A stretch of DNA of 64,000 nt from Pocillopora damicornis (lineage: Eukaryota). This document shows, one piece after another, positions 1 to 64,000 of this stretch. The translations under genes were made by a program, and so were the position numbers. Positions within the stretch are counted from its first letter, which is position 1; each line of letters begins with the position of its first letter. The notes beneath the pieces were generated by a model, which was not told where the DNA came from, ran no database searches, and saw only the letters and a program-made list of their open reading frames with translations. Location: NCBI RefSeq assembly GCF_003704095.1, contig NW_020847063.1, positions 62,001 through 126,000 on the forward strand, written 5' to 3'.

Positions 1-289
1 TGGTGCCTATTTCCATTATAGTGTCACCTTATTTAGGAACCAGCCATTTTTTTTGCTTTTTGAAGACCTGGAGCTCATACTTTGAAGCGACACGAATATC
101 AAATAATGTTCATACACCATGTCTTTTTAGTCGCTCTATAGTGTAAATACAGCATTAGTTTTAAATCGTTATGTGTGACGTTCCTTTCCAAACTGTATGG
201 CCTTATTGAGCCTCAATGAGGCGGCCACTTCAAGTATTTCGAGAAGCTTTATTTAAAAGTCCCCCATATCAGTCATGTTAAGGTGCTTA

Positions 290-510
290 CACTGTTAAGG
301 AGACGATTTCTATTGGTGACGATTCTCCGGAAATTACGAGCGGTAATTTTGCAGGACTTGAATGTGGCGATTTCACGACTTAAAAGTGGCAATCATATGA
401 AGAGGGTATTAAGGTAGCACCTTTGAAAAGAACTTAACAGTGATGATAAATCGTTTAAGAACTTTAAAATCCCGAATTTCTGGGAGTGGCAATTCCAAGG
501 AATTCTAAAA
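290..510 (+). repeat. Degenerate ~24-bp tandem repeat, copy A
   Basis: Recurrent aaggaacttaaaagtggcaattct-like units; homologous to 2165-2375. Confidence 0.55.
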
Positions 511-2164
511 TGGTTAATTAAGGTTTTAATAACGGTTATTATGATAATTAAGTTCGGATGTAACACGCGTTGTTATTGGTTGAAAGAGCGTGTTTCACTT
601 GGGTTGAAAACACGCAGCTGAGCTAAAACTGTCACGCCACCTGCCAATTTGTGCAACGTCATTTCTCGGACTTCTCTTAAACTTAATTTCGTTAATCGAA
701 AATGTAATTTTGGAATAAGCTGGCCGACAAGTAGCAACAGAAGAACAAAATAAACGTTAGTAAAAATGTCAAGCGCAGCAACTGACGTTGTTATACCGTG
801 AGCAAAGACGAACAACTCCAAAGAGAAAACGAAATAGACTGTCCGAGTTTTGAAGGTTTTCACACTCAATTGGATTGTAAGCTTACGTATAGTGTCAAGA
901 CTCAAACACAGCTTACACTCGTATAGTACACATAGGTTAGTGATTGCTTCTCGGAAGCTGCTTTTGTAGGTACTTCATCCTTCAGAAAATTGCTTCCTGA
1001 GACGTCAATGAGAGCCTCAGTGTATTGCAGTATATCGTCATTAAATGATAATAAGGAGTTCGAAAGAGGATATTGCAGGCTTGATATGAACTATGATTCC
1101 TGCTCTACAATACCAACTAGATATATTAGCAAAGAGTAAGGTATCAGCACTACATTTAAGCAAGTCTGTTCAACTTTTCAAGACCTTGGTTTGAAAGAAT
1201 GGGCGTAGGGTACTGCGAACTTGTGTAATAAGCTCTTTCGCAGGAAAGAGAGCTGTCTTTTACTTTTGTAGAAACTACCATGATATAACTGATATGGGAA
1301 ACCTCCGAAAGAGCATCTTAGAGTGACCACTCGGTGGAGCAGTTAATAAATGTGTCGAGCAGTATAATTATAAAATGCTGAGTTGAAGTGAAAAAATATC
1401 CATTTGTGATGTGCATATTTGGGATTCGCGAGATTGTATCCGTAAATTAAAAAATAAAGGCCAAATTGATCGACAGTCAATATCTCTCGTGATAATCATG
1501 ATCTTAAAAAAAAGTTTGTATACACGATTTTAATTGTTTACCTTCAAATCCTGCCCCGTTGTAATGTGTATTTGCAATTTTCTTTAGATTTGGACTAAAT
1601 ATACAATTGTTAGTACATAGCTTTTCTAGCACAGCGGTAACATTTCTTCATATTTCCAGACCAAATTAATTTTAATTTTTAGTGTCGCATTGTGACGCGC
1701 CCTGGTCTATTAAAAACTTTTTTAGGCAGACATCAAGTCATGTCATTGACAACCGGAAAAGTTCCGACTGATAATAATAGATCAGAGCCCAGTTCTATAA
1801 ATGGCGGATAACGCAATCCAACGGACAGTTATGTTTTTTTTACCGGAGTTGCATTAGCATCGGTTGCAAGCATACTCTTCACGCATTTGAGAATTTTCGT
1901 TCGTTTTTCGTTTGTTGATTTACGTCATGAAAAGTGCCTATTGGGATTCACTTTATGCAAGAATAAGTCGTTGTTTTTCTCTTTTTAAAAATGTTGAAAT
2001 CATCCCATTTAGCGTCTAAGCGACGAACTGTCAGGAAATGTCCACACTATACTACTATGGAAATATCATGTTCGTTTTTTAATTGTCAGGTGTAAGGTTC
2101 CGTTCTAATTTTGTCTCAATGAGTCCAAGTCCCTCATATAAACGACATTAAAGAACTAAAAAGT

Positions 2165-2375
2165 AATAGGCGACGATTCTAAGGTGCTTAGAAGTGGTAA
2201 TTTTAAGGGAATTGAAAGTGGCAATTCCAAGACTGAAAAGACGCAATTAAAGGGTACTTTACAGTAACGTTTTGAAGGACTTTTGGGAGGCAATTTTAAT
2301 GAGATGGTGTTTAATTTGTAGGAACTTTAAAGTCCCGAACTCTCAAGGAACTCTCAAGTCGCAATTCTAAGGGCA
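2165..2375 (+). repeat. Degenerate ~24-bp tandem repeat, copy B
   Basis: aaggtgcttagaagtggtaatttt/aagggaattgaaagtggcaattcc; shares gaactttaaa.tcccgaa with copy A. Confidence 0.55.
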
Positions 2376-2507
2376 TGATGGCCGGGATCTATCATCACTG
2401 ATAATTTAATATTTATTTAGTCACATAGGATAATTTAAAGACCAGAGCTCCATACATATATTGTCCGTAGGCGGGTAGCCCACTCGGTTAGCCAAACATG
2501 CATGCAT

Positions 2508-2576
2508 CATACAGACATACATACATACATACATAAATACATACATACATACATACATACATACATACATACATAC
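2508..2576. repeat. (CATA)n microsatellite
   Basis: About 17 units with 2 substitutions. Confidence 0.95.
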
Positions 2577-4318
2577 TTATACTTTATCTATGCTCGAAAT
2601 TCACAATGTAGCTGTAGAGCTAACATCTTCAAGAAAATAAGCTAAAATAAAATAAAATATGCTATATTGCAATTCCAATATTATTTATAAATTATATACA
2701 ACATTATGCATGCAGAGGGAAACAGAGCACAGGATTGGCTCCGTATTGTCCATAGGCGCTGCCAGCGATATAATTAGGGAATTTCTTTTCCAGAGCGTTG
2801 AAGAAAGTGGCCCCACTTTTTTCTCGAGACGTTAAGTACTTGTAAGATTCTCATGTTTGTGTCGAGGCTTGCAACAGTGCGTGGAATGTAAAAGATCGCA
2901 TGACACACTAGACATGATATTACAGGAACAAGTGCCCACCATCTTCTGAATTTTAATGGCTGAGAATGGCCTTATAAAAATAGATTGTTTCTATAACAAG
3001 CTGAAAATTTCCATCGTTGAAAGCAGCAAAAAGGTTACTGTTTAAGGCTCTAGAATGAGTCAAACGCAGTGATCAGTTCTTGCCAGAGATACGGAAGTTT
3101 AGACGGTTGACGAAGATAAGATTGATCGCTAAGTGCAACAGTAGTTATGGCATTTCTTACAAATGCAACAACGGATAGAAAAATATTGAAAGTTGATATA
3201 ACTATTAACTCTGTGTGTATATTCTCTGTTCAGCCTTCCACGCAATTGGGTAAATATTTCGTTGCGGTCTCTGACATTTTTAGATATGCCGGTTTACTTG
3301 TGCTGCATGGGTGTATATTTTAAAGTACAGAAAAGCTTGTAAATATTGCCTGGTACTCCACTGGGTTATATTGAAATAAACAAATTTTTTTAATTCATTT
3401 GGACCTTGCATCCTTAAAATTGCTTTCCAGTAGATTATGCGAAAACACTATGGTCTGCTGATCTAACATCCTGAGTGTCAAAATAGTCTACCTTACGGCA
3501 TTTTTTAATCAAAATTTTAATCGTTTCTGAAAATCCCAAGTGACTACGCATAAAGGTTTGAGGAGACTCGATATTTACCTAATAAACTCCGTCTCGCTGT
3601 ATTCAAAGCGTTCTTAAAAAGGAAACATTTGTTTCTTTGAAGTCGAAGGCTTTTCAAAGGTGTGTTGACTTAAGGGGTTGAAGTTTGACACGGTGAGCGC
3701 GGTATTGAAAACGCCTTTGTTTAGTTAATGCTATGGGGAAATCCCTTTACCAACCTTCACGTGCGTTATTCACGTTAAAATAGACGGCATTCTTTGAAAA
3801 AAGAAAAGACTCTGGTTGTTAACTTCAAAACCCCTCGTCAAACAAGCAGTTTAAGCAAAGAAAGAGGTAACATTTCACGGTCTCAACCAGACGTTAGCAG
3901 TCTCAGAGTCTCTCAATTAATTTTTGCGATTCTTAGAAAAAATCACGCTTCTTAGGTTTGGTTAAGTCATATTTATCATATCAAAGAACAAAATCCTGTA
4001 GTTAAGAAAAAAGTATCGAGGATTTTTTAACCAGAAGCCACTATCAGGTGCCATAAATGTATGGGATGTTCGTTTTCATTTAGAAGACATGACAACTAAG
4101 AAAGGACCACTGGAATAATTTTAAGAGTTCGATTCATATTTACCGCAGGCGGAAGGATCTGAAATAATCTAAAATTCTAGGCTTAGTCGACTAATAAGAG
4201 ACCAACCGTTGTGTTTTAATTTTTTTTCAAGTCAAGTTTCACCCACAGCTTAATTTTCTATAATTAGTAGAAAGCTTTTGTAGCCTGCTCATGGTCTAGC
4301 TGTAAACTGACTATGTAG

Positions 4319-5263
4319 CTAATTCCTTGGACAGCAAAGTGTTCCTCTGGTAGGCTCCTTTACTGCTCGTGTCACCTCGTTAATTTTCCAGTAATAAAGG
4401 AACGGGTTGAGTGACGAGTTTAAGTAAACTAGGGATATTGCACCTGCCCAGACTGCTAAGCTTAATGAAGTGAGTCCATTATCAGTTAAAACTGTTACTG
4501 CAATGCTATAGGGTAGATAGGAAACAACTAATGCCAAGTGTACCCACAGTGCACTGTAGACTGCCTTTCTGTATCGCAACATGTTCAATGGAACTGGTTG
4601 GCTCGGCTTTTGTTGAACGTGAGCTTTCATTTGATTCTGTCTATGGCGAAGAGTACGGAATACCTTTGTGTATGAGATCGTTGATGTCGCTAAACATACC
4701 GGCAGAAAGATACAATTATACCAGATGCCTATACGGTATGACACTATGTATGATATCCCAGCGACTATCGACACAACCCAGAAGATGACTATAATAACGT
4801 ATGTTCGCTTCAAAGTTACAACATGTCTGTATCTGAAACTCAACAACAGGGCGAAAAGTCTGTCCACGCTTATTGCAGTCATTTTTAACAGAGAGACTGA
4901 AGACAGAGGAAGGCTTGCGAAATAATGTGCAGCTAACGCGTAACGACAAAGAGTCCAATTCTCATGAATCAGGGAGAGCCAATAAACAACTTGAAAAGGC
5001 TCAGCAATAAGGCCAGTGAGGAGATCAGTTGCTGCCAGACAACGATACAAGAGTTTGGAAGGCGAATGTAGGGACGATTCCTTGTGAAGGGCGACAAGGA
5101 TCAGAGTATTCCCAAGAAACGCAACAACTGAAAAAAAGATATTGAGTACTGAGAAAAATATCAAATAATTATGTGTTTGCTCTTTCCCTAATGCCGCGCA
5201 GATCAGGCCTTCATGTGGTGAGGCTTGTTTTCCTGCAATTTTAGATAGGTTTACTTGTTCCAT
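4319..5263 (-). CDS. Class A orphan GPCR (melanocortin/adenosine-receptor-like), copy 1, single coding exon, 314 aa
   Basis: 7 hydrophobic segments; GN (TM1), LAATD (TM2), SVDR (TM3), W (TM4), YLPY (TM6), NSSLNPFLY (TM7). The first ATG at 5263 aligns with the paralog starts; the ORF-track start is a TTG. Confidence 0.93.
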   Translation of the reverse strand: MEQVNLSKIAGKQASPHEGLICAALGKEQTHNYLIFFSVLNIFFSVVAFLGNTLILVALHKESSLHSPSKLLYRCLAATDLLTGLIAEPFQVVYWLSLIHENWTLCRYALAAHYFASLPLSSVSLLKMTAISVDRLFALLLSFRYRHVVTLKRTYVIIVIFWVVSIVAGISYIVSYRIGIWYNCIFLPVCLATSTISYTKVFRTLRHRQNQMKAHVQQKPSQPVPLNMLRYRKAVYSALWVHLALVVSYLPYSIAVTVLTDNGLTSLSLAVWAGAISLVYLNSSLNPFLYYWKINEVTRAVKEPTRGTLCCPRN

Positions 5264-6172
5264 TATTCCTTCCACGTAGCTGTTACTCACTTCAACCAAC
5301 AGGGAACTCGTTAGAATCCAGCAGGATCGCTTCAGTTTTTTACCATGAATTTAAAAATCAACGTTTCTTTCATCTCTGACAAAAGCTAAACAGCTGCTTA
5401 TCACATTATAAATATGTCAAAAGTGACTTTAAATTATTTACCAAATTCCTGGAAAATTAAACAAGTAGAGATTTGGTTGAGTTTTAATTTTTAAGAAATT
5501 AGCATAAAAAAGAGATGCTGAACTTATAAAACCAACAGCGTAAATTTGTCTCCAAGGATAATATGACTTTAAATGGATCCTATTAGATTTTTGAGCTTTA
5601 TCGAAAGGTTCCGTATTTTTTGGCATTGCTTTTATTCCTATGAAAACATGAAAAAAGATACTTTTCTTAATTTGAAAAAATTATACCTAGAAATTGAATA
5701 AGATTCCCTCATTATCATTTGTGCAATCTTCGCACAACTGAGCAATCTGTACACAGTTTCACGGGTTGCTACTGTTTCCTAGACAACCAGTCTGCCAGCT
5801 GAATTTACACTATTAGCGACTTTTCCAGTTGATCATTTTTTTTTATTAATGCAATTTTTTTTAAACAAATTACACCTGAAAACATCAAAAAATATAATAA
5901 GTAGCTCTGCTTAAGGCCATAATCCTATGATTAACCTTCTCGAGTCCAGTTTTTTGTTGTCTCTACAAGTTACTGTTTTGCGCCGCAGTTTCAACATTAT
6001 TACACAAGTTCCAAAGAAACATAAATAGAAACGGTGAATGTTGGCAGGTTGTTGTTTTTTTTATATTTCAGAGCAAACACATTTTTTTCATGTTGATTCA
6101 TGGCGTAATTGCGAAATGAACAGGACAATGAACTGGGTTAGATATAAAGAAACTCGTGATTATCAGATGAAC

Positions 6173-6890
6173 TAGCATGCAGAGCAAACGTAATTTTTAA
6201 GCGAGCGAGTGCTCAGTATTTTCGTAAAGAAAATATGGCTGCCATCTTTGAAATTAATGGCAGCGGAAGGCTGTGGAAAGAAAGAAATTTATACCAAGGG
6301 GACGGTCGACGGTCAAAAATAAGGAGAGGGGAGGGGGTGAGGTGGGGTAGCGAAGAATACGCCTGCCCGAGGTCATTGTTTTTTTGCGAAACTCTGTTCG
6401 CCCACGAAAGGAGTTTCTGATTAGTGCGGTTAAGCTCCAGTTGTCAATCGCAAGCCAAATGTGTCCTTTGGACAGTTTGCTTTTACGGCAAAATGCAGAA
6501 GATGGCAAACTCATTAAAACTAGTTAGTGTCTTTTAGAATTTGATGTGTCTCACGCAAAAAGAACAAAAAGAAGCAATTTCTATACCGGTTTCTGGAAAG
6601 GATCTTCTGGCCGTGTTTCCAACTGGTTTTGGAAAAAGCCCGATAGTTCAGGTGTTAATTCGTATGAAAGAAATTATGGCAGGGAAACCTTCGAACGTAG
6701 TTGTCGTTTGTCCGCTGCTACGTATTGTTTATGGGCAAATGGAATAAGCATCTTAGATCGGATTAACGGTAGCTACGCTCATGGATTGTCGTTTGGAGGA
6801 TATATAGTCCGGCAAATATCAACTCGTATTTACATCAGCGGAGAACGTTTCGGTGAAGCCATTTTTTTCGTTGATGAAGAAAAAGAAAAC
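6173..6890 (+). mobile_element. Degenerate Academ(H)-like DNA transposon fragment with RecQ-type helicase remnant
   Basis: TAGCATGC start at 6173. Frame from 6541 reads EQKEAI..GKDLLAVFPTGFGKS..VVVVCPL..Q..I*SGKYQLVFTSAE (SF2 motifs 0, I, Ia, Ib) with three in-frame stops. Confidence 0.65.
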
Positions 6891-9103
6891 AATCACACCG
6901 TTTTTCTCATCTCTAAGTATTTTTCCTAAGTAGTGACAGACTTTTAGGTTTCTAAAAACAGAAGATCTATCCTGATTACAGTATTATCAAAAGTATGATA
7001 AGAGATTTAAAATTTGGAATTCAGTTTGGTAAAATTTGGCCACCTTCTTTTGCAAAAAAAAAATATAAACTCATGTCTTCGTATTATGTGAGGAAAAATT
7101 TGTTCCAAGGACTACATAGGACAATTTATTTTCAGTTGATGAACTTTACATTGATACTCTGATTAATCGTCATTAGCAACCAATTCTTAACAGTGAGCCC
7201 GAAAAAAAGGGAGGATCTGCCGTCATCCATACATGTAAGTATGTTCAAGAGCCTGACCTCCTCTTGGTTTCATAGGTGAAAATCTTATAAAGTACACTTC
7301 AATCGATGAATTTCCACGTGATGTAAATCTCAACGAGTCATTCGATCTTACGTCTAAAAAAAATAGTGATGATAATTGGGTCTAGTGAAGCGTTTTGGTA
7401 AACTAAGGTCAGTGCACATTCATAAACGGTTTGCCTTCACCAAAACGTAGTTCCGCTTTCCTGTGCGATAGATAGCAAACGACTAATGCAACCAACAATT
7501 TATGTGTACTATACAAAAGAGTATCTAAGGACTTGCTGACTATGAAGCATGGTTGGAGCTAAACTGAGCTGAGCTTTTTTTTTCATGAAAACTTGTAGAC
7601 TTTATCAGACATCAAACTCCTATGATATTATGATTTGCTAAATCTGTTATGGTTGAAATGTATTAATTTGGATCTTAGAGGTTTGAGTAGATCCCCTTTG
7701 GTTGTTAACCTAAATCTTGAGGATTAACTTACATATTTAAAAGATATGTATTGATACCAATAGTAAGCTCTTAATGCGCTCTTTGCACCGAGACATACTA
7801 AATTATATCAAGCAGAAATTGTTGCTGTATTTTTTCATACAGACCAAGATAGTTTAACGACAAAACCATCCACTACAGGAACATATATAGACTGCTTCTT
7901 ACAGAAGTTATACAAACCCACAACGAGATCAGTGGAAAATACATGAATCAATGGAGAACAAGAATGGATCAATTATATGAACGGCGCCAGAGTTTTGTTG
8001 AGAATTAAGAATATCAGTCGTTAGACAACATAACAAGAGGCCTTTCTGAGGCTGCAATATACTCTATCATTCAGCAGTCCACTTATATTCATCACGCACG
8101 AGCCACCGCTATTCAATAACACCGTTAATTTTGTTAAAAAGTTTTCAACTTATTGGTTCAAAAAAGTACATTAGCCTGCCAGAGTTTAATCTGTGCATCA
8201 CCTGGACTCATCAAGAAAAATATGAAAAATTAGCTCATATTTGCTTTCCTTTTTGACATTCGCGAATGAAGATCCTGAAATATTCGTTTTTCGGACACTT
8301 CGTCCTTGATCAGTTTGATTAAAAGTTTGCATTTGGAATAAATATTTGTCATCCAATTTTAATTTGCTCTCTAAGGTTTTTTTTTCAGGCGCAACTAATT
8401 AAATCATTTATGGTAGGTATTCGATGAAAGTCTGTCTGGTTATGAAATTACACATTTATCGAAATAATTACTCAGTGAGATGTTTGAAGAGTGGGTCGGA
8501 AAATGAGTGGATAATTTCAATTCAAAACACAATATTGATGAAACAGATGTTAACAATGTTTGACACGGATCGATGACCTCCCTGTACCATATACTGGTTA
8601 TTCTCTTTGGTTCATAACAAAATTACCATTATTAGTTTCATGCAAAAGAAAACCTTTTCACATTGCGATGCGAAGAAAAAGCGGAAGTAACCTTCGTTGG
8701 TGTAACTGACAGTTTGGATGCACAGTTTAACGGCAAGAAGAATTAACAGTACAATGAACAAAATTAAATTTTGGCGCAGAAAAACGAAGTTTGTCGCAAA
8801 AGGAAAAAAAAAAACATTTTAAACCCAAACATTTTGAACCCTGCGATAAGAGTTGATTTCTATGAATTAATTGACATTCTCCTTACTCAAAGGACAAAAT
8901 GTTGTGCTTCAATATCGGAACTTTCTAATTTTGCCCTATTGTGATTCCATCGTGCTTCCTAATCCTACTTTAAGGTCGTATGGGTTAAATTGCCTGGTTG
9001 CTGTTTGTAATTCTATCAAAAACGATAGTTTTAATCAACTTAAGGCCTAATATTTGATAGTTTGGTTTCTCCAGAGGAAAAACCTCCGTTACCTGCCACG
9101 AGA

Positions 9104-10048
9104 CTAAACGGAAATACACCGAAATGTTTGTCTGAGTGTCTCTTTTACTGCTCGCCTCACCTCATTAATCTTCCAACAGTAAAGTAACGGGTTCAGGGAC
9201 GAATTAAGATAAAACATGCTCTCTGCACATGATAAGAGTATAAAGTCATATGGGGATAGTCTGTCGTAAGGTACAACTACTGCTACTATGCTATATGGCA
9301 GAGAGCAGCATACGAATGCTACTTGAACCCAAAGTGCACTGTACACTGCGTTTCTGTAAAGTGCCATGTTCAGTGAAACTGGTTGGCTCGGCTGTTGTGA
9401 AATAAGAATTTGTACTTGATTACGGCTGCGATGGAGACGGTGGAATATTTTTGTGTATGAGAAAGTTGCTGTTATTAAACACAGTGGGATAAGAGTATAG
9501 CCATAGGAGACGGATATACGGTAATCCACAAAGTAGGCTGCTCCAGCGGCCACAGATAAAATCCAAAAGATGGCTATAACAACATATGTTCGCTTCAAAG
9601 TTACAATCTGTCTGTATCTGAGCCCAAGCACCAAGGCGAGGAGTCTGTCCACACTTATTGCGGTCATTGTTAAAATAGACACTGAGCAAATGGTATGGCT
9701 TGCTATAAAGTAAGCGCTCAGCCCAAACTTGCAGAGCTTCCAATCTCTGCTAACAAAAGACAGCCAATAAGCAACAGAAGAAGGCTCTGAAATCAAAGCG
9801 ATACAGAGATCAGTTGTTGCGAGACAACGATACAGGAGTTTGGATGGCGGATGAAGAGAAGATTCCTTCCGCAAGGCGACCAGGATGAGGGTATTTCCAA
9901 GAAATGCCATAGAGCAAAGAAAAATATTAATCGTTGCGATCAATATCAACTGCTTGTGTATGTTGTCATTCTTTCCCGCTACGCATCGCAGTTGTGCAAG
10001 TGTTTCGGTTTGTTTTCCGGCATCTTTAGATAAACTTTCTTGTGCCAT
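9104..10048 (-). CDS. Class A orphan GPCR, copy 2, 314 aa
   Basis: Same motifs (GNTLIL, LATTD, ISVDRL, CSLPY, NSSLNPLLY); ATG of MAQESLS at 10048. Confidence 0.93.
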   Translation of the reverse strand: MAQESLSKDAGKQTETLAQLRCVAGKNDNIHKQLILIATINIFLCSMAFLGNTLILVALRKESSLHPPSKLLYRCLATTDLCIALISEPSSVAYWLSFVSRDWKLCKFGLSAYFIASHTICSVSILTMTAISVDRLLALVLGLRYRQIVTLKRTYVVIAIFWILSVAAGAAYFVDYRISVSYGYTLIPLCLITATFSYTKIFHRLHRSRNQVQILISQQPSQPVSLNMALYRNAVYSALWVQVAFVCCSLPYSIVAVVVPYDRLSPYDFILLSCAESMFYLNSSLNPLLYCWKINEVRRAVKETLRQTFRCISV

Positions 10049-11739
10049 TATTCCCAATCCTAAAGGAGCGTTTACTTCACGGCAGCTTTTAAGTATACTC
10101 GATGGTTGTGAAATATATTTGCATTTCAAAGTATTTTCCAATAAAACCGAAACAGCTGGCTATCATAGTATAAAGCATGGGCGCCAATTGATTTATAAAC
10201 AAAACTGCTCATAAGATTTTGTTTAGATTCCCTGATTATTCCATGGCTGTCATAACGGGAGAGTAATTTGTCATGAAAAGATAACTTTGCAACCAGAAAA
10301 TATCTATATCTCGGCCTTTTCTCGTGTACCTTATTACAATATACCTTACGTAAATACTAACCGATCCATCAATCAATCAGGCAAGCAATAATTCACTTAT
10401 TCATTCATTCAATCAACTAGTTTAACGCACCAGTCTCTGTCTCAGAGAAACTCCGCACCACTACGGAAGGACATACATAATACAATCGAAAATTGTCCAT
10501 CTTATCTTCGTCTTTCGCATTTTTCCTAGCAAAAGATGAAATAGAGGTGCATGTAATTGATATTCTCAGTGAACAAGAGGCCTCAGTGTTCTCTTCTATT
10601 TGGTACTATACATATATATATATTCAACGCACGTAGTCGTATGTTCTAAACACCACTGGCAAATTCCTTCTGGAAAAAGTTTAAACTAATGTGTTTCAAA
10701 GAGTACTTTAGTTTGCCAGAGTTCAAGCCTGTACATCATCTGGGCTCACTGAGGAGAATACGAGCAATAAATTCATACTTGCTTTACTTCTCAACATTTG
10801 CGACTAAGGCTCCTCAGAAATTTTTTTTCGGACACTGTCTTTTAATCAGTTTGATTAAAAGTTTGCACTTTTGGGATAAATATTTTCATTCAATTGTAAT
10901 TTGTTTTCTAAGCTTTGTTTTCACAACTAATGAAAACATCTATGGTAGATCTCTGCTGCAAGTCTATAAGGCTATAAGATTTGACATTGCTCGAACTCAG
11001 AACCTCTTGTTCGAAGAGCTGGTCGGACAATTTGATGAGAATTTTACTGAATTTAAAAAAACCCTTTAATATGTTAGATGTTAAGAACTGAATGCCAGTA
11101 ACTCGGCTTGGTAACCTCTTTATGTAATACACCTGTTCTTTCCCTTTTTGTTCGGAAAAAAAATTAATTTTCGTGTTTTCGTGAGATTAATTTAAGTGTG
11201 GCAGGTACTCAACCTGTAATTTACTCGGTTTCTAGAATACAAATAAAACTAAATTGCACTAAAGCTAACATACGATTATTAGTTTTATGTAAAAGGAAAA
11301 AAAAATTACACACTGCGATGCAAAGGAAAAGGGGAAAAGGACCTACATTTATGTACTTTACAGTTTGGATGCGCAGGCGAATGGCGAGCGGAATTAAAAA
11401 TACAATAACCTTAATTAAAATTTTGGCGCGGAGGAACGAAATTTGGTGCAAATATAAGGGTTGGCTTCCATGATTTAATTAACATCCTCGTTATTTAAAG
11501 GACAAAATGTTGTTCTAAGTATTTCAAACTCGGTTCTTTCATATAACAGAGAACATAGAACAATCTTCTCTTCCGTTATGGTGATTCCCTGTTCTTTATA
11601 ATCCTTCTTGGAGGTCATTTGGATTCAATTAGGCTCAGTACTGATCGAAATCGACAACAAATAATATTTTTAACCAGCTAATGGCCTAATATTTCATATT
11701 TGGTTTTTACAGAGACAACTTTCGTATCCTGTCTAGAGA

Positions 11740-12690
11740 CTAAACCCAAAGACAGCGAAGTGTTTGTCTGAGTGTCTCCTTTACTGCTTGCCTCACCTCA
11801 TTAATCTTCCAACAGTAAAGTAACGGGTTAAGGGACGAATTAAGATAAACTAAGCTCTCTGCACATGACAAGAGTATAAAGTCATTCGAAGATAGTCTGT
11901 CGTAAGGCACTACTACTGCTACTATGCTATATGGCAGAGAGCAACAGACGAATGAAACCTGAACCCAAAGTGCACTATACACGGCTTTTCTGTAAAGTGC
12001 CATGTTCAGTGGAAGTGGTTGGCCTGGCTGTTGTGGAACAAGAATTTGTACTTCATTGCGGCTTCGATGGAGACGGTGAAATATTTTTGTGTATGAGAAA
12101 GTTGCTGTTATTAGACACAGTGGTATAAGAGTATAGCCATAGGACACGGATATACGGTAATCCACAAAGTACGCTACTCCAGCGGCCATCGATAATATCC
12201 AGAAGATGGCTATAACGCCACAAGTTCGCTTCAAAGTTACAATCTGTTTGTATCTGAGCCCAAGCACCAAGGCGAGGAGTCTGTCCACACTTATTGCGGT
12301 CATTGTTAACAGAGAGACTGAGCAAAGGGTATGGCCTGCTATAAAATATGCGCCAAGCCCAAGCTTGCAGAGACTCCAATCTTCGCTAACAAAAGACAGC
12401 CAATAGGCAACAGAAGAAGGCTCCGAAATCAAACCAACGCAAAGATCAGTTGTTGCAAGACAACGATACAGCAATTTGGACGGCGGATGAAGGGAAGATT
12501 CCTTCCGTAAGGCGACCAGGATGATAGCATTCCCGAGAAATGCCATAGAGCAGAGGAAAATATTAGCCGTTGCGATTGATATCAACTGCTTGTGTATGTC
12601 GTCATTTTTCCCTGCTTTGCATCGCACTTGTGCAAGTGTTTCGGTTACATTTTGCTTTTCAGCATATTTAGATAAGCTTTCTTGTGCCAT
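11740..12690 (-). CDS. Class A orphan GPCR, copy 3, 316 aa (close duplicate of copy 2)
   Basis: Intact 7TM ORF, highly similar to 9104-10048 including flanking DNA. Confidence 0.93.
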   Translation of the reverse strand: MAQESLSKYAEKQNVTETLAQVRCKAGKNDDIHKQLISIATANIFLCSMAFLGNAIILVALRKESSLHPPSKLLYRCLATTDLCVGLISEPSSVAYWLSFVSEDWSLCKLGLGAYFIAGHTLCSVSLLTMTAISVDRLLALVLGLRYKQIVTLKRTCGVIAIFWILSMAAGVAYFVDYRISVSYGYTLIPLCLITATFSYTKIFHRLHRSRNEVQILVPQQPGQPLPLNMALYRKAVYSALWVQVSFVCCSLPYSIVAVVVPYDRLSSNDFILLSCAESLVYLNSSLNPLLYCWKINEVRQAVKETLRQTLRCLWV

Positions 12691-14306
12691 TATTCACACC
12701 GCTAAAGGAGCATTTATTTCAGGTAGCTCGTAAATGTATTCGAGGATAGCTTTAAGTTTGTGGAGTAGATTTGCATTTTAAAGTCTTTACGATAAAGGCT
12801 AAACAGCTGCCTATCAATATGAAACATGTCTTCTTATTAAATTGTCTGTAAGACCGCTCATAGGATTTTCTTTTGGTTCATTTACTGCTTTTTGGCTGTC
12901 ATAACTGGGGTATACTTTGTCACCGAAAAATAACTTTTTAATAGGACATTATTCATATCTCGGCCTTTTCTCACTTTCTTTGACACGTTATTGCAATCTT
13001 TTGTAAGTAAATATTCATCGATCCACCTATCATTCACACAAGCAATAATCTAATTATTCATCCCTTCACTCAATCGACTTTTTAAATGTGCCAGTCTTTG
13101 TTATCCCGAAGAAACTCCTCTTTACTACTCAAGGCCACTTAACGATACAATGAGACGTCCATTACCTAAACCTATGGAAAGCCTAGTTTAAAAAGCCGCA
13201 GAACCTTAAAGACATTAGTTTTTTGAAATATTTTCTTTGAAAAAGTAATTTTCCGCACCAGTGTTTTTTCGCAAATGGTTTCAAAACAGCTGTATACGCG
13301 CGTTGTAACACTTTCTTTATTGACTGAGAAAAAAATCTCTCAATAGTTTATTGTTCTGAGAGAGACTGTGAGCCATTGATAAGATCAAGAAGTACATCTA
13401 CGTCAAAATTCATCCATCGCGAAAGTGGATCTTTTGACGAAGCTTACCTTGTTTTGTATTTCTGAACGTGTAATAAGGCTTCTGTGATAAACCAATTAAG
13501 GGAATTAACATCTCCTGAAATTAATGGTAATTTGAAAGATTACGTTGGTTTCCACTTTTTCTTTTTCTCTCGTCATTCAGCAAGAGATCGTAAGTTTGCA
13601 TATATTAAAAGTTACTGATTAACGCCTCAAATTCCCATGCGCTCAATATACATTTATATTTTTAATTTTTGAGATAGTGTGCACTCTCATCGGTCGATTA
13701 GTGCGTTTAGATTAAAATGATATAACCTCGATTGCGATGTCTCGCTCTCTGTGCTTTCTGAGAAATACTTATAAAAGTAAAGATGAATTTTCCCATGCAC
13801 TCGGAAAGATAGGAAAATTCTTGAAAGTAATGCAAAGGCTCGACAGCTTCTTGGGTTTGCAAAACTTTCTCGAATTATCCCAACTCCCCGTAGATAAAGT
13901 CTTCTATACATGTAACTCCGACTTTAACCGCTTGGCCGTAGAAGGTCTGGGTACGAGACTACCAGCCTCCTATAAACGACAATAGCGCTCAAAGTGGCCA
14001 GATTCCTTCGTTGAACCCTAAATTTTGTGAACATTCCAAAAAAAAATTGTTAGAATTGTGAATTAATTATTTAGTAAATGTTGAAATTCGAAATTTTAGT
14101 ACCTGTTTAACATTATTTTCCAAGAACCAGCGTTGAGGGAGGTGGAGGGGAGGGGTGGGCGAAGGATCTTGTCACGATAAAATTTACCTGATCCCCTTAT
14201 TGGCAGTAAATTGGCAGGGAATTTTCATAAGTCCTTCCTTTATACTCTGTCGGCGACGGCTGATCACTCCCAAAGTCCCTTGCCCCCCCCCCCCCCCCCC
14301 CCCCCC

Positions 14307-14406
14307 NNNNNNNNNNNNNNNNNNNNNNNNNNNNNNNNNNNNNNNNNNNNNNNNNNNNNNNNNNNNNNNNNNNNNNNNNNNNNNNNNNNNNNNNNNNNNN
14401 NNNNNN
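14307..14406. other. Assembly gap (100 N)
   Basis: N run following poly-C. Confidence 1.
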
Positions 14407-14422
14407 TGTTCAAAGACAACAT

Positions 14423-15373
14423 TCAATTCCATGGACAGCAAAGTACTTGTCTGATTGTCTCCTTTACTGCTTTTCTCACTTTAGTAATTCTCCAAGAGTA
14501 TAGAAACGGGTTCAACGAGGAGTTTAAGAAAACTAAGGTCTCAACACATTGAAAGACAACAAATGTAGAGTTAGATGGAGGCCTTCCTCTATCCACAGCT
14601 GCTATGACTATGATGTATGGTAAATAACAAACGACCAATGCCAACTGCACCCACAGTGCATTGTACACTGCCTTCCTGTATCGAGTCAGCTTCAGAGGAG
14701 CTGGTTGCCCTTGCTGTTGGATACCTTGTTGTGATAGAGTATACTTTGGAATGTTATGGAGACGGTGGAAAATCTTTGTGTACGAGAACGTTGCTGTTAC
14801 CAGACAAAGTGGAATACAGATGTAGCTACACAAGACAGCTATGTGGGGATTTATAAAGTGCGATGTGCTAGCAAGGATCGAAACAATCCAAAATACGATA
14901 AGAAGCAAATATATTCGCTTGAAAGTCACAAATTGTCTGTATCTCAGCCCCAACAGTAGGGCGAGAAGTCTGTCCACACTTATTGTGGTAATTGTAAAGA
15001 GAGAGACTGATGAAAGAGTATAACCTGTTATAAAATAAGTAGTCACCGTATACAAACAAAGATTCCAATCTTTGTGAACCAAGGACAACCAATAAATAAC
15101 GGCGGCAGGTTCTAAGATCAAACCAACACAGAGATCAGTTGTTGCCAGACAACGATACATAAGTATGGATGGCGGATGAAGGGAAGAGTTCTTATGAAGG
15201 GCGACCAGGATCAGGGTGTTGCCAAGAAATGCAGTAATGGACAGAAAAATGTTGATCGATGAGATCATTATTATTTGAGTGTGTATCTCATCTATTCTTC
15301 CTTCCACGCATCGCAATTGTGCATACGTTTCTGTTTGTTTTCCGGCATCATAAGATAGGTTTGCTTGCGCCAT
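14423..15373 (-). CDS. Class A orphan GPCR, copy 4, 316 aa
   Basis: Intact 7TM ORF; ATG of MAQANLS at 15373; ISVDRL, CYLPY, NPFLY, C-terminal LCCPW. Confidence 0.93.
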   Translation of the reverse strand: MAQANLSYDAGKQTETYAQLRCVEGRIDEIHTQIIMISSINIFLSITAFLGNTLILVALHKNSSLHPPSILMYRCLATTDLCVGLILEPAAVIYWLSLVHKDWNLCLYTVTTYFITGYTLSSVSLFTITTISVDRLLALLLGLRYRQFVTFKRIYLLLIVFWIVSILASTSHFINPHIAVLCSYICIPLCLVTATFSYTKIFHRLHNIPKYTLSQQGIQQQGQPAPLKLTRYRKAVYNALWVQLALVVCYLPYIIVIAAVDRGRPPSNSTFVVFQCVETLVFLNSSLNPFLYSWRITKVRKAVKETIRQVLCCPWN

Positions 15374-18300
15374 TATTCCCACTGCAACGCCCTTGTTTAA
15401 TTTAACCTTGTAGGAAAGCTTGCATCTCCAAGGATTGCCTCAGGTTTATGGCATGAATATAAATATCACGGCCTCTCCTTCTATCAGCTTACTAGCCGTT
15501 GACAATCTCATCAACTAGGTCCAACTTAACAATGAATTGTCTGCCAGTCTATATATATACACATAAAGAAAACCGCGGTTGCGTATTAGTGTAGTGGTCA
15601 ATGCCAAAGATAAAGGAAAATACGAATTTTTTAGTCTAAATTTGGGGCCGCGACAGAAACTGAAGGAATTGATTCAACAAAACTGAAATATTCTAAATAT
15701 TCTGAAACGCTGAAACCATGAAATGAAAGCTGAAATCGCAGACAGCTAATGGAATTTATGTAAATCTGGGGTGGACATCCACCTTGCAAGTGGTTTTTGT
15801 TCTCACGCAGAAAAAATTTTTAATGAATTTCTGAGTGAAAAACGAAAAACATGAAAAGTTTTCTATTCCTTTTCAGCGAGCAGTGTGGGCAAATCTAATC
15901 GGGAATTTCTGAATTTTTTTCACTTCCACCGCACAGAGAAAAGTAAACCTTGAAACGGCAAGACGAGTTAGTAAAGCTACATTTTAATTAGAAAATTTGA
16001 GTAATGTTAGGAAAAAAATTCTTCTTGTTTTCGGCATTCAAAGCGTCCTTTCGTTACCTCCAATCAAAGACCTTCAATAAATTAATTCGTTCCATGTGGC
16101 GCCATTTCTCAACGCAGGAAAATATTTAAGTTTTCTACGGGTTTACCGAGATAATAGTCGACTTATTTTTTGACCAATTAAAGCGTTCTTCGTGATTATA
16201 TTATGGTATAAATTCAGATATGATTCATTTTCATACAATTTTTCGCATTTTGTGCATGACGCACGTTTATGTAGAAAATATATCTTAATTAATATTCTGG
16301 TCTCGTAGTTAAAATAAGTCACTTGAACACTCGGTTAAGTCGTGTTCATTCGATAAAGGAGTTTTGAACGATGCATATCGTCAAGTTTTCAGGGCACCTC
16401 CACACCAACTAAACTATTTTTATAGCGGAGCTCGCGAATCGTAGCCCCATAAATATATGAAATAATAGTAACCCATTGAGCCGAAAAATTTGGAATTACG
16501 CCCAAACGACCGACTGTACAATGAGTTACTTTTAACATGCGCGGCAACTGCATTGCGGTCACTTTGAGCTATTACGGAATTCGAAGAGTGAGGGAGAAGG
16601 TAATGCGCAGGCGCAATTGCGTGCGGAACTTGGATACCCCACCAGTATGCGTCAAGAAACATCGGCAGCATTTTGAGCGAGAAATCATACTGGCGTAGTT
16701 GCAGTTGAACGGTAATTCTCATTATTTTGCAATTTTTAATCAACTTGCAAAGCAACAATACCGGCAGACCTAAAGCTATGTCAACCGGAGGATATTATTG
16801 CGATTCAAGTTCGTGGAGAAAGAGTTTTAAGTGAAAATAGGCTGGAAAGAAAGAGACAGAGTGACCACAGAGAGTAAGAAGTAGAAGGAGTAGAGCGAGT
16901 AAAAACAAAACGTGAAGGAGAGTTAGAAAGCACAATGAAATAGGTAGAACACGGCGAGAGGAACACCTAAAAGAACAAAGAAAGGCTAAATTAAAAAGGC
17001 TCCCTTGAATATTTTCTTTTGAATTAATTGAGTTACAACCTTGGAATTTTATTAGTAATGAAGAACGTTAAATCCGTTTCTTCACAACAAATAAAGCACA
17101 TTTTAAACTTTCAACTATGTCTGATTAAATTTTGACTCGATAATTTGGCATAATCGGTTGATTATTTGCTGCTCAAAGCCACTTATTACTTGAGGTACTG
17201 AACTTGACATATTTGATACGCAAGGCACCCTTCAAGGGGGAAGACGAGAATAGAATTGCTTTTATGACTGTATATTGCACTGGTTCACATATGTAGGCAA
17301 TTGCATAATTATGTAATTCCTATTATAGCTGTATTCAGAAGCATTAAAAATAAGTTTGTGAGAATCAAACATCTGGGGAAATGAAAATGTTCAACCCCCC
17401 TTCAAATTTTGCATGCAGTTAGGCACTCAGGGGGGATGCACAAAAGTGCCCTTTTTAAAGGTCGCAGCACTCTTGTTGCTATGGTAACAACGGCTGCTTA
17501 TTCGAGGCCTGGGGCCTCATTTTCAAACAAAAACGTCGCAAAAAAAATTTTAATGTTTGTTTCTCATCTCAAGCTAAATACAACATTACAAATTGGCACT
17601 TCTACCATACATAGTAACATCATTCGTCTTCACTTTGATTCATTCAATTTTCGCTGGGAGTGAACGTGAACACACCAATAGATTATTCATCTCGGTACAG
17701 TTTCGATTATTTTTGTTGCCGGGTAAAAGAGGGAAAACGTTTATCTGAATTTCTCCAAAAGTACAACGATTCTGGAACTGAAACTACCCACCTAGCTGGT
17801 TATTATATTCTAGTTTGTAATATATAAAAATCTCTGCGGGCCTGCCTCTACTTTTTATAGGGGCAATTCGCGAAATAGCTCAAAATCAGATATTGCATAA
17901 TTTGACGATGTTTACATCTAATGTTCTCAACAACAAATGTTTCGGACAAATGAAACGTGCGAGGCTTTGAAAGAATGTTATCTTATGACCAATATCCCGA
18001 AGAGAAATCTCGCCTCTGGTTATCATCTTTTAAAACAAAATTGATCAACCTTCATGGAGGACTACTCGACGTAACTACAACCAAATGTCCCAAATCGTGT
18101 GCATATCATCCAGTAATTGTGCAGTCTCACGTGCTTTCATCACGACGCATGCGGAGCTCAAGGTAATTTCTTCCGAACAATTCGACTCGTACTTTTCGCG
18201 TCAATCACTGTGTGGAACTATTTGTTGAGATAAGACACGTTCCCCAAGTATAAAAAAAGCCATAAAGTAAACGAATTTAACACTGAATTCCTTTGAAATG

Positions 18301-18630
18301 ACTTAAAACTAAAGTGTAACTTCATAGGGTCTGCAGTTCCACGAAAACGACGAGTTCGACTGCTTTTTGGCGGATTTTGCCAAAATGGCGAGAAGCCCTT
18401 GTTCTCCTTGCGTCGCAAAAATGTGTCTTCATATGATGGTAGCCGATACTAAAATCTGCAAACTTTCTAGCTATGAACTTCTTCGTTATCCCGCCTTGTG
18501 ATGAATCGCCGATTACGCCGTCAAACTACCGAAACTTAACCGAAAAGTAAACATTTAACTAATTCATACTTTGAAACAGCTCTGGTGAGTTATCTTAGAG
18601 CGTTCTCAGCAGAGAGAGTTAGAAGCAGAG

Positions 18631-18899
18631 TTAAGGCTCAGTAAACAGACCAACACAGAGATCAGTTGTTGCCAGACAACGATACATAAGTTTGAATGGT
18701 GAATGAAGAGAAGATTCCTTATGGAGGGCGACTAAGATCAGGGAATTGCTAAGAAATGCAGTAATGGACAGAAAAATGTTGATGTTGAGAGAGTTATTAT
18801 TGGCTTGTGTATTCCATCTGCTCATTTTGCTACGCATCGCAGTTGTATAAAAGTTTCGGTTTGTTTTTCGGCTCCACGAGAAAAGTTTGCTTGTGCTAT
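18631..18899 (-). pseudogene. GPCR pseudogene fragment (N-terminus to TM2)
   Basis: Homologous to the paralog 5' ends, but ATG is mutated to ATA, Trp TGG to TGA (CVAK*ADG), there is a 1-bp deletion before NIFLSIT, and it is truncated after TM2 (GLFTEP). Confidence 0.85.
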
Positions 18900-19029
18900 T
18901 ATTCCCACTTCAACGTTTATTACAACCAGTAAGAAAGCATGTCTCTCCGAGGATCGCTTTTGGGAAGGGTTTTTTAAAGTTAGTCAACAGCTGATCGTGA
19001 TCTTGTCAGTAGAATTTGACAATGATCAC

Positions 19030-19870
19030 TTCACTAATTTTCCAAAAGTAGAGAAAGGGGTTGAGAGAAGAGTAAAAGTAAACTAGGGATACTGCAGTAT
19101 AAAATAACGATAAATTCGGAAGGATAAGGTCTCTCTTTTGACAGAACTGCTGCGGCTATGAAATACGGTAAACAGGAAACGACTAATGCCAACTGCACCC
19201 ACAGTACACCGTGCACTGCCTTTCTGTAAAGCACCATGTTCAATGGAACTGGTTGGCTCGGCTGCTGTGGAACATGCACTTGCACTTGATTTTGATTACG
19301 CTGGAGGCGATGGAAATGTTTAGGTACGAGAATGTTGCTGTTACCAGACATAGTGGTATAACGTTATAGTCATACCAGATGGCTATACAGCGATCTATAG
19401 AGTATGACGTCCCAGATAGGACTGAAACAGTCCAAAATATTATCACAAGCTCAAATGGTATCGTAATATTATTACAAGCAAAAATATTCGCTTCAAAGTT
19501 ACGAATTGTCTGTATCTCAACCCCAAAAACAATGAGAGAAGTATGTCCACGCTTATTACCGTCATTATAAACAGAGAGATTGAAGACAGAGTGTAGCCTG
19601 TTACAAAAAAATGTGGCCGATGCGTAGCGACACAGATTCCAATTTTCGTGAAACACAGGAAGCTAGTAAGCAACGTATCAAGGCTCAGAAATGAGTCCCA
19701 TGCATGGATCAGTTGCTGCGAGACAACGGGAAAAGATTTTGGATGGCGGATGAAGGGAACAAGATTAGGAATATAAGTGTAGGGCGATTAGGATCAGAGT
19801 ATTTCCAAGGAATGCAATAATGGATAGAAAAATGTTGAATGCTGAGAGAAATATCAACTGTTGTTTGAGT
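19030..19870 (-). pseudogene. GPCR pseudogene (TM1-TM7, frameshifted, both ends missing)
   Basis: Pieces in different frames: FNIFLSIIAFLGNTL, WNLCRY, ISVDILL, PVPLNMVLYRKAV, YSSLNPFLYFWKIS. Start region and helix 8 are absent. Confidence 0.88.
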
Positions 19871-20405
19871 AGCTCCTCTTTCAATCTTTTAAAACAAAGC
19901 GGTTCTACGAGATTTTCAGTACACTGCGCACACTGCGCACGCTGCAGTTGCAGACATGTACAGCGGTCTCTATAAACGCGGGGGTCAAGCCAACAACCAC
20001 ATGCGCTCTAGGTCTGGGTGCTCTAAATCCAAGCGGTGCGTAATAGGCATCTGCTGGAACACATAAATTCACACCCGTATCCCACGACACTGCTTTCTGT
20101 CCTTTCGGTGGACCACGCACCCACCAATCGGTATTTGATCGCTATCGATCTCCTCATTAAACCAAGACTCTGTGAGAGCCGCTATGTGGAGAGAAAATTT
20201 TAATTCAAAACATCTTGTAAATTCTTTTCAATACAGCCTTGGCTGATAATATTGAAAACCGCTAACAAGAGATGTTCTTTCCGTACATAGATTGTATATG
20301 AGTCAAATTTATCTCATAATAAGATGTTCGAATAGTCAGAGCTTCTGCCGGTTCGATTTTAACTTTAGATATCTTATCATCCTGCGGATATTGGCAGACT
20401 TATCG

Positions 20406-20617
20406 TTAACCCTTTAACTCCCATGAGTGACCAAGACAGAATTTCTCCCAACAATATCAATACAATACCAACCAGACAAGTAATGAGAACAAAGACCAAT
20501 ATTATTCGGGGGATTTTTAGTTGATCCAATACCCAATTCTCCAAACTACCATCACAAGAACTGTATGGCAGACAGTAGGGAGAATTGCTAATGAGATCTT
20601 GGGAGTTAAAGGGTTAA
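20406..20617. mobile_element. piggyBac-type MITE (~204 bp)
   Basis: TTAA|CCCTTTAACTCCCA ... TGGGAGTTAAAGGG|TTAA: perfect 14-bp TIR with TTAA target duplication. Confidence 0.85.
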
Positions 20618-20619
20618 GT

Positions 20620-21195
20620 GGTATATAAAAACGAGTTCGTGGGTTTGATCGTGGTATTCAAGCATCGAGAAACAAATGAAAGCAAGAGGCCGCCCTTCGG
20701 CCGAGTGCTTTTATTTGTTTAGATTGCTTCTCAAACTGCTTATATTGATCATCACCTAAATCGTAACAGTATGGTTACGTTCTTTTCATCGGTTGCGTAA
20801 TTTTGAACATCATTACCAGCTACCATTCATCTGTTGTCTCTTTGGGGTTTCTTAGCGGAATTCAAAGTGTATGCTAAATTTATAGTAGTTTTGCTCATTT
20901 AGTTTATAGCTCCGTGGTTTTAGTCGGAGCTTGATTATGGCAGAATGTAATGCAGTTCACTGTGTTCGTGTCCCAAAAAGCAGTGAAGAGGGAAGTAAAC
21001 TGCTAAAAGAAAGTGTTCCTAAATCAACCGTTAGTAGTTTTCCTTATTTATGTATGAGTCTAGATATCCAATAAAAACGCATTTCCAGATCACTAGTGAT
21101 ATGAATACGCGTTTTTATTGGATATCTAGATTCATGCATGTCACGAAATACGGATATGCATTTTTATCGAGTATCTAGATTCATGCACGTGACAA
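20620..21195 (+). mobile_element. Crypton-like non-autonomous relic with internal palindromes
   Basis: ATG at 20937 reads MAECNAVHCVRVPKSSEEGSKLLKESVPKST; hairpin at ~21053-21136 centred on TCACTAGTGA. Confidence 0.4.
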
Positions 21196-21935
21196 AAAAC
21201 TTTCTCCTCGTTGGCTGATAATTTCATGAAAATTTGAGAGTTTGTTTGTGTTGATCCTCGTTTACTACCGAGGAAAAGCTATTTGTTCTTGGGACGAAAT
21301 GAAGAGATTCAAAAACCTTTAAAAGTGGAGGGTTTTGCACATCCACTTTGATACAGTATTAAAACAAATTATTTGAGGAGAAAACGTTTATTTTGATTTC
21401 GCTATAATGGTCAATCTACGTATCAATAACAAATAAAGAAAGTTAATTTCGTGGACCAGTATCTTTTGAAGTATTTATAGTATTAAAATATTGAAAATAT
21501 GTACAGAAATCCATAATATCGATAAAAGAAACTGAAAAAGGAGATCTTAGAATCATTTAAAGCTTAGAAAGGACTTAATTTTCGTTGTATTGGTGATAGC
21601 GAAGCTCTATAAAAAAGGATTAGTTTACCTTTCGATCACTCCCCGGAAAATATTAATATCAGGAGAATAACACTCATACCGTAAATTTTTATGAAGCGTA
21701 ATATGTATCAGCGATGTTGCTAAATATAAATTTAATCAGTCGTTTCCAAACAACAGAATAGAATAGCGTCTCATTTCTCGCCCCCGTTGAAGGTCGAAAG
21801 AGTGTAACAAAGCGCATCACTAATCCTGATCAAATGGATCTGATTCTTATCTAAATAACATTTCTGCCTTTTTTTTGCCTTCTTTACTTACAGATACTTA
21901 CACTGTCACAACTTGCTCTAAGACTAAAGGCAACT

Positions 21936-22877
21936 CTATGGACAGGAAAGTGCTTGTCTGATTATCTCCTTTACTACCTGCCTTACTTCACTAATCTTCC
22001 AACAATAGAGAAACGGGTTCAACGAAGAGTTTAAAAAGATTAAGGTCACAACGCCACCTACGACTAGAAATTCAGAAGTAGATAGTCTACCCTTCGGTGG
22101 AAGTGTTACGGCTACACCGTATGGAAGATAGCAAACAGCGAATGACAACTGCACCAACAGAGCACTGTGCAGTGCCTTTCTGTATCGCACTGTGTTCAGT
22201 GGAACTGGTTGGCTTGGCTGTTGTGGGACATGCACTTGTACTTGATTTAGGCTGTGGTGGAGACGGTAAAAAATTGTTGTGTACGAGACCGTCGCTGTTA
22301 CTAGACACAATGGTGTAACGATATGACCAGTCCAATTAGCTATACGGTGATCCACAATGTAAGATGCCCCATGCAGAATCGAAACAATCCAGAACGTGAT
22401 GAGAATCAAATATATTCGCTTCGAATTCACAACTTGTCTGTATCCCATTCCCAACAACAGGACGAGAAGTCTGTCCACACTTATTGCAGTCATTGTCAAG
22501 AGAGAGACTGCTGTTAGAATGTAACCTGCCACAAAATAGGTAACTACCGCATAGCGACAAAGATTCCAATCTTCGTGGAGCAAGGACAGCCAATACATAA
22601 TGGCGGAAGGCTCAGCAATCAGACCAACACAGACATCAGTTGTTGCCAGACAACGATACATAAGTTTGGATGGCGAATGTAGGGAAGAATCCTTATGAAG
22701 GGCGACCAGGATCAGAGTATTACCGACAAATGTAGTAATGGACAGAAAAATGTTGGTTGTTACGAGAAATATCAGTGGCATGCGTATTTCATCTGCCCAT
22801 CCTGCCACGCATCGTAGTTGTATAAAAGTTTCAGTTTGTTTTCCGGCATCCGATCTTGATAAGTTTTCTTGCGCCAT
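21936..22877 (-). CDS. Class A orphan GPCR, copy 5, 313 aa
   Basis: Intact 7TM ORF; ATG of MAQENLS at 22877. Confidence 0.93.
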   Translation of the reverse strand: MAQENLSRSDAGKQTETFIQLRCVAGWADEIRMPLIFLVTTNIFLSITTFVGNTLILVALHKDSSLHSPSKLMYRCLATTDVCVGLIAEPSAIMYWLSLLHEDWNLCRYAVVTYFVAGYILTAVSLLTMTAISVDRLLVLLLGMGYRQVVNSKRIYLILITFWIVSILHGASYIVDHRIANWTGHIVTPLCLVTATVSYTTIFYRLHHSLNQVQVHVPQQPSQPVPLNTVRYRKALHSALLVQLSFAVCYLPYGVAVTLPPKGRLSTSEFLVVGGVVTLIFLNSSLNPFLYCWKISEVRQVVKEIIRQALSCP

Positions 22878-23085
22878 TATTCCCAATATAACGTGCCTTA
22901 CACATTTAGACTCGTCAGCTTGTATCTCCGAGGTCGGACCAGGTTTTTAGTACAAATTTACATATCAGGACTTTTCTAACAGCTGGTAATGATCTTATCA
23001 AACCTGTAAAGTCAATGAATTATAAAATGTTAAAAAAGCCTACTTACGCCGCGATATCCTAAACCGTATATCCTCCACCACGCCT

Positions 23086-23185
23086 NNNNNNNNNNNNNNN
23101 NNNNNNNNNNNNNNNNNNNNNNNNNNNNNNNNNNNNNNNNNNNNNNNNNNNNNNNNNNNNNNNNNNNNNNNNNNNNNNNNNNNNN
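23086..23185. other. Assembly gap (100 N)
   Basis: N run. Confidence 1.
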
Positions 23186-23387
23186 CAAAATTTGTCATGT
23201 TTGATAAGATCATGACTAGCTATTGAATTATCACCAGAGAAAAATATTGACATGAAAATATATACCAAAAACTTGAAACGATCTTAGGAGAAACGACCGT
23301 CCTTGCGGTCTGAAATACACGCGGATGTCAAAATTAACCTACCTGATGATGTCTGAAAACAAATATAAAATACTGGCAGAACAGGAA

Positions 23388-23558
23388 TGCGTGCCAGGAT
23401 GGGAAAATAAAACACATATGTCAATAATTATAATATTCTTCGCAACAACCAACATTTTTCTGTCCATTACGGAACATGATGCGATACAGAAAGGCAGTGT
23501 TCAGTGCACTGTGGGTTCAGGTACATCATAAGTCGTTTACTCTCTACCATTCGGTATT
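23388..23558 (+). pseudogene. Inverted, internally deleted GPCR relic
   Basis: CVPGWENKTH..FATTNIFLSIT (N-terminus/TM1) is joined at ~23470 to NMMRYRKAVFSALWVQ (ICL3/TM6). Confidence 0.8.
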
Positions 23559-23782
23559 TGGCTATTTTATTTTTCATATATTCTTTCTTGTTCTATTTCT
23601 TTACACTGGTAATTCTGTCGTCAGTTAAATAGTCTAGGTATCGTGGTTGAACGTGAAAGCACCTTATCTTATTCCCAGGTTTAGAGAACAGCTGACTTAT
23701 CTTCAGTGGAAAGAAAGAAAAACTCAAATTGTTACATTAACAGTCCGTATTTTTCCTGATAACATCTGTTGAATGTGTATTA

Positions 23783-24470
23783 TCGAATTTAAGAAACGAC
23801 GACGGCGGCGCTGTGGACAACGTCGGTTAAAAAGTGAACCGTCATTTTAAATACGAATCTCGCGATACTCGCAAGTCATTTAGTTTGTTTTCCACGGTCA
23901 AAACTATTTCGAAACTGAATAGGGAACACAGCGTTAAATTATAAATAAAAATTAAAAAAATAAGCCTTCGTTGTTTACGCTTAGCAGTTAGGACAGCAAC
24001 GCCAAGGAAAACGTCGATTTAAAAATGAATATATATTTTAAGTTGGAATTTCGCGACTGACTGAATATGTTTATCATCTCTTACGGCGCCACAAGTTAAC
24101 CTCAGCATAACATATGAGAACAGCGTTGAGTTCCAAATGGAAACTTAAATAATCTACCGTTGGGGTTTCCTTTCTCGGACCACGCAAAGTTTGATGATTT
24201 CACGTTGTTACTTTGTAGAGGACGGCTAAGAAATGTACACAGTTTTAAAACGCACGTGCTGAGTTATTGTTGTGCTCATTAGACCTTTTGTTTTGCCACG
24301 TTCTCGTTGCCGACGTGGTTTGCCAAAGGTCCCTATTGTTTTGCAGAGGACGCAGAGAAATCTACAAAAGTTTCTAACGCACGTGGACAGCCACTGTTCT
24401 ACTCATTAAAACCTTTTGTTTGGTGACGTTCCTGTTGCCGTTGCCGTCGTGGTTTTCTTAAACTCCCTAT
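23783..24470. mobile_element. Nested pair of related TIR non-autonomous DNA elements (inner copy ~23981-24337)
   Basis: Outer TIR ttaagaaacgacgacggc ... gccgtcgtggttttcttaaactccct. The inner element has a related right end (aaggtccct) and a duplicated internal motif (gaggacg..aaat.tac..aacgcacgtg..cattaa/gaccttttgt). Confidence 0.6.
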
Positions 24471-25916
24471 TATAAGTAGTGCAACTGATAAAATATGAAC
24501 CAAGCTGTTAAGGAAATAATTTCCCTTTTAGCTGTGTTTCAAGCTTGATCACTTAAAATACAAATAAAGAAGAAAGCTAACCTATTTCATAAAGGTTGTC
24601 TTTATTCTGATTTGCAAATTGTTCAGTATGTCCGCATTTCTACTTCCTCCCACCCTCAAGATATTAATTATTCGTAACTGATGAGACTGATAGATATTCA
24701 GTTTGTTGTTGTTCATCGTTCTCTCTATTTTGCTTCCTCTCCGATTGAAAGAACAGCCTCTATTTTTCTGAATAACAAGCTTATATTTTTTCTCTTGAAA
24801 ATCTTCCTTCCGTCCATTTATGATCAGAACCATTAAAAGGAGTGCCATAACTTATGTTTGAATTGTCATGTTAATTAATTCCTATCAAAACTTTAAAATA
24901 AACTCTCTCTCTCCCCTGACTACGAAATACACTTTGACTGAAATATATCTCCATTCTACGAAGATTTTACAGGAAGGGTCCTGTTTTGTTTAATCCTGTT
25001 TTGTTAATCGCACGAAATATTCACTGCATTGAAAGGCGAAATTACTTATATAAGCATTTCCACGCATGTTGGAAATACGACTTTCTTTGGGTTAAAGTAG
25101 ATCAGTGAACTTCTGTTTATTTTAGATAAAGTTGAACTTGATTTGCGAATCGCAAAATGGAATGATGGATATTACGGTTTTAATTTCCATGTTCCCTAAA
25201 TTTCAGAAAAATCTGGTTGAAATAAATTTTGGGATTGTGTGAATTAGTAGAAATAAATAGATCGGCTATTAAAGTTTCCCTTAGAGCCATTTTCCAGTCA
25301 AGATTAGAATCGTGAAAAAAAGATGCCATCTTTTTAATTTCTATGTAAATTAGGCGGTTTATGTTTCAAAATCAATTTTGTCTATCCTCATGCTATAAAT
25401 ACCAAAGCCAGATGGAGGTGCTTTTTCCATAAGAAAAAATCCTATTGAGAACATTTGAGATCTACTATGATTTGAAACACGACTGTGAAGCTCTCATCTG
25501 ATATCAAATTAAAACTCCTGGAAATCGTTCTCAACGTACTTTGGGACTCCTGAGGGTCGTATAGGAGCGAAAAGAGCACATCACTAAACGTGGGCGAACC
25601 AATTTTTAGTCTTAGTCCACTTACAGCTTATTTTTTTCAAAGCCTGCCTTACTGGCGGATAACACTTCCAGAAGTTGCTCAGTCCCAGACTAAATCTTCA
25701 TACTGTTGTGGACATCGAACTATCCGCCGCTTACTTCCAAAATTCTTCTCCTCTCCACACCACCCCTGGATGTGTTTTAGCTTAATAAAGCGCATCATTG
25801 GTTATGATCGAACGAATCAAACTCTAAATCTTCTAACAGCTTTATTTTATAACAGCCCTTTTTTTGCCAAATAACGGTAACGGATAACACTTCCAGAACT
25901 TACTGAAAAGCTACAA

Positions 25917-26849
25917 CTAAGTCTGCGGAAAGCAAAGTGCTCGTCTGATTGTCTCCTTTACTGCTTGTCTCACTTCAGTAATCCTCCAACAATAAAGAAA
26001 CGGGTTCAACGAAGAGTTTAAGTAAACTAAGGTCTCTACGCATTCAGAGACTAGAAATTCAAAGGGAGAAGCTCTCCCTTCAGGAAGAACAGCTGTGACT
26101 ATGCCGTACGGTAAATAGCAAACTACTAATGCCAACTGCACCCACAGTGCACTGTGCACTGCCTCTCTGTATCGCGCCATGTTGAGGGGAACTGGTTGCA
26201 CATGCGCTTGCAGCTGATTTTGGTTATGATGAAGGCCGTGGAAAATTTTCATGTACGAGACGGTTGTTGTTATCAGACAAACCCCTATAACGACATAGCT
26301 AAACCTGATAGCTATACGGTGATTCACAAAGGACGATGTCGCACCGAGAATCGAAGAAACAATCCAAAAGATGATAAGAAGCAAATATGTTCGCTTTAAA
26401 GTCACAACTTGTTTGTATCTCAGCCCCAAAATTAGGGCGAGAAGTCTGTCTACACTTACTGCGGTCATTGTCAAAAGGGAAACTGATGCTAGTATAAAAC
26501 CTGCTACAAAATGTGTGATTTGCATAAAGAGACAAAAATTCCAATATTCGTTAACTAAGGACAGCCAATACATAACGGCGGAAGGCTCTGAAATCAGACC
26601 AACACAGAGATCAGTTGTTGCCAGACAACGATACAGAAATTTGGATGGCGAATGAAGAGAAGACTCCTTATGGAGTGCGACTAAGATCAGGAAGTTTCCA
26701 AGAAATGCAGTAATGGACAGAAAAATGTTAATGATTGAGAGAGTTATTATTGGCTTGTGTATTCCATCTGCCCATCCTGCCACGCATCGCAGTTGTGCAA
26801 GTGTTTCGCTTTGTTTTGCAGTTTCAGAAGATAGGTTCACCTGTGCCAT
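25917..26849 (-). CDS. Class A orphan GPCR, copy 6, 310 aa
   Basis: Intact 7TM ORF; family ATG (MAQVNLS) at 26849, with an additional in-frame ATG at 26873. Confidence 0.93.
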   Translation of the reverse strand: MAQVNLSSETAKQSETLAQLRCVAGWADGIHKPIITLSIINIFLSITAFLGNFLILVALHKESSLHSPSKFLYRCLATTDLCVGLISEPSAVMYWLSLVNEYWNFCLFMQITHFVAGFILASVSLLTMTAVSVDRLLALILGLRYKQVVTLKRTYLLLIIFWIVSSILGATSSFVNHRIAIRFSYVVIGVCLITTTVSYMKIFHGLHHNQNQLQAHVQPVPLNMARYREAVHSALWVQLALVVCYLPYGIVTAVLPEGRASPFEFLVSECVETLVYLNSSLNPFLYCWRITEVRQAVKETIRRALCFPQT

Positions 26850-27574
26850 TATTTCCTCAGCAACGTTCCTCATGCTTTTCAATCTGTAGGGAAGCTTGCA
26901 TCTCCGAGGATCACTTCAGGTTTTTTCATAATTTTCATGTCAGGACCTTTTGTGATAATAACTCATCGACTGGTCACGATCTTGTCACACACGTCAAACG
27001 GAAAACGGATGCCTATCAGTTGTAGAATATTTTTTCCAACGAGAAACCGTAAATCATAGAATACGAACGGTGCTCTCTCTTTATTATGTGACCCTTCGAT
27101 CATTGACTCGCAAGGCAATTTGGAAATTTTGTGCTCGCTATGGACTTTTTAAGGAGAGAGTTTTTCGAGACAGCTGTGTGTACACACGATATAGCAATGG
27201 TATCGACTTGATCGTATCTCCGGTGCATAATAAATGTTTCGCGCGAAAGCGGGGTGTTTGCTTTACTTGAAATGTTTTGGGCCTAAAAAGGATGCCTCTT
27301 TAGACACCTTATAATACTTCTGCAATCATCTGTCGATTGTATTCATGATACAGTGTAAAAAGGGCAAAGAAAAATGAGAATGTTTTACAAACAATTTGAC
27401 GCTGTCACACAAACTTATTACATAAACTCAACACAACTGAAATGTTGAAAACAAATTGAGCGACATAAGCAATATACGGGACGGTAGACAATGTAACAAT
27501 GATCAAGATTATTTGACAGAGCAGAATCGGAAATTAACTTTCACGAAAAATCGGGTTTTTTTAAAAGAGGGCAA

Positions 27575-27895
27575 AAGATACTGTGGTGCTACGTCGGTGG
27601 AAGAGTATAACAGGGTAATCTAATATTATCAACTGAGTTGATAACGTAAATTGGCCACCGTAAACAGTTTCAAGCTGACGTTTCGAGCGTTAGCTCTTCA
27701 CCCTAACTAAGGACTAACTCTCGAAACGACAGCTTTGAAACTCTTTACGGTGGCCTATTTACGTTATCAACTCAGTTAATAGCACTAAGTTACCCTGTTT
27801 CACTCTGATTCGCCCTGACGAAGGGCTAAAGCTTGAAACGTCAGCTTTAAAACTCTTTACGCTGTCAACTCAGTTGATGATACTAAGTTACCCAT
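27575..27895. mobile_element. Penelope-like-element-derived foldback repeat with hammerhead-like motifs
   Basis: Inverted arms tatcaactgagttgataacgtaaattggccaccgtaaa..gctgacgtttcgag and their complement; a third arm carries CTGACGA..GAAACGTC at 27815-27842. Confidence 0.7.
27812..27845 (+). ncRNA. Minimal type I hammerhead ribozyme-like motif (probably decayed)
   Basis: gcc-CTGACGA-a-GGGC-taaa-GCTT-GAAAC-GTC-agc: both core boxes, stem II, palindromic ACGT stem III; stem I has a mismatch. Confidence 0.5.
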
Positions 27896-28331
27896 TGTTA
27901 TAAAAGACTGTCATTAGACGGCTAAGAGAAAATTCTATCTCTCATTTTGTTTAGGACTTGTTGATAAAAAATAGACACATTATTTTCGTTCGAATTTTAA
28001 AGCATCATGATGGTGCTAATTTCTCCAAACAAAGAAAACTGTGTAAAGAGGTTGATGAGTTAGCACTATTCATTGACTTCACTAATTAAAATCCTTAATT
28101 ACATAACAATAAATGAAACTTACCAAAGTATTGAATCAGATAAGAGCAAGTTACCAGTTGCTTTACGATAAAAAGGGTCCATAATATTTGTAACAAATAT
28201 TCTGAAAGTCTAATACACAAATATCATCTTTGAAATCATAGAGAGCTCGCACAGATTCAGCCAAATCGTTTAATCTAATAATAGTTATGCAGTGAACGTA
28301 TTTCAGTTTATCATTTTTGTGAATCACATTT

Positions 28332-29139
28332 TTACAACTCATTCACAGTCAGCTCAGTCCATGGACAGCAAAGTGTTCGTCTGATTGTCTCCTTTACTAC
28401 ATTTCTTACTTCACCAATCTTCCAATAGTAAAAAACCAGTTTCAATGAAGAGTTTAAGTAGACCAGAAATTCAGAAGATGATAGTCTATTTCCACGTAAA
28501 ACTGCTCTGACTATACCGTACGGTAAATAGCAACCGACTAAAAAAACCAACTGCAACCGCAATGCACTGTATACTGCCTTTTCCTATCGTACCACGTTCA
28601 GTGAAGTCAGTTGGTTCGGCTGCTGTAGAGCATGCACTTGATTTTTGTTACGATGGAGGCGGTGAAAAATGTTTTTGTACTATAACGTTGCTGTAATAAG
28701 GCAAAGTGATATACCGATATGGCCATACCGGACGGCTATAGGGTGATAAAAAAGACCGATGTTCTGTCCACATTTATTGCCGTCACTGTTAAGAGAGAGA
28801 CTGATGTTATATTATAAGCTGCTTCAAAATTAGTAAGTTCTGCATAGAGACAGACTCCATTCTTCGTGAAGCAAAGACAGCCAATTCATAACGATAGAAG
28901 GCTGTGAAATCAGGCCAAGACAAATAACTAATCTGTCTTTTCCAAAGAACGAAACATAAGTTTGGAATAAGTTTGGATGGCGGATGAAGGGAGTATTGCC
29001 GTGAAATGCATTTATGGACAGAATAATGTTCGCTGCTGCGAGAAATATTACGGGCAAGTGTATTTCATGTGCTCTTCCTGCCACGCATTGTGGTTTCGGT
29101 TTGTTTTCCGCTACGCCCAGATAGATTCACTTGAGCCAT
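28332..29139 (-). pseudogene. GPCR pseudogene with frameshifts and internal deletions
   Basis: Starts MAQVNLS at 29139; frameshifts; ICL2-TM4 deleted after the VDR motif; TM7 shortened (SEFLVYLNSSLK, NP lost); ends RRTLCCPW. Confidence 0.88.
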
Positions 29140-30213
29140 TATTCTCGCCGCAACGTGCCTTATGTTCTTCAATCTCTAGGGAAGCTTTAATCTTCGAGGA
29201 TATCTTGAGGATTTGCTACGTAATCTTCATGTCAAGGTTTCTTGTAAGTCAACAGCAAGAAATGATCAAATATGTCAAATTTGACAATCAATTATCTATG
29301 GCGTTCAATCCCTGCCAAAATTCAAGTTGTATTTTCAACCTTTAAGTTTCATTTTCAATAATCAAGTTTTATTTAGTGCTTCTTCAGTAAGCTCCACCCC
29401 CTCTTGACATGACTTGTAAAACAATTTAGAAATGTTACGCACGCTGTATCATTTGAAGGAATTATTTTTTCGAGACAACTGCATATACGCGCGATAGCTC
29501 TTGTATTCTGACTGCAGCAACGTATCTCTGAAAATGTTTGGGCCTATAAAGGAAAAGAATAATACAAGATGAATATTTTACAACAAATTTGACGCATTGA
29601 CGAAATCTAAAGGCAGGAATTCAGAAAAACTGAAATATACAGATACGGAACAACATATATAAGCATGCCATTAAGATAATTTGACCAAACAGAATCAGAA
29701 ATGAGAGCGCACGAAAAAATTGGTTATAAAGGTCGTCTCCAGACGGCAAAAAGAGGAAATTAATTTTCTAGCTTCTTATTAAAAAATGAATCAACTAAAC
29801 AACTGTTTAAGTCGTGTTTATTCCATAGATGAGTTTGGAAATATGCGTATTATCAAGTTACCAAGACTTGTTGGAAGACTTCAGAAGAAAATCATCTCAA
29901 TATTTTTGCCGATAGGTAGGATCTCTAAAAAGGCATGATACAGAACTTCCTTGGGTTGGTTTCCATCAGTTTATTAAAAAATTTGAATGCTAGAAGAACA
30001 AAAATTAACGTTGTCATTATTAAAGCTCAAATTGTTTCATCGATAATAAAAAGATTTCCAGCGAGGCATCTAGCTACCTACAAAGGCGTTTCACAGCAGA
30101 TGCAAATGAGATAAAAAATCATTCAACCACAGCTCATATATATGCCTGTCGCACAGCTGGAATTTATCAAAGCACAGTAGTAAAAAAATTGTTTTGTAGA
30201 TAAGGGGTTCTTT

Positions 30214-30815
30214 TTACCCCTTCACTGCTACAAGGAAGTACTGAGTACGTCGTATATCAGATTAATCATATGATACAAGGACCTACCCAGTATGTGCTAA
30301 AACATAGTACTTGTATGAATACTTCTGCACACTGTAAAGACAATTAAACTGGTGAGGGTCTGGTAAAGATTAGTATACTTGGTGTCAGATACATGACAAA
30401 ACAACCGACAAAACATCTTTTCCTCGTCAAGCACATGTTGTCTCCCTGTGAATTGTGATTGTTTCGTTCTTTTTCCGTTTGAAACTGGCAAGCAATGAGT
30501 AAATTTACTTTTAACATAGTTCTAGATAGATTGCGGAACGAATCTGGCGATGAAGAGGATGCTTCTGAGGAAAGTGACGAAAATGATGAAGATTATTTAA
30601 ATACCACACGGAGTGCAATTATTAACTGATTTTTTTTAGCAAAATGCACAAATATTGTGTAGAATGATGAATTTTAAATGTACATTTGATCTCTGTAGCT
30701 TAGAACTGTTTAGGAGATTGAATACATCTTTATATTTCATACTTTAAAAATACCCAAATTTGTCCCACACAGGGGTGGAAATATCTAAAAAAAATGGCTC
30801 GCGGGAAAGGGTCAA
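30214..30815 (+). mobile_element. Putative piggyBac deletion derivative
   Basis: cccttcactgc ... gcgggaaaggg ends with near-TTAA flanks; subterminal palindrome ga.gtactgagtacgtc; acidic mini-ORF at 30495-30629. Confidence 0.4.
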
Positions 30816-31000
30816 TCAACTCACAAAAGGAGCCAGTCTGCTAGGAGAGTAAATGCCAAATGGTGAAACATTTCTGGAGCAAAATTCAACCAAAGGGTTA
30901 TTTTTCTAAAATTAAGATTTATCAAGAAATTTGAGTGCAGAAGAGTAAAACTGATCGAGACCCGGCTAAAAAGCAAATCGTGTCGTAAGTCATGCAAAGA

Positions 31001-31942
31001 CTAACTCCAAGGACAGCAAAGTACTTGTGTGATTGTCTCCTTCACTGCTTGTCTTATTTCATTTATCTTCCAGCAGTAAAGAATAGGATTGAGAGACGAG
31101 TTTACGTAAACTAAGGTTGCGGTATATCCCCAGACTAAAAACTGTAGTGGAGAAAGTTCGCCCTTTGGAAGAACCGATCTCGCTATGTTGTATGGAAGAT
31201 AGCAAGCAACGAGTGCCAGCTGCACCCACAGTGCACTGTACACTGCCTTTCTGTATCGCGCCATGTTCAGTGGTTGGCCCAGCTGTTGTAGAGTATGGAT
31301 GTGTACTTGATAATGGCTATGGTACAGAGTGTGGAAAATTTTTGCGTACGAGAACGTTGCTGTTGCAATACACAGTGGTATAACAATATAACTATACCAA
31401 ATGGCTATGCGGTGATTAAAAAAGTACGATGCCCCAGTGACTATTGACACGACCCAAAACATAATTAAAATCACACATGTTCGCTTCATGGTTACAACTT
31501 GTCTGTATCTCAGCTCCAGCAACAGGGCAAGAAGTCTGTCCACACTTATTGCAGTCATTGTTAGCAGAGAGACTGAAGACAGAGAGAAGCCTGCTATGAA
31601 ACTCATGCTCAGCGCATAGCGGCAAAAATCCAAGTTCTGGTCAACCAGTGACAGCAAATAAGCAACGTGACTAGGCCCAGTAATAAGGCCGACACAAAGA
31701 TCAGTTGTTGCCAAACAACGATACAAGAGTTTAGACGGTGGATGAAGGGAAGATTGTTTGAAAAGGGCGACTAGGATAAAGGTGTTACCAAGAAATGCAG
31801 TAACGGACAGGAAAATGTTGAATGCTGAGATAAGTATCAACTGTGTGTGAATCTTATCTGTCCAACCTGCCACGCATCGTAATTGTGCAAGGATCTCGGT
31901 TTGTTTCCCTGTATCTCCTGATAGGTTTGCCTGTGCCATCAT
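31001..31942 (-). CDS. Class A orphan GPCR, copy 7, 313 aa
   Basis: Intact 7TM ORF with all family motifs. Confidence 0.93.
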   Translation of the reverse strand: MMAQANLSGDTGKQTEILAQLRCVAGWTDKIHTQLILISAFNIFLSVTAFLGNTFILVALFKQSSLHPPSKLLYRCLATTDLCVGLITGPSHVAYLLSLVDQNLDFCRYALSMSFIAGFSLSSVSLLTMTAISVDRLLALLLELRYRQVVTMKRTCVILIMFWVVSIVTGASYFFNHRIAIWYSYIVIPLCIATATFSYAKIFHTLYHSHYQVHIHTLQQLGQPLNMARYRKAVYSALWVQLALVACYLPYNIARSVLPKGELSPLQFLVWGYTATLVYVNSSLNPILYCWKINEIRQAVKETITQVLCCPWS

Positions 31943-33188
31943 CTCTACGAAAGTGAGTGCACTTTACTTATCTACCAGGGAAGCTTTTGAACCAGTTGCT
32001 CCAAATGTCACTTCAGGTTTTTTGGTGGCCTGACTTTAGAGCTTCTATTGACAAAGGATCAACAGCTGCCTATGATATGAATAAACATGTCAAATGTAAT
32101 TTTAAAATATTCACCTAAGATGTACCAAAGCAAACTCGATGGACTTCCTTGGCTCAAATGACTTACGACATCTCATAAGGATTTTAAAAAAGTATTTCTT
32201 TTCTTTGCGGCTTCTCCTTTTAACAATCTGGTCTCATTATGGATGTTTGCTAATTGATATTTACCATCAAGTTGAAATTAAACTTGTGCTGACAGAGGGC
32301 AAATTGCTTTTGCAATTAATGAAAGCGCGTTATATTTCTTAGAACGAAAGATCTCTATAAAATGTACTAAGTAGGAAAACTAGCCCTAATCTTTCTTGCT
32401 GTCCTTTGTCCGAATAGCGTAGATACTCGCCCGGGTATTTTTTTTATACTCAAAATAATACCAATCAAACAGAAACTAATTTTTTCTTTGTAAAACGCTT
32501 TTTTGTTACTTCCTTACGAAGATTACGTGTATTTGTTCGCAAAACGAAATGGTAAGAGTCAGAAAGCTTCAGTTTTAAAAAAAGGCGGCTCGGTCATTTC
32601 ACGGTTCAGGAGCACATTTTGCTGAAACAGACGGCAGGCATACTTTTAGGGAAACTATTAAGGGCCTCTCTGCTTTTTTTACAGTGTTGTGCAAAAGTAA
32701 TGCATACAATAATCGTATAATATCAAGCCTGCCTTATCTATAAATCGCACATTTTAGCGACACTTCAGAGCGATAATTCGACGAAATATTGGAGCTTTCT
32801 AGCAATATCTCACCGATGTCTCGTTCTAGTGAGACATCCTCCCTTAAAGCGCCGGACAAATGATCACGGCGCGGCAGATCATCTTAGCAGGGGTTTCTCG
32901 TCGCTATTGATTAACTTAAATGTCTTCGATATCTTGTTTGAGCGAAATGACGATAAGTTACTCACCTACCCACCTTGCGTTAAGGGCTACGTACTTTAAT
33001 GCTTCTGCGGTCTCTGAGTCTTGGAAATTCCAGACCTAGGCAGCAGAAAAACTTTACCAAGACAGCGTGCAGTCAAAAGGTAATAAGAGGAGTTTCTCAC
33101 ACGTTGAACGATTACTTAAAGCAGATGCAACACTATTCTTTCTGTTGACCAAAGCGGTCCTAATACAAAGATATGAAAGGATATCAGA

Positions 33189-33369
33189 TCATGGAAATTA
33201 ACATCCGTAACTCACAGGGCGATAGGGTGTTATCTGTTGTGCAAAATATGGCAGCATGAGGCGACACAATTTGAACATGGAAATTAAACTGTAATTCACA
33301 GGGCAATGGGTGAGTGTTATCTGTTGTGCAAAATATGGCAGCATGAGGCGATACAATTTCAACATGGAA
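33189..33369. repeat. Tandem duplication, two ~85-bp units
   Basis: gtgttatctgttgtgcaaaatatggcagcatgaggcga occurs twice. Confidence 0.85.
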
Positions 33370-33589
33370 GAGATTAATCAAATTAAGGTCAGCAAAACAA
33401 AAAGAGATTAATTAAGACAAAAATAGCTTTGTTGCAGGATTGAAAGAATACTACAAGGTGCGGATCAGGACTATCTACCTGAAAGTTGAAGTGTACAGCC
33501 ATCCTTGAAGTGTCTCAGACCTACGTCGGCCAATATCGGCCAATATCAGCCACTGTGGTGTGTGTTGGGGTGGTCCTCAATTTTAACGC

Positions 33590-33825
33590 ACTTTTCAGTT
33601 GTGTCGGTGAACCAAAACCAAAGCAATCACAAAGACCAATCATGGCAAGTAAAATTATCTCGAAGAACCAATGGAAACTCAAAGCAAAAACAAGCAAACT
33701 GCCTGAAGCGCGGGAAAACGCGTGCGACCAAGTCGCAATTGGTTTTAGTTTTGAATCTGATTGGTGGAGAGAGTGGTGCGAGTTTTCTGGACCAATCACG
33801 AAGCGAAGTAAAGCAAAACCAATAG
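33590..33825. repeat. Interspersed MITE-like repeat (related pieces at ~40000-40105 and ~45505-45640)
   Basis: Shared motifs gcgcgggaaa, ttct.gaccaatc and accaaag..atca across the three loci. Confidence 0.5.
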
Positions 33826-34911
33826 ATAATGGATTTACCAACATCCTTTCCCACGAATACCTTAGGTAGGCCTCGCATAAAAAACGTTTCCCAACAGAAT
33901 GCAAACAAATAAAAACACTCTGCAAAACATTGGAAGTTGTGAAATTTATTAATTCCTAATAATTCTCTTGCACTGAATCTTTCCCTACTGAGAAATAATC
34001 TATTAATTTCATTTTCTATGGAATATTCTACACATTTTATTTTTTAACAACTTGTTATAAAATCAATCATATATCAAAATAACTTGAAAAATTTATCCCA
34101 CCACTATTATATAAAATATATTCGCTTTGATATAATTTTGGTCATAAATTGCCAGCTAATCAAAATATCCTTATTGATTTAAAGCATTTACAAGTACACA
34201 TAGCATTTCAGTTAGAGGAATAAAACTTATTAATAGAAAAAAAAATGTTGGATTTATGGGAGCATTAAAACAAGATTACTCAATGCGCGCAGTAAAATGA
34301 ATCCCCGTTAAAATGCTTTGGAATCATTGGCATTTACTAGAAATCCTTTGATCAAAATACGAACAGAGTAATTCCAAAAAGCACATACTTGAGAATGAGC
34401 CACTTAAAAATTGGAACCGTATGTGGATACAACTGAGAAATGATGCGAATAACAAAAGCATCTCTAGGAATTTTACCTCCCAAACATTTCACACTCTTGG
34501 ATCATTAATATTTCCAGAAAATATTGCTTGCAAGGAGCTGAAATTTTACGGATTACTAACTATAGAAAATTTCCATTGTTTCCGAGTAATTCATTTATAC
34601 TCCAAGACCTCTGGGGACAAACTTGAATGCTAATGATCCAAAACGAGAACTGTGAATTATCTACAGCTTATTAGAAATCATGGAAATAAAAATCATATTT
34701 TTTCCAAAACCTTTCTTAAAATTAAATACACCTTCGACTGCATAAACAAATTGTTTTACAGCCATACCCAAATTCCATATTTGATTATCACAGATGATCT
34801 ATAATACAATTTAAAAGGCTCCTAAGGATCCTTCTCCCCGCCAAACCCGATTAACATGCAACTAAATATGAGCCGCCACATTGTAATTTGTCCTACGAAC
34901 CCTACCATACT

Positions 34912-35123
34912 TTAACATTTTACACTCTAAGCTCAGTATGCATATTCTCCACACGGTTCTCTATACATTTCCGAAGGTGCTGACAAGAAGAATTTGCTTA
35001 ACAGTCCACAGCTTCTGTAGTTGTTGATTATTTTCATAATTCTCATGATTGTAATGTTTGATTCAGAGGAGATACTGTGAGGAGAAATTAGAGGATAATC
35101 TCTCTTAGGGGTTAAAGGGTTAA
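34912..35123. mobile_element. piggyBac-type MITE
   Basis: TTAA-bounded, ends ggggttaaagggTTAA; internally similar to 42319-42516. Confidence 0.75.
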
Positions 35124-35883
35124 AGTACTTTGCACGTGAACAGCTCTTACACGTACCAACCCCTACAAGAAATCCGTCACGAAAAGAGTGAAAGAAAGAA
35201 AGAAACAAACAAACACTGAAAAGTTAAGTGAGCATTAGCCTGATATCACCGTTAACAAATACCCCTCAGTTGTTATACTACTATAAGACTAGTGCCCTAA
35301 ATATTCGCGTCTGATTAGTTGACAGGAGATACTACATTCAATGAAAAATATGTTGCGTAGCGCAGAATTTCGCGCCAAAATAACGCGACTGCAGAATTTC
35401 CCAAATATGTATCATTTCGTAACTATCCATGTGTCAGCGAGGAAGCCATTGTTACTACTCAGCCTTGTTTGTATGGTGGCATTCAAACAATTTTAAGAGA
35501 GAATAAATAAACAATGCCACACAACACAATGACTCAGACCAACAATGGTTCCTTGAAAAACAGTGTACTATGGTATAAAATGGTTTCCTGTAAAGACCAC
35601 CATCTAAATTGCGATTTGTCACTCGCACAGAATTTTGCTGAATGTCCCGCTGTAACTCAATGATGCCTAGTTTGCATCCACAACGTGCAAAATGATCTAC
35701 ATCTTAACTTGTTTCTCTTGCTTCTTGCTTCTTGCTTCTTGCTTGCAGCCAAGTTAGGGCGGCAATCTCGAGAAGAGGTATTTGACGAGCTTCTGAAAGA
35801 TTTCATCTCACAGTCACACTCGTTACAATGCCAATTCTCTAGCCATTGTTAGAAGGTTTCCAACGGCATTCCAGGTGGGTTTG

Positions 35884-38800
35884 CTACGTTTCGTCTCTCT
35901 GAAGTTCGATAGCGGCCGGTGATATCGTAAGACACGTTATCCAAATGTTCATACTTTGTTCACTCGGTGCATACATAATGTATGTACGATCTGGAGTATC
36001 CACACAAAACAGGAACCGATTTTTGCTCTTGCCACACTTCTTGTGTTCGTACACACGGGTGATGGCCTTGCAGCTGATAGCTCCTTTGGGAATATCCGCC
36101 TAGCAAGAAAAATGACAAAATTGGTAATTCCACAATTTTCTCTACCAGTAAAACAAATCAAGTTTTTGAGTACTGAAATTATCTAACATTCACCTAAACA
36201 TGTACAATCTTGATCACAAGAGTTGGAAAATTTTGCAAAGCGTAATTACTACAGAAGAAACATCATTCGAACCCGACTTTTGGTACACGCTGGAAGCCAG
36301 GTACACCGGAACTCAACGCCACTGTATTTTAAATTCTTCTTTTTCAGCGGTATTACATCGCTTCATTTAACTAACCTTTTCCGTTTCAAAGTAAGCCAAG
36401 CATTTCCTAGTTAGGTCGAGGACAAACCATCGTCTCTTCCAACTCCTTCGAACCTCTGAAAAAGACAAGCAAAACATAACAGGTTGTTTTAGCGTACCTT
36501 TGCATCTTGTTCTTTGCAGTAGAAGGGGTCGTTGGCGAAAAAAGGGAACAATTTCTAAATAACATAATTTTTCACTAAAGGAAATTGACTTCAGTTCAGA
36601 TGACGCCATTAACACGTAAAAGAATAACAAGGAAAAAAACTTTCAAAAGGTTTACATAAACTTCAAACAGTTTATAGTGGTTAACAGTATTGCCTGAGAC
36701 GTAACTAAACCGAGCAGAGGCATGGCGAGAAACAAAACGGACGGAGTAGACCCGAGTTTGAGTGAAAGGAAGTAAAAGGGATAGCTGTTGGCGATGATCA
36801 CTTAAGTAATCGCTCGGCCACCGTCAATGAGGCGTGGGTTCGATTCCCGCCCTTCTCCTGTGGATTGATCAGGATGATTGCGATGCTGAATTACACAAAC
36901 GAGTAACTAACAAAAAGATATTTAAACCAATGTCTTTTTAATGCCAACATTTTTTATAACATAACTAGTAAATTTGTCTAATCAAATTCAATTGCGCGAG
37001 CGTGCTTCATATTCCTATTGTGCACGCTCATGACGTCAGCAAACAAATCCCTCGAGAAAAACAATTTTCCATCGGGTTGAAAATGTTATAAAACAAAACA
37101 ATTGGTTCATACGTCAGCTGTGCGTTCATCGAGATATGAAACACTTGGGACATTTGGAGAGCACTCAAGAAGCTGGCGTGCTCTCCAAACTTCCCGCGTG
37201 CTTCATAGCTTCATATCTCGATGAACGCACGCTGACGTACGAACCAATGGTTAATTCATCACGTATCACTTTTATCGTACATTTGGTCAGCTGATGCCTG
37301 TACCAATATTTTCTGTGGTAGTTCTTTGTTTCATACAAGAATCATCCGCGAAGAGAGGTGTGTAGCGAAGTGAAGATTTTAGTTACACTTCAATTTTGAA
37401 AAGAACCTACATAAATATAACGTGTCTACAGATTTTGTTGCAAATTGAATATAACTCGGCCGGTTTCTCTTCTCAAAAAAAGGGTCTATCTTTTTAGAAA
37501 ATAAGGCCTGGCATCCAATCACTGCTGATTTGGCTCAAATTTAACTATCATATGCTAGCATATCAAATGCAAGGCCACTTTGAATATTTTCCAAGACTTA
37601 CGTCCTTGTTTGACCATATAGCCACAGCATCGTGATTCAGTCACTATAACATCCTTCTCTGAACCAAGATCGATACCTAAACAACGATGAAAGCGAATTT
37701 ACAAACACCTATAAAATTAGCATTCGACCAAGGACAAATTTGGACGCAAGGAATGAGAGCTCAATTAATTTTTGATGATCCAAGATGGCTCCAACTCGTG
37801 CGTAAAGATTTTTTCAAACGTTGCAGATAGGTAAATTTTGATGTTCTGATTAAAATAAATAATATACAAAAAAGGAATTGCTCTTAAAAAATTAAAAATA
37901 CCATTTCAAGTCTCCTCAAGGATGGCGTTTATTTTGAAACATAAGGAATGTGTGGAAATCCTCTAAAGTGGATGGTGTGAAACGAAAGATCGATCTTTAA
38001 GTAACCTTTTTTCATCAGATAAAGACTTACTGCATTATGGCTGATAGATAGTCCTGTCAGGAGATTTTCTTACCTTCGCTGTCGAGGTACTCTTTTAGAC
38101 TGTTGTATTTCTCGGAGATGGGAAGATTTCTCACATCAGTGGTAGGCTCTTTTGTGAAGACAAATACACACAAAAAAATTAAGTCAACGAATGGAGTGAC
38201 AAAAGAGGTAACTTAACTTATTTATAATACCGTTCCATCTCTTCTCATTCCTTCTAGAACAGCTGATCATCTTTTTTCGTCATTATAACATTATCACGCC
38301 TTCATTATTATTACCACTACGATTAGTGTTGTATAAGGGTATATCGTACAAAACTCGAATATCATCCTTAGCTGTCATGCGGCCAACATTTTTTTAAAAA
38401 CATATTATTTTTGCTCATCACAATAGTCTAATATCTCTCTAAATTCAACGAAAGAGCTCAAAGATTACCACTCTGGCTTTTTAAAGGATTCTCTGGACAT
38501 TTTCGACTTTGCAACATGTAGAATACTTGTCACAAATACTGACATACAGCTTAGCTAACAAGCGAGTTCTCCACAGCTCGGTCGGTTAAGCATTCTTTAT
38601 TGCGACATCAGGAGTGCCTAAGCTGTGAGTCTTCACAAGGACTAAAAATTCTTCCGGAGTCTCTAGCTCGCTACAACTTTTTAACATATTTTTTTAAACG
38701 ACTGTTGCACTCTTGACTGACTCGAGGGGATTCAGAATCAATACGGCTTCATACATGCGTCTAAACCTAATGGCCTACCCAGCCGAAGCTTGTCCCGGTT

Positions 38801-41800
38801 TCCAAAGCATAAAGCGATTATGAGTATTACTACTCTCCCTGGATGGGATGCCAGTCCGTCACAAGGCTCCCGCCCTGCATTTCATCAGCCTTCCCTGACC
38901 ATTCGTTGGTCAGGGAACCCTTTACACTCGTGGGTGGTGAGATGCGGTTAGACTTAAGTGTGTTGCCCGAGAACAAAACACTAAACCCGACCGGGCCTCA
39001 AACCCACAGCCTTACGGACTAACATTGGGCCTTAACGGCTCACCGAAAAAACTTACCTGCATTGACAGCATTCACTATCTGCTCAGTGTAGAATTTGCTG
39101 CTCCCGACCCGTCGCAACAACGTTGTTTTCTTAGGAGCTCTTTTTTGCCGCAGATCAGTGGTCAACATATCATCCAACGAACGACTGCGTGTCATCCGCC
39201 TCCTCGGCATAGACAACGACTTCATAGATGACATCAGAGTATCCGGGTCCTCTTCGGACAGGTTAGAAGCCTCGCTTGGCCAGGTCCCGGATGCGTCAAG
39301 TCCGTTATCAAGCGAACTGTTCCTGCTACCCTTAAACACGCTAAAATGATCGTTTGAACTCTTTTTTTGCAAGGCACGGTGAAGAGTAGCTGTGTGGAAG
39401 GAAAATGTAGAAGAGTAATCTTCGGAGTCCACTTCGGCAAGTTTACGAATCAAACTGCAGTATTTTTCCTGGAGCTCCTGAAAAGACAAAATCAAGTGGG
39501 TGTCTCACAAAATCTGTAACCACCGTAAAATCCCAGCTATAACCCCCTCCCCACCCATCTTACAGGGAACAACGCACAACGTTCTCAGTGTGGTCTTTTG
39601 GCCAAAAAACGGCACTTGCAATGTTACAAGGCTCACGAAACCGCTGACCACATCATTGTCTTGAGCGTGAGCGTGATTCACGCGCCCTCTCTAAGCTTAA
39701 TACTTCGGAGAGAGGGTCAAATAATTATAAAAGAAAACAACAGCTTCTGAGAAACATTTAAAGACCATACCATGAAATCTTGTTTGAACAACGTCACATA
39801 TTATTACACGGCCACCAAACACAGGTTGCCATAACTACCACTATGGTCGCAGCTTGGAGCAGTGCAGTTTAGAGGCCCTCTGTCTCGTCGAAATGCCTCG
39901 GAAAGTGATCAGCCACCTGCCTTGATTAAACTTGTCGAGTAGCACTGACATTGACGTTTTAAGTTATTTTGTCATCAGTGCTAGCTCTTGTCAGCCATTG
40001 AATGCTGGAGAGGATGCTGCCAGCTTTCTAGACCAATCGTAGAGCGGGTTAAAGCCGAACCGATCTCATTCCAGATTGCTTTTGACACACTAATCAAAAC
40101 TGCCCCAAATCAGAGACGTTATTCAGGAAAGGAATTTTGAGAGGGATTTAAATATGTACGCCCAAATTTTGTTACCTCGTATCTATCTTCTAGTTTCAGT
40201 GCCTCCAGCTCGGCTGCTTTTGAAGCATCGTGAACATGATCATAACGATATCGATTGACATAGAATGACGACCACAATTTAAGATAAGGTATTCTGTACA
40301 GGGGACGAAGCACTCTGGGAAAAAATATAGAAACAAGCACTTATATAAGTTAAAGCAGTCAACCTTTTAAGTTATAACACGAACAAAAGTTTAGGTCACG
40401 GGGAGGACACCGTCAAGACCTAAGAGCAGACACCGGCACTACTATTACCTAATATCAAATTTTAAAATACGGCTTGTAAAATCATTTCTGACACGTTAAG
40501 TTATCGGTTCTTTCGAGAAACAGGCCCTTACACCCACACGTGGGTTGGTTTTGTAGTTAGCTCTTTTCCTTGCTCCTAAGCTATTTTGTCTGAATTCTCC
40601 TGGAATCCTCCCTCCATAAAAAACGCAAATTTAGATTTGACTTGGTAAAAGAGGAAAAAGACCATCAAAGGAGCAACAGGATTTGGCTTTTGACGCGAAT
40701 GATTCTGAGAAGAACACGTCTAAGTTAAAGTGTATCACAGCAACCTGCCCTCAGAATGCCGTTTGAAGTCAAGTTTACAGAGAGTCCTCCTCGTATACAT
40801 CTCCAGCACTCTGTCATACTTTAGTAGGAGTACCTTTTATAAATTCAAATCTGGCGCATTTCTATGGGTATAAAAATAACTCAGAGTTTTTTCAAAGTAA
40901 CAAAATCCCCCCAACAAGGGTTGACGAGAGGATTTGACGCAAACGTAGAGATTTTCCTCTTGAATCTCAGCGAACTGTTTGAGAGGGCGCCAGCGCTGAT
41001 TCAGGAATGAAAAGTTAACGCCCGTCCAGATTTGTCTCGTGAATTCATGTAGCGTCGTACGTTAAAACATTTTGTGAGGTGTAACCTTTGTGAGATTAAA
41101 AATTGAAGGAGTTAAAGTATCAAAATAAAAGCTGTCTTCAGAGCGAAAAAATAAATCAACACTGTTCACTGACTCCAGATTTACTTAACGGTGCTATGAC
41201 ATCCTTTAGAGACAACGGAAAAGGACACAGTGTTGTGATTTGTTTAAAAAATACTCGATTCATGGGTTAGTTGATTCTCACTCTAGTCTTACCTCTGTTG
41301 CTGTTGTTCCTTATAACGCAAATTGATGAACTTTTCAGGGTTTGCCATGGTAGTCACGTTTAACCAGGTCCAAAGGGAAATTGTCTTATCCTCATATTCT
41401 TCCTGTTAAGAAGACAACAAACCAATATTTTCCTTTTGAAAAATAAAGTTCTGAGTAACACGCACAATACAACTGCCTTCCATATACAAAATCATTTCAC
41501 AGGTCGAATTTGTTGATAAAACCGCTAGTGAGATTTCCGCCCAGCACCCTACTATCTTAAAACAAAGCATAGTCCCCGAGGAAATCTATTGTTTTCGCCA
41601 TTGTTTTCTTTGTATAGGTAATAACATGATTTCGGGAACAATTTGATGTTAATAAGGTAATTTAGTATTATAAACTGAGTTGATAACGTAAATTGGCCAC
41701 CGTAAAGATTTTAAAAGCTGACGTTTCGAGCGTCAACCCTTTGCTGCTCGAAACGTCAGCTTTTAGACTCTTTACGGTGTCCAATTTACGTTATTAACTC

Positions 41801-44800
41801 AGTTGATAATACTAAATTACCCTGTTATATTCTCCCAACGACGCAGCACCACAATTTCTTACCCCCTTATTCTTTGGTGTTAATAAGCACGAGTTAATAT
41901 TTCAAAGACAACAAAATTGCACGAAAAATCACGTTGTTACTTGTTAACAATTTACATGAAAAACGCATCACAATAAATCAAAACGGACGAAATTTTAGCA
42001 GCGCGCGCTATTTGTAATTTGCACTCGTGTTACAACTTACCATGCCAACCAGAAGCGCGTAAATTTTTTAATGCATATTATTAATTCAAGAACTGTGTGC
42101 ATCATGAAGTAGGGGCTGTGCAGAAATTTTACAAACCGTTACCAACGTTATGAAGTTTATCTTAGGAGTCAAGTACGCTTCAGAGTCCATATCATTTTTA
42201 TCTTCGTTATCATAAAGCAGGTGGATAATTGTAAGACAATAACCTCAGTTTGAGATTATAAGGAGTAACCTTACCTTCCAAACTTTTCCTTCAAATATGC
42301 TGAAAATTCGACTATGGCTTAACCCTTTATACCCTAACATCAGTATACAAGTTCTCTTTACTGTTCTCCTCACATTTCCTTTAGTATTTACAGGGAGAAT
42401 TTGTTTAACAATCAATCGCAATCATTTCCTGTATTCCCGTAACCTTAATATTTGATTCAGGGGGGATACTGTTGTAGAAATTAGATGGTTATCACTCCTA
42501 GGGGTTAGAAGGTTAAAACACTTCTCTATCAGACAGGTTACTATGGAATCTCAAAGTAAGATGGGAACTTAATTTTTAAAAATACTTAAAGATAAAAAGT
42601 ACAAAGCTTCTGAATCGTAGTCTTTCTTTAAACACGTGACAGAAAAAATACACACTGCTGTAAAAAATTGAGCGTCAACATACAAATAGATGAGGCTTGA
42701 AGTTACGTACCTCTTCTCTCTCGCTTTCTGCGTTGGCAATAAACGTTCCAAATCGCGAGGAATAAACGTGTTCTGCAATTACCTAAAACAGAAATAAGTG
42801 CAGTGAGGACAAGGTATAACTTATCAGGTAGCACCGTCCAACATTGGAAAAAGGCTGAAACTTCCACAAAGGCCGTGTAGTGAAAGACACATTAACAACT
42901 CTTGGTCTCTGTTTATCAGTTAGTTAGAGAGATACTTGAATGCGAGAATAAAAACGCCCATGCACTTGGTGGAGAAATACACTGCAAACCAGCGCGTGCA
43001 TCAATGCTGGTCATAACAACTGCGCGAGATATTCACTCAAGAGGTCTGCTGCGAGCGTGGAGATGGAAACTTTTTGTGTAAATCTTTGACTCTGCAACAG
43101 AATTTGGTCGCAGCAAAAGGTCGCATAATTTCCAACTGGCTTGAATTAGCACAACTTGGCATTGCCTGTTGACCCTTTCCCTCTCAAGATCTCATTAGTA
43201 GTTCTCCTTGTCGCCCGCCATCAATTCTCATAAGGTTGGTTTGGAAAACTCTGTATTGCATCATTTTATAACCCCCTTATTTTTATTTTTCCTCATTCTC
43301 GTCACACGTCTGCTTGATTTAACAANNNNNNNNNNNNNNNNNNNNNNNNNNNNNNNNNNNNNNNNNNNNNNNNNNNNNNNNNNNNNNNNNNNNNNNNNNN
43401 NNNNNNNNNNNNNNNNNNNNNNNNNTGACACCGCGCGTTATATCCGAACTTGGTATTGTAAGAAGAAATTCTGACTTGGCCACTGATGGGAGTTAAAGAA
43501 CAAGTGCCAATTTGCAGCTTGACCCTCACGATAAGAGCACACGAAGGTCGCGATGATAGCAAGAGAAAAACGCATTCCACAATAACGACGATTAACGTAC
43601 AGTGCCTTACATCTTACCTCAAGTAAAAGGCTGTTAAACTCGAACGAGAATGGAAACTGTTGAAGGACCTGCAAAGACAGAATCGTCGTTTTTTATCAGT
43701 CTGTTCCAGTTTGGAAAACGGAGCGTGATAGTAATTGGCGTGCTAGTTGCAGCGGAGGGAAAAAGAGGAGAGAGGCATGGGTCGGGTCACATAGCGAAGA
43801 AATCGCATGGCTTTCTTGACCAATCAACTCTACTTAAACTCCAGGTTGACCAATCCAAGCTCCCTTATACCTTTTTTTGTCTGTTTTCAGGTCGTAAGGA
43901 GTGACTTAAATAAGTGCAATATATCATGCCACCATCGGCCACTTTACCTGCCAAACACAGTCCAACCATTGAAGAAACACCGGACTGTAATCATCATGAG
44001 CCTGCGGGGACATGGTACGGGAGTAAAATTTGTGACCAAATGATAACCATTCCTTTTGAATCAAGATCTGGATAAAAGGAGACAAATCAGAAGTGAGTTA
44101 CACCTAACAAAATGTGAATAAGTTGAAGTTTGCAAGCAGATTTGACAAAATTGGATGAGATTTGATGATCTGGTGGTTAACTTGCTGGAAAAGTCTGGTT
44201 TCAAGTACCAGCTATAGTTATTGTGTCGTGTTCTTGTGCAAAACAAAAACGTCACGCATATGGGCATAAGCCCTCTTAGCATCGCTTTTGAGAGAAAATT
44301 CCATTGTTTTTAAACGTTTTGTCGAGGCTAGAAAGGCTAATTCACAGGAATATAGAAGAGGAGCAATTACACTTGCCGTATATGAAAAATTTATTTGAAC
44401 AGTAAAAAAGCTACTGTTTAGGGTTGAATAACTTAGTAGAGACAAGGTAAGGACGGCGAACAAACCTGAAAGCCAGCCACTGTCCTATAAAAAGGATCCA
44501 GCAACAACTGAGAAAGACTTGTCACCTGACAAACGATAACCCAATAAATAATATGAACCACTGAATATAACCAACGTTATTTTCAATTTCCATAGAGTGA
44601 GCGAGGAGAAAATACCACAACAAAATTAAGTGGAAAAAAACCAAACTGTTTTCTCATTTTGTAACGAAAATTGATGTAGAATTGTCACCAAAGGGCAATA
44701 ATGCATCTGATATGACGGCCCCGGAGAAAGTGATCTACAAAATGATTGGACGTCTTTGACAAGAGACCAAATTTGTTTTAGGTGGCTAAGCTTGAAATTT

Positions 44801-47800
44801 TGTCTCTATTCACTCGCTGGGTGCGCATAATTTAATGAAAAGTTGCTTCTGAAATGTAGTGGGATGCAACACAAGAGAACCGATGGTGGATTTAAGTATA
44901 TTGGTATAAAATAAACAGAAAAAAACCCTGACAGTGTCAGTCAATGCACATTCAGATAACTGCAGGTCAACGCAAACACAGGCACACATTCATTTGCGTT
45001 CATTTGTAACTCCAACTTGGATTATCTGAGCCTAAGAGGAGTTGCATTACTTTTGGGAACTTTTGCCTGAATTTAGCAAAATCGCCATTTATAACATGAA
45101 AATCTTCGCCATCTTCCACAATTCTCGTCATTGTTTTAATCTACTATAACGTCTTTACTGTTTATCCATAATAGCAGACTATTTTTAAACTTAGTCTAGT
45201 TTCCAAATGGCAGAAAATTGACTCAAAACATGAAGATTAGCGCCTGTCATTGAAAACACACCTGAGCTGTTCTGTCCATTCCGTCTTCATAACTGATCAT
45301 GACAGATGACTTGTCACAATCCATAGCAACTGAAATGTGAGTGGCTGTTTTGAGCAGCTCGCTGACTTGCATCAACCAATCACAATCATCCAGCGCAGAA
45401 AGCCATTTACTGTCATCACTGGAGGGTCAAAGTAATGCATTAGAGTGACGTAAAATGCAGTAACATGGATGGATTTCACACAAAAACACAACCCATTGTG
45501 ACTTGACCGCTTTCCCGCGCTAAAGGAAGGTTAAATGTATTGCTTTAACCTCTCACCATATGATACTTTCCTTTGTTCTTATTTCCCGTTATGATCACTT
45601 TGGTTTTAGTTTTACGACGCTGGATCAAAAAGAGCTCCATTAAAACCAGAAAAACCAACAAGATAATTCGGTTTTATCAACTGAGTTGATGATGCGAACT
45701 GGCCACCGTAGATAGATTCTGAAGCTCACATATCGAGCGTCAGCCCTTTGTCAGAGCGAAAGGGAAAAACAATAGGAATTGGAAAAACAACAGACATAGA
45801 AACTGACAAGGAGCAAACACTCAACATTCTCACCTTCTGTTTGCGAGAACTGCTTGAAGTTTGTACGCACTCTGCTTCACAGATTTGACATCTGGTATTC
45901 CCTCAGCATACATAAACTTGATGTTAGGATAATAGAAAGCTGAGACAAGAGAACGCAAAAAAAAATTATTATTTGATGTCTGCGTTAACTTCTGAGTAAC
46001 CCTCTCATAATCAGACGTTTTTTGCTTACTTAGGGTTACAACTGAAGCTGTAATAAATATAACAATACGTGAAATTTGTATTAAAATCAGAAATAGTATA
46101 AGACGACGAGAATGTAGCGATTTGAGTACAAAATCACCATTGAAAACAAACATCTTCTTGTAAAATTACCAATAAAATTTGGATGCCATGGAAATGTCAA
46201 TTCACACCAAACAGAAATTGACCCAAACAAATTATCACATGAATGTTGTTCATTTTTTAAAATCAGAGTACCATCCCCTTCTTTGCTGCATATAATATTA
46301 AGTGTGCAGAGGTCATTTTAGATCTGCAGTTTAAGTGTTACATCAGGGGGAGATGACTTACTCTCGCCTTCCTGTGGAGTGAGCTGTCCTGTCATTTGAG
46401 TCACTTGTTGAGAAGAGTTCAGTAACCCTCCTCCTGACTGTCTTATTCTAAAGCAGAAGACAACATCGGTTACCAACAAATTAAAAATTCGATTACGGGC
46501 GCCGCCATTTAGAAAAACAAATTGCGGAAACCACAAGGCTCAGGAGGAGACAATAACATTTAATTTTTTAAATTAATATTTCCTTTTTGGCTCTTCACAG
46601 TTTCGAATTAGAGCAATCAAAGTCATTTGATTACTCTTCATCTACAATTTTACGTACTGTTCAGTGAAAACAACCAGTTTTTCTGTAGCAGCTTCACTAA
46701 GTGCGCTGACTGTTACAAGATACTTCTCATCTGCTGGGCAACGCGAGTCTTTAAGGCCTCTGCAAGAAACAATTCGAACAAAATTAGTAACTTGAAGCAA
46801 AAGCCAAGAGATCTTTTTTCTAGGACGTGCTACAGATATTTTTTCTGCAACATTTACTTCAAAACGCTAAAAACTGAGGCTCCTCCCGAACGCAATCTCC
46901 AAACCGTCTTCCTCAGTTCCCTGAGGATACACTATTTCCTTTGAATGAAACAATTTAAGGATACATCGACAGTCCCTTACATTAATCAATGTTCCAACAT
47001 TTCACTTTACACTGACGATCTAAAGGATTCCTCTCACAGAAAGGCAACATCTCAATGCCCAGACCTTACAACCCGGAAACTCCCAAGATTTGATCTGTAA
47101 TTCTCTCTTCAAGTTCCTGCACATTTCTTGTACATCAGTTATGTATCACCAGTTTGTTGGATAAGATGTGTTGATATTGTAAGAAGCGAAATGTTAACTA
47201 ATGACACATGTCAAATGAGCATGTGTCAATCAAATACCACTGTTCGTACCTTCTGAACAATGCTGCAGGAGACCTTAACATGACTGCACCGCAATTGATA
47301 TGTCTCCAGCAAACTACTGGGAAACATCCTTCTCCTCTGCAAGAAGAAATAAAAACTTTGAGATAACGGAAAAATTACTCCTGGTCCTAGAAATTCCAGG
47401 ATTCAAGCCAAGTTTGCCATCAAGAGCAGTTGCATGAACAGCCAATCTAATTAAATACACTGCCGACCATCAATTATCTACCTGTGAACGTCAGCTATTT
47501 CAGTTAACTCCTCCTTTGTCACTGAAATCGGCACAACCACTTTTGCTGGATAGTGTAAAGGCCGTGTTCCTTCTGGAACAAGAATAAGAGGTTTTAAAAC
47601 TAAATTTATAACTAAAAATTTCGTTATAAATAAATTTAGCCTTATTTACTAGAAAGTGGTAGATAAACGAGGTATTTATTTTAGTAGTTACATGAAGAGT
47701 ACACAAGGAAATTCTTTTGGACGTGTACTCACTGTGAATTTGCCAGTTTCCAGTATGGAATAACTTGAGTCGGTCACACTCAACTGCAAAAAATTACAAC

Positions 47801-50800
47801 ACATAATACTTTCTAAAATGCGAACTTAATTAATTAATGGTGTATAGGAAATTTGTGTTCTGTATGTTTATTTCCGTCATCTTCGAAAGTCTTAAATGAA
47901 TTCCATGCAAAGAAAGCTCTCATAGTCATGAAAACAATTTGGCAATGATTCTTATCATGAGTCCCATTTTAATGTCGCATCCAACACTGACTGCAACGCC
48001 TCCTTTGAAAATCTAAAAGTTAAAAGTCCCATATTCTTTAGCCTTGTCACACCCAAGATCTAAAAGGTAATTCTCCTTACCGTCTGCCATACAATTCTTA
48101 TGATGTTAGTGTGGGGAATACTGGGTCAACTAATAATCCCCTGATTGATATTTCTCTTTATTATCATCATTTGGCTGCTTGATATTGTATTGGTATTGTA
48201 AGGAGATATTCAGTCTTGGTCACCCGTGGCAGTTAAAATGTGGGGGATAAAATCAAACCTATGAGGATTTGTGGGGTGATTACTTTTATTAGGAAATGAT
48301 GGATATGAAAACAGTCCATTTACCTTCAAACTTATAGAAGTTGGGAGCATCTTTACTGTCCAAAATAGTACATGACGTAGGCAGAATGATGGAGCTTTTA
48401 TAAGTAAAGGCAAATAACTTAGAAAAATCCTGCAAGAAATGGAAAAACTACCGTTACATAATACCATGCTCTAGCAGAGGATGTTTAAAGATTGTTATTA
48501 GTTCATTTTAAGGTGATTCCTTAGTATCACACTGAGCAACCTGTGTCGCACATAAAAAATATCAAAAATCAGGTGAATAGGCATGCCTGCAATCAGTTTA
48601 GAGCAAGCACAGAAACCCACTTTTTTATTGTAGTTTTCAAAACAGACTTTGGTAGGGAACATTTTTAATATGAAAAGTTTTAAAAAACCTTTGATAACTT
48701 TTTTTGTCTGAGGAATCATCTTAAGTTTGCTTAAAACTGGGAACAACCACTTTCCCTCTTGGTCACTTTAAAACAATTAAAAGAAAATCCACAACTGTTT
48801 GAAAGGGAGGTGTTAGTATCGCAATAATGAATAATAAAATTCTGAAATAATAATGAAAAGTAAAATTATTTTGAGGTGCTTATTAAGATACTTTCAATTG
48901 CTTCAACTCTTTTGTCACTGACTGCATTCCTGCATTCTTAAAACATTGTAAATGCTTTAAGTGATACCTGATCATAACAATTCAGCTTCAAGGCGGAGAT
49001 ACTAATTTCATCAAAGAGCCAATTAAAAACAGACCAAAAGTTAGAGGAAGAGATAGTCTCTTTAAAGAAGTTGTGCTACTTCTTGGAAAGAGCAGATAAG
49101 ATAACTTAGAGCTACATGTATCTCCTTCTGTGTAAGAAAGTGATGTTGTACTGGTACACTGGTACACCAGTACTACTCAAACATCAAACTTCCTGGTGGT
49201 CTTGCAATTAAGAGACATGTTATTGAGACACTTATTGAAACAAGTGTGCTTCTTGAAAAGGCCAGGGAATGTATCGGAAGGAGCTCCTTAAAATCAGTTG
49301 GTACACAAATTACCACTTACTATTTTTGAAGTTTGGAGAATGATTTTCATAACAGCCTCTGCATCAATTGTGGTCATAAGACCTGGACAGAACTAAAAAA
49401 GCACAATATATTAGACTCTGAGTTGAAAATAAAATATATGTACATGTTTAAACAAGTTCCATATACAACTTATGCTGTAGTCAATTGATACAAAAGCTTA
49501 AGATAATTACTGTAGTAGGTATGTATCCCTGTAGTGTGTGTATGAACTTGCTGTAATTTGCTATAATTTGACACACTGACCTGGTTCAGCTTAAAAGGTG
49601 GTTTAAATGGGGGCTTTTATTAACAATAACAAGGCCAGACCACGATACCAGGAGCTACATGCTGTATGGTCCCTACTTTGTTAACCAGTACTGAGAGGAT
49701 GTAGGAGACAGGACCTATAGTTTATTGTCCTTATCCAAGAAGATTACTGTAACAATGATTAACCATTTGCACATATCCTAGCAAAGGCAGTACATTCTCC
49801 TCAGTTAATTTAAGATCCTGAGTGTTGGTCCATTCTAAGGCTGAAACCCTCAACCTCCCCCACTGCAGCCTGGTGCTCTTCAATGTGAGCTAACCAAGCA
49901 CATAGTAAGAGCTGCAAGGATCATTTTTCCCAGTGAGTTACAGCTAGAATACAATGCACTTACCCTATGTGATTGGATGTTGCTACAGAAAATTTCAAAT
50001 CCATCCAACAAAAACATTTGTTTGTCTTTTGGCAAGTTCTTCTTGGAGAACTTCTTAATGTCAAAAATGCTTGAAAGAGGAATGGACACTTCCACTTCAT
50101 AACTATGATCTGTTTGATAAAAATAAAAAGAGAAAATGCAAAAAGCTGTTAGCCACAATAAGCACAAGGTGACATCATCTGATCACACTGTACAACTGTA
50201 TGTAATAACCCCAGGCTTTTGTACACGGGTGACCCTGGGAAACAAAAAGGAGAGTTCACAACTGTAGTGACAGTGTAAACACACTTGACACAACTATTAC
50301 TGTTACAATGCTCCCTTGTAAAAGTTGGAAGTGACAAATTTTGACTGCATGAAGAACTGCCCAAGAACATAACACATTGACCTGGCTAGGTCTTGAACCC
50401 AAACCTCTTAACCCAGAGTCCAGTGCACTGACCATTAACCCACCCTGTCTCCTACAGTAATTTATTTTGAATTTCGATACACAGCAATTATTGTTTTCTT
50501 TGATAGTAATGTTAAATGTACTAAAGATCAAGTAAGGTCAGCACAAAACAATCACACAGAATCTAAAAGACTCTAATGGACTTTTGTTACCTGCCTCTAA
50601 ACCCTTTAAATCCCAGAAGTGACTAACATGTAACTTCTCCCTATAATATCTATACTGTATCCAGAAAACAGGTAACGAGAACACTCAAACATATCAGGCA
50701 GAAGTTGTTTATCTTGATCTAACACCAAATTCTTGCAACTAGTTCACATGGATATGTGTAGCAGCAAAAAGGGAAAATTGTCAATCTGACCTTGTGAGTT

Positions 50801-53800
50801 AAAGGGTTAACTAGCAAAATTTTAGAGAGTAACAGTTGTTGTACTCACCAATATGTTCAATATTTGACAGAATTATTGGCCTCAGGGTTTGTAATTTGAC
50901 ACTCTGTTCACAAACACCTGGAAGAGTAGCCACTGCATGGTTCTTCCCTTTCATTGACTGGCTGTGCCGCAGTCCTCTTCTCACGCCACCTGATTTTATT
51001 TTCTTAGAAATATTATGAGCACTCAACCTTAAAAAAAAACAACAACAATGAGGGCAGCCTCAGAGTAAGAACACATAAAAATCAACACTCTGTATTCAAT
51101 CCAACCTGGAATCAATGTAAAAATGACAACTCATGAATTCAATTAGTTTACCACTGTCTGCTTTTCTTTCCATGCAATTAAAAAAAATGTATGTACTGGA
51201 GACTTGTGGCCCATTCAGCTAGAGCTTGTCCCTGTTTCCATTAGATAGTAGTTTTTACTGACTAGGAGTATTACTACAGTACTCTTTCCCAGATGGGATG
51301 CTAGTTTATTACACAGTTACCCCCAAGCTTCCCTGACAATTTGCTGGTACCCATTTATAACTCCTGAGTGGAGGGGCACTGTGAAAGTTATGTGTTACTT
51401 TTTCCCAAGAACACAACACAAGTAACCTGGTCAGACCCAATCAAACCCAGACCTCTCAAACCACAATCCAATGCACTAAACAGTAGGTCATCATGCCTCC
51501 CACATCTATTTAATGACCAAGATGCTACATTACACCACACCTTTTATTTGGTTTCCTTGGGTGAGTTGCTTCAAAACTCCTGATTGCGTGACATTTAGAG
51601 TGGCTAGGAGAGGCCTTCCTAGAGCTTGTTTGAAAGTGATGCCCTCTCCTTGCCACTTCCTCAGGATCAGCATCAACAAACTCATGTTCATCTAGGCCAT
51701 GCTGCAACAAAAAAAAATGTTGGAAGCTTAAAATTGTTTCTCACAACAACTAACAACATACATTATCATAAACAAATCTATCTTATATATCTTTTATGGT
51801 CCACTTTAGCCAATTTAAACAGACAGTCAAAACCAAACAAAGGCTACTCAAATCCAGCCTAAGTTATGGTTTGAAAACTAGTAGATCTAAACTTGCACAT
51901 TAACTGGTGTCCCGTGACCAAGGAGAAGGTCAAATGTCACCTTCAAACCAACAGTCTTTATGTATGTCCTGTACTTCCAAGATGTGAGAGTACAAATTAG
52001 AAGAATTACATGCTGAATTCAGTATCATAGGGTAGTTGGCTCATTACAGTAGCCACAACACGTCTTTGATTAATTTCTTATGGTTTCAGTGACACTAAAA
52101 CTAATAGCCCTACAGGGATTTCAATAACTTCTTTATAAGTAGTTTTAGATGGTGTATGAGGCAGCTATGCCGTAAGACAAAACCCAAACATGAGAGGCTG
52201 CTCACAGGCTAAACTGAAGATGGTGAGAGGTCTTAAATGCAGTGCTACACTAGCTGTAACCAGCTTCCATTGAAACCCTGGTTTTCATTGGTATGGGTAA
52301 TAAAATGATTTCTCAAGAATGGTGTAAACAAGCATAAGCAAATTTTTCAAAGACAACAAAATTGCACAAGCCCATAGGGAAAGTGCAATTTGTAGTCTTT
52401 GTGAAAAGCCTTAGGAAGTTTCGTTATTTTGTGGAAAGCTTTAAGATGTTTCCTTTTGCAGCTCATACTACTGCTCCATGATATACTAACTTAACCCTTT
52501 AACTCCTGTAAGTGACCAAGAAAGAATTTCTCCTAACAACATCAATACAATATCAAGCTGAAGAGTGATAAGAATAAAAAAAAAGATCAATTATGTGATT
52601 ATTAATTGATCCAATACCAAATTCTCCAAACTAATACAATAAAAATAATATGGTACATGATAGGGAGAATTTCTAATGATATCTTGAGAGTTAAAGGGTT
52701 AAAATGTATTATTGAACAAGCTTGCCAGAGCATAAACTTATTTGATACTCATCACTCATGAATGTCCACTTGCATGACAACAAGCAAAGAAATAAGAAAT
52801 GAGATGCTACGTGTATATTCCTCTTTCTCCACTCTGTTCCACCTACAATAACCACTAAAAACCCTTATCAGGATTTCTCTTTCCTCTATGAATGAATTAT
52901 CAATAGTTTTTTCCATACAACATTAGCTACTTTTTTATAATGATGAGAAATGCTCCCTCAAAAAAATGTGTCTACCTTCATATGAGAACCAGCAAAAATA
53001 ACTCTGTAGGTGGTGATGTGGAGTACTCCTTCTGTAATATCATCAAAGGTGTCCACACATGTTACATGATCCTGCTGTGAAATAATCTGCTCTCCAGGTA
53101 GCAAAGGTGGATGGGTGTAAAATTTTTCTTGACCACAGATCTTGGAAGGCTGAAAGAAGAGAACAAAGTGCAAACTACATCAAGGATTAAACACAGTGAG
53201 CCTCAGTTACATTTTGAGCATCTTAAACATAAAAAAATAAAGATTCCTTTTTTCCAGAAACGTTAATCCTCTTCAACTTAATGTAAACCAAACATATTGC
53301 TTTCCATTATATTTGTTGCCTGTTGATGTGTTTTCTAAGCCATGAAGAGTTTTTTTTCTTTGAACTCCCAACTGAAATAATTAGAAATAAATTATTTTCC
53401 TATGATCCTTGACCAGGCCAGCCAATTAAATTAAAAAACTGCTGTCTGCTTTCCAAAAAATATCATTTTGTGTCTGGTAGTCTTTCTAATTTGATTAAGA
53501 AAATATGGAATTAACATGTATTTATTTAATTGAAACAAAAAAATATTGAATGAATGCAAGTTATTATTTTGGTACTTGTGAACTACTGCTACTTCTCACA
53601 GTGTTCAGCAATATTAATGCATGAGAGAATTATGAGTGGCAGTTTCTGTATTAGTAGGGAATATGTATCAATAGACAATGTTTCAAGTAACATTAATTGT
53701 ATTAACTTCTTGTTAAAATCTCTTGTCACTAATTATCAGGATTACTTGAGATTAAAGAGATAAAAATGATTAGACTAGTAATATGATGCAATATTATTGT

Positions 53801-56800
53801 ATCATTTCTACTTGCAGAAACAGGTTCCTTAACACATCAATGATAATGAAATACACACAGTGTACACTGTCCATATGGCACTCAAATCATCAGAAAACAG
53901 ACTTAAAGCACAATAGGCCAATATCCTCCTGACTCATTCTGACAAATTAAATTTATTTGCACACTGAGATACCAGTGTTATTTATCACTGCTTACCTCAC
54001 AGCATTCCCCAACATCACACAAATAACACCTAAACACTGTGCTGCGCATCTCTGACAAGAGTAACCCAGGAAAGAGGTCATCAAAACCCTTAATTTCTTG
54101 CTCATGAACAGCAGAAATTTGTTTTGAAAATAATGCACAGTTTCTACATTATACATCTTTGTAAAATTGCATTGTAATGTCCTAGGATTATAATCTTCAT
54201 TACTGCCAAAACCAACACATACATGTAGGTATTTTTGGTGTTTTTCATACACTTGGCATGTGACCGAAAAAGGAATTAAAAAAACTTGCAAAGGAAATCA
54301 GAGATAACAAACTCAGACAATCCAAACAAGACCGCACACCCTTCTACCTGCAGGAAAGGTGTTGATTAGTCTCTGAGGAATTCAAGGTCACCCAGTGTCA
54401 AGATTATGAAAAGTTAAAATTGACACCATTACAATATTTTCTTACTTTTGAAAAAACACTTGAAGAAGAAGAATGGACTTAAATTTTAACTCAACAGAAG
54501 CAAAAAATCTCTAAAACAAACATTACCCCAGTATATATCCTCTCTTTATTTCCTTGTGTTCACAATGCAATTAAAATGAATATTTAGAATGTTCAGAAAT
54601 GTTGTTTTGGCTGCCAAATAAGCTAGTGGTCTGATATAATTTTTAAGCCGCCTGCATACATATTATTATTCACAAATTCTTTATAATTTTGTCAATCTTA
54701 TTTCTCTTGTCTGCCCAATGTACACCAAATGTATTTCTGACCTAAGCTAGAAAAGCTAGTCTGCATTTAGAGTCAAAGTTTGCTCTTCTTTCAGATAGTG
54801 AGATTGATATTGATTTTAACTTTCCAAAAAGGCTACGTCTTTTCCATGATACATAGTAAATTTAGGGATAGTTCTTCAAAAAAAAAAAAAAAAACTTAAC
54901 ACTTTGACTCCCAAGATCTTACTAACAATTTTCCTTACAGTCTGCCATACAATTCTTATTATGTAAGTTTGGAGACTTTGAAAGCAGATGAACTAAAAAT
55001 CCCCTAATTTATATTCTTCTTTATTCTCTTCACTTGTCTACTTGATATCATATAGTTATTGTAGGGAGAAATTCTGTTTTGGTCACTCATGGGAATTAAA
55101 TGGTTAATAATCAATAGATGACCACAATTAACTTTAAGTGGAATTATGACCAACTCCTCATTATTTAATATTCCATTTTATTATATAGATACTGATATGA
55201 TATGATATGATGATATGATGAAATGACATGATTTTGTTCACTAGTACCAACAGTGTCATCTAGCCATTGTCAATATCTCTTTAATCTGTACATATATCTG
55301 TTTATCTGTGATACAAAGCTCAGTGGAATTGCCAGACACTCAATTTTTATTGCAACTACATGTGTTATAAAGATCACCAAAGAAATCATGTCAAGTAAGG
55401 TGTTATAGTTTGCTCACATACTTGTAGCGATTTCTTTAGTACAGTAGCTTGAGTGTAGATGATGTAAAAGTATGAGCAGTATGATTCATTCTAAAGTTAA
55501 GTCTTGTGAAGAATTTCTAAGCTTTGTAGCAAGCTATAGTAGGCTTGAATTAGGCTATCAGCTGAAATTTCAAGTAAGGTAGCTCAAAAATAAAATTTGC
55601 TAACCAACGATAGCTAGCCGAAAATCCAGCCAGTGATCACCCCTTTTTTAATAGGTGGATTTTGCTAGCAGTTGGTGCTTAAGGACAATGTTTCTGTGAG
55701 TAGAGCAGGTGGCAATTATTGTCACTGACATGTATAACCGACTAACCCTATTTATTATTGTATTTCCAATGTTAATCAGAATAATCCAACTTGAACTAAA
55801 AAATCAATGCATTCCTACAAAAAGGAATCTAAAGATAGAGAAACTGACATTGAGCACATCTCTGTTTACTAAACTACAAACAACAGTAAATGTTGTAATG
55901 CTATTTTTAAGGATTTTCTATTGTGTGAACTTCAAAAAATAATTTGTAGTTTGAAAAGGAAATCAGTTGTCAAAGTTTCCTCCCTTATGAAAAAGAGGTA
56001 AAATAACTTTCATTCTTCCTACAACAAACAGCGTACACTCAAACATCTAACAAACCAAACAGCCTTTAAACCTCAGGATAGCACAATAAACTATGCAATG
56101 AAAAGAGAGGATGTAACCTGGTTTTAGCTCTTTTTTAAATAACAATACAAATAAAAAATAAATATTAAGTTATTTTTCAGCTGTATGGATTATCTCACAT
56201 TAAGCACAAGAATGGCTGAGGCCAAGCATTTTCAGTTTGGGATAAACTTGTTTAAAACTACTGCTAAATTGCGGTTTTCAATAATAACAATTGTAAATTC
56301 CGCCTGATCACCTAACTAAATAATTCATTGCTTGAATAACTGATTGACTTCTATTAGATCACATGTATATTACTTCAAAGCAATGGAATTTTCTACTCCT
56401 GTAAAAACTTGCAATTCACATATTTCCATTTAAATATGAATAATTTTCAGTGTTGCGCGACAGTAAGAAAATGAAAGTTACTGTCTCAGACTTTACATAA
56501 TACAAAATCGAAGGGTTATCAACCACTATTAATCATGTCAGAACCCAATATTATCCAGAACTAAGCCACCCATAGAATATACATGTATCGTTCATGTAAT
56601 CACTCAACAGGCTAATTTAAGAAACAATGAAGTTTTTAGATCACGCAGAAAAACTAGTCATGTTCAAAAATAAATTAAAATCGTTCAGTTGGAGCTTCGC
56701 AAATAGGCTATTGCTGATTTGAGCTAAAAATATAACATGTCACACCACTTTTCCGTTATTGCGAAAAATATTTAGACTACCTAAAAACTTAAGTGTATGA

Positions 56801-57040
56801 TTTTGAGTTCCACGATTGACAATCGTCAGATAACACAAACTAACCCTCACTTCAACAGAAATGAACTCCTGCAGCGTATTGGTCTTTGTTCCTCAATATA
56901 CGTAGTTTAGTTTAAAACATTAGTTTAAAACATTAGTTTTAAACAGTTGTCTCTAATATTTTACTTACCGATACGTTTGACGAAGGCGCTTCATTGAATA
57001 TCCTTAATAGCTGATCTGGCGTGATAGAGGTCCTTTCCAT
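35884..57040 (-). CDS. Myotubularin-related pseudophosphatase (GRAM, inactive PTP, coiled coil, C-terminal PH), 25 exons, ~979 aa; loosely MTMR5/13-like but without DENN
   Basis: Phase-consistent GT-AG exons in transcript order: 56969-57040, 52976-53149, 51541-51701, 50918-51027, 49964-50109, 49321-49392, 48324-48429, 47733-47783, 47482-47572, 47250-47336, 46658-46759, 46362-46447, 45834-45939, 45262-45418, 44466-44525, 43948-44067, 43618-43668, 42711-42782, 41293-41402, 40176-40314, 39057-39477, 38074-38148, 37602-37676, 36376-36455, 35884-36099 (2940 nt). Motifs: [103 protein letters not shown]. The first exon is the least certain. Confidence 0.88.
37097..37252. repeat. Foldback (long inverted repeat)
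   Basis: attggttcatacgtcagc.gtgcgttcatcgagatatgaa..ttggagagcac pairs with gtgctctccaa..ttcatatctcgatgaacgcacgctgacgtacgaaccaat. Confidence 0.8.
38765..39032 (-). mobile_element. tRNA-derived SINE
   Basis: Homologous to 51205-51502 (gagtattactac..gatgggatgc, cttccctgac, ccc.agaaca.aacac). Confidence 0.6.
41657..41872. mobile_element. Penelope-derived foldback insertion flanked by a 15-bp target-site duplication
   Basis: Near-perfect inverted arms of the same family as 27575-27895; flanks tttgatgttaataag (41642-41656) and tttggtgttaataag (41873-41887). Confidence 0.75.
42319..42516. mobile_element. piggyBac-type MITE
   Basis: TTAAcccttt...ggggttagaaggTTAA. Confidence 0.75.
43326..43425. other. 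Assembly gap (100 N)
   Basis: N run inside a myotubularin intron; the flanking exons join without a missing motif. Confidence 1.
45672..45760 (-). mobile_element. Penelope-derived repeat fragment
   Basis: tatcaactgagttgat..ggccaccgta..cgagcgtcagccctttgtcagagcgaa, a single degenerate arm. Confidence 0.6.
48037..48240. mobile_element. piggyBac-type MITE (degenerate ends)
   Basis: Internal sequence is the reverse complement of the 20406 element (cccaagatct..ctgccatacaattc..cttggtcac). Confidence 0.65.
49630..49897 (-). mobile_element. Probable tRNA-derived SINE of a second family
   Basis: Minus-strand head tggttagctcacattgaagagcac..gaggttgagggttt; the body is unrelated to the first SINE family. 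Confidence 0.4.
50358..50453 (-). mobile_element. SINE 5' head (tRNA-like)
   Basis: Minus strand TGGGTTAATGG (A box) ... GGTTCAAGACC (B box), followed by SINE body gtgttatgttcttgggca. Confidence 0.55.
50598..50810. mobile_element. piggyBac-type MITE
   Basis: ccctttaaatccca...gagttaaagggTTAA. Confidence 0.75.
51205..51502 (-). mobile_element. tRNA-derived SINE
   Basis: Same family as 38765 and 50358; decayed tRNA-like head at the right end. Confidence 0.6.
52491..52702. mobile_element. piggyBac-type MITE
   Basis: TTAAccctttaactc...gagttaaagggTTAA; close to the 20406 copy. Confidence 0.82.
54896..55107. mobile_element. piggyBac-type MITE
   Basis: TTAAcactttgactccca...tgggaattaaatggTTAA. Confidence 0.75.
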
Positions 57041-57431
57041 ACCCTTCTTGCAAACTAATAAAATTCATCGAAGGCCAACTACGACTTCCGTTTTCCTCAA
57101 CACCTCTAACCTTCCGCCATAACTCTCTCGAAGACATTAATCACGTGACACAAATAAATCAGAGTTCTTACAGAGATTCCAATTGGATAAGTTAAAACAA
57201 CCAATTGGAAGAGCTGTTGTACTCTGACTTTTTCGAGCCCAGGGTCCTTTTAGCTCCTTGTCAGCGGAATGGTAGCCCAATGCGTGAAGGGATTTCACGA
57301 TTTCACGGAAAAATGATGATGTAACACTTTGGGATCACGCCGAAATATGTGTGGTTGACTAGTAATTTCTATCCAACATTCTTCGTCTTGGTTCTAAACT
57401 GCTAAAAAGCGCAGAGATCTGGTCGGTGAAT
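57041..57431. promoter_or_regulatory. Bidirectional promoter region between the myotubularin-like gene and MTRR
   Basis: 391 bp between divergent ATGs; ACTTCCG (ETS-like, 57084), CCGCCAT (YY1-like, 57114), TCACGTGAC (E-box/CLEAR-like, 57141), two CCAATTGG palindromes (57179, 57201). Confidence 0.6.
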
Positions 57432-59717
57432 ATGCCTGTAAGCAGTTCATTAGCAAACAAATTTACCATCCTGTACGGTTCTCAGACGGGTCAAGCGAAA
57501 GCAATTGCCGAAGAAATCCATGAATTCTCTGAACAACATGGCCTGGATTCGAACCTTTTCTGTCTCAGTCTAACGGAGAAGAAGTTTAACCTAGAGAAAG
57601 AAACCCTTGTGGTGTTTGTAGTGTCAACAACAGGAGAGGGGGATCCTCCAGATACCATGTGTAAGTTTTTTAGAAGACTGAAGAAGAAGACTTTGCCCAG
57701 TAACCATTTAGAAAATTGTCGTTACGCCTTACTCGCGCTTGGGGACACCAATTACACAAATTTCTGTAACAACGGTAAAAACCTTGACAAGAGATTACTG
57801 GAGTTAGGGGCACAGCACTTCTACGACACTGGTTATGCTGATGATGCAGTTGGTTTGGAGTTGGTAGTGGAACCATGGATGGAAGGACTATGGTCTGCAC
57901 TGAGAAAGCAGTTGGGTCTGGAGACACAGAATGGTGGCATGTCTGATGTTGAGGCAAAAGTTCCTGTGATTGATTCACCAGAACAACCCCTCACTCAAAG
58001 TAAATCTTTAAAGGTTTTAGCTGACTCAGTCTTAGAGAACACTAGTAATGGTGGTTTGCATGAGACAGATTCAGTTGTTGTTGTTACAAATAGTCACAGC
58101 TGTGACCAACTAGGTGGAAGGAGTCTTACCAATGCTGCATCAATAGCAGTGGTTAAAGCAAAACCTCCTGGTGATCAGAATTTACCAGCCATAGATAATG
58201 ATGGCCCAGTTGCATGCAACGGTGAGCATACCTCAACACCCACCTTAAGTGATCAGTTAAAACAGTCTTTGCCCCCCTTGTCAACTTCTGCCTTGTCCAT
58301 ACCACAATTATCACCAGCTTATTTACAGGTAAGCTTCCATCCTGATTACAAATGGGACTGCTCTACATTACCTGTACAAGCTGGTGCAAGCTTTCCAAGT
58401 GCTGTAACTGAAGTCTCCATGGCAACAGTTGTTTCAGCAAGGCAGCTGACAGAAAGTCACTCAATAAAGACAGCTTTGGATATAGAACTGGATATCACAG
58501 ACTGTAACATGAACTACAAACCTGGGGACTCTTTTGGTATTGTTTGTCCAAACCCCAAGGATGAAGTTGATGAACTGATATCAAGGTTGGATTTGAGTGA
58601 GAAAGCAGGTATTCCATTCTCCATTCAGTTAATTCCATCTTCAACCAAAAAGGCAGCATGTGTTCCAAACTACATACCTGAGTACTCCACCATTAAGTAT
58701 ACTCTGCTAACATGCCTGGAAATCAGAAGTGTTCCAAGCAAAGCTCTTGTAAGGGTTATGGCAGAGCACACAGCTGATCCACAAGAGAAGAGGAGACTCC
58801 AAGAACTTTGCAGCAAACAAGGCACAGGTGATTACACCAAGTTTGTCAGAGAACCTTACTTGTCTTTGCTGGACTTACTCAACACCTTTCCATCATGCAA
58901 GCCTCCATTTGAAAGGCTATTAGAACTTTTGCCCCGCTTGAAAGCACGTCCTTACTCAGTGTCAAGCTCACCTTTGGAAAATCCCAATGGTCTTCACTTT
59001 GTTTTCAACATTGTGGAATTTCCAGCCTTGGAAGGTGTAAGGGGCCAAAGACAAGGTGTTTGTACTGGATGGTTGGCTTCTACCACAAAAAGTCTGGGGG
59101 AAGTTTTAATTGGTAGTAACAAGGAATTTGATGTTGACCTGTCTCAGTTGTTAGTGAAAGATAGACCAAAAGTTCCAGTGTTCCAGCGCAAAAATCTCCA
59201 CTTCAAACTGCCAAGTGCTCCTAACACACCTATCATTATGATTGGTCCTGGCACAGGGGTAGCACCTTTTATAGGCTTTCTGCAGCACAGGGAACTCATC
59301 TTAAAGGCCTCTAATGACCAAGAGCCTCTTGGAGAATCATGGCTCTTCTTTGGCTGTCGTCATAAGGAAAAAGATTACCTGTACCGTAAGGAACTTGAAT
59401 GTTACTTGTCTACTGGTGTTTTGTCACACCTCTTCCTCTCCTTCTCTCGTGATACAGTTGATGATTTGTCCAGTAAACCAACACCAAAATATGTTCAAGA
59501 CAACTTGAGAAGCCATGCCACTGAAGTAGCTGAACAACTGTTTAACAAACAAGCAGTGGTTTATGTTTGTGGAGATGCAGACAACATGGCCAAAAATGTT
59601 TTTGATGCTTTTCTGGAGATTACTCAAGAGTACAAAGGGGTAGACATAGCTGAGGCACGCAAGGAAATGATGAAGCTGCGCGAAAACAAGCAATACCTCG
59701 AAGACATTTGGACTTAG
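57432..59717 (+). CDS. MTRR: Methionine synthase reductase (diflavin FMN/FAD/NADPH oxidoreductase), intronless CDS, 761 aa
   Basis: Flavodoxin motifs LYGSQTGQAKAIAE, STTGEGDPP, LGDTNY and the MTRR-typical HFYDTGYADDAVGLELVVEPW; EKRRLQELCSKQG; RPYS; GVCTGWL; MIGPGTGVAPF; LFFGCR; YVCGDA; C-terminal YLEDIWT. First ATG at 57432. Confidence 0.95.
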   Translation: MPVSSSLANKFTILYGSQTGQAKAIAEEIHEFSEQHGLDSNLFCLSLTEKKFNLEKETLVVFVVSTTGEGDPPDTMCKFFRRLKKKTLPSNHLENCRYALLALGDTNYTNFCNNGKNLDKRLLELGAQHFYDTGYADDAVGLELVVEPWMEGLWSALRKQLGLETQNGGMSDVEAKVPVIDSPEQPLTQSKSLKVLADSVLENTSNGGLHETDSVVVVTNSHSCDQLGGRSLTNAASIAVVKAKPPGDQNLPAIDNDGPVACNGEHTSTPTLSDQLKQSLPPLSTSALSIPQLSPAYLQVSFHPDYKWDCSTLPVQAGASFPSAVTEVSMATVVSARQLTESHSIKTALDIELDITDCNMNYKPGDSFGIVCPNPKDEVDELISRLDLSEKAGIPFSIQLIPSSTKKAACVPNYIPEYSTIKYTLLTCLEIRSVPSKALVRVMAEHTADPQEKRRLQELCSKQGTGDYTKFVREPYLSLLDLLNTFPSCKPPFERLLELLPRLKARPYSVSSSPLENPNGLHFVFNIVEFPALEGVRGQRQGVCTGWLASTTKSLGEVLIGSNKEFDVDLSQLLVKDRPKVPVFQRKNLHFKLPSAPNTPIIMIGPGTGVAPFIGFLQHRELILKASNDQEPLGESWLFFGCRHKEKDYLYRKELECYLSTGVLSHLFLSFSRDTVDDLSSKPTPKYVQDNLRSHATEVAEQLFNKQAVVYVCGDADNMAKNVFDAFLEITQEYKGVDIAEARKEMMKLRENKQYLEDIWT

Positions 59718-59794
59718 TGATACATGTAGGAAAAATTATGGACACATATAACTTGATACTAACCAATTGAAATAGCTTAGTAACGGCACTAGGA

Positions 59795-59930
59795 TATCTC
59801 AGATCAACGCCAATATCTGATCAATTGTGGATCCACCCCTCCCCTAACCCATCATTAGCCCCAGCTTGCTATCAATTGACTTTTGTTTGGTTAGGGGAGG
59901 GCTAGATTGGTCGAATACTGACATTGATTG
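59795..59930. repeat. Short hairpin-type MITE-like repeat downstream of MTRR
   Basis: ccctcccctaacc ... ggttaggggaggg and atcaa.g.ca.tat ... atactgacattgat inverted arms. Confidence 0.5.
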
Positions 59931-61116
59931 TATACCTCCATAAATCCAGTAATACTTTAAATTTCCATAGAGGTCAAGGAAATGCTCCGTGGTTGAGACA
60001 CATCTGTCCTGTCAATGCATGTATGTTGGAATGTACACGTAAAGGGGGAAACAAGAAAAAGAAGGGGGCCTGGTTATTGTGAATGCCATATTGTTTCATC
60101 CAATTACATACAAGACTGGGGACTACATGTTTTGGGTTCAAAGGCACCAAGGATTCCACAAAGTTTGCCCAAACCAAGTGGATAATTCTAAATGTGGAAT
60201 CATTTTGCTCATTTAAACTGTTGCTGGTGAATTATGCTCAAATGCTCAATTTCACTCAAATCCTGGAAGTGGCTCCTGTACAAATTTCTTGGTAGGTATT
60301 TCAGTAATGGTGCATTTTTTATCAGTACATATGGTAAATTAACCTTTCCTGAGGTGCTGACAAGGTGAATTTGTTTAACAAATGAGCTTCTTCAGTTGGA
60401 GATCATTGCTTTTATTCTCATGACCTTTATGTGATATTCTGGGGTGACACTGTATGGAGAAATTACATGCTAGTCACTCTTAGGGTTAAGTTAAAGTAGC
60501 TGGCAAAAGAAGGCAGATTAATGAGTGGGTTTTGCCAGTTCTTATTTATGACCCTGGGCAGATGTTAATTTGGGATCTCCCTAGTTGACCTCCCTTCTGC
60601 TACTGTATATTCCACACAAAACATCGTCAAAATACTTGGTTAACCAGGGTATAACTTTTTGAGGCATATTTCAGTGGAAAACAAACAATGGAAAATTGTT
60701 GGTCTTCTGGTAGAGCAGCCAGTGGTGGCTGAAAGAATGATGCAACAATATGTTCTTACTTTCACCTATCTCTTATTTAATAGTGTGATCAATTCTTCTG
60801 GCAGCAGGCCAGTCAAGAATAGGGCAATCCAATGAAATTTTCAGAACTGTTAGTGTTAGTTGCTGGGTGATTTTTTCACTCAGAGGGTTAAAAGTGGTAC
60901 AGAAACTTCAAGTCAAGGAGAAAGTAATGCTTTATTTTAAAATTAATGAATAATACATTATTGATTACAGTAATACTGTTTACCATCTTTGGAATGAGCA
61001 AATTTAAAATCCTTCCATATTATTGATCTTTAAGTCAATTTTTGTGGGATTGCTTGTTGAATTCCTTCCAGCAAAAAGTTAAATTTGTAGAGGCTAATGA
61101 ATGCCTGCTTCTTTGG

Positions 61117-61332
61117 CTCAATCCTCTAACTCCCAAGATCCACTTAAAAATTCTCCCTACTGGCTGCTATACATTTCTTTGTATATTAGACAGGAGAGCT
61201 TGGTACTGGATTGAGATAACACTAAGTAGCTGATTAGCTTGTCTGTTCTCATTACCAAGATTTTGCAAGATAAATTATTAGAAATATAATGAGAAGTTTT
61301 ACGTGAATTGCTTCTGAGGGTCAAAAGGTTAA
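61117..61332. mobile_element. piggyBac-type MITE (degenerate)
   Basis: cctctaactcccaagatc...gggtcaaaaggTTAA. Further partial copies near 43170, 47065 and 60340. Confidence 0.65.
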
Positions 61333-61785
61333 CTTGGTCACTATGTCAGCTAATCAATTTAATTAAACTGCTTGTGAGGAAGGAACACAATTCATATAAA
61401 GGCTCTGTCGAGGTAGACTTACTCCATCAATAAATATTATTTTTCAGTTTAATTTCATGAGTGGAAGTCTTTGTTAACTTGTGCACAAAATGTTTTCCTA
61501 TTTCTTCTATCAACAAATTTTATGGAAACTTCTTTCAAAACACCACTTCAGAAATTAATTAATCAAAATAACTGAGTCTCACAAAATTCATGTGACAAGG
61601 TTGTGCTAAGATGCACATAAAGGCCTTGGAGGAATATTCAACTAATGTGGGTCTTCATTGGTTTTAGTCAGGTGAAAGCTCGTTATGTGTTTTTACTCTG
61701 GATTATTATTAGGTTGTAACAATAAACCATTGTGATCATTTTTGTTTTGATGGTTTAATATTGATTCAAAACTGCTCCAACGCTT

Positions 61786-63795
61786 TCACACATAGGTTCT
61801 ACTGGTTACAAAGGTGACTTGTTCCTCTCCAGAGCATAAGCAAACTCCTGGGAATACCTCTTTGCCACGCAACCCTTTTGAAAAAGCTACCCCCAGTTCC
61901 TTTCCATTCTTCATAAAACCAAGTGTTCCTTTATCTAAATCAAGAATAATTCCTATCATATCCCAGGTGTGGTAGCTTTCATTTCGCTTTCCATCCATAG
62001 CTTCCCAGATAGGAACATCAAAGGTTAGAAACCCAATTTGATTGTAAGCCCAGCCTATTTTTCTGCCAATCGCTGGCATTGTTCTGAATGCTCTGGCCTT
62101 CTTAAATTCTGCTGTTACAAGACAAACTGCCACTTGGCCTCGGCAATTGTTAAAGTAGAACACCCACTCATGTTTACCAGAAGTGTAACCATGACCACCG
62201 GGGGTAAGAATCAAAGTTGTGCTGTAGCCATTTCCTGGAAGAAAAGAAGAAACAATAGAATCAAAGTGTCAAATTTATTGGAAGGAAACAATTGTCATGA
62301 GAAGTACACAAATGGAGTACCTTTGAGCTTAAACATGGCACTATACAACAATAAGACTTTGCAAAGGTTTAACACAGTCTACAATTTGCAGATTGACTTT
62401 TTTTTTTTCAATTTTGCAGACTGAAACAGATTTTTTGCTAATTGAGATCACTAAGAGTTCTGCTGGGAATATTTCTGCAATTTCCAGTTTTAAGAGTACA
62501 ACACTAACAAGAAATAAAAACTAATATTTTCAACTTTATCACATGAAGGGTTATCAAAAATTGCTCATGAGTAGAGTAATTACCTCATGATCACCCCTAA
62601 TGTTGATCATGAAGGTATTGAGATTTCAATTGATCATTTATTACAATCAGATTGCATAATTAAACTTCTCTCAATCATTCTGCAGTCCAAATCTCAAGTC
62701 TCAAGATCTAGGCTGACATTTTCATTAAGACTGGAGCAATTACACAATACAGAGCCACTTTTGAAGGAGCACATAATTATTCAGTGGCCTGTTTCCCATA
62801 TCAGTGGATAAAAGAATGAGGAATAATGAATTTACATATCATGTTAGTGGTTCCTTTGGCCCAGCAATGAATGAAAGAACAAGGAATAATAAATATGCAA
62901 GTCTTAATTGGGTCTATATATTCAGGTCGTTACAAATCAATAGAAATCGATCATTGGAAATTAATCAATTACTCAGTATTATTCCATAACTGTTAACCAT
63001 TAGCTACATATAATAAATGTCGATAATCATAAGATTTGGTCCCAGATTATCCATAATGTTGATTTACTCGGCCAAGAGAACAAATGACATCAAATCAACT
63101 AAGAATTGAGTAAGGGTTTTTGTCTTGATGTAAAAGTAAAAATATCAAGAACAGATACAAATTCCTGTTTCTTTTTTCTGCCTTTGGATATCCATCAGTC
63201 ATTTGTTCCTTGCTTTAGTCTCTGTCTTCTTCTTTGCCTTGATTCCTCTGACGAAATCCATGTTTTCGATATAAATCGATGGAAATTGCTTAAAATCAAA
63301 CTATCATTCCAAACAATGTTTTGGTCGAAAATCGATGATCACATATTGTACCTCCGCTATCGACCTTTATTGATTTTCGATTTCAATCGATTAATCAGTA
63401 TCGAAAATTATCGATTACAATCGATTCCATCGAGCATCGAAATTATCGATTTGTAACGTCCTGATATATTTAGTGAGTCGTCTGGCACGTTTGGTTCGGT
63501 AGTGTTAACAAAGGAACAAACGAGGCAAACGAGCTGACTCGTTCGGTAGACGGTTAAAAGTGGCCCTTTATTCAGCGTTAAACTAACCAGTAAAAGTGAT
63601 GGTTTCGTTATTGTTGGAGAAAACCACTTCATCGGAGCTACTGTTGGGGTCGAATGCAGCAGGTTCATCGTACTCCTTCAGCCATTCGATGACGTTTCGG
63701 GGAAGAGGCAGCCTTTGAAGAAGCTTTCTACTTCCCACGGAACGAATCAGCTCTCGACGACAAAGTTCTTGGAGACTTTCACAGCACTGAAACAT
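61786..63795 (-). CDS. SOCS-box + SPRY/B30.2 protein, two coding exons (63588-63795, 61786-62234), 218 aa
   Basis: Exon 1: SLQELCRRELIR..LQRLPLPRNVIEWL (BC box + LPxP cullin box) and the start of SPRY. Phase-1 GT-AG intron. Exon 2: GYTSGKHEW, DMIGIILDLDKGTLGFMKNGKELGVAF, VFPGVCL. Confidence 0.88.
62923..63463. mobile_element. Non-autonomous TIR DNA transposon (CAG termini; P- or hAT-like) in the SPRY-gene intron
   Basis: TIR caggtcgttacaaatcaata / tatcgatttgtaacgtcctg (18/20); ATATATT duplicated on both flanks; many subterminal ATCGA(T) repeats. Confidence 0.75.
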
Positions 63796-64000
63796 TCACG
63801 TTAAACTTTATCCTGTTGCATTAAACAAATCAAGCCGAAATCAAATGAGACGCAACTAACGCAACAAGTGTTTGTTTTCAAGAGGTTTTGTCTGTTTTGT
63901 TTTGTTTTTAATTTTCTTACTAGGTAACCTCTCCTGGAGGCTTGGATGTCAAGGTCTTGAGATGGCGGCTGTAAGTGCAGCCTGTGCTTCATCAAATCAA

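What the first reader, a model, noticed from the sequence alone, without database searches (positions are those of the whole stretch)
35884..57040. Myotubularin pseudophosphatase with an unusual architecture: no DENN domain and a PHLDB/LL5-type PH module
Seen: the spliced product is a short N-terminus, GRAM, dead PTP, coiled coil, Ser-rich linker, then [58 protein letters not shown]...AITRVY...[27 protein letters not shown]. Known: the animal myotubularins with a C-terminal PH domain (MTMR5/SBF1, MTMR13/SBF2) carry a large N-terminal DENN domain. There is no room for one here because MTRR starts 391 bp upstream. From memory, the PH domain and its preceding segment resemble PHLDB1/2 (RYLPI..LK..G..V..CRGYLVK; FCVKTHDRLYYMVAPS.EAMRIW) more than the SBF PH. 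Inference: a distinct myotubularin subfamily or domain fusion that could target an active myotubularin partner to PIP3-rich membrane.
Basis: partly seen in the sequence, partly recalled or inferred. Interest (0 to 1): 0.75.

Follow-up and report, generated by a model that had tools for sequence, protein, structure and literature searches.

The report
Dead myotubularin with LL5-type PH domain
This coral gene encodes a catalytically dead myotubularin that ends in a lipid-binding PH domain of the PHLDB/LL5 kind, and it belongs to an old, unnamed gene family shared by cnidarians and some sponges.

Summary
A 25-exon minus-strand gene (57040 to 35887) encodes 1002 residues. They match, with no mismatch, a public Pocillopora damicornis protein annotated only as "uncharacterized protein LOC113682448". 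The assembly gap lies inside intron 17, and no residue is missing across it. RNA contigs from four studies splice the PH exons onto the phosphatase exons.

There is no DENN domain. A stop codon lies in frame 8 codons upstream of the ATG, a diflavin reductase gene starts 391 bp away, and the contig has no DENN match. The canonical DENN-bearing SBF gene sits on another contig.

The catalytic Cys is Tyr in 16 and Ile in 2 of 18 aligned orthologues. The PH module with its N-terminal extension scores 79-88 bits against PHLDB-type proteins and 30 bits against mouse SBF1 PH.

Orthologues with this architecture occur in hexacorals, octocorals, a jellyfish, hydrozoans and homoscleromorph sponges. Their phosphatase domains form one clade (100/100), apart from the MTM1/MTMR2 and MTMR3/4 groups.

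The proposed function is inferred, not shown: an adaptor that brings an active myotubularin to membrane rich in PIP3 or PI(3,4)P2. I found no description of this family in print. It is a new variant of a known kind, of moderate interest.

The parts
56969..57040 (-). Exon 1: ATG and residues 1-24, the short N-terminus
   Evidence: In-frame stop 8 codons upstream. Donor GTAAGT.
52976..53149 (-). Exon 2: first half of PH-GRAM, residues 25-82
   Evidence: Pfam GRAM E 0.015, 15.6 bits, below the cut-off. 100% identical to P0185.
51541..51701 (-). Exon 3: start of the insert in PH-GRAM, holding the conserved acidic-then-ARRG..Q motif
50849..51027 (-). Exon 4: rest of the basic insert in PH-GRAM
49964..50109 (-). 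Exon 5: second half of PH-GRAM, residues 197-244
49321..49392 (-). Exon 6: linker from PH-GRAM to the phosphatase domain
48324..48429 (-). Exon 7: start of the myotubularin phosphatase-like domain (Pfam 274-630 on P0057)
47733..47783 (-). Exon 8: phosphatase-like domain
47482..47572 (-). Exon 9: phosphatase-like domain
47250..47336 (-). Exon 10: phosphatase-like domain
   Evidence: Pfam Myotub-related E 0.036..
46658..46759 (-). Exon 11: phosphatase-like domain. The region where active enzymes keep D.R is T.Q here.
46362..46447 (-). Exon 12: phosphatase-like domain, degenerate substrate loop
45834..45939 (-). Exon 13: phosphatase-like domain
45262..45418 (-). Exon 14: dead active site. S-Y-E-D-G-M-D-R stands in place of H-C-S-D-G-W-D-R.
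   Evidence: Pfam Myotub-related 50.4 bits. Cys absent in 18 of 18 orthologues.
44466..44525 (-). Exon 15: phosphatase-like domain
   Evidence: Pfam 29.0 bits..
43948..44067 (-). Exon 16: phosphatase-like domain
   Evidence: Pfam 56.0 bits. The best paralogue in the same genome is only 60% identical.
43618..43668 (-). Exon 17: last exon before the intron that holds the assembly gap
   Evidence: Phase 0.
43326..43425 (.). Assembly gap (N run), inside intron 17
   Evidence: No residue is missing in P0057 or P0185 across the junction. Not filled.
42711..42782 (-). Exon 18: first exon after the gap intron
   Evidence: Phase 0.
41293..41402 (-). Exon 19: end of the phosphatase-like domain
   Evidence: RNA joint 40314/41293 seen in 4 of 4 runs.
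40176..40314 (-). Exon 20: C-terminal helix region and start of the coiled coil
   Evidence: RNA joints on both sides in 4 of 4 runs. Heptad spacing read.
39057..39477 (-). Exon 21: rest of the coiled coil and the Ser-rich linker with the [13 protein letters not shown] and VGSSKFYT motifs
   Evidence: One X13 contig links it to exons 19-20, and one X16 contig links it to the last exon.
38074..38148 (-). Exon 22: N-terminal extension of the PH module
   Evidence: RNA joints in 4 of 4 runs. Aligns with the PHLDB extension.
37602..37676 (-). Exon 23: end of the extension and first PH strand
   Evidence: RNA joints in 4 of 4 runs..
36376..36455 (-). Exon 24: PH strands with the basic W-K-R-R-W-F signature
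   Evidence: Pfam PH weak, 16.6 bits. RNA joints.
35884..36099 (-). Exon 25: C-terminal half of the PH domain plus the TAG stop. The 3' UTR continues below 35500.
   Evidence: Pfam PH 38.4 bits. RNA joint 36098/36375 in 3 of 4 runs, and contigs run on through 35500.
57432..59717 (+). Neighbouring head-to-head diflavin reductase gene (MTRR-like), a single open frame
   Evidence: It leaves 391 bp between the two ATGs.

Best explanation
Shown. This is the Pocillopora gene LOC113682448. It encodes a 1002-residue myotubularin pseudophosphatase. The parts in order are: a short N-terminus; a PH-GRAM domain split by a basic insert of about 113 residues; a myotubularin phosphatase fold without the catalytic Cys and without several substrate-pocket motifs; a short coiled coil; a Ser-rich linker; and a C-terminal PH module of the PHLDB/LL5 type, including that family's N-terminal extension. 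It belongs to an orthologue family with the same layout in Cnidaria and homoscleromorph sponges. The family is separate from the DENN-bearing SBF (MTMR5/13) genes and from the MTM1/MTMR2 and MTMR3/4 groups.

Inferred. Like other dead myotubularins, it probably acts as a non-catalytic adaptor. The coiled coil, and perhaps PH-GRAM, would pair it with itself or with an active myotubularin. The PH module carries the basic K..G..K-R-R-W-F signature of 3-phosphoinositide-binding PH domains. It would anchor the complex on cortical membrane where class I PI3-kinase makes PIP3 or PI(3,4)P2. That would place PI3P/PI(3,5)P2 3-phosphatase activity there, or stabilise it.
For: Gene model. 25 exons, 24 of 24 junctions GT..AG, and 0 mismatches to P0185. 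P0185 carries the NCBI names pdam_00010022 and LOC113682448. Six canonical splice joints link exons 19 to 25 in RNA contigs of four studies, five of them in 4 of 4 runs and one in 3 of 4. Single contigs bridge the phosphatase end, the coiled coil and the PH exons. Cluster members of 1002 aa sit on contigs of 3.2-5.0 kb, which must be spliced because the gene spans 21 kb.

Domains. On P0057, Myotub-related scores 283 bits over residues 274-630 and PH scores 70 bits over 896-989, with no DENN, 3-PAP or FYVE.

Dead site. Cys is absent in 18 of 18 sequences (Tyr in 16, Ile in 2), while the Arg of CX5R is invariant. Of 64 columns nearly invariant in 23 active-type myotubularins, 35 are kept and 12 are lost in at least 13 of 14 family rows. 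The lost ones include SQP, D.R, G.E, NIH and HCS.

No DENN. SBF lies elsewhere, on C2509.

Family. 14 of 21 hits and 19 of the 120 listed hits carry PF06602 plus PF00169. The named ones are cnidarian or homoscleromorph sponge, and the rest are unnamed Logan contigs. The family clade has 100/100 support, appears in 100% of 200 bootstrap trees, and its inner branching follows the species tree.

PH type. The extension adds 10-18 bits for PHLDB-type proteins but only 3 bits for a myosin PH.

Background. Inactive myotubularins act as scaffolds that pair with active ones through a coiled coil (PMC8269279, passages read). The Phldb2 PH domain is highly sensitive to PIP3 (PMC6416313, abstract in the listing).
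Against: No lipid-binding, dimerisation or localisation data exist for any member.

The coiled coil rests on heptad spacing read from the sequence (residues 709, 713, 716, 720, 723, 727, 730). It also rests on the PDB match to MTMR1 reaching residue 743.

GRAM is below Pfam's cut-off.

The phosphatase tree has no MTMR5/13, 6-8, 9, 10-12 or 14 rows, so separation from those groups is not shown by the tree.

The protein Atlas puts a chordate myotubularin-plus-PH cluster first (0.94) and MTMR10/12 clusters (0.91) just above MTMR1 clusters (0.90).

The first PH exon of the coral SBF gene is 60% identical over 25 residues.

The PH tree is a quick tree on 98 columns. The group joining the family with PHLDB has 94 SH-aLRT support, is not starred, also holds a myosin PH, and does not resolve the family as one clade.
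Confidence: 0.6

Rival explanations
1. It is a stand-alone cortical scaffold or lipid reader, not a partner of an active myotubularin. The PH module would place it at the cortex as in LL5 proteins. The dead phosphatase fold, the insert and the Ser-rich linker would bind other proteins, or the pocket would hold a lipid without cleaving it.
For: The Arg and Asp of the P-loop and the C-terminal half of the fold are conserved. Conserved linear motifs lie in the insert and the linker: [18 protein letters not shown] and VGSSKFYT. PHLDB proteins are themselves scaffolds (listing and abstracts).
Against: Twelve pocket positions are lost, among them SQP, D.R, G.E and NIH, which argues against lipid binding in the old pocket. 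The coiled coil sits where other myotubularins have theirs, and pairing with active members is the common role of the dead ones (PMC8269279).
Confidence: 0.3
2. Two neighbouring genes, a myotubularin-related gene and a PHLDB-like gene, were wrongly read as one.
For: The PH module resembles PHLDB. Some public gene predictions (P0001-P0003, 153-159 aa) hold only the last PH exon.
Against: RNA contigs of four studies splice exons 19 through 25 with canonical ends, and single contigs bridge them. Full-length proteins of about 1000 aa are known from many transcript contigs and from RefSeq of three Pocillopora species. The same fusion occurs in sponges, hydrozoans and a jellyfish. The coral's own PHLDB-type PH exon lies on another contig.
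Confidence: 0.02
3. It is an SBF (MTMR5/13) gene whose DENN exons were missed or lie further upstream.
For: It shares the layout of phosphatase fold plus C-terminal PH. NCBI names the Dendronephthya orthologue 'MTMR13-like'. The nearest Atlas cluster is a myotubularin-plus-PH cluster. That cluster vanished when clusters with DENN, SBF2, 3-PAP, FYVE or MTMR6-type PH-GRAM members were skipped. The first PH exon of the coral SBF is 60% identical over 25 aa.
Against: None of the 11 DENN matches in the genome is on this contig. A stop lies in frame upstream of the ATG, and another gene starts 391 bp away. The genome has a separate locus with DENN and myotubularin domains together. Mouse SBF1 PH scores 30.4 bits against 79-88 bits for PHLDB-type proteins. 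The last PH exon finds no match at the SBF locus even at E up to 10.
Confidence: 0.03

Closest known systems
MTMR5/SBF1 and MTMR13/SBF2 (the 'R5' dead myotubularins)
   Same: A dead myotubularin phosphatase fold, a coiled coil and a C-terminal PH domain. The presumed role is as an adaptor for an active myotubularin.
   Different: No DENN domain. The active-site remnant keeps D-R-T-A-Q. The PH domain is only 30.4 bits from mouse SBF1 PH. The coral has its own SBF locus on another contig.
PHLDB1/2/3 (LL5 proteins)
   Same: A C-terminal PH module with the same N-terminal extension. Identity is 38% over 137 aa with an annelid PHLDB-like protein. It is 39% over 143 aa with the coral's own PHLDB-type exon. 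Scores are 79-88 bits.
   Different: The rest of the protein is a myotubularin, not the long coiled-coil or FHA scaffold. The PH module is split over four exons here but is a single exon in the coral PHLDB-type gene.
MTM1/MTMR1/MTMR2 ('M1' active group)
   Same: These give the highest-scoring solved structures (MTMR1 246.5 bits, MTMR2 240.1 bits). Identity is about 44% in the conserved half of the phosphatase domain. The order PH-GRAM, phosphatase, coiled coil is the same.
   Different: The catalytic Cys and 11 other conserved positions are lost. The protein has an extra insert in PH-GRAM and an extra PH domain. It forms a separate clade in the tree.
Unplaced sequences in the 2010 myotubularin survey (Kerk and Moorhead, PMC2927912)
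   Same: That survey lists six metazoan groups plus a C2-domain clade. [quoted passage not shown] Nv82921 may be the Nematostella member of this family.
   Different: The main text gives no architecture for Nv82921.

Membership tests
Myotubularin family | Myotubularin-like phosphatase domain (PF06602) | tested here: met
   283 bits over residues 274-630 of P0057. Three single exons of the window score over the cut-off.
Myotubularin family | N-terminal PH-GRAM domain | tested here: inconclusive
   GRAM scores 15.6 bits on exon 2 against a cut-off of 23.6, and 16.4 bits on P0027. The conserved L-L-P-G-E and L-T-x-Y-R-x-x-F motifs are visible in the alignment.
Active myotubularins | C-x5-R catalytic loop (H-C-S-D-G-W-D-R) | tested here: not met
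   Cys is replaced by Tyr in 16 and Ile in 2 of 18 sequences, while the Arg is kept in 18 of 18. Twelve of 64 conserved columns are lost.
Myotubularin family | [quoted passage not shown] | tested here: inconclusive
   Hydrophobic residues fall at 709, 713, 716, 720, 723, 727 and 730, a 4-3 spacing. The PDB match to MTMR1 extends to residue 743. No predictor was run.
MTMR5/13 (SBF, R5 group) | N-terminal DENN domain | tested here: not met
   The genome has 11 DENN matches on 5 contigs and none on this contig. Pfam finds none on P0057 or on 5 orthologues. A stop lies in frame upstream of the ATG.
MTMR5/13 (SBF, R5 group) | C-terminal PH domain of the SBF type | tested here: not met
   A PH domain is present, but it scores 30.4 bits against mouse SBF1 PH (ninth PDB hit). 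It scores 79-88 bits against PHLDB-type proteins. The coral SBF locus matches only 25 aa and gives no match for the last exon.
MTMR5/13 (SBF, R5 group) | Phosphatase domain falls in the R5 clade | not tested
   I could not obtain any R5 sequence for the tree. Exon 16 is 53% identical to the coral SBF exon and 60% identical to the best paralogue.
MTMR10/11/12 (R10 group) | 3-PAP domain (PF12578) | tested here: not met
   No PF12578 on P0057 or on the orthologues. The whole-genome scan for PF12578 found nothing anywhere and its control rang nowhere, so that scan is uninformative.
PHLDB/LL5 | C-terminal PH domain with the family's N-terminal extension | tested here: met
   The BLASTP alignment covers residues 854-988, extension included. 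The same holds for the tblastn match to the coral PHLDB-type exon. The extension adds 10-18 bits for PHLDB-type proteins. One such cluster holds an oyster protein named PHLDB2.
PHLDB/LL5 | Long coiled-coil or Ser-rich scaffold N-terminal to the PH domain, with no enzyme fold | tested here: not met
   The N-terminal 850 residues are PH-GRAM plus a myotubularin fold. It shares the module but is not a family member.
3-phosphoinositide-binding PH domains | A basic residue in the first strand, then [K/R]-x-R followed by two hydrophobic residues in the second strand (signature recalled from the literature) | tested here: met
   K902, G904, W910, R913, W914, F915 and Y926 are invariant in 18 of 18 sequences. 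The closest solved PH domain is the TAPP1 C-terminal PH, E 6.5e-12. Lipid binding itself cannot be tested here.

The most novel reading that the evidence does not exclude
This is a seventh ancient animal myotubularin lineage: a dead enzyme fused to an LL5-type PH module before sponges and cnidarians split, and later lost in bilaterians. It would couple class I PI3-kinase products at the cell cortex to turnover of PI3P and PI(3,5)P2. Bilaterians would have to make that link by other means. Its PH module and that of PHLDB/LL5 would share one origin by exon shuffling.
Probability: 0.35. Interest if true: 0.65.

Novelty: new variant of a known kind. Interest (0 to 1): 0.5.

Why it matters
The animal myotubularin family is usually described as six groups, three active and three dead, already complete at the base of animals (PMC2927912, section 7). 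This gene points to a further dead lineage with its own architecture, conserved from homoscleromorph sponges to corals, jellyfish and hydrozoans. Public annotation names it inconsistently: 'uncharacterized', 'myotubularin', 'MTMR2' and 'MTMR13-like'.

If the adaptor model holds, it gives a testable link between PIP3 or PI(3,4)P2 signalling and 3-phosphatase targeting in early-branching animals. It would also be a natural example of how dead enzymes gain new targeting modules. It does not overturn any concept, so the interest is moderate.

Tried and rejected
Two-gene reading: rejected by the RNA joints.

SBF with hidden DENN: rejected.

Coral-only fusion or annotation artefact: rejected by orthologues in other classes and in sponges.

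Solved PHLDB PH structures: none in the PDB copy. The nearest PH is TAPP1.

Protein Atlas. The first hit was a chordate myotubularin-plus-PH cluster. I first took it for possible chordate orthologues. It vanished when clusters with DENN, uDENN, dDENN, SBF2, 3-PAP, MTMR6-type PH-GRAM or FYVE members were skipped. It is therefore probably SBF-type, but I cannot tell which skipped family removed it.

Whole-genome scan for 3-PAP: uninformative.

Word search with the hydrozoan-like P0027: only 5 proteins.

Paper searches. 'Myotubularin' with Nematostella/pseudophosphatase, PHLDB, or cnidaria found no description of this architecture. One search was badly framed and returned unrelated papers. PMC9909359 mentions myotubularins only as a Pfam target.

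Absence from bilaterians is not shown. Only the best 120 of 504 hits were listed, and the divergent hydrozoan members were themselves not among them. One row (P0074, a moth protein with an oddly high score for 44% identity) was not examined.

Rows left out of the trees. Acropora P0059 was left out because its model lacks the active-site exon. P0004 and several near-identical coral transcripts were also left out. In the PH tree, domains covering fewer than 70 query positions were dropped.

Full report
What is in the window. Scanned exon by exon, Pfam finds the myotubularin phosphatase domain in 5 of 10 ORF pieces, 3 of them over the cut-off (50.4, 29.0 and 56.0 bits). It finds a weak GRAM match in one piece (15.6 bits, below the 23.6 cut-off). 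It finds PH in 2 of 10 further pieces, with the last exon at 38.4 bits.

A public protein that equals the product. An exhaustive HMMER search with the last PH exon alone gave 47 proteins at E up to 0.001. It led to full-length database proteins. One of them, P0185, carries the NCBI names 'hypothetical protein pdam_00010022' and 'uncharacterized protein LOC113682448 [Pocillopora damicornis]'.

Gene model and the gap. Aligning P0057 and P0185 to the window gives 25 coding exons. All 24 of 24 junctions have GT..AG ends in a consistent phase. The exons add up to 3006 nt, or 1002 codons. Each exon translated on its own shows no mismatch to P0185 over whole codons. So the window is very probably P. 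damicornis.

The assembly gap 43326-43425 lies inside intron 17. The flanking exons end and start in phase 0 with normal splice signals, and no residue is missing across the junction.

Transcript evidence. I laid contigs of four RNA runs from four studies on 35500-41450 (5,951 letters). Six joints with CT..AC ends, which read GT..AG on the minus strand, match the predicted junctions of exons 19 to 25. Five are seen in 4 of 4 runs and one (36098/36375) in 3 of 4.

One X16 contig joins the last PH exon to exon 21. One X13 contig joins exons 21, 20 and 19. One X3 contig runs from exons 20-19 for another 2 kb of record. Three other small skips inside 37000-37261 occur in single runs, lack splice ends and lie in a repeat. 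These data are contigs, so they show presence, not level.

I laid no reads on exons 1-18. For these the support is different. Of the 15 cluster members listed, 12 are 1002 aa, and the Logan ones lie on contigs of 3.2-5.0 kb. Those contigs must be spliced, because the gene spans 21 kb. RefSeq models of three Pocillopora species agree.

No DENN. The ATG at 57040 is preceded by an in-frame stop 8 codons upstream. A plus-strand ORF with flavodoxin, FAD-binding and NAD-binding domains has its first ATG at 57432, 391 bp away. The genome has 11 DENN matches on 5 contigs and none on this contig. DENN and myotubularin matches occur together only on contig C2509, which is the canonical SBF gene. The full-length orthologues are 919-1035 aa with equally short N-termini.

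A dead enzyme. Eighteen orthologues were aligned (A1). The catalytic Cys position is Tyr in 16 sequences and Ile in 2 (both hydrozoan), and never Cys. The Arg of the loop is invariant.

Of 64 columns nearly invariant in 23 active-type myotubularins, 35 are kept in at least 13 of 14 family rows. Twelve are lost, and the rest are mixed. The lost ones include the S-Q-P, D.R, G.E, N-I-H and H-C-S positions. The fold is therefore conserved while the pocket has decayed.

The PH module. The 148-residue C-terminal module of the public protein was scored with phmmer. Against proteins with the PHLDB hallmark segment it gives 88.5, 86.3, 83.8 and 78.6 bits. One of these clusters holds an oyster protein named 'Pleckstrin-like protein domain family B member 2'. 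A myosin PH scores 73 bits.

Among solved structures, TAPP1 scores 48.7 bits and mouse SBF1 PH 30.4 bits, the ninth hit. Cutting the query to the PH core lowers the PHLDB-type scores by 10-18 bits but the myosin score by only 3 bits. So the segment before the PH domain is shared specifically with PHLDB. BLASTP aligns 137 residues at 38% identity, extension included.

In the coral's own genome, the best match of the module is a single exon on contig C2698. That exon is 49-50% identical to annelid and oyster PHLDB-type proteins and 39% identical to this module over 143 residues. The SBF locus matches only 25 residues, at 60% identity.

A quick tree of 68 PH domains on 98 columns groups all 15 family rows with the 5 PHLDB rows, one myosin PH and one fragment. 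Support is 94 SH-aLRT, not starred. PHLDB itself forms a clade at 98. No SBF or TAPP sequence was available for that tree.

The family. Proteins with the myotubularin and PH domains and no DENN turn up in several groups:
- stony corals;
- sea anemones (Nematostella, Actinia, Actinostola);
- octocorals (Dendronephthya, Xenia);
- a scyphozoan (Rhopilema);
- hydrozoans (Clytia, plus one unnamed transcript);
- homoscleromorph sponges (Oscarella lobularis, O. pearsei, Corticium).

Of the 120 rows listed, 19 have this domain pair. None of the 19 is bilaterian by name, and none of the 120 carries DENN.

A careful maximum-likelihood tree of the phosphatase domain used 37 rows and 382 columns. The 14 family rows form one clade with 100/100 support, found in 100% of 200 bootstrap trees. 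Sponges, medusozoans, octocorals and hexacorals branch as in the species tree. The MTMR3/4 rows (100/99) and the MTM1/MTMR2 rows (87/70) are separate, and deeper branches are unresolved.

The tree has no MTMR5/13, 6-8, 9 or 10-12 rows, because I could not obtain them. Within the coral genome, the most conserved exon is at most 60% identical to any of the other seven myotubularin loci.

How it probably works. This part is inference. Dead myotubularins are described as scaffolds that pair with active ones through a conserved coiled coil, and that raise their activity, stability or targeting (PMC8269279, passages). This protein has hydrophobic residues in 4-3 spacing at 709-730, in the place where MTMR1 and MTMR2 have their coiled coil.

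Its PH domain keeps the basic signature of 3-phosphoinositide binders in all 18 sequences. The signature itself is recalled from the literature. The PH domain resembles those of TAPP1 and PHLDB. The PH domain of Phldb2 is reported as highly sensitive to PIP3 (PMC6416313, abstract only).

The likeliest role is an adaptor that places or stabilises an active myotubularin on PIP3- or PI(3,4)P2-rich cortical membrane. A stand-alone scaffold role is the main rival.

Against my reading.
- GRAM is below threshold.
- The Atlas ranks a myotubularin-plus-PH cluster first and MTMR10/12 clusters just above MTMR1 clusters.
- The PH tree is weakly supported.
- Absence from bilaterians is not shown.

Known or new. 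The gene model is public but unnamed, and orthologues carry four different names. The 2010 survey of myotubularins recognises six animal groups and a C2-domain clade, and it leaves Nv82921 unplaced (PMC2927912, section 7 and a term search). That sequence may belong here. The supplementary files that could tell were closed.

Five paper searches found no description of a DENN-less myotubularin with a PHLDB-type PH domain. I rate it a new variant of a known kind.

Noticed in passing
window 36893-37290 (intron 23): RNA contig depth jumps to about 1400-6500, against roughly 100-300 on the exons (2-12 in X13), in all four runs. There are many loose ends and odd skips. This looks like an expressed repeat family inside the intron.
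   Followed up: no
window 57426-59717 (+): The neighbouring diflavin reductase (flavodoxin, FAD-binding and NAD-binding domains; MTRR-like) is one uninterrupted open frame of 763 codons. It lies head to head with this 25-exon gene, 391 bp between the ATGs. It may be an intronless gene sharing a bidirectional promoter.
   Followed up: partly
window 50849-51701 (exons 3-4); P0185 residues 83-195: An insert of about 113 residues splits the PH-GRAM domain. It is mostly basic and variable, but it holds a motif (acidic run, then A-R-R-G-x-x-x-Q) that is recognisable from sponges to corals in alignment A1.
   Followed up: partly
window 39057-39477 (exon 21); P0185 residues about 805-845: The linker holds two conserved short motifs, [13 protein letters not shown] (S814 nearly invariant) and V-G-S-S-K-F-Y-T (F843 invariant in 18 of 18). 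A basophilic kinase site or a docking site is possible.
   Followed up: no
L006:6628-7035 (-), = G000:C2698: The coral's own PHLDB-type PH module, extension included, is a single exon. The related module of this gene is split over four exons.
   Followed up: partly
P0001-P0003: Three database proteins of 153-159 aa hold only the last PH exon of this family, behind unrelated residues. They look like mispredicted gene fragments from other coral assemblies.
   Followed up: no
Orthologues are named inconsistently in public records. The names include 'myotubularin isoform X2' (Nematostella), 'Myotubularin-related protein 2' (Acropora cervicornis, Corticium) and 'myotubularin-related protein 13-like' (Dendronephthya). 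Others are 'myotubularin-like' (Xenia, Clytia) and 'uncharacterized protein' (Pocillopora, Actinia, Rhopilema, Oscarella).
   Followed up: yes
window 35716 (3' UTR): Seven bases of the assembly are absent from the RNA contigs of three of four runs. Several single-base differences are also shared between runs. These are probably strain or species polymorphisms.
   Followed up: no
row P0074: A moth (Plutella) protein of 743 aa scores 330 bits at only 44% identity and 78% coverage, far above other MTMR2-type rows at the same identity. Not examined.
   Followed up: no
window 14307-14406 and 23086-23185: Two further assembly gaps lie outside the finding.
   Followed up: no
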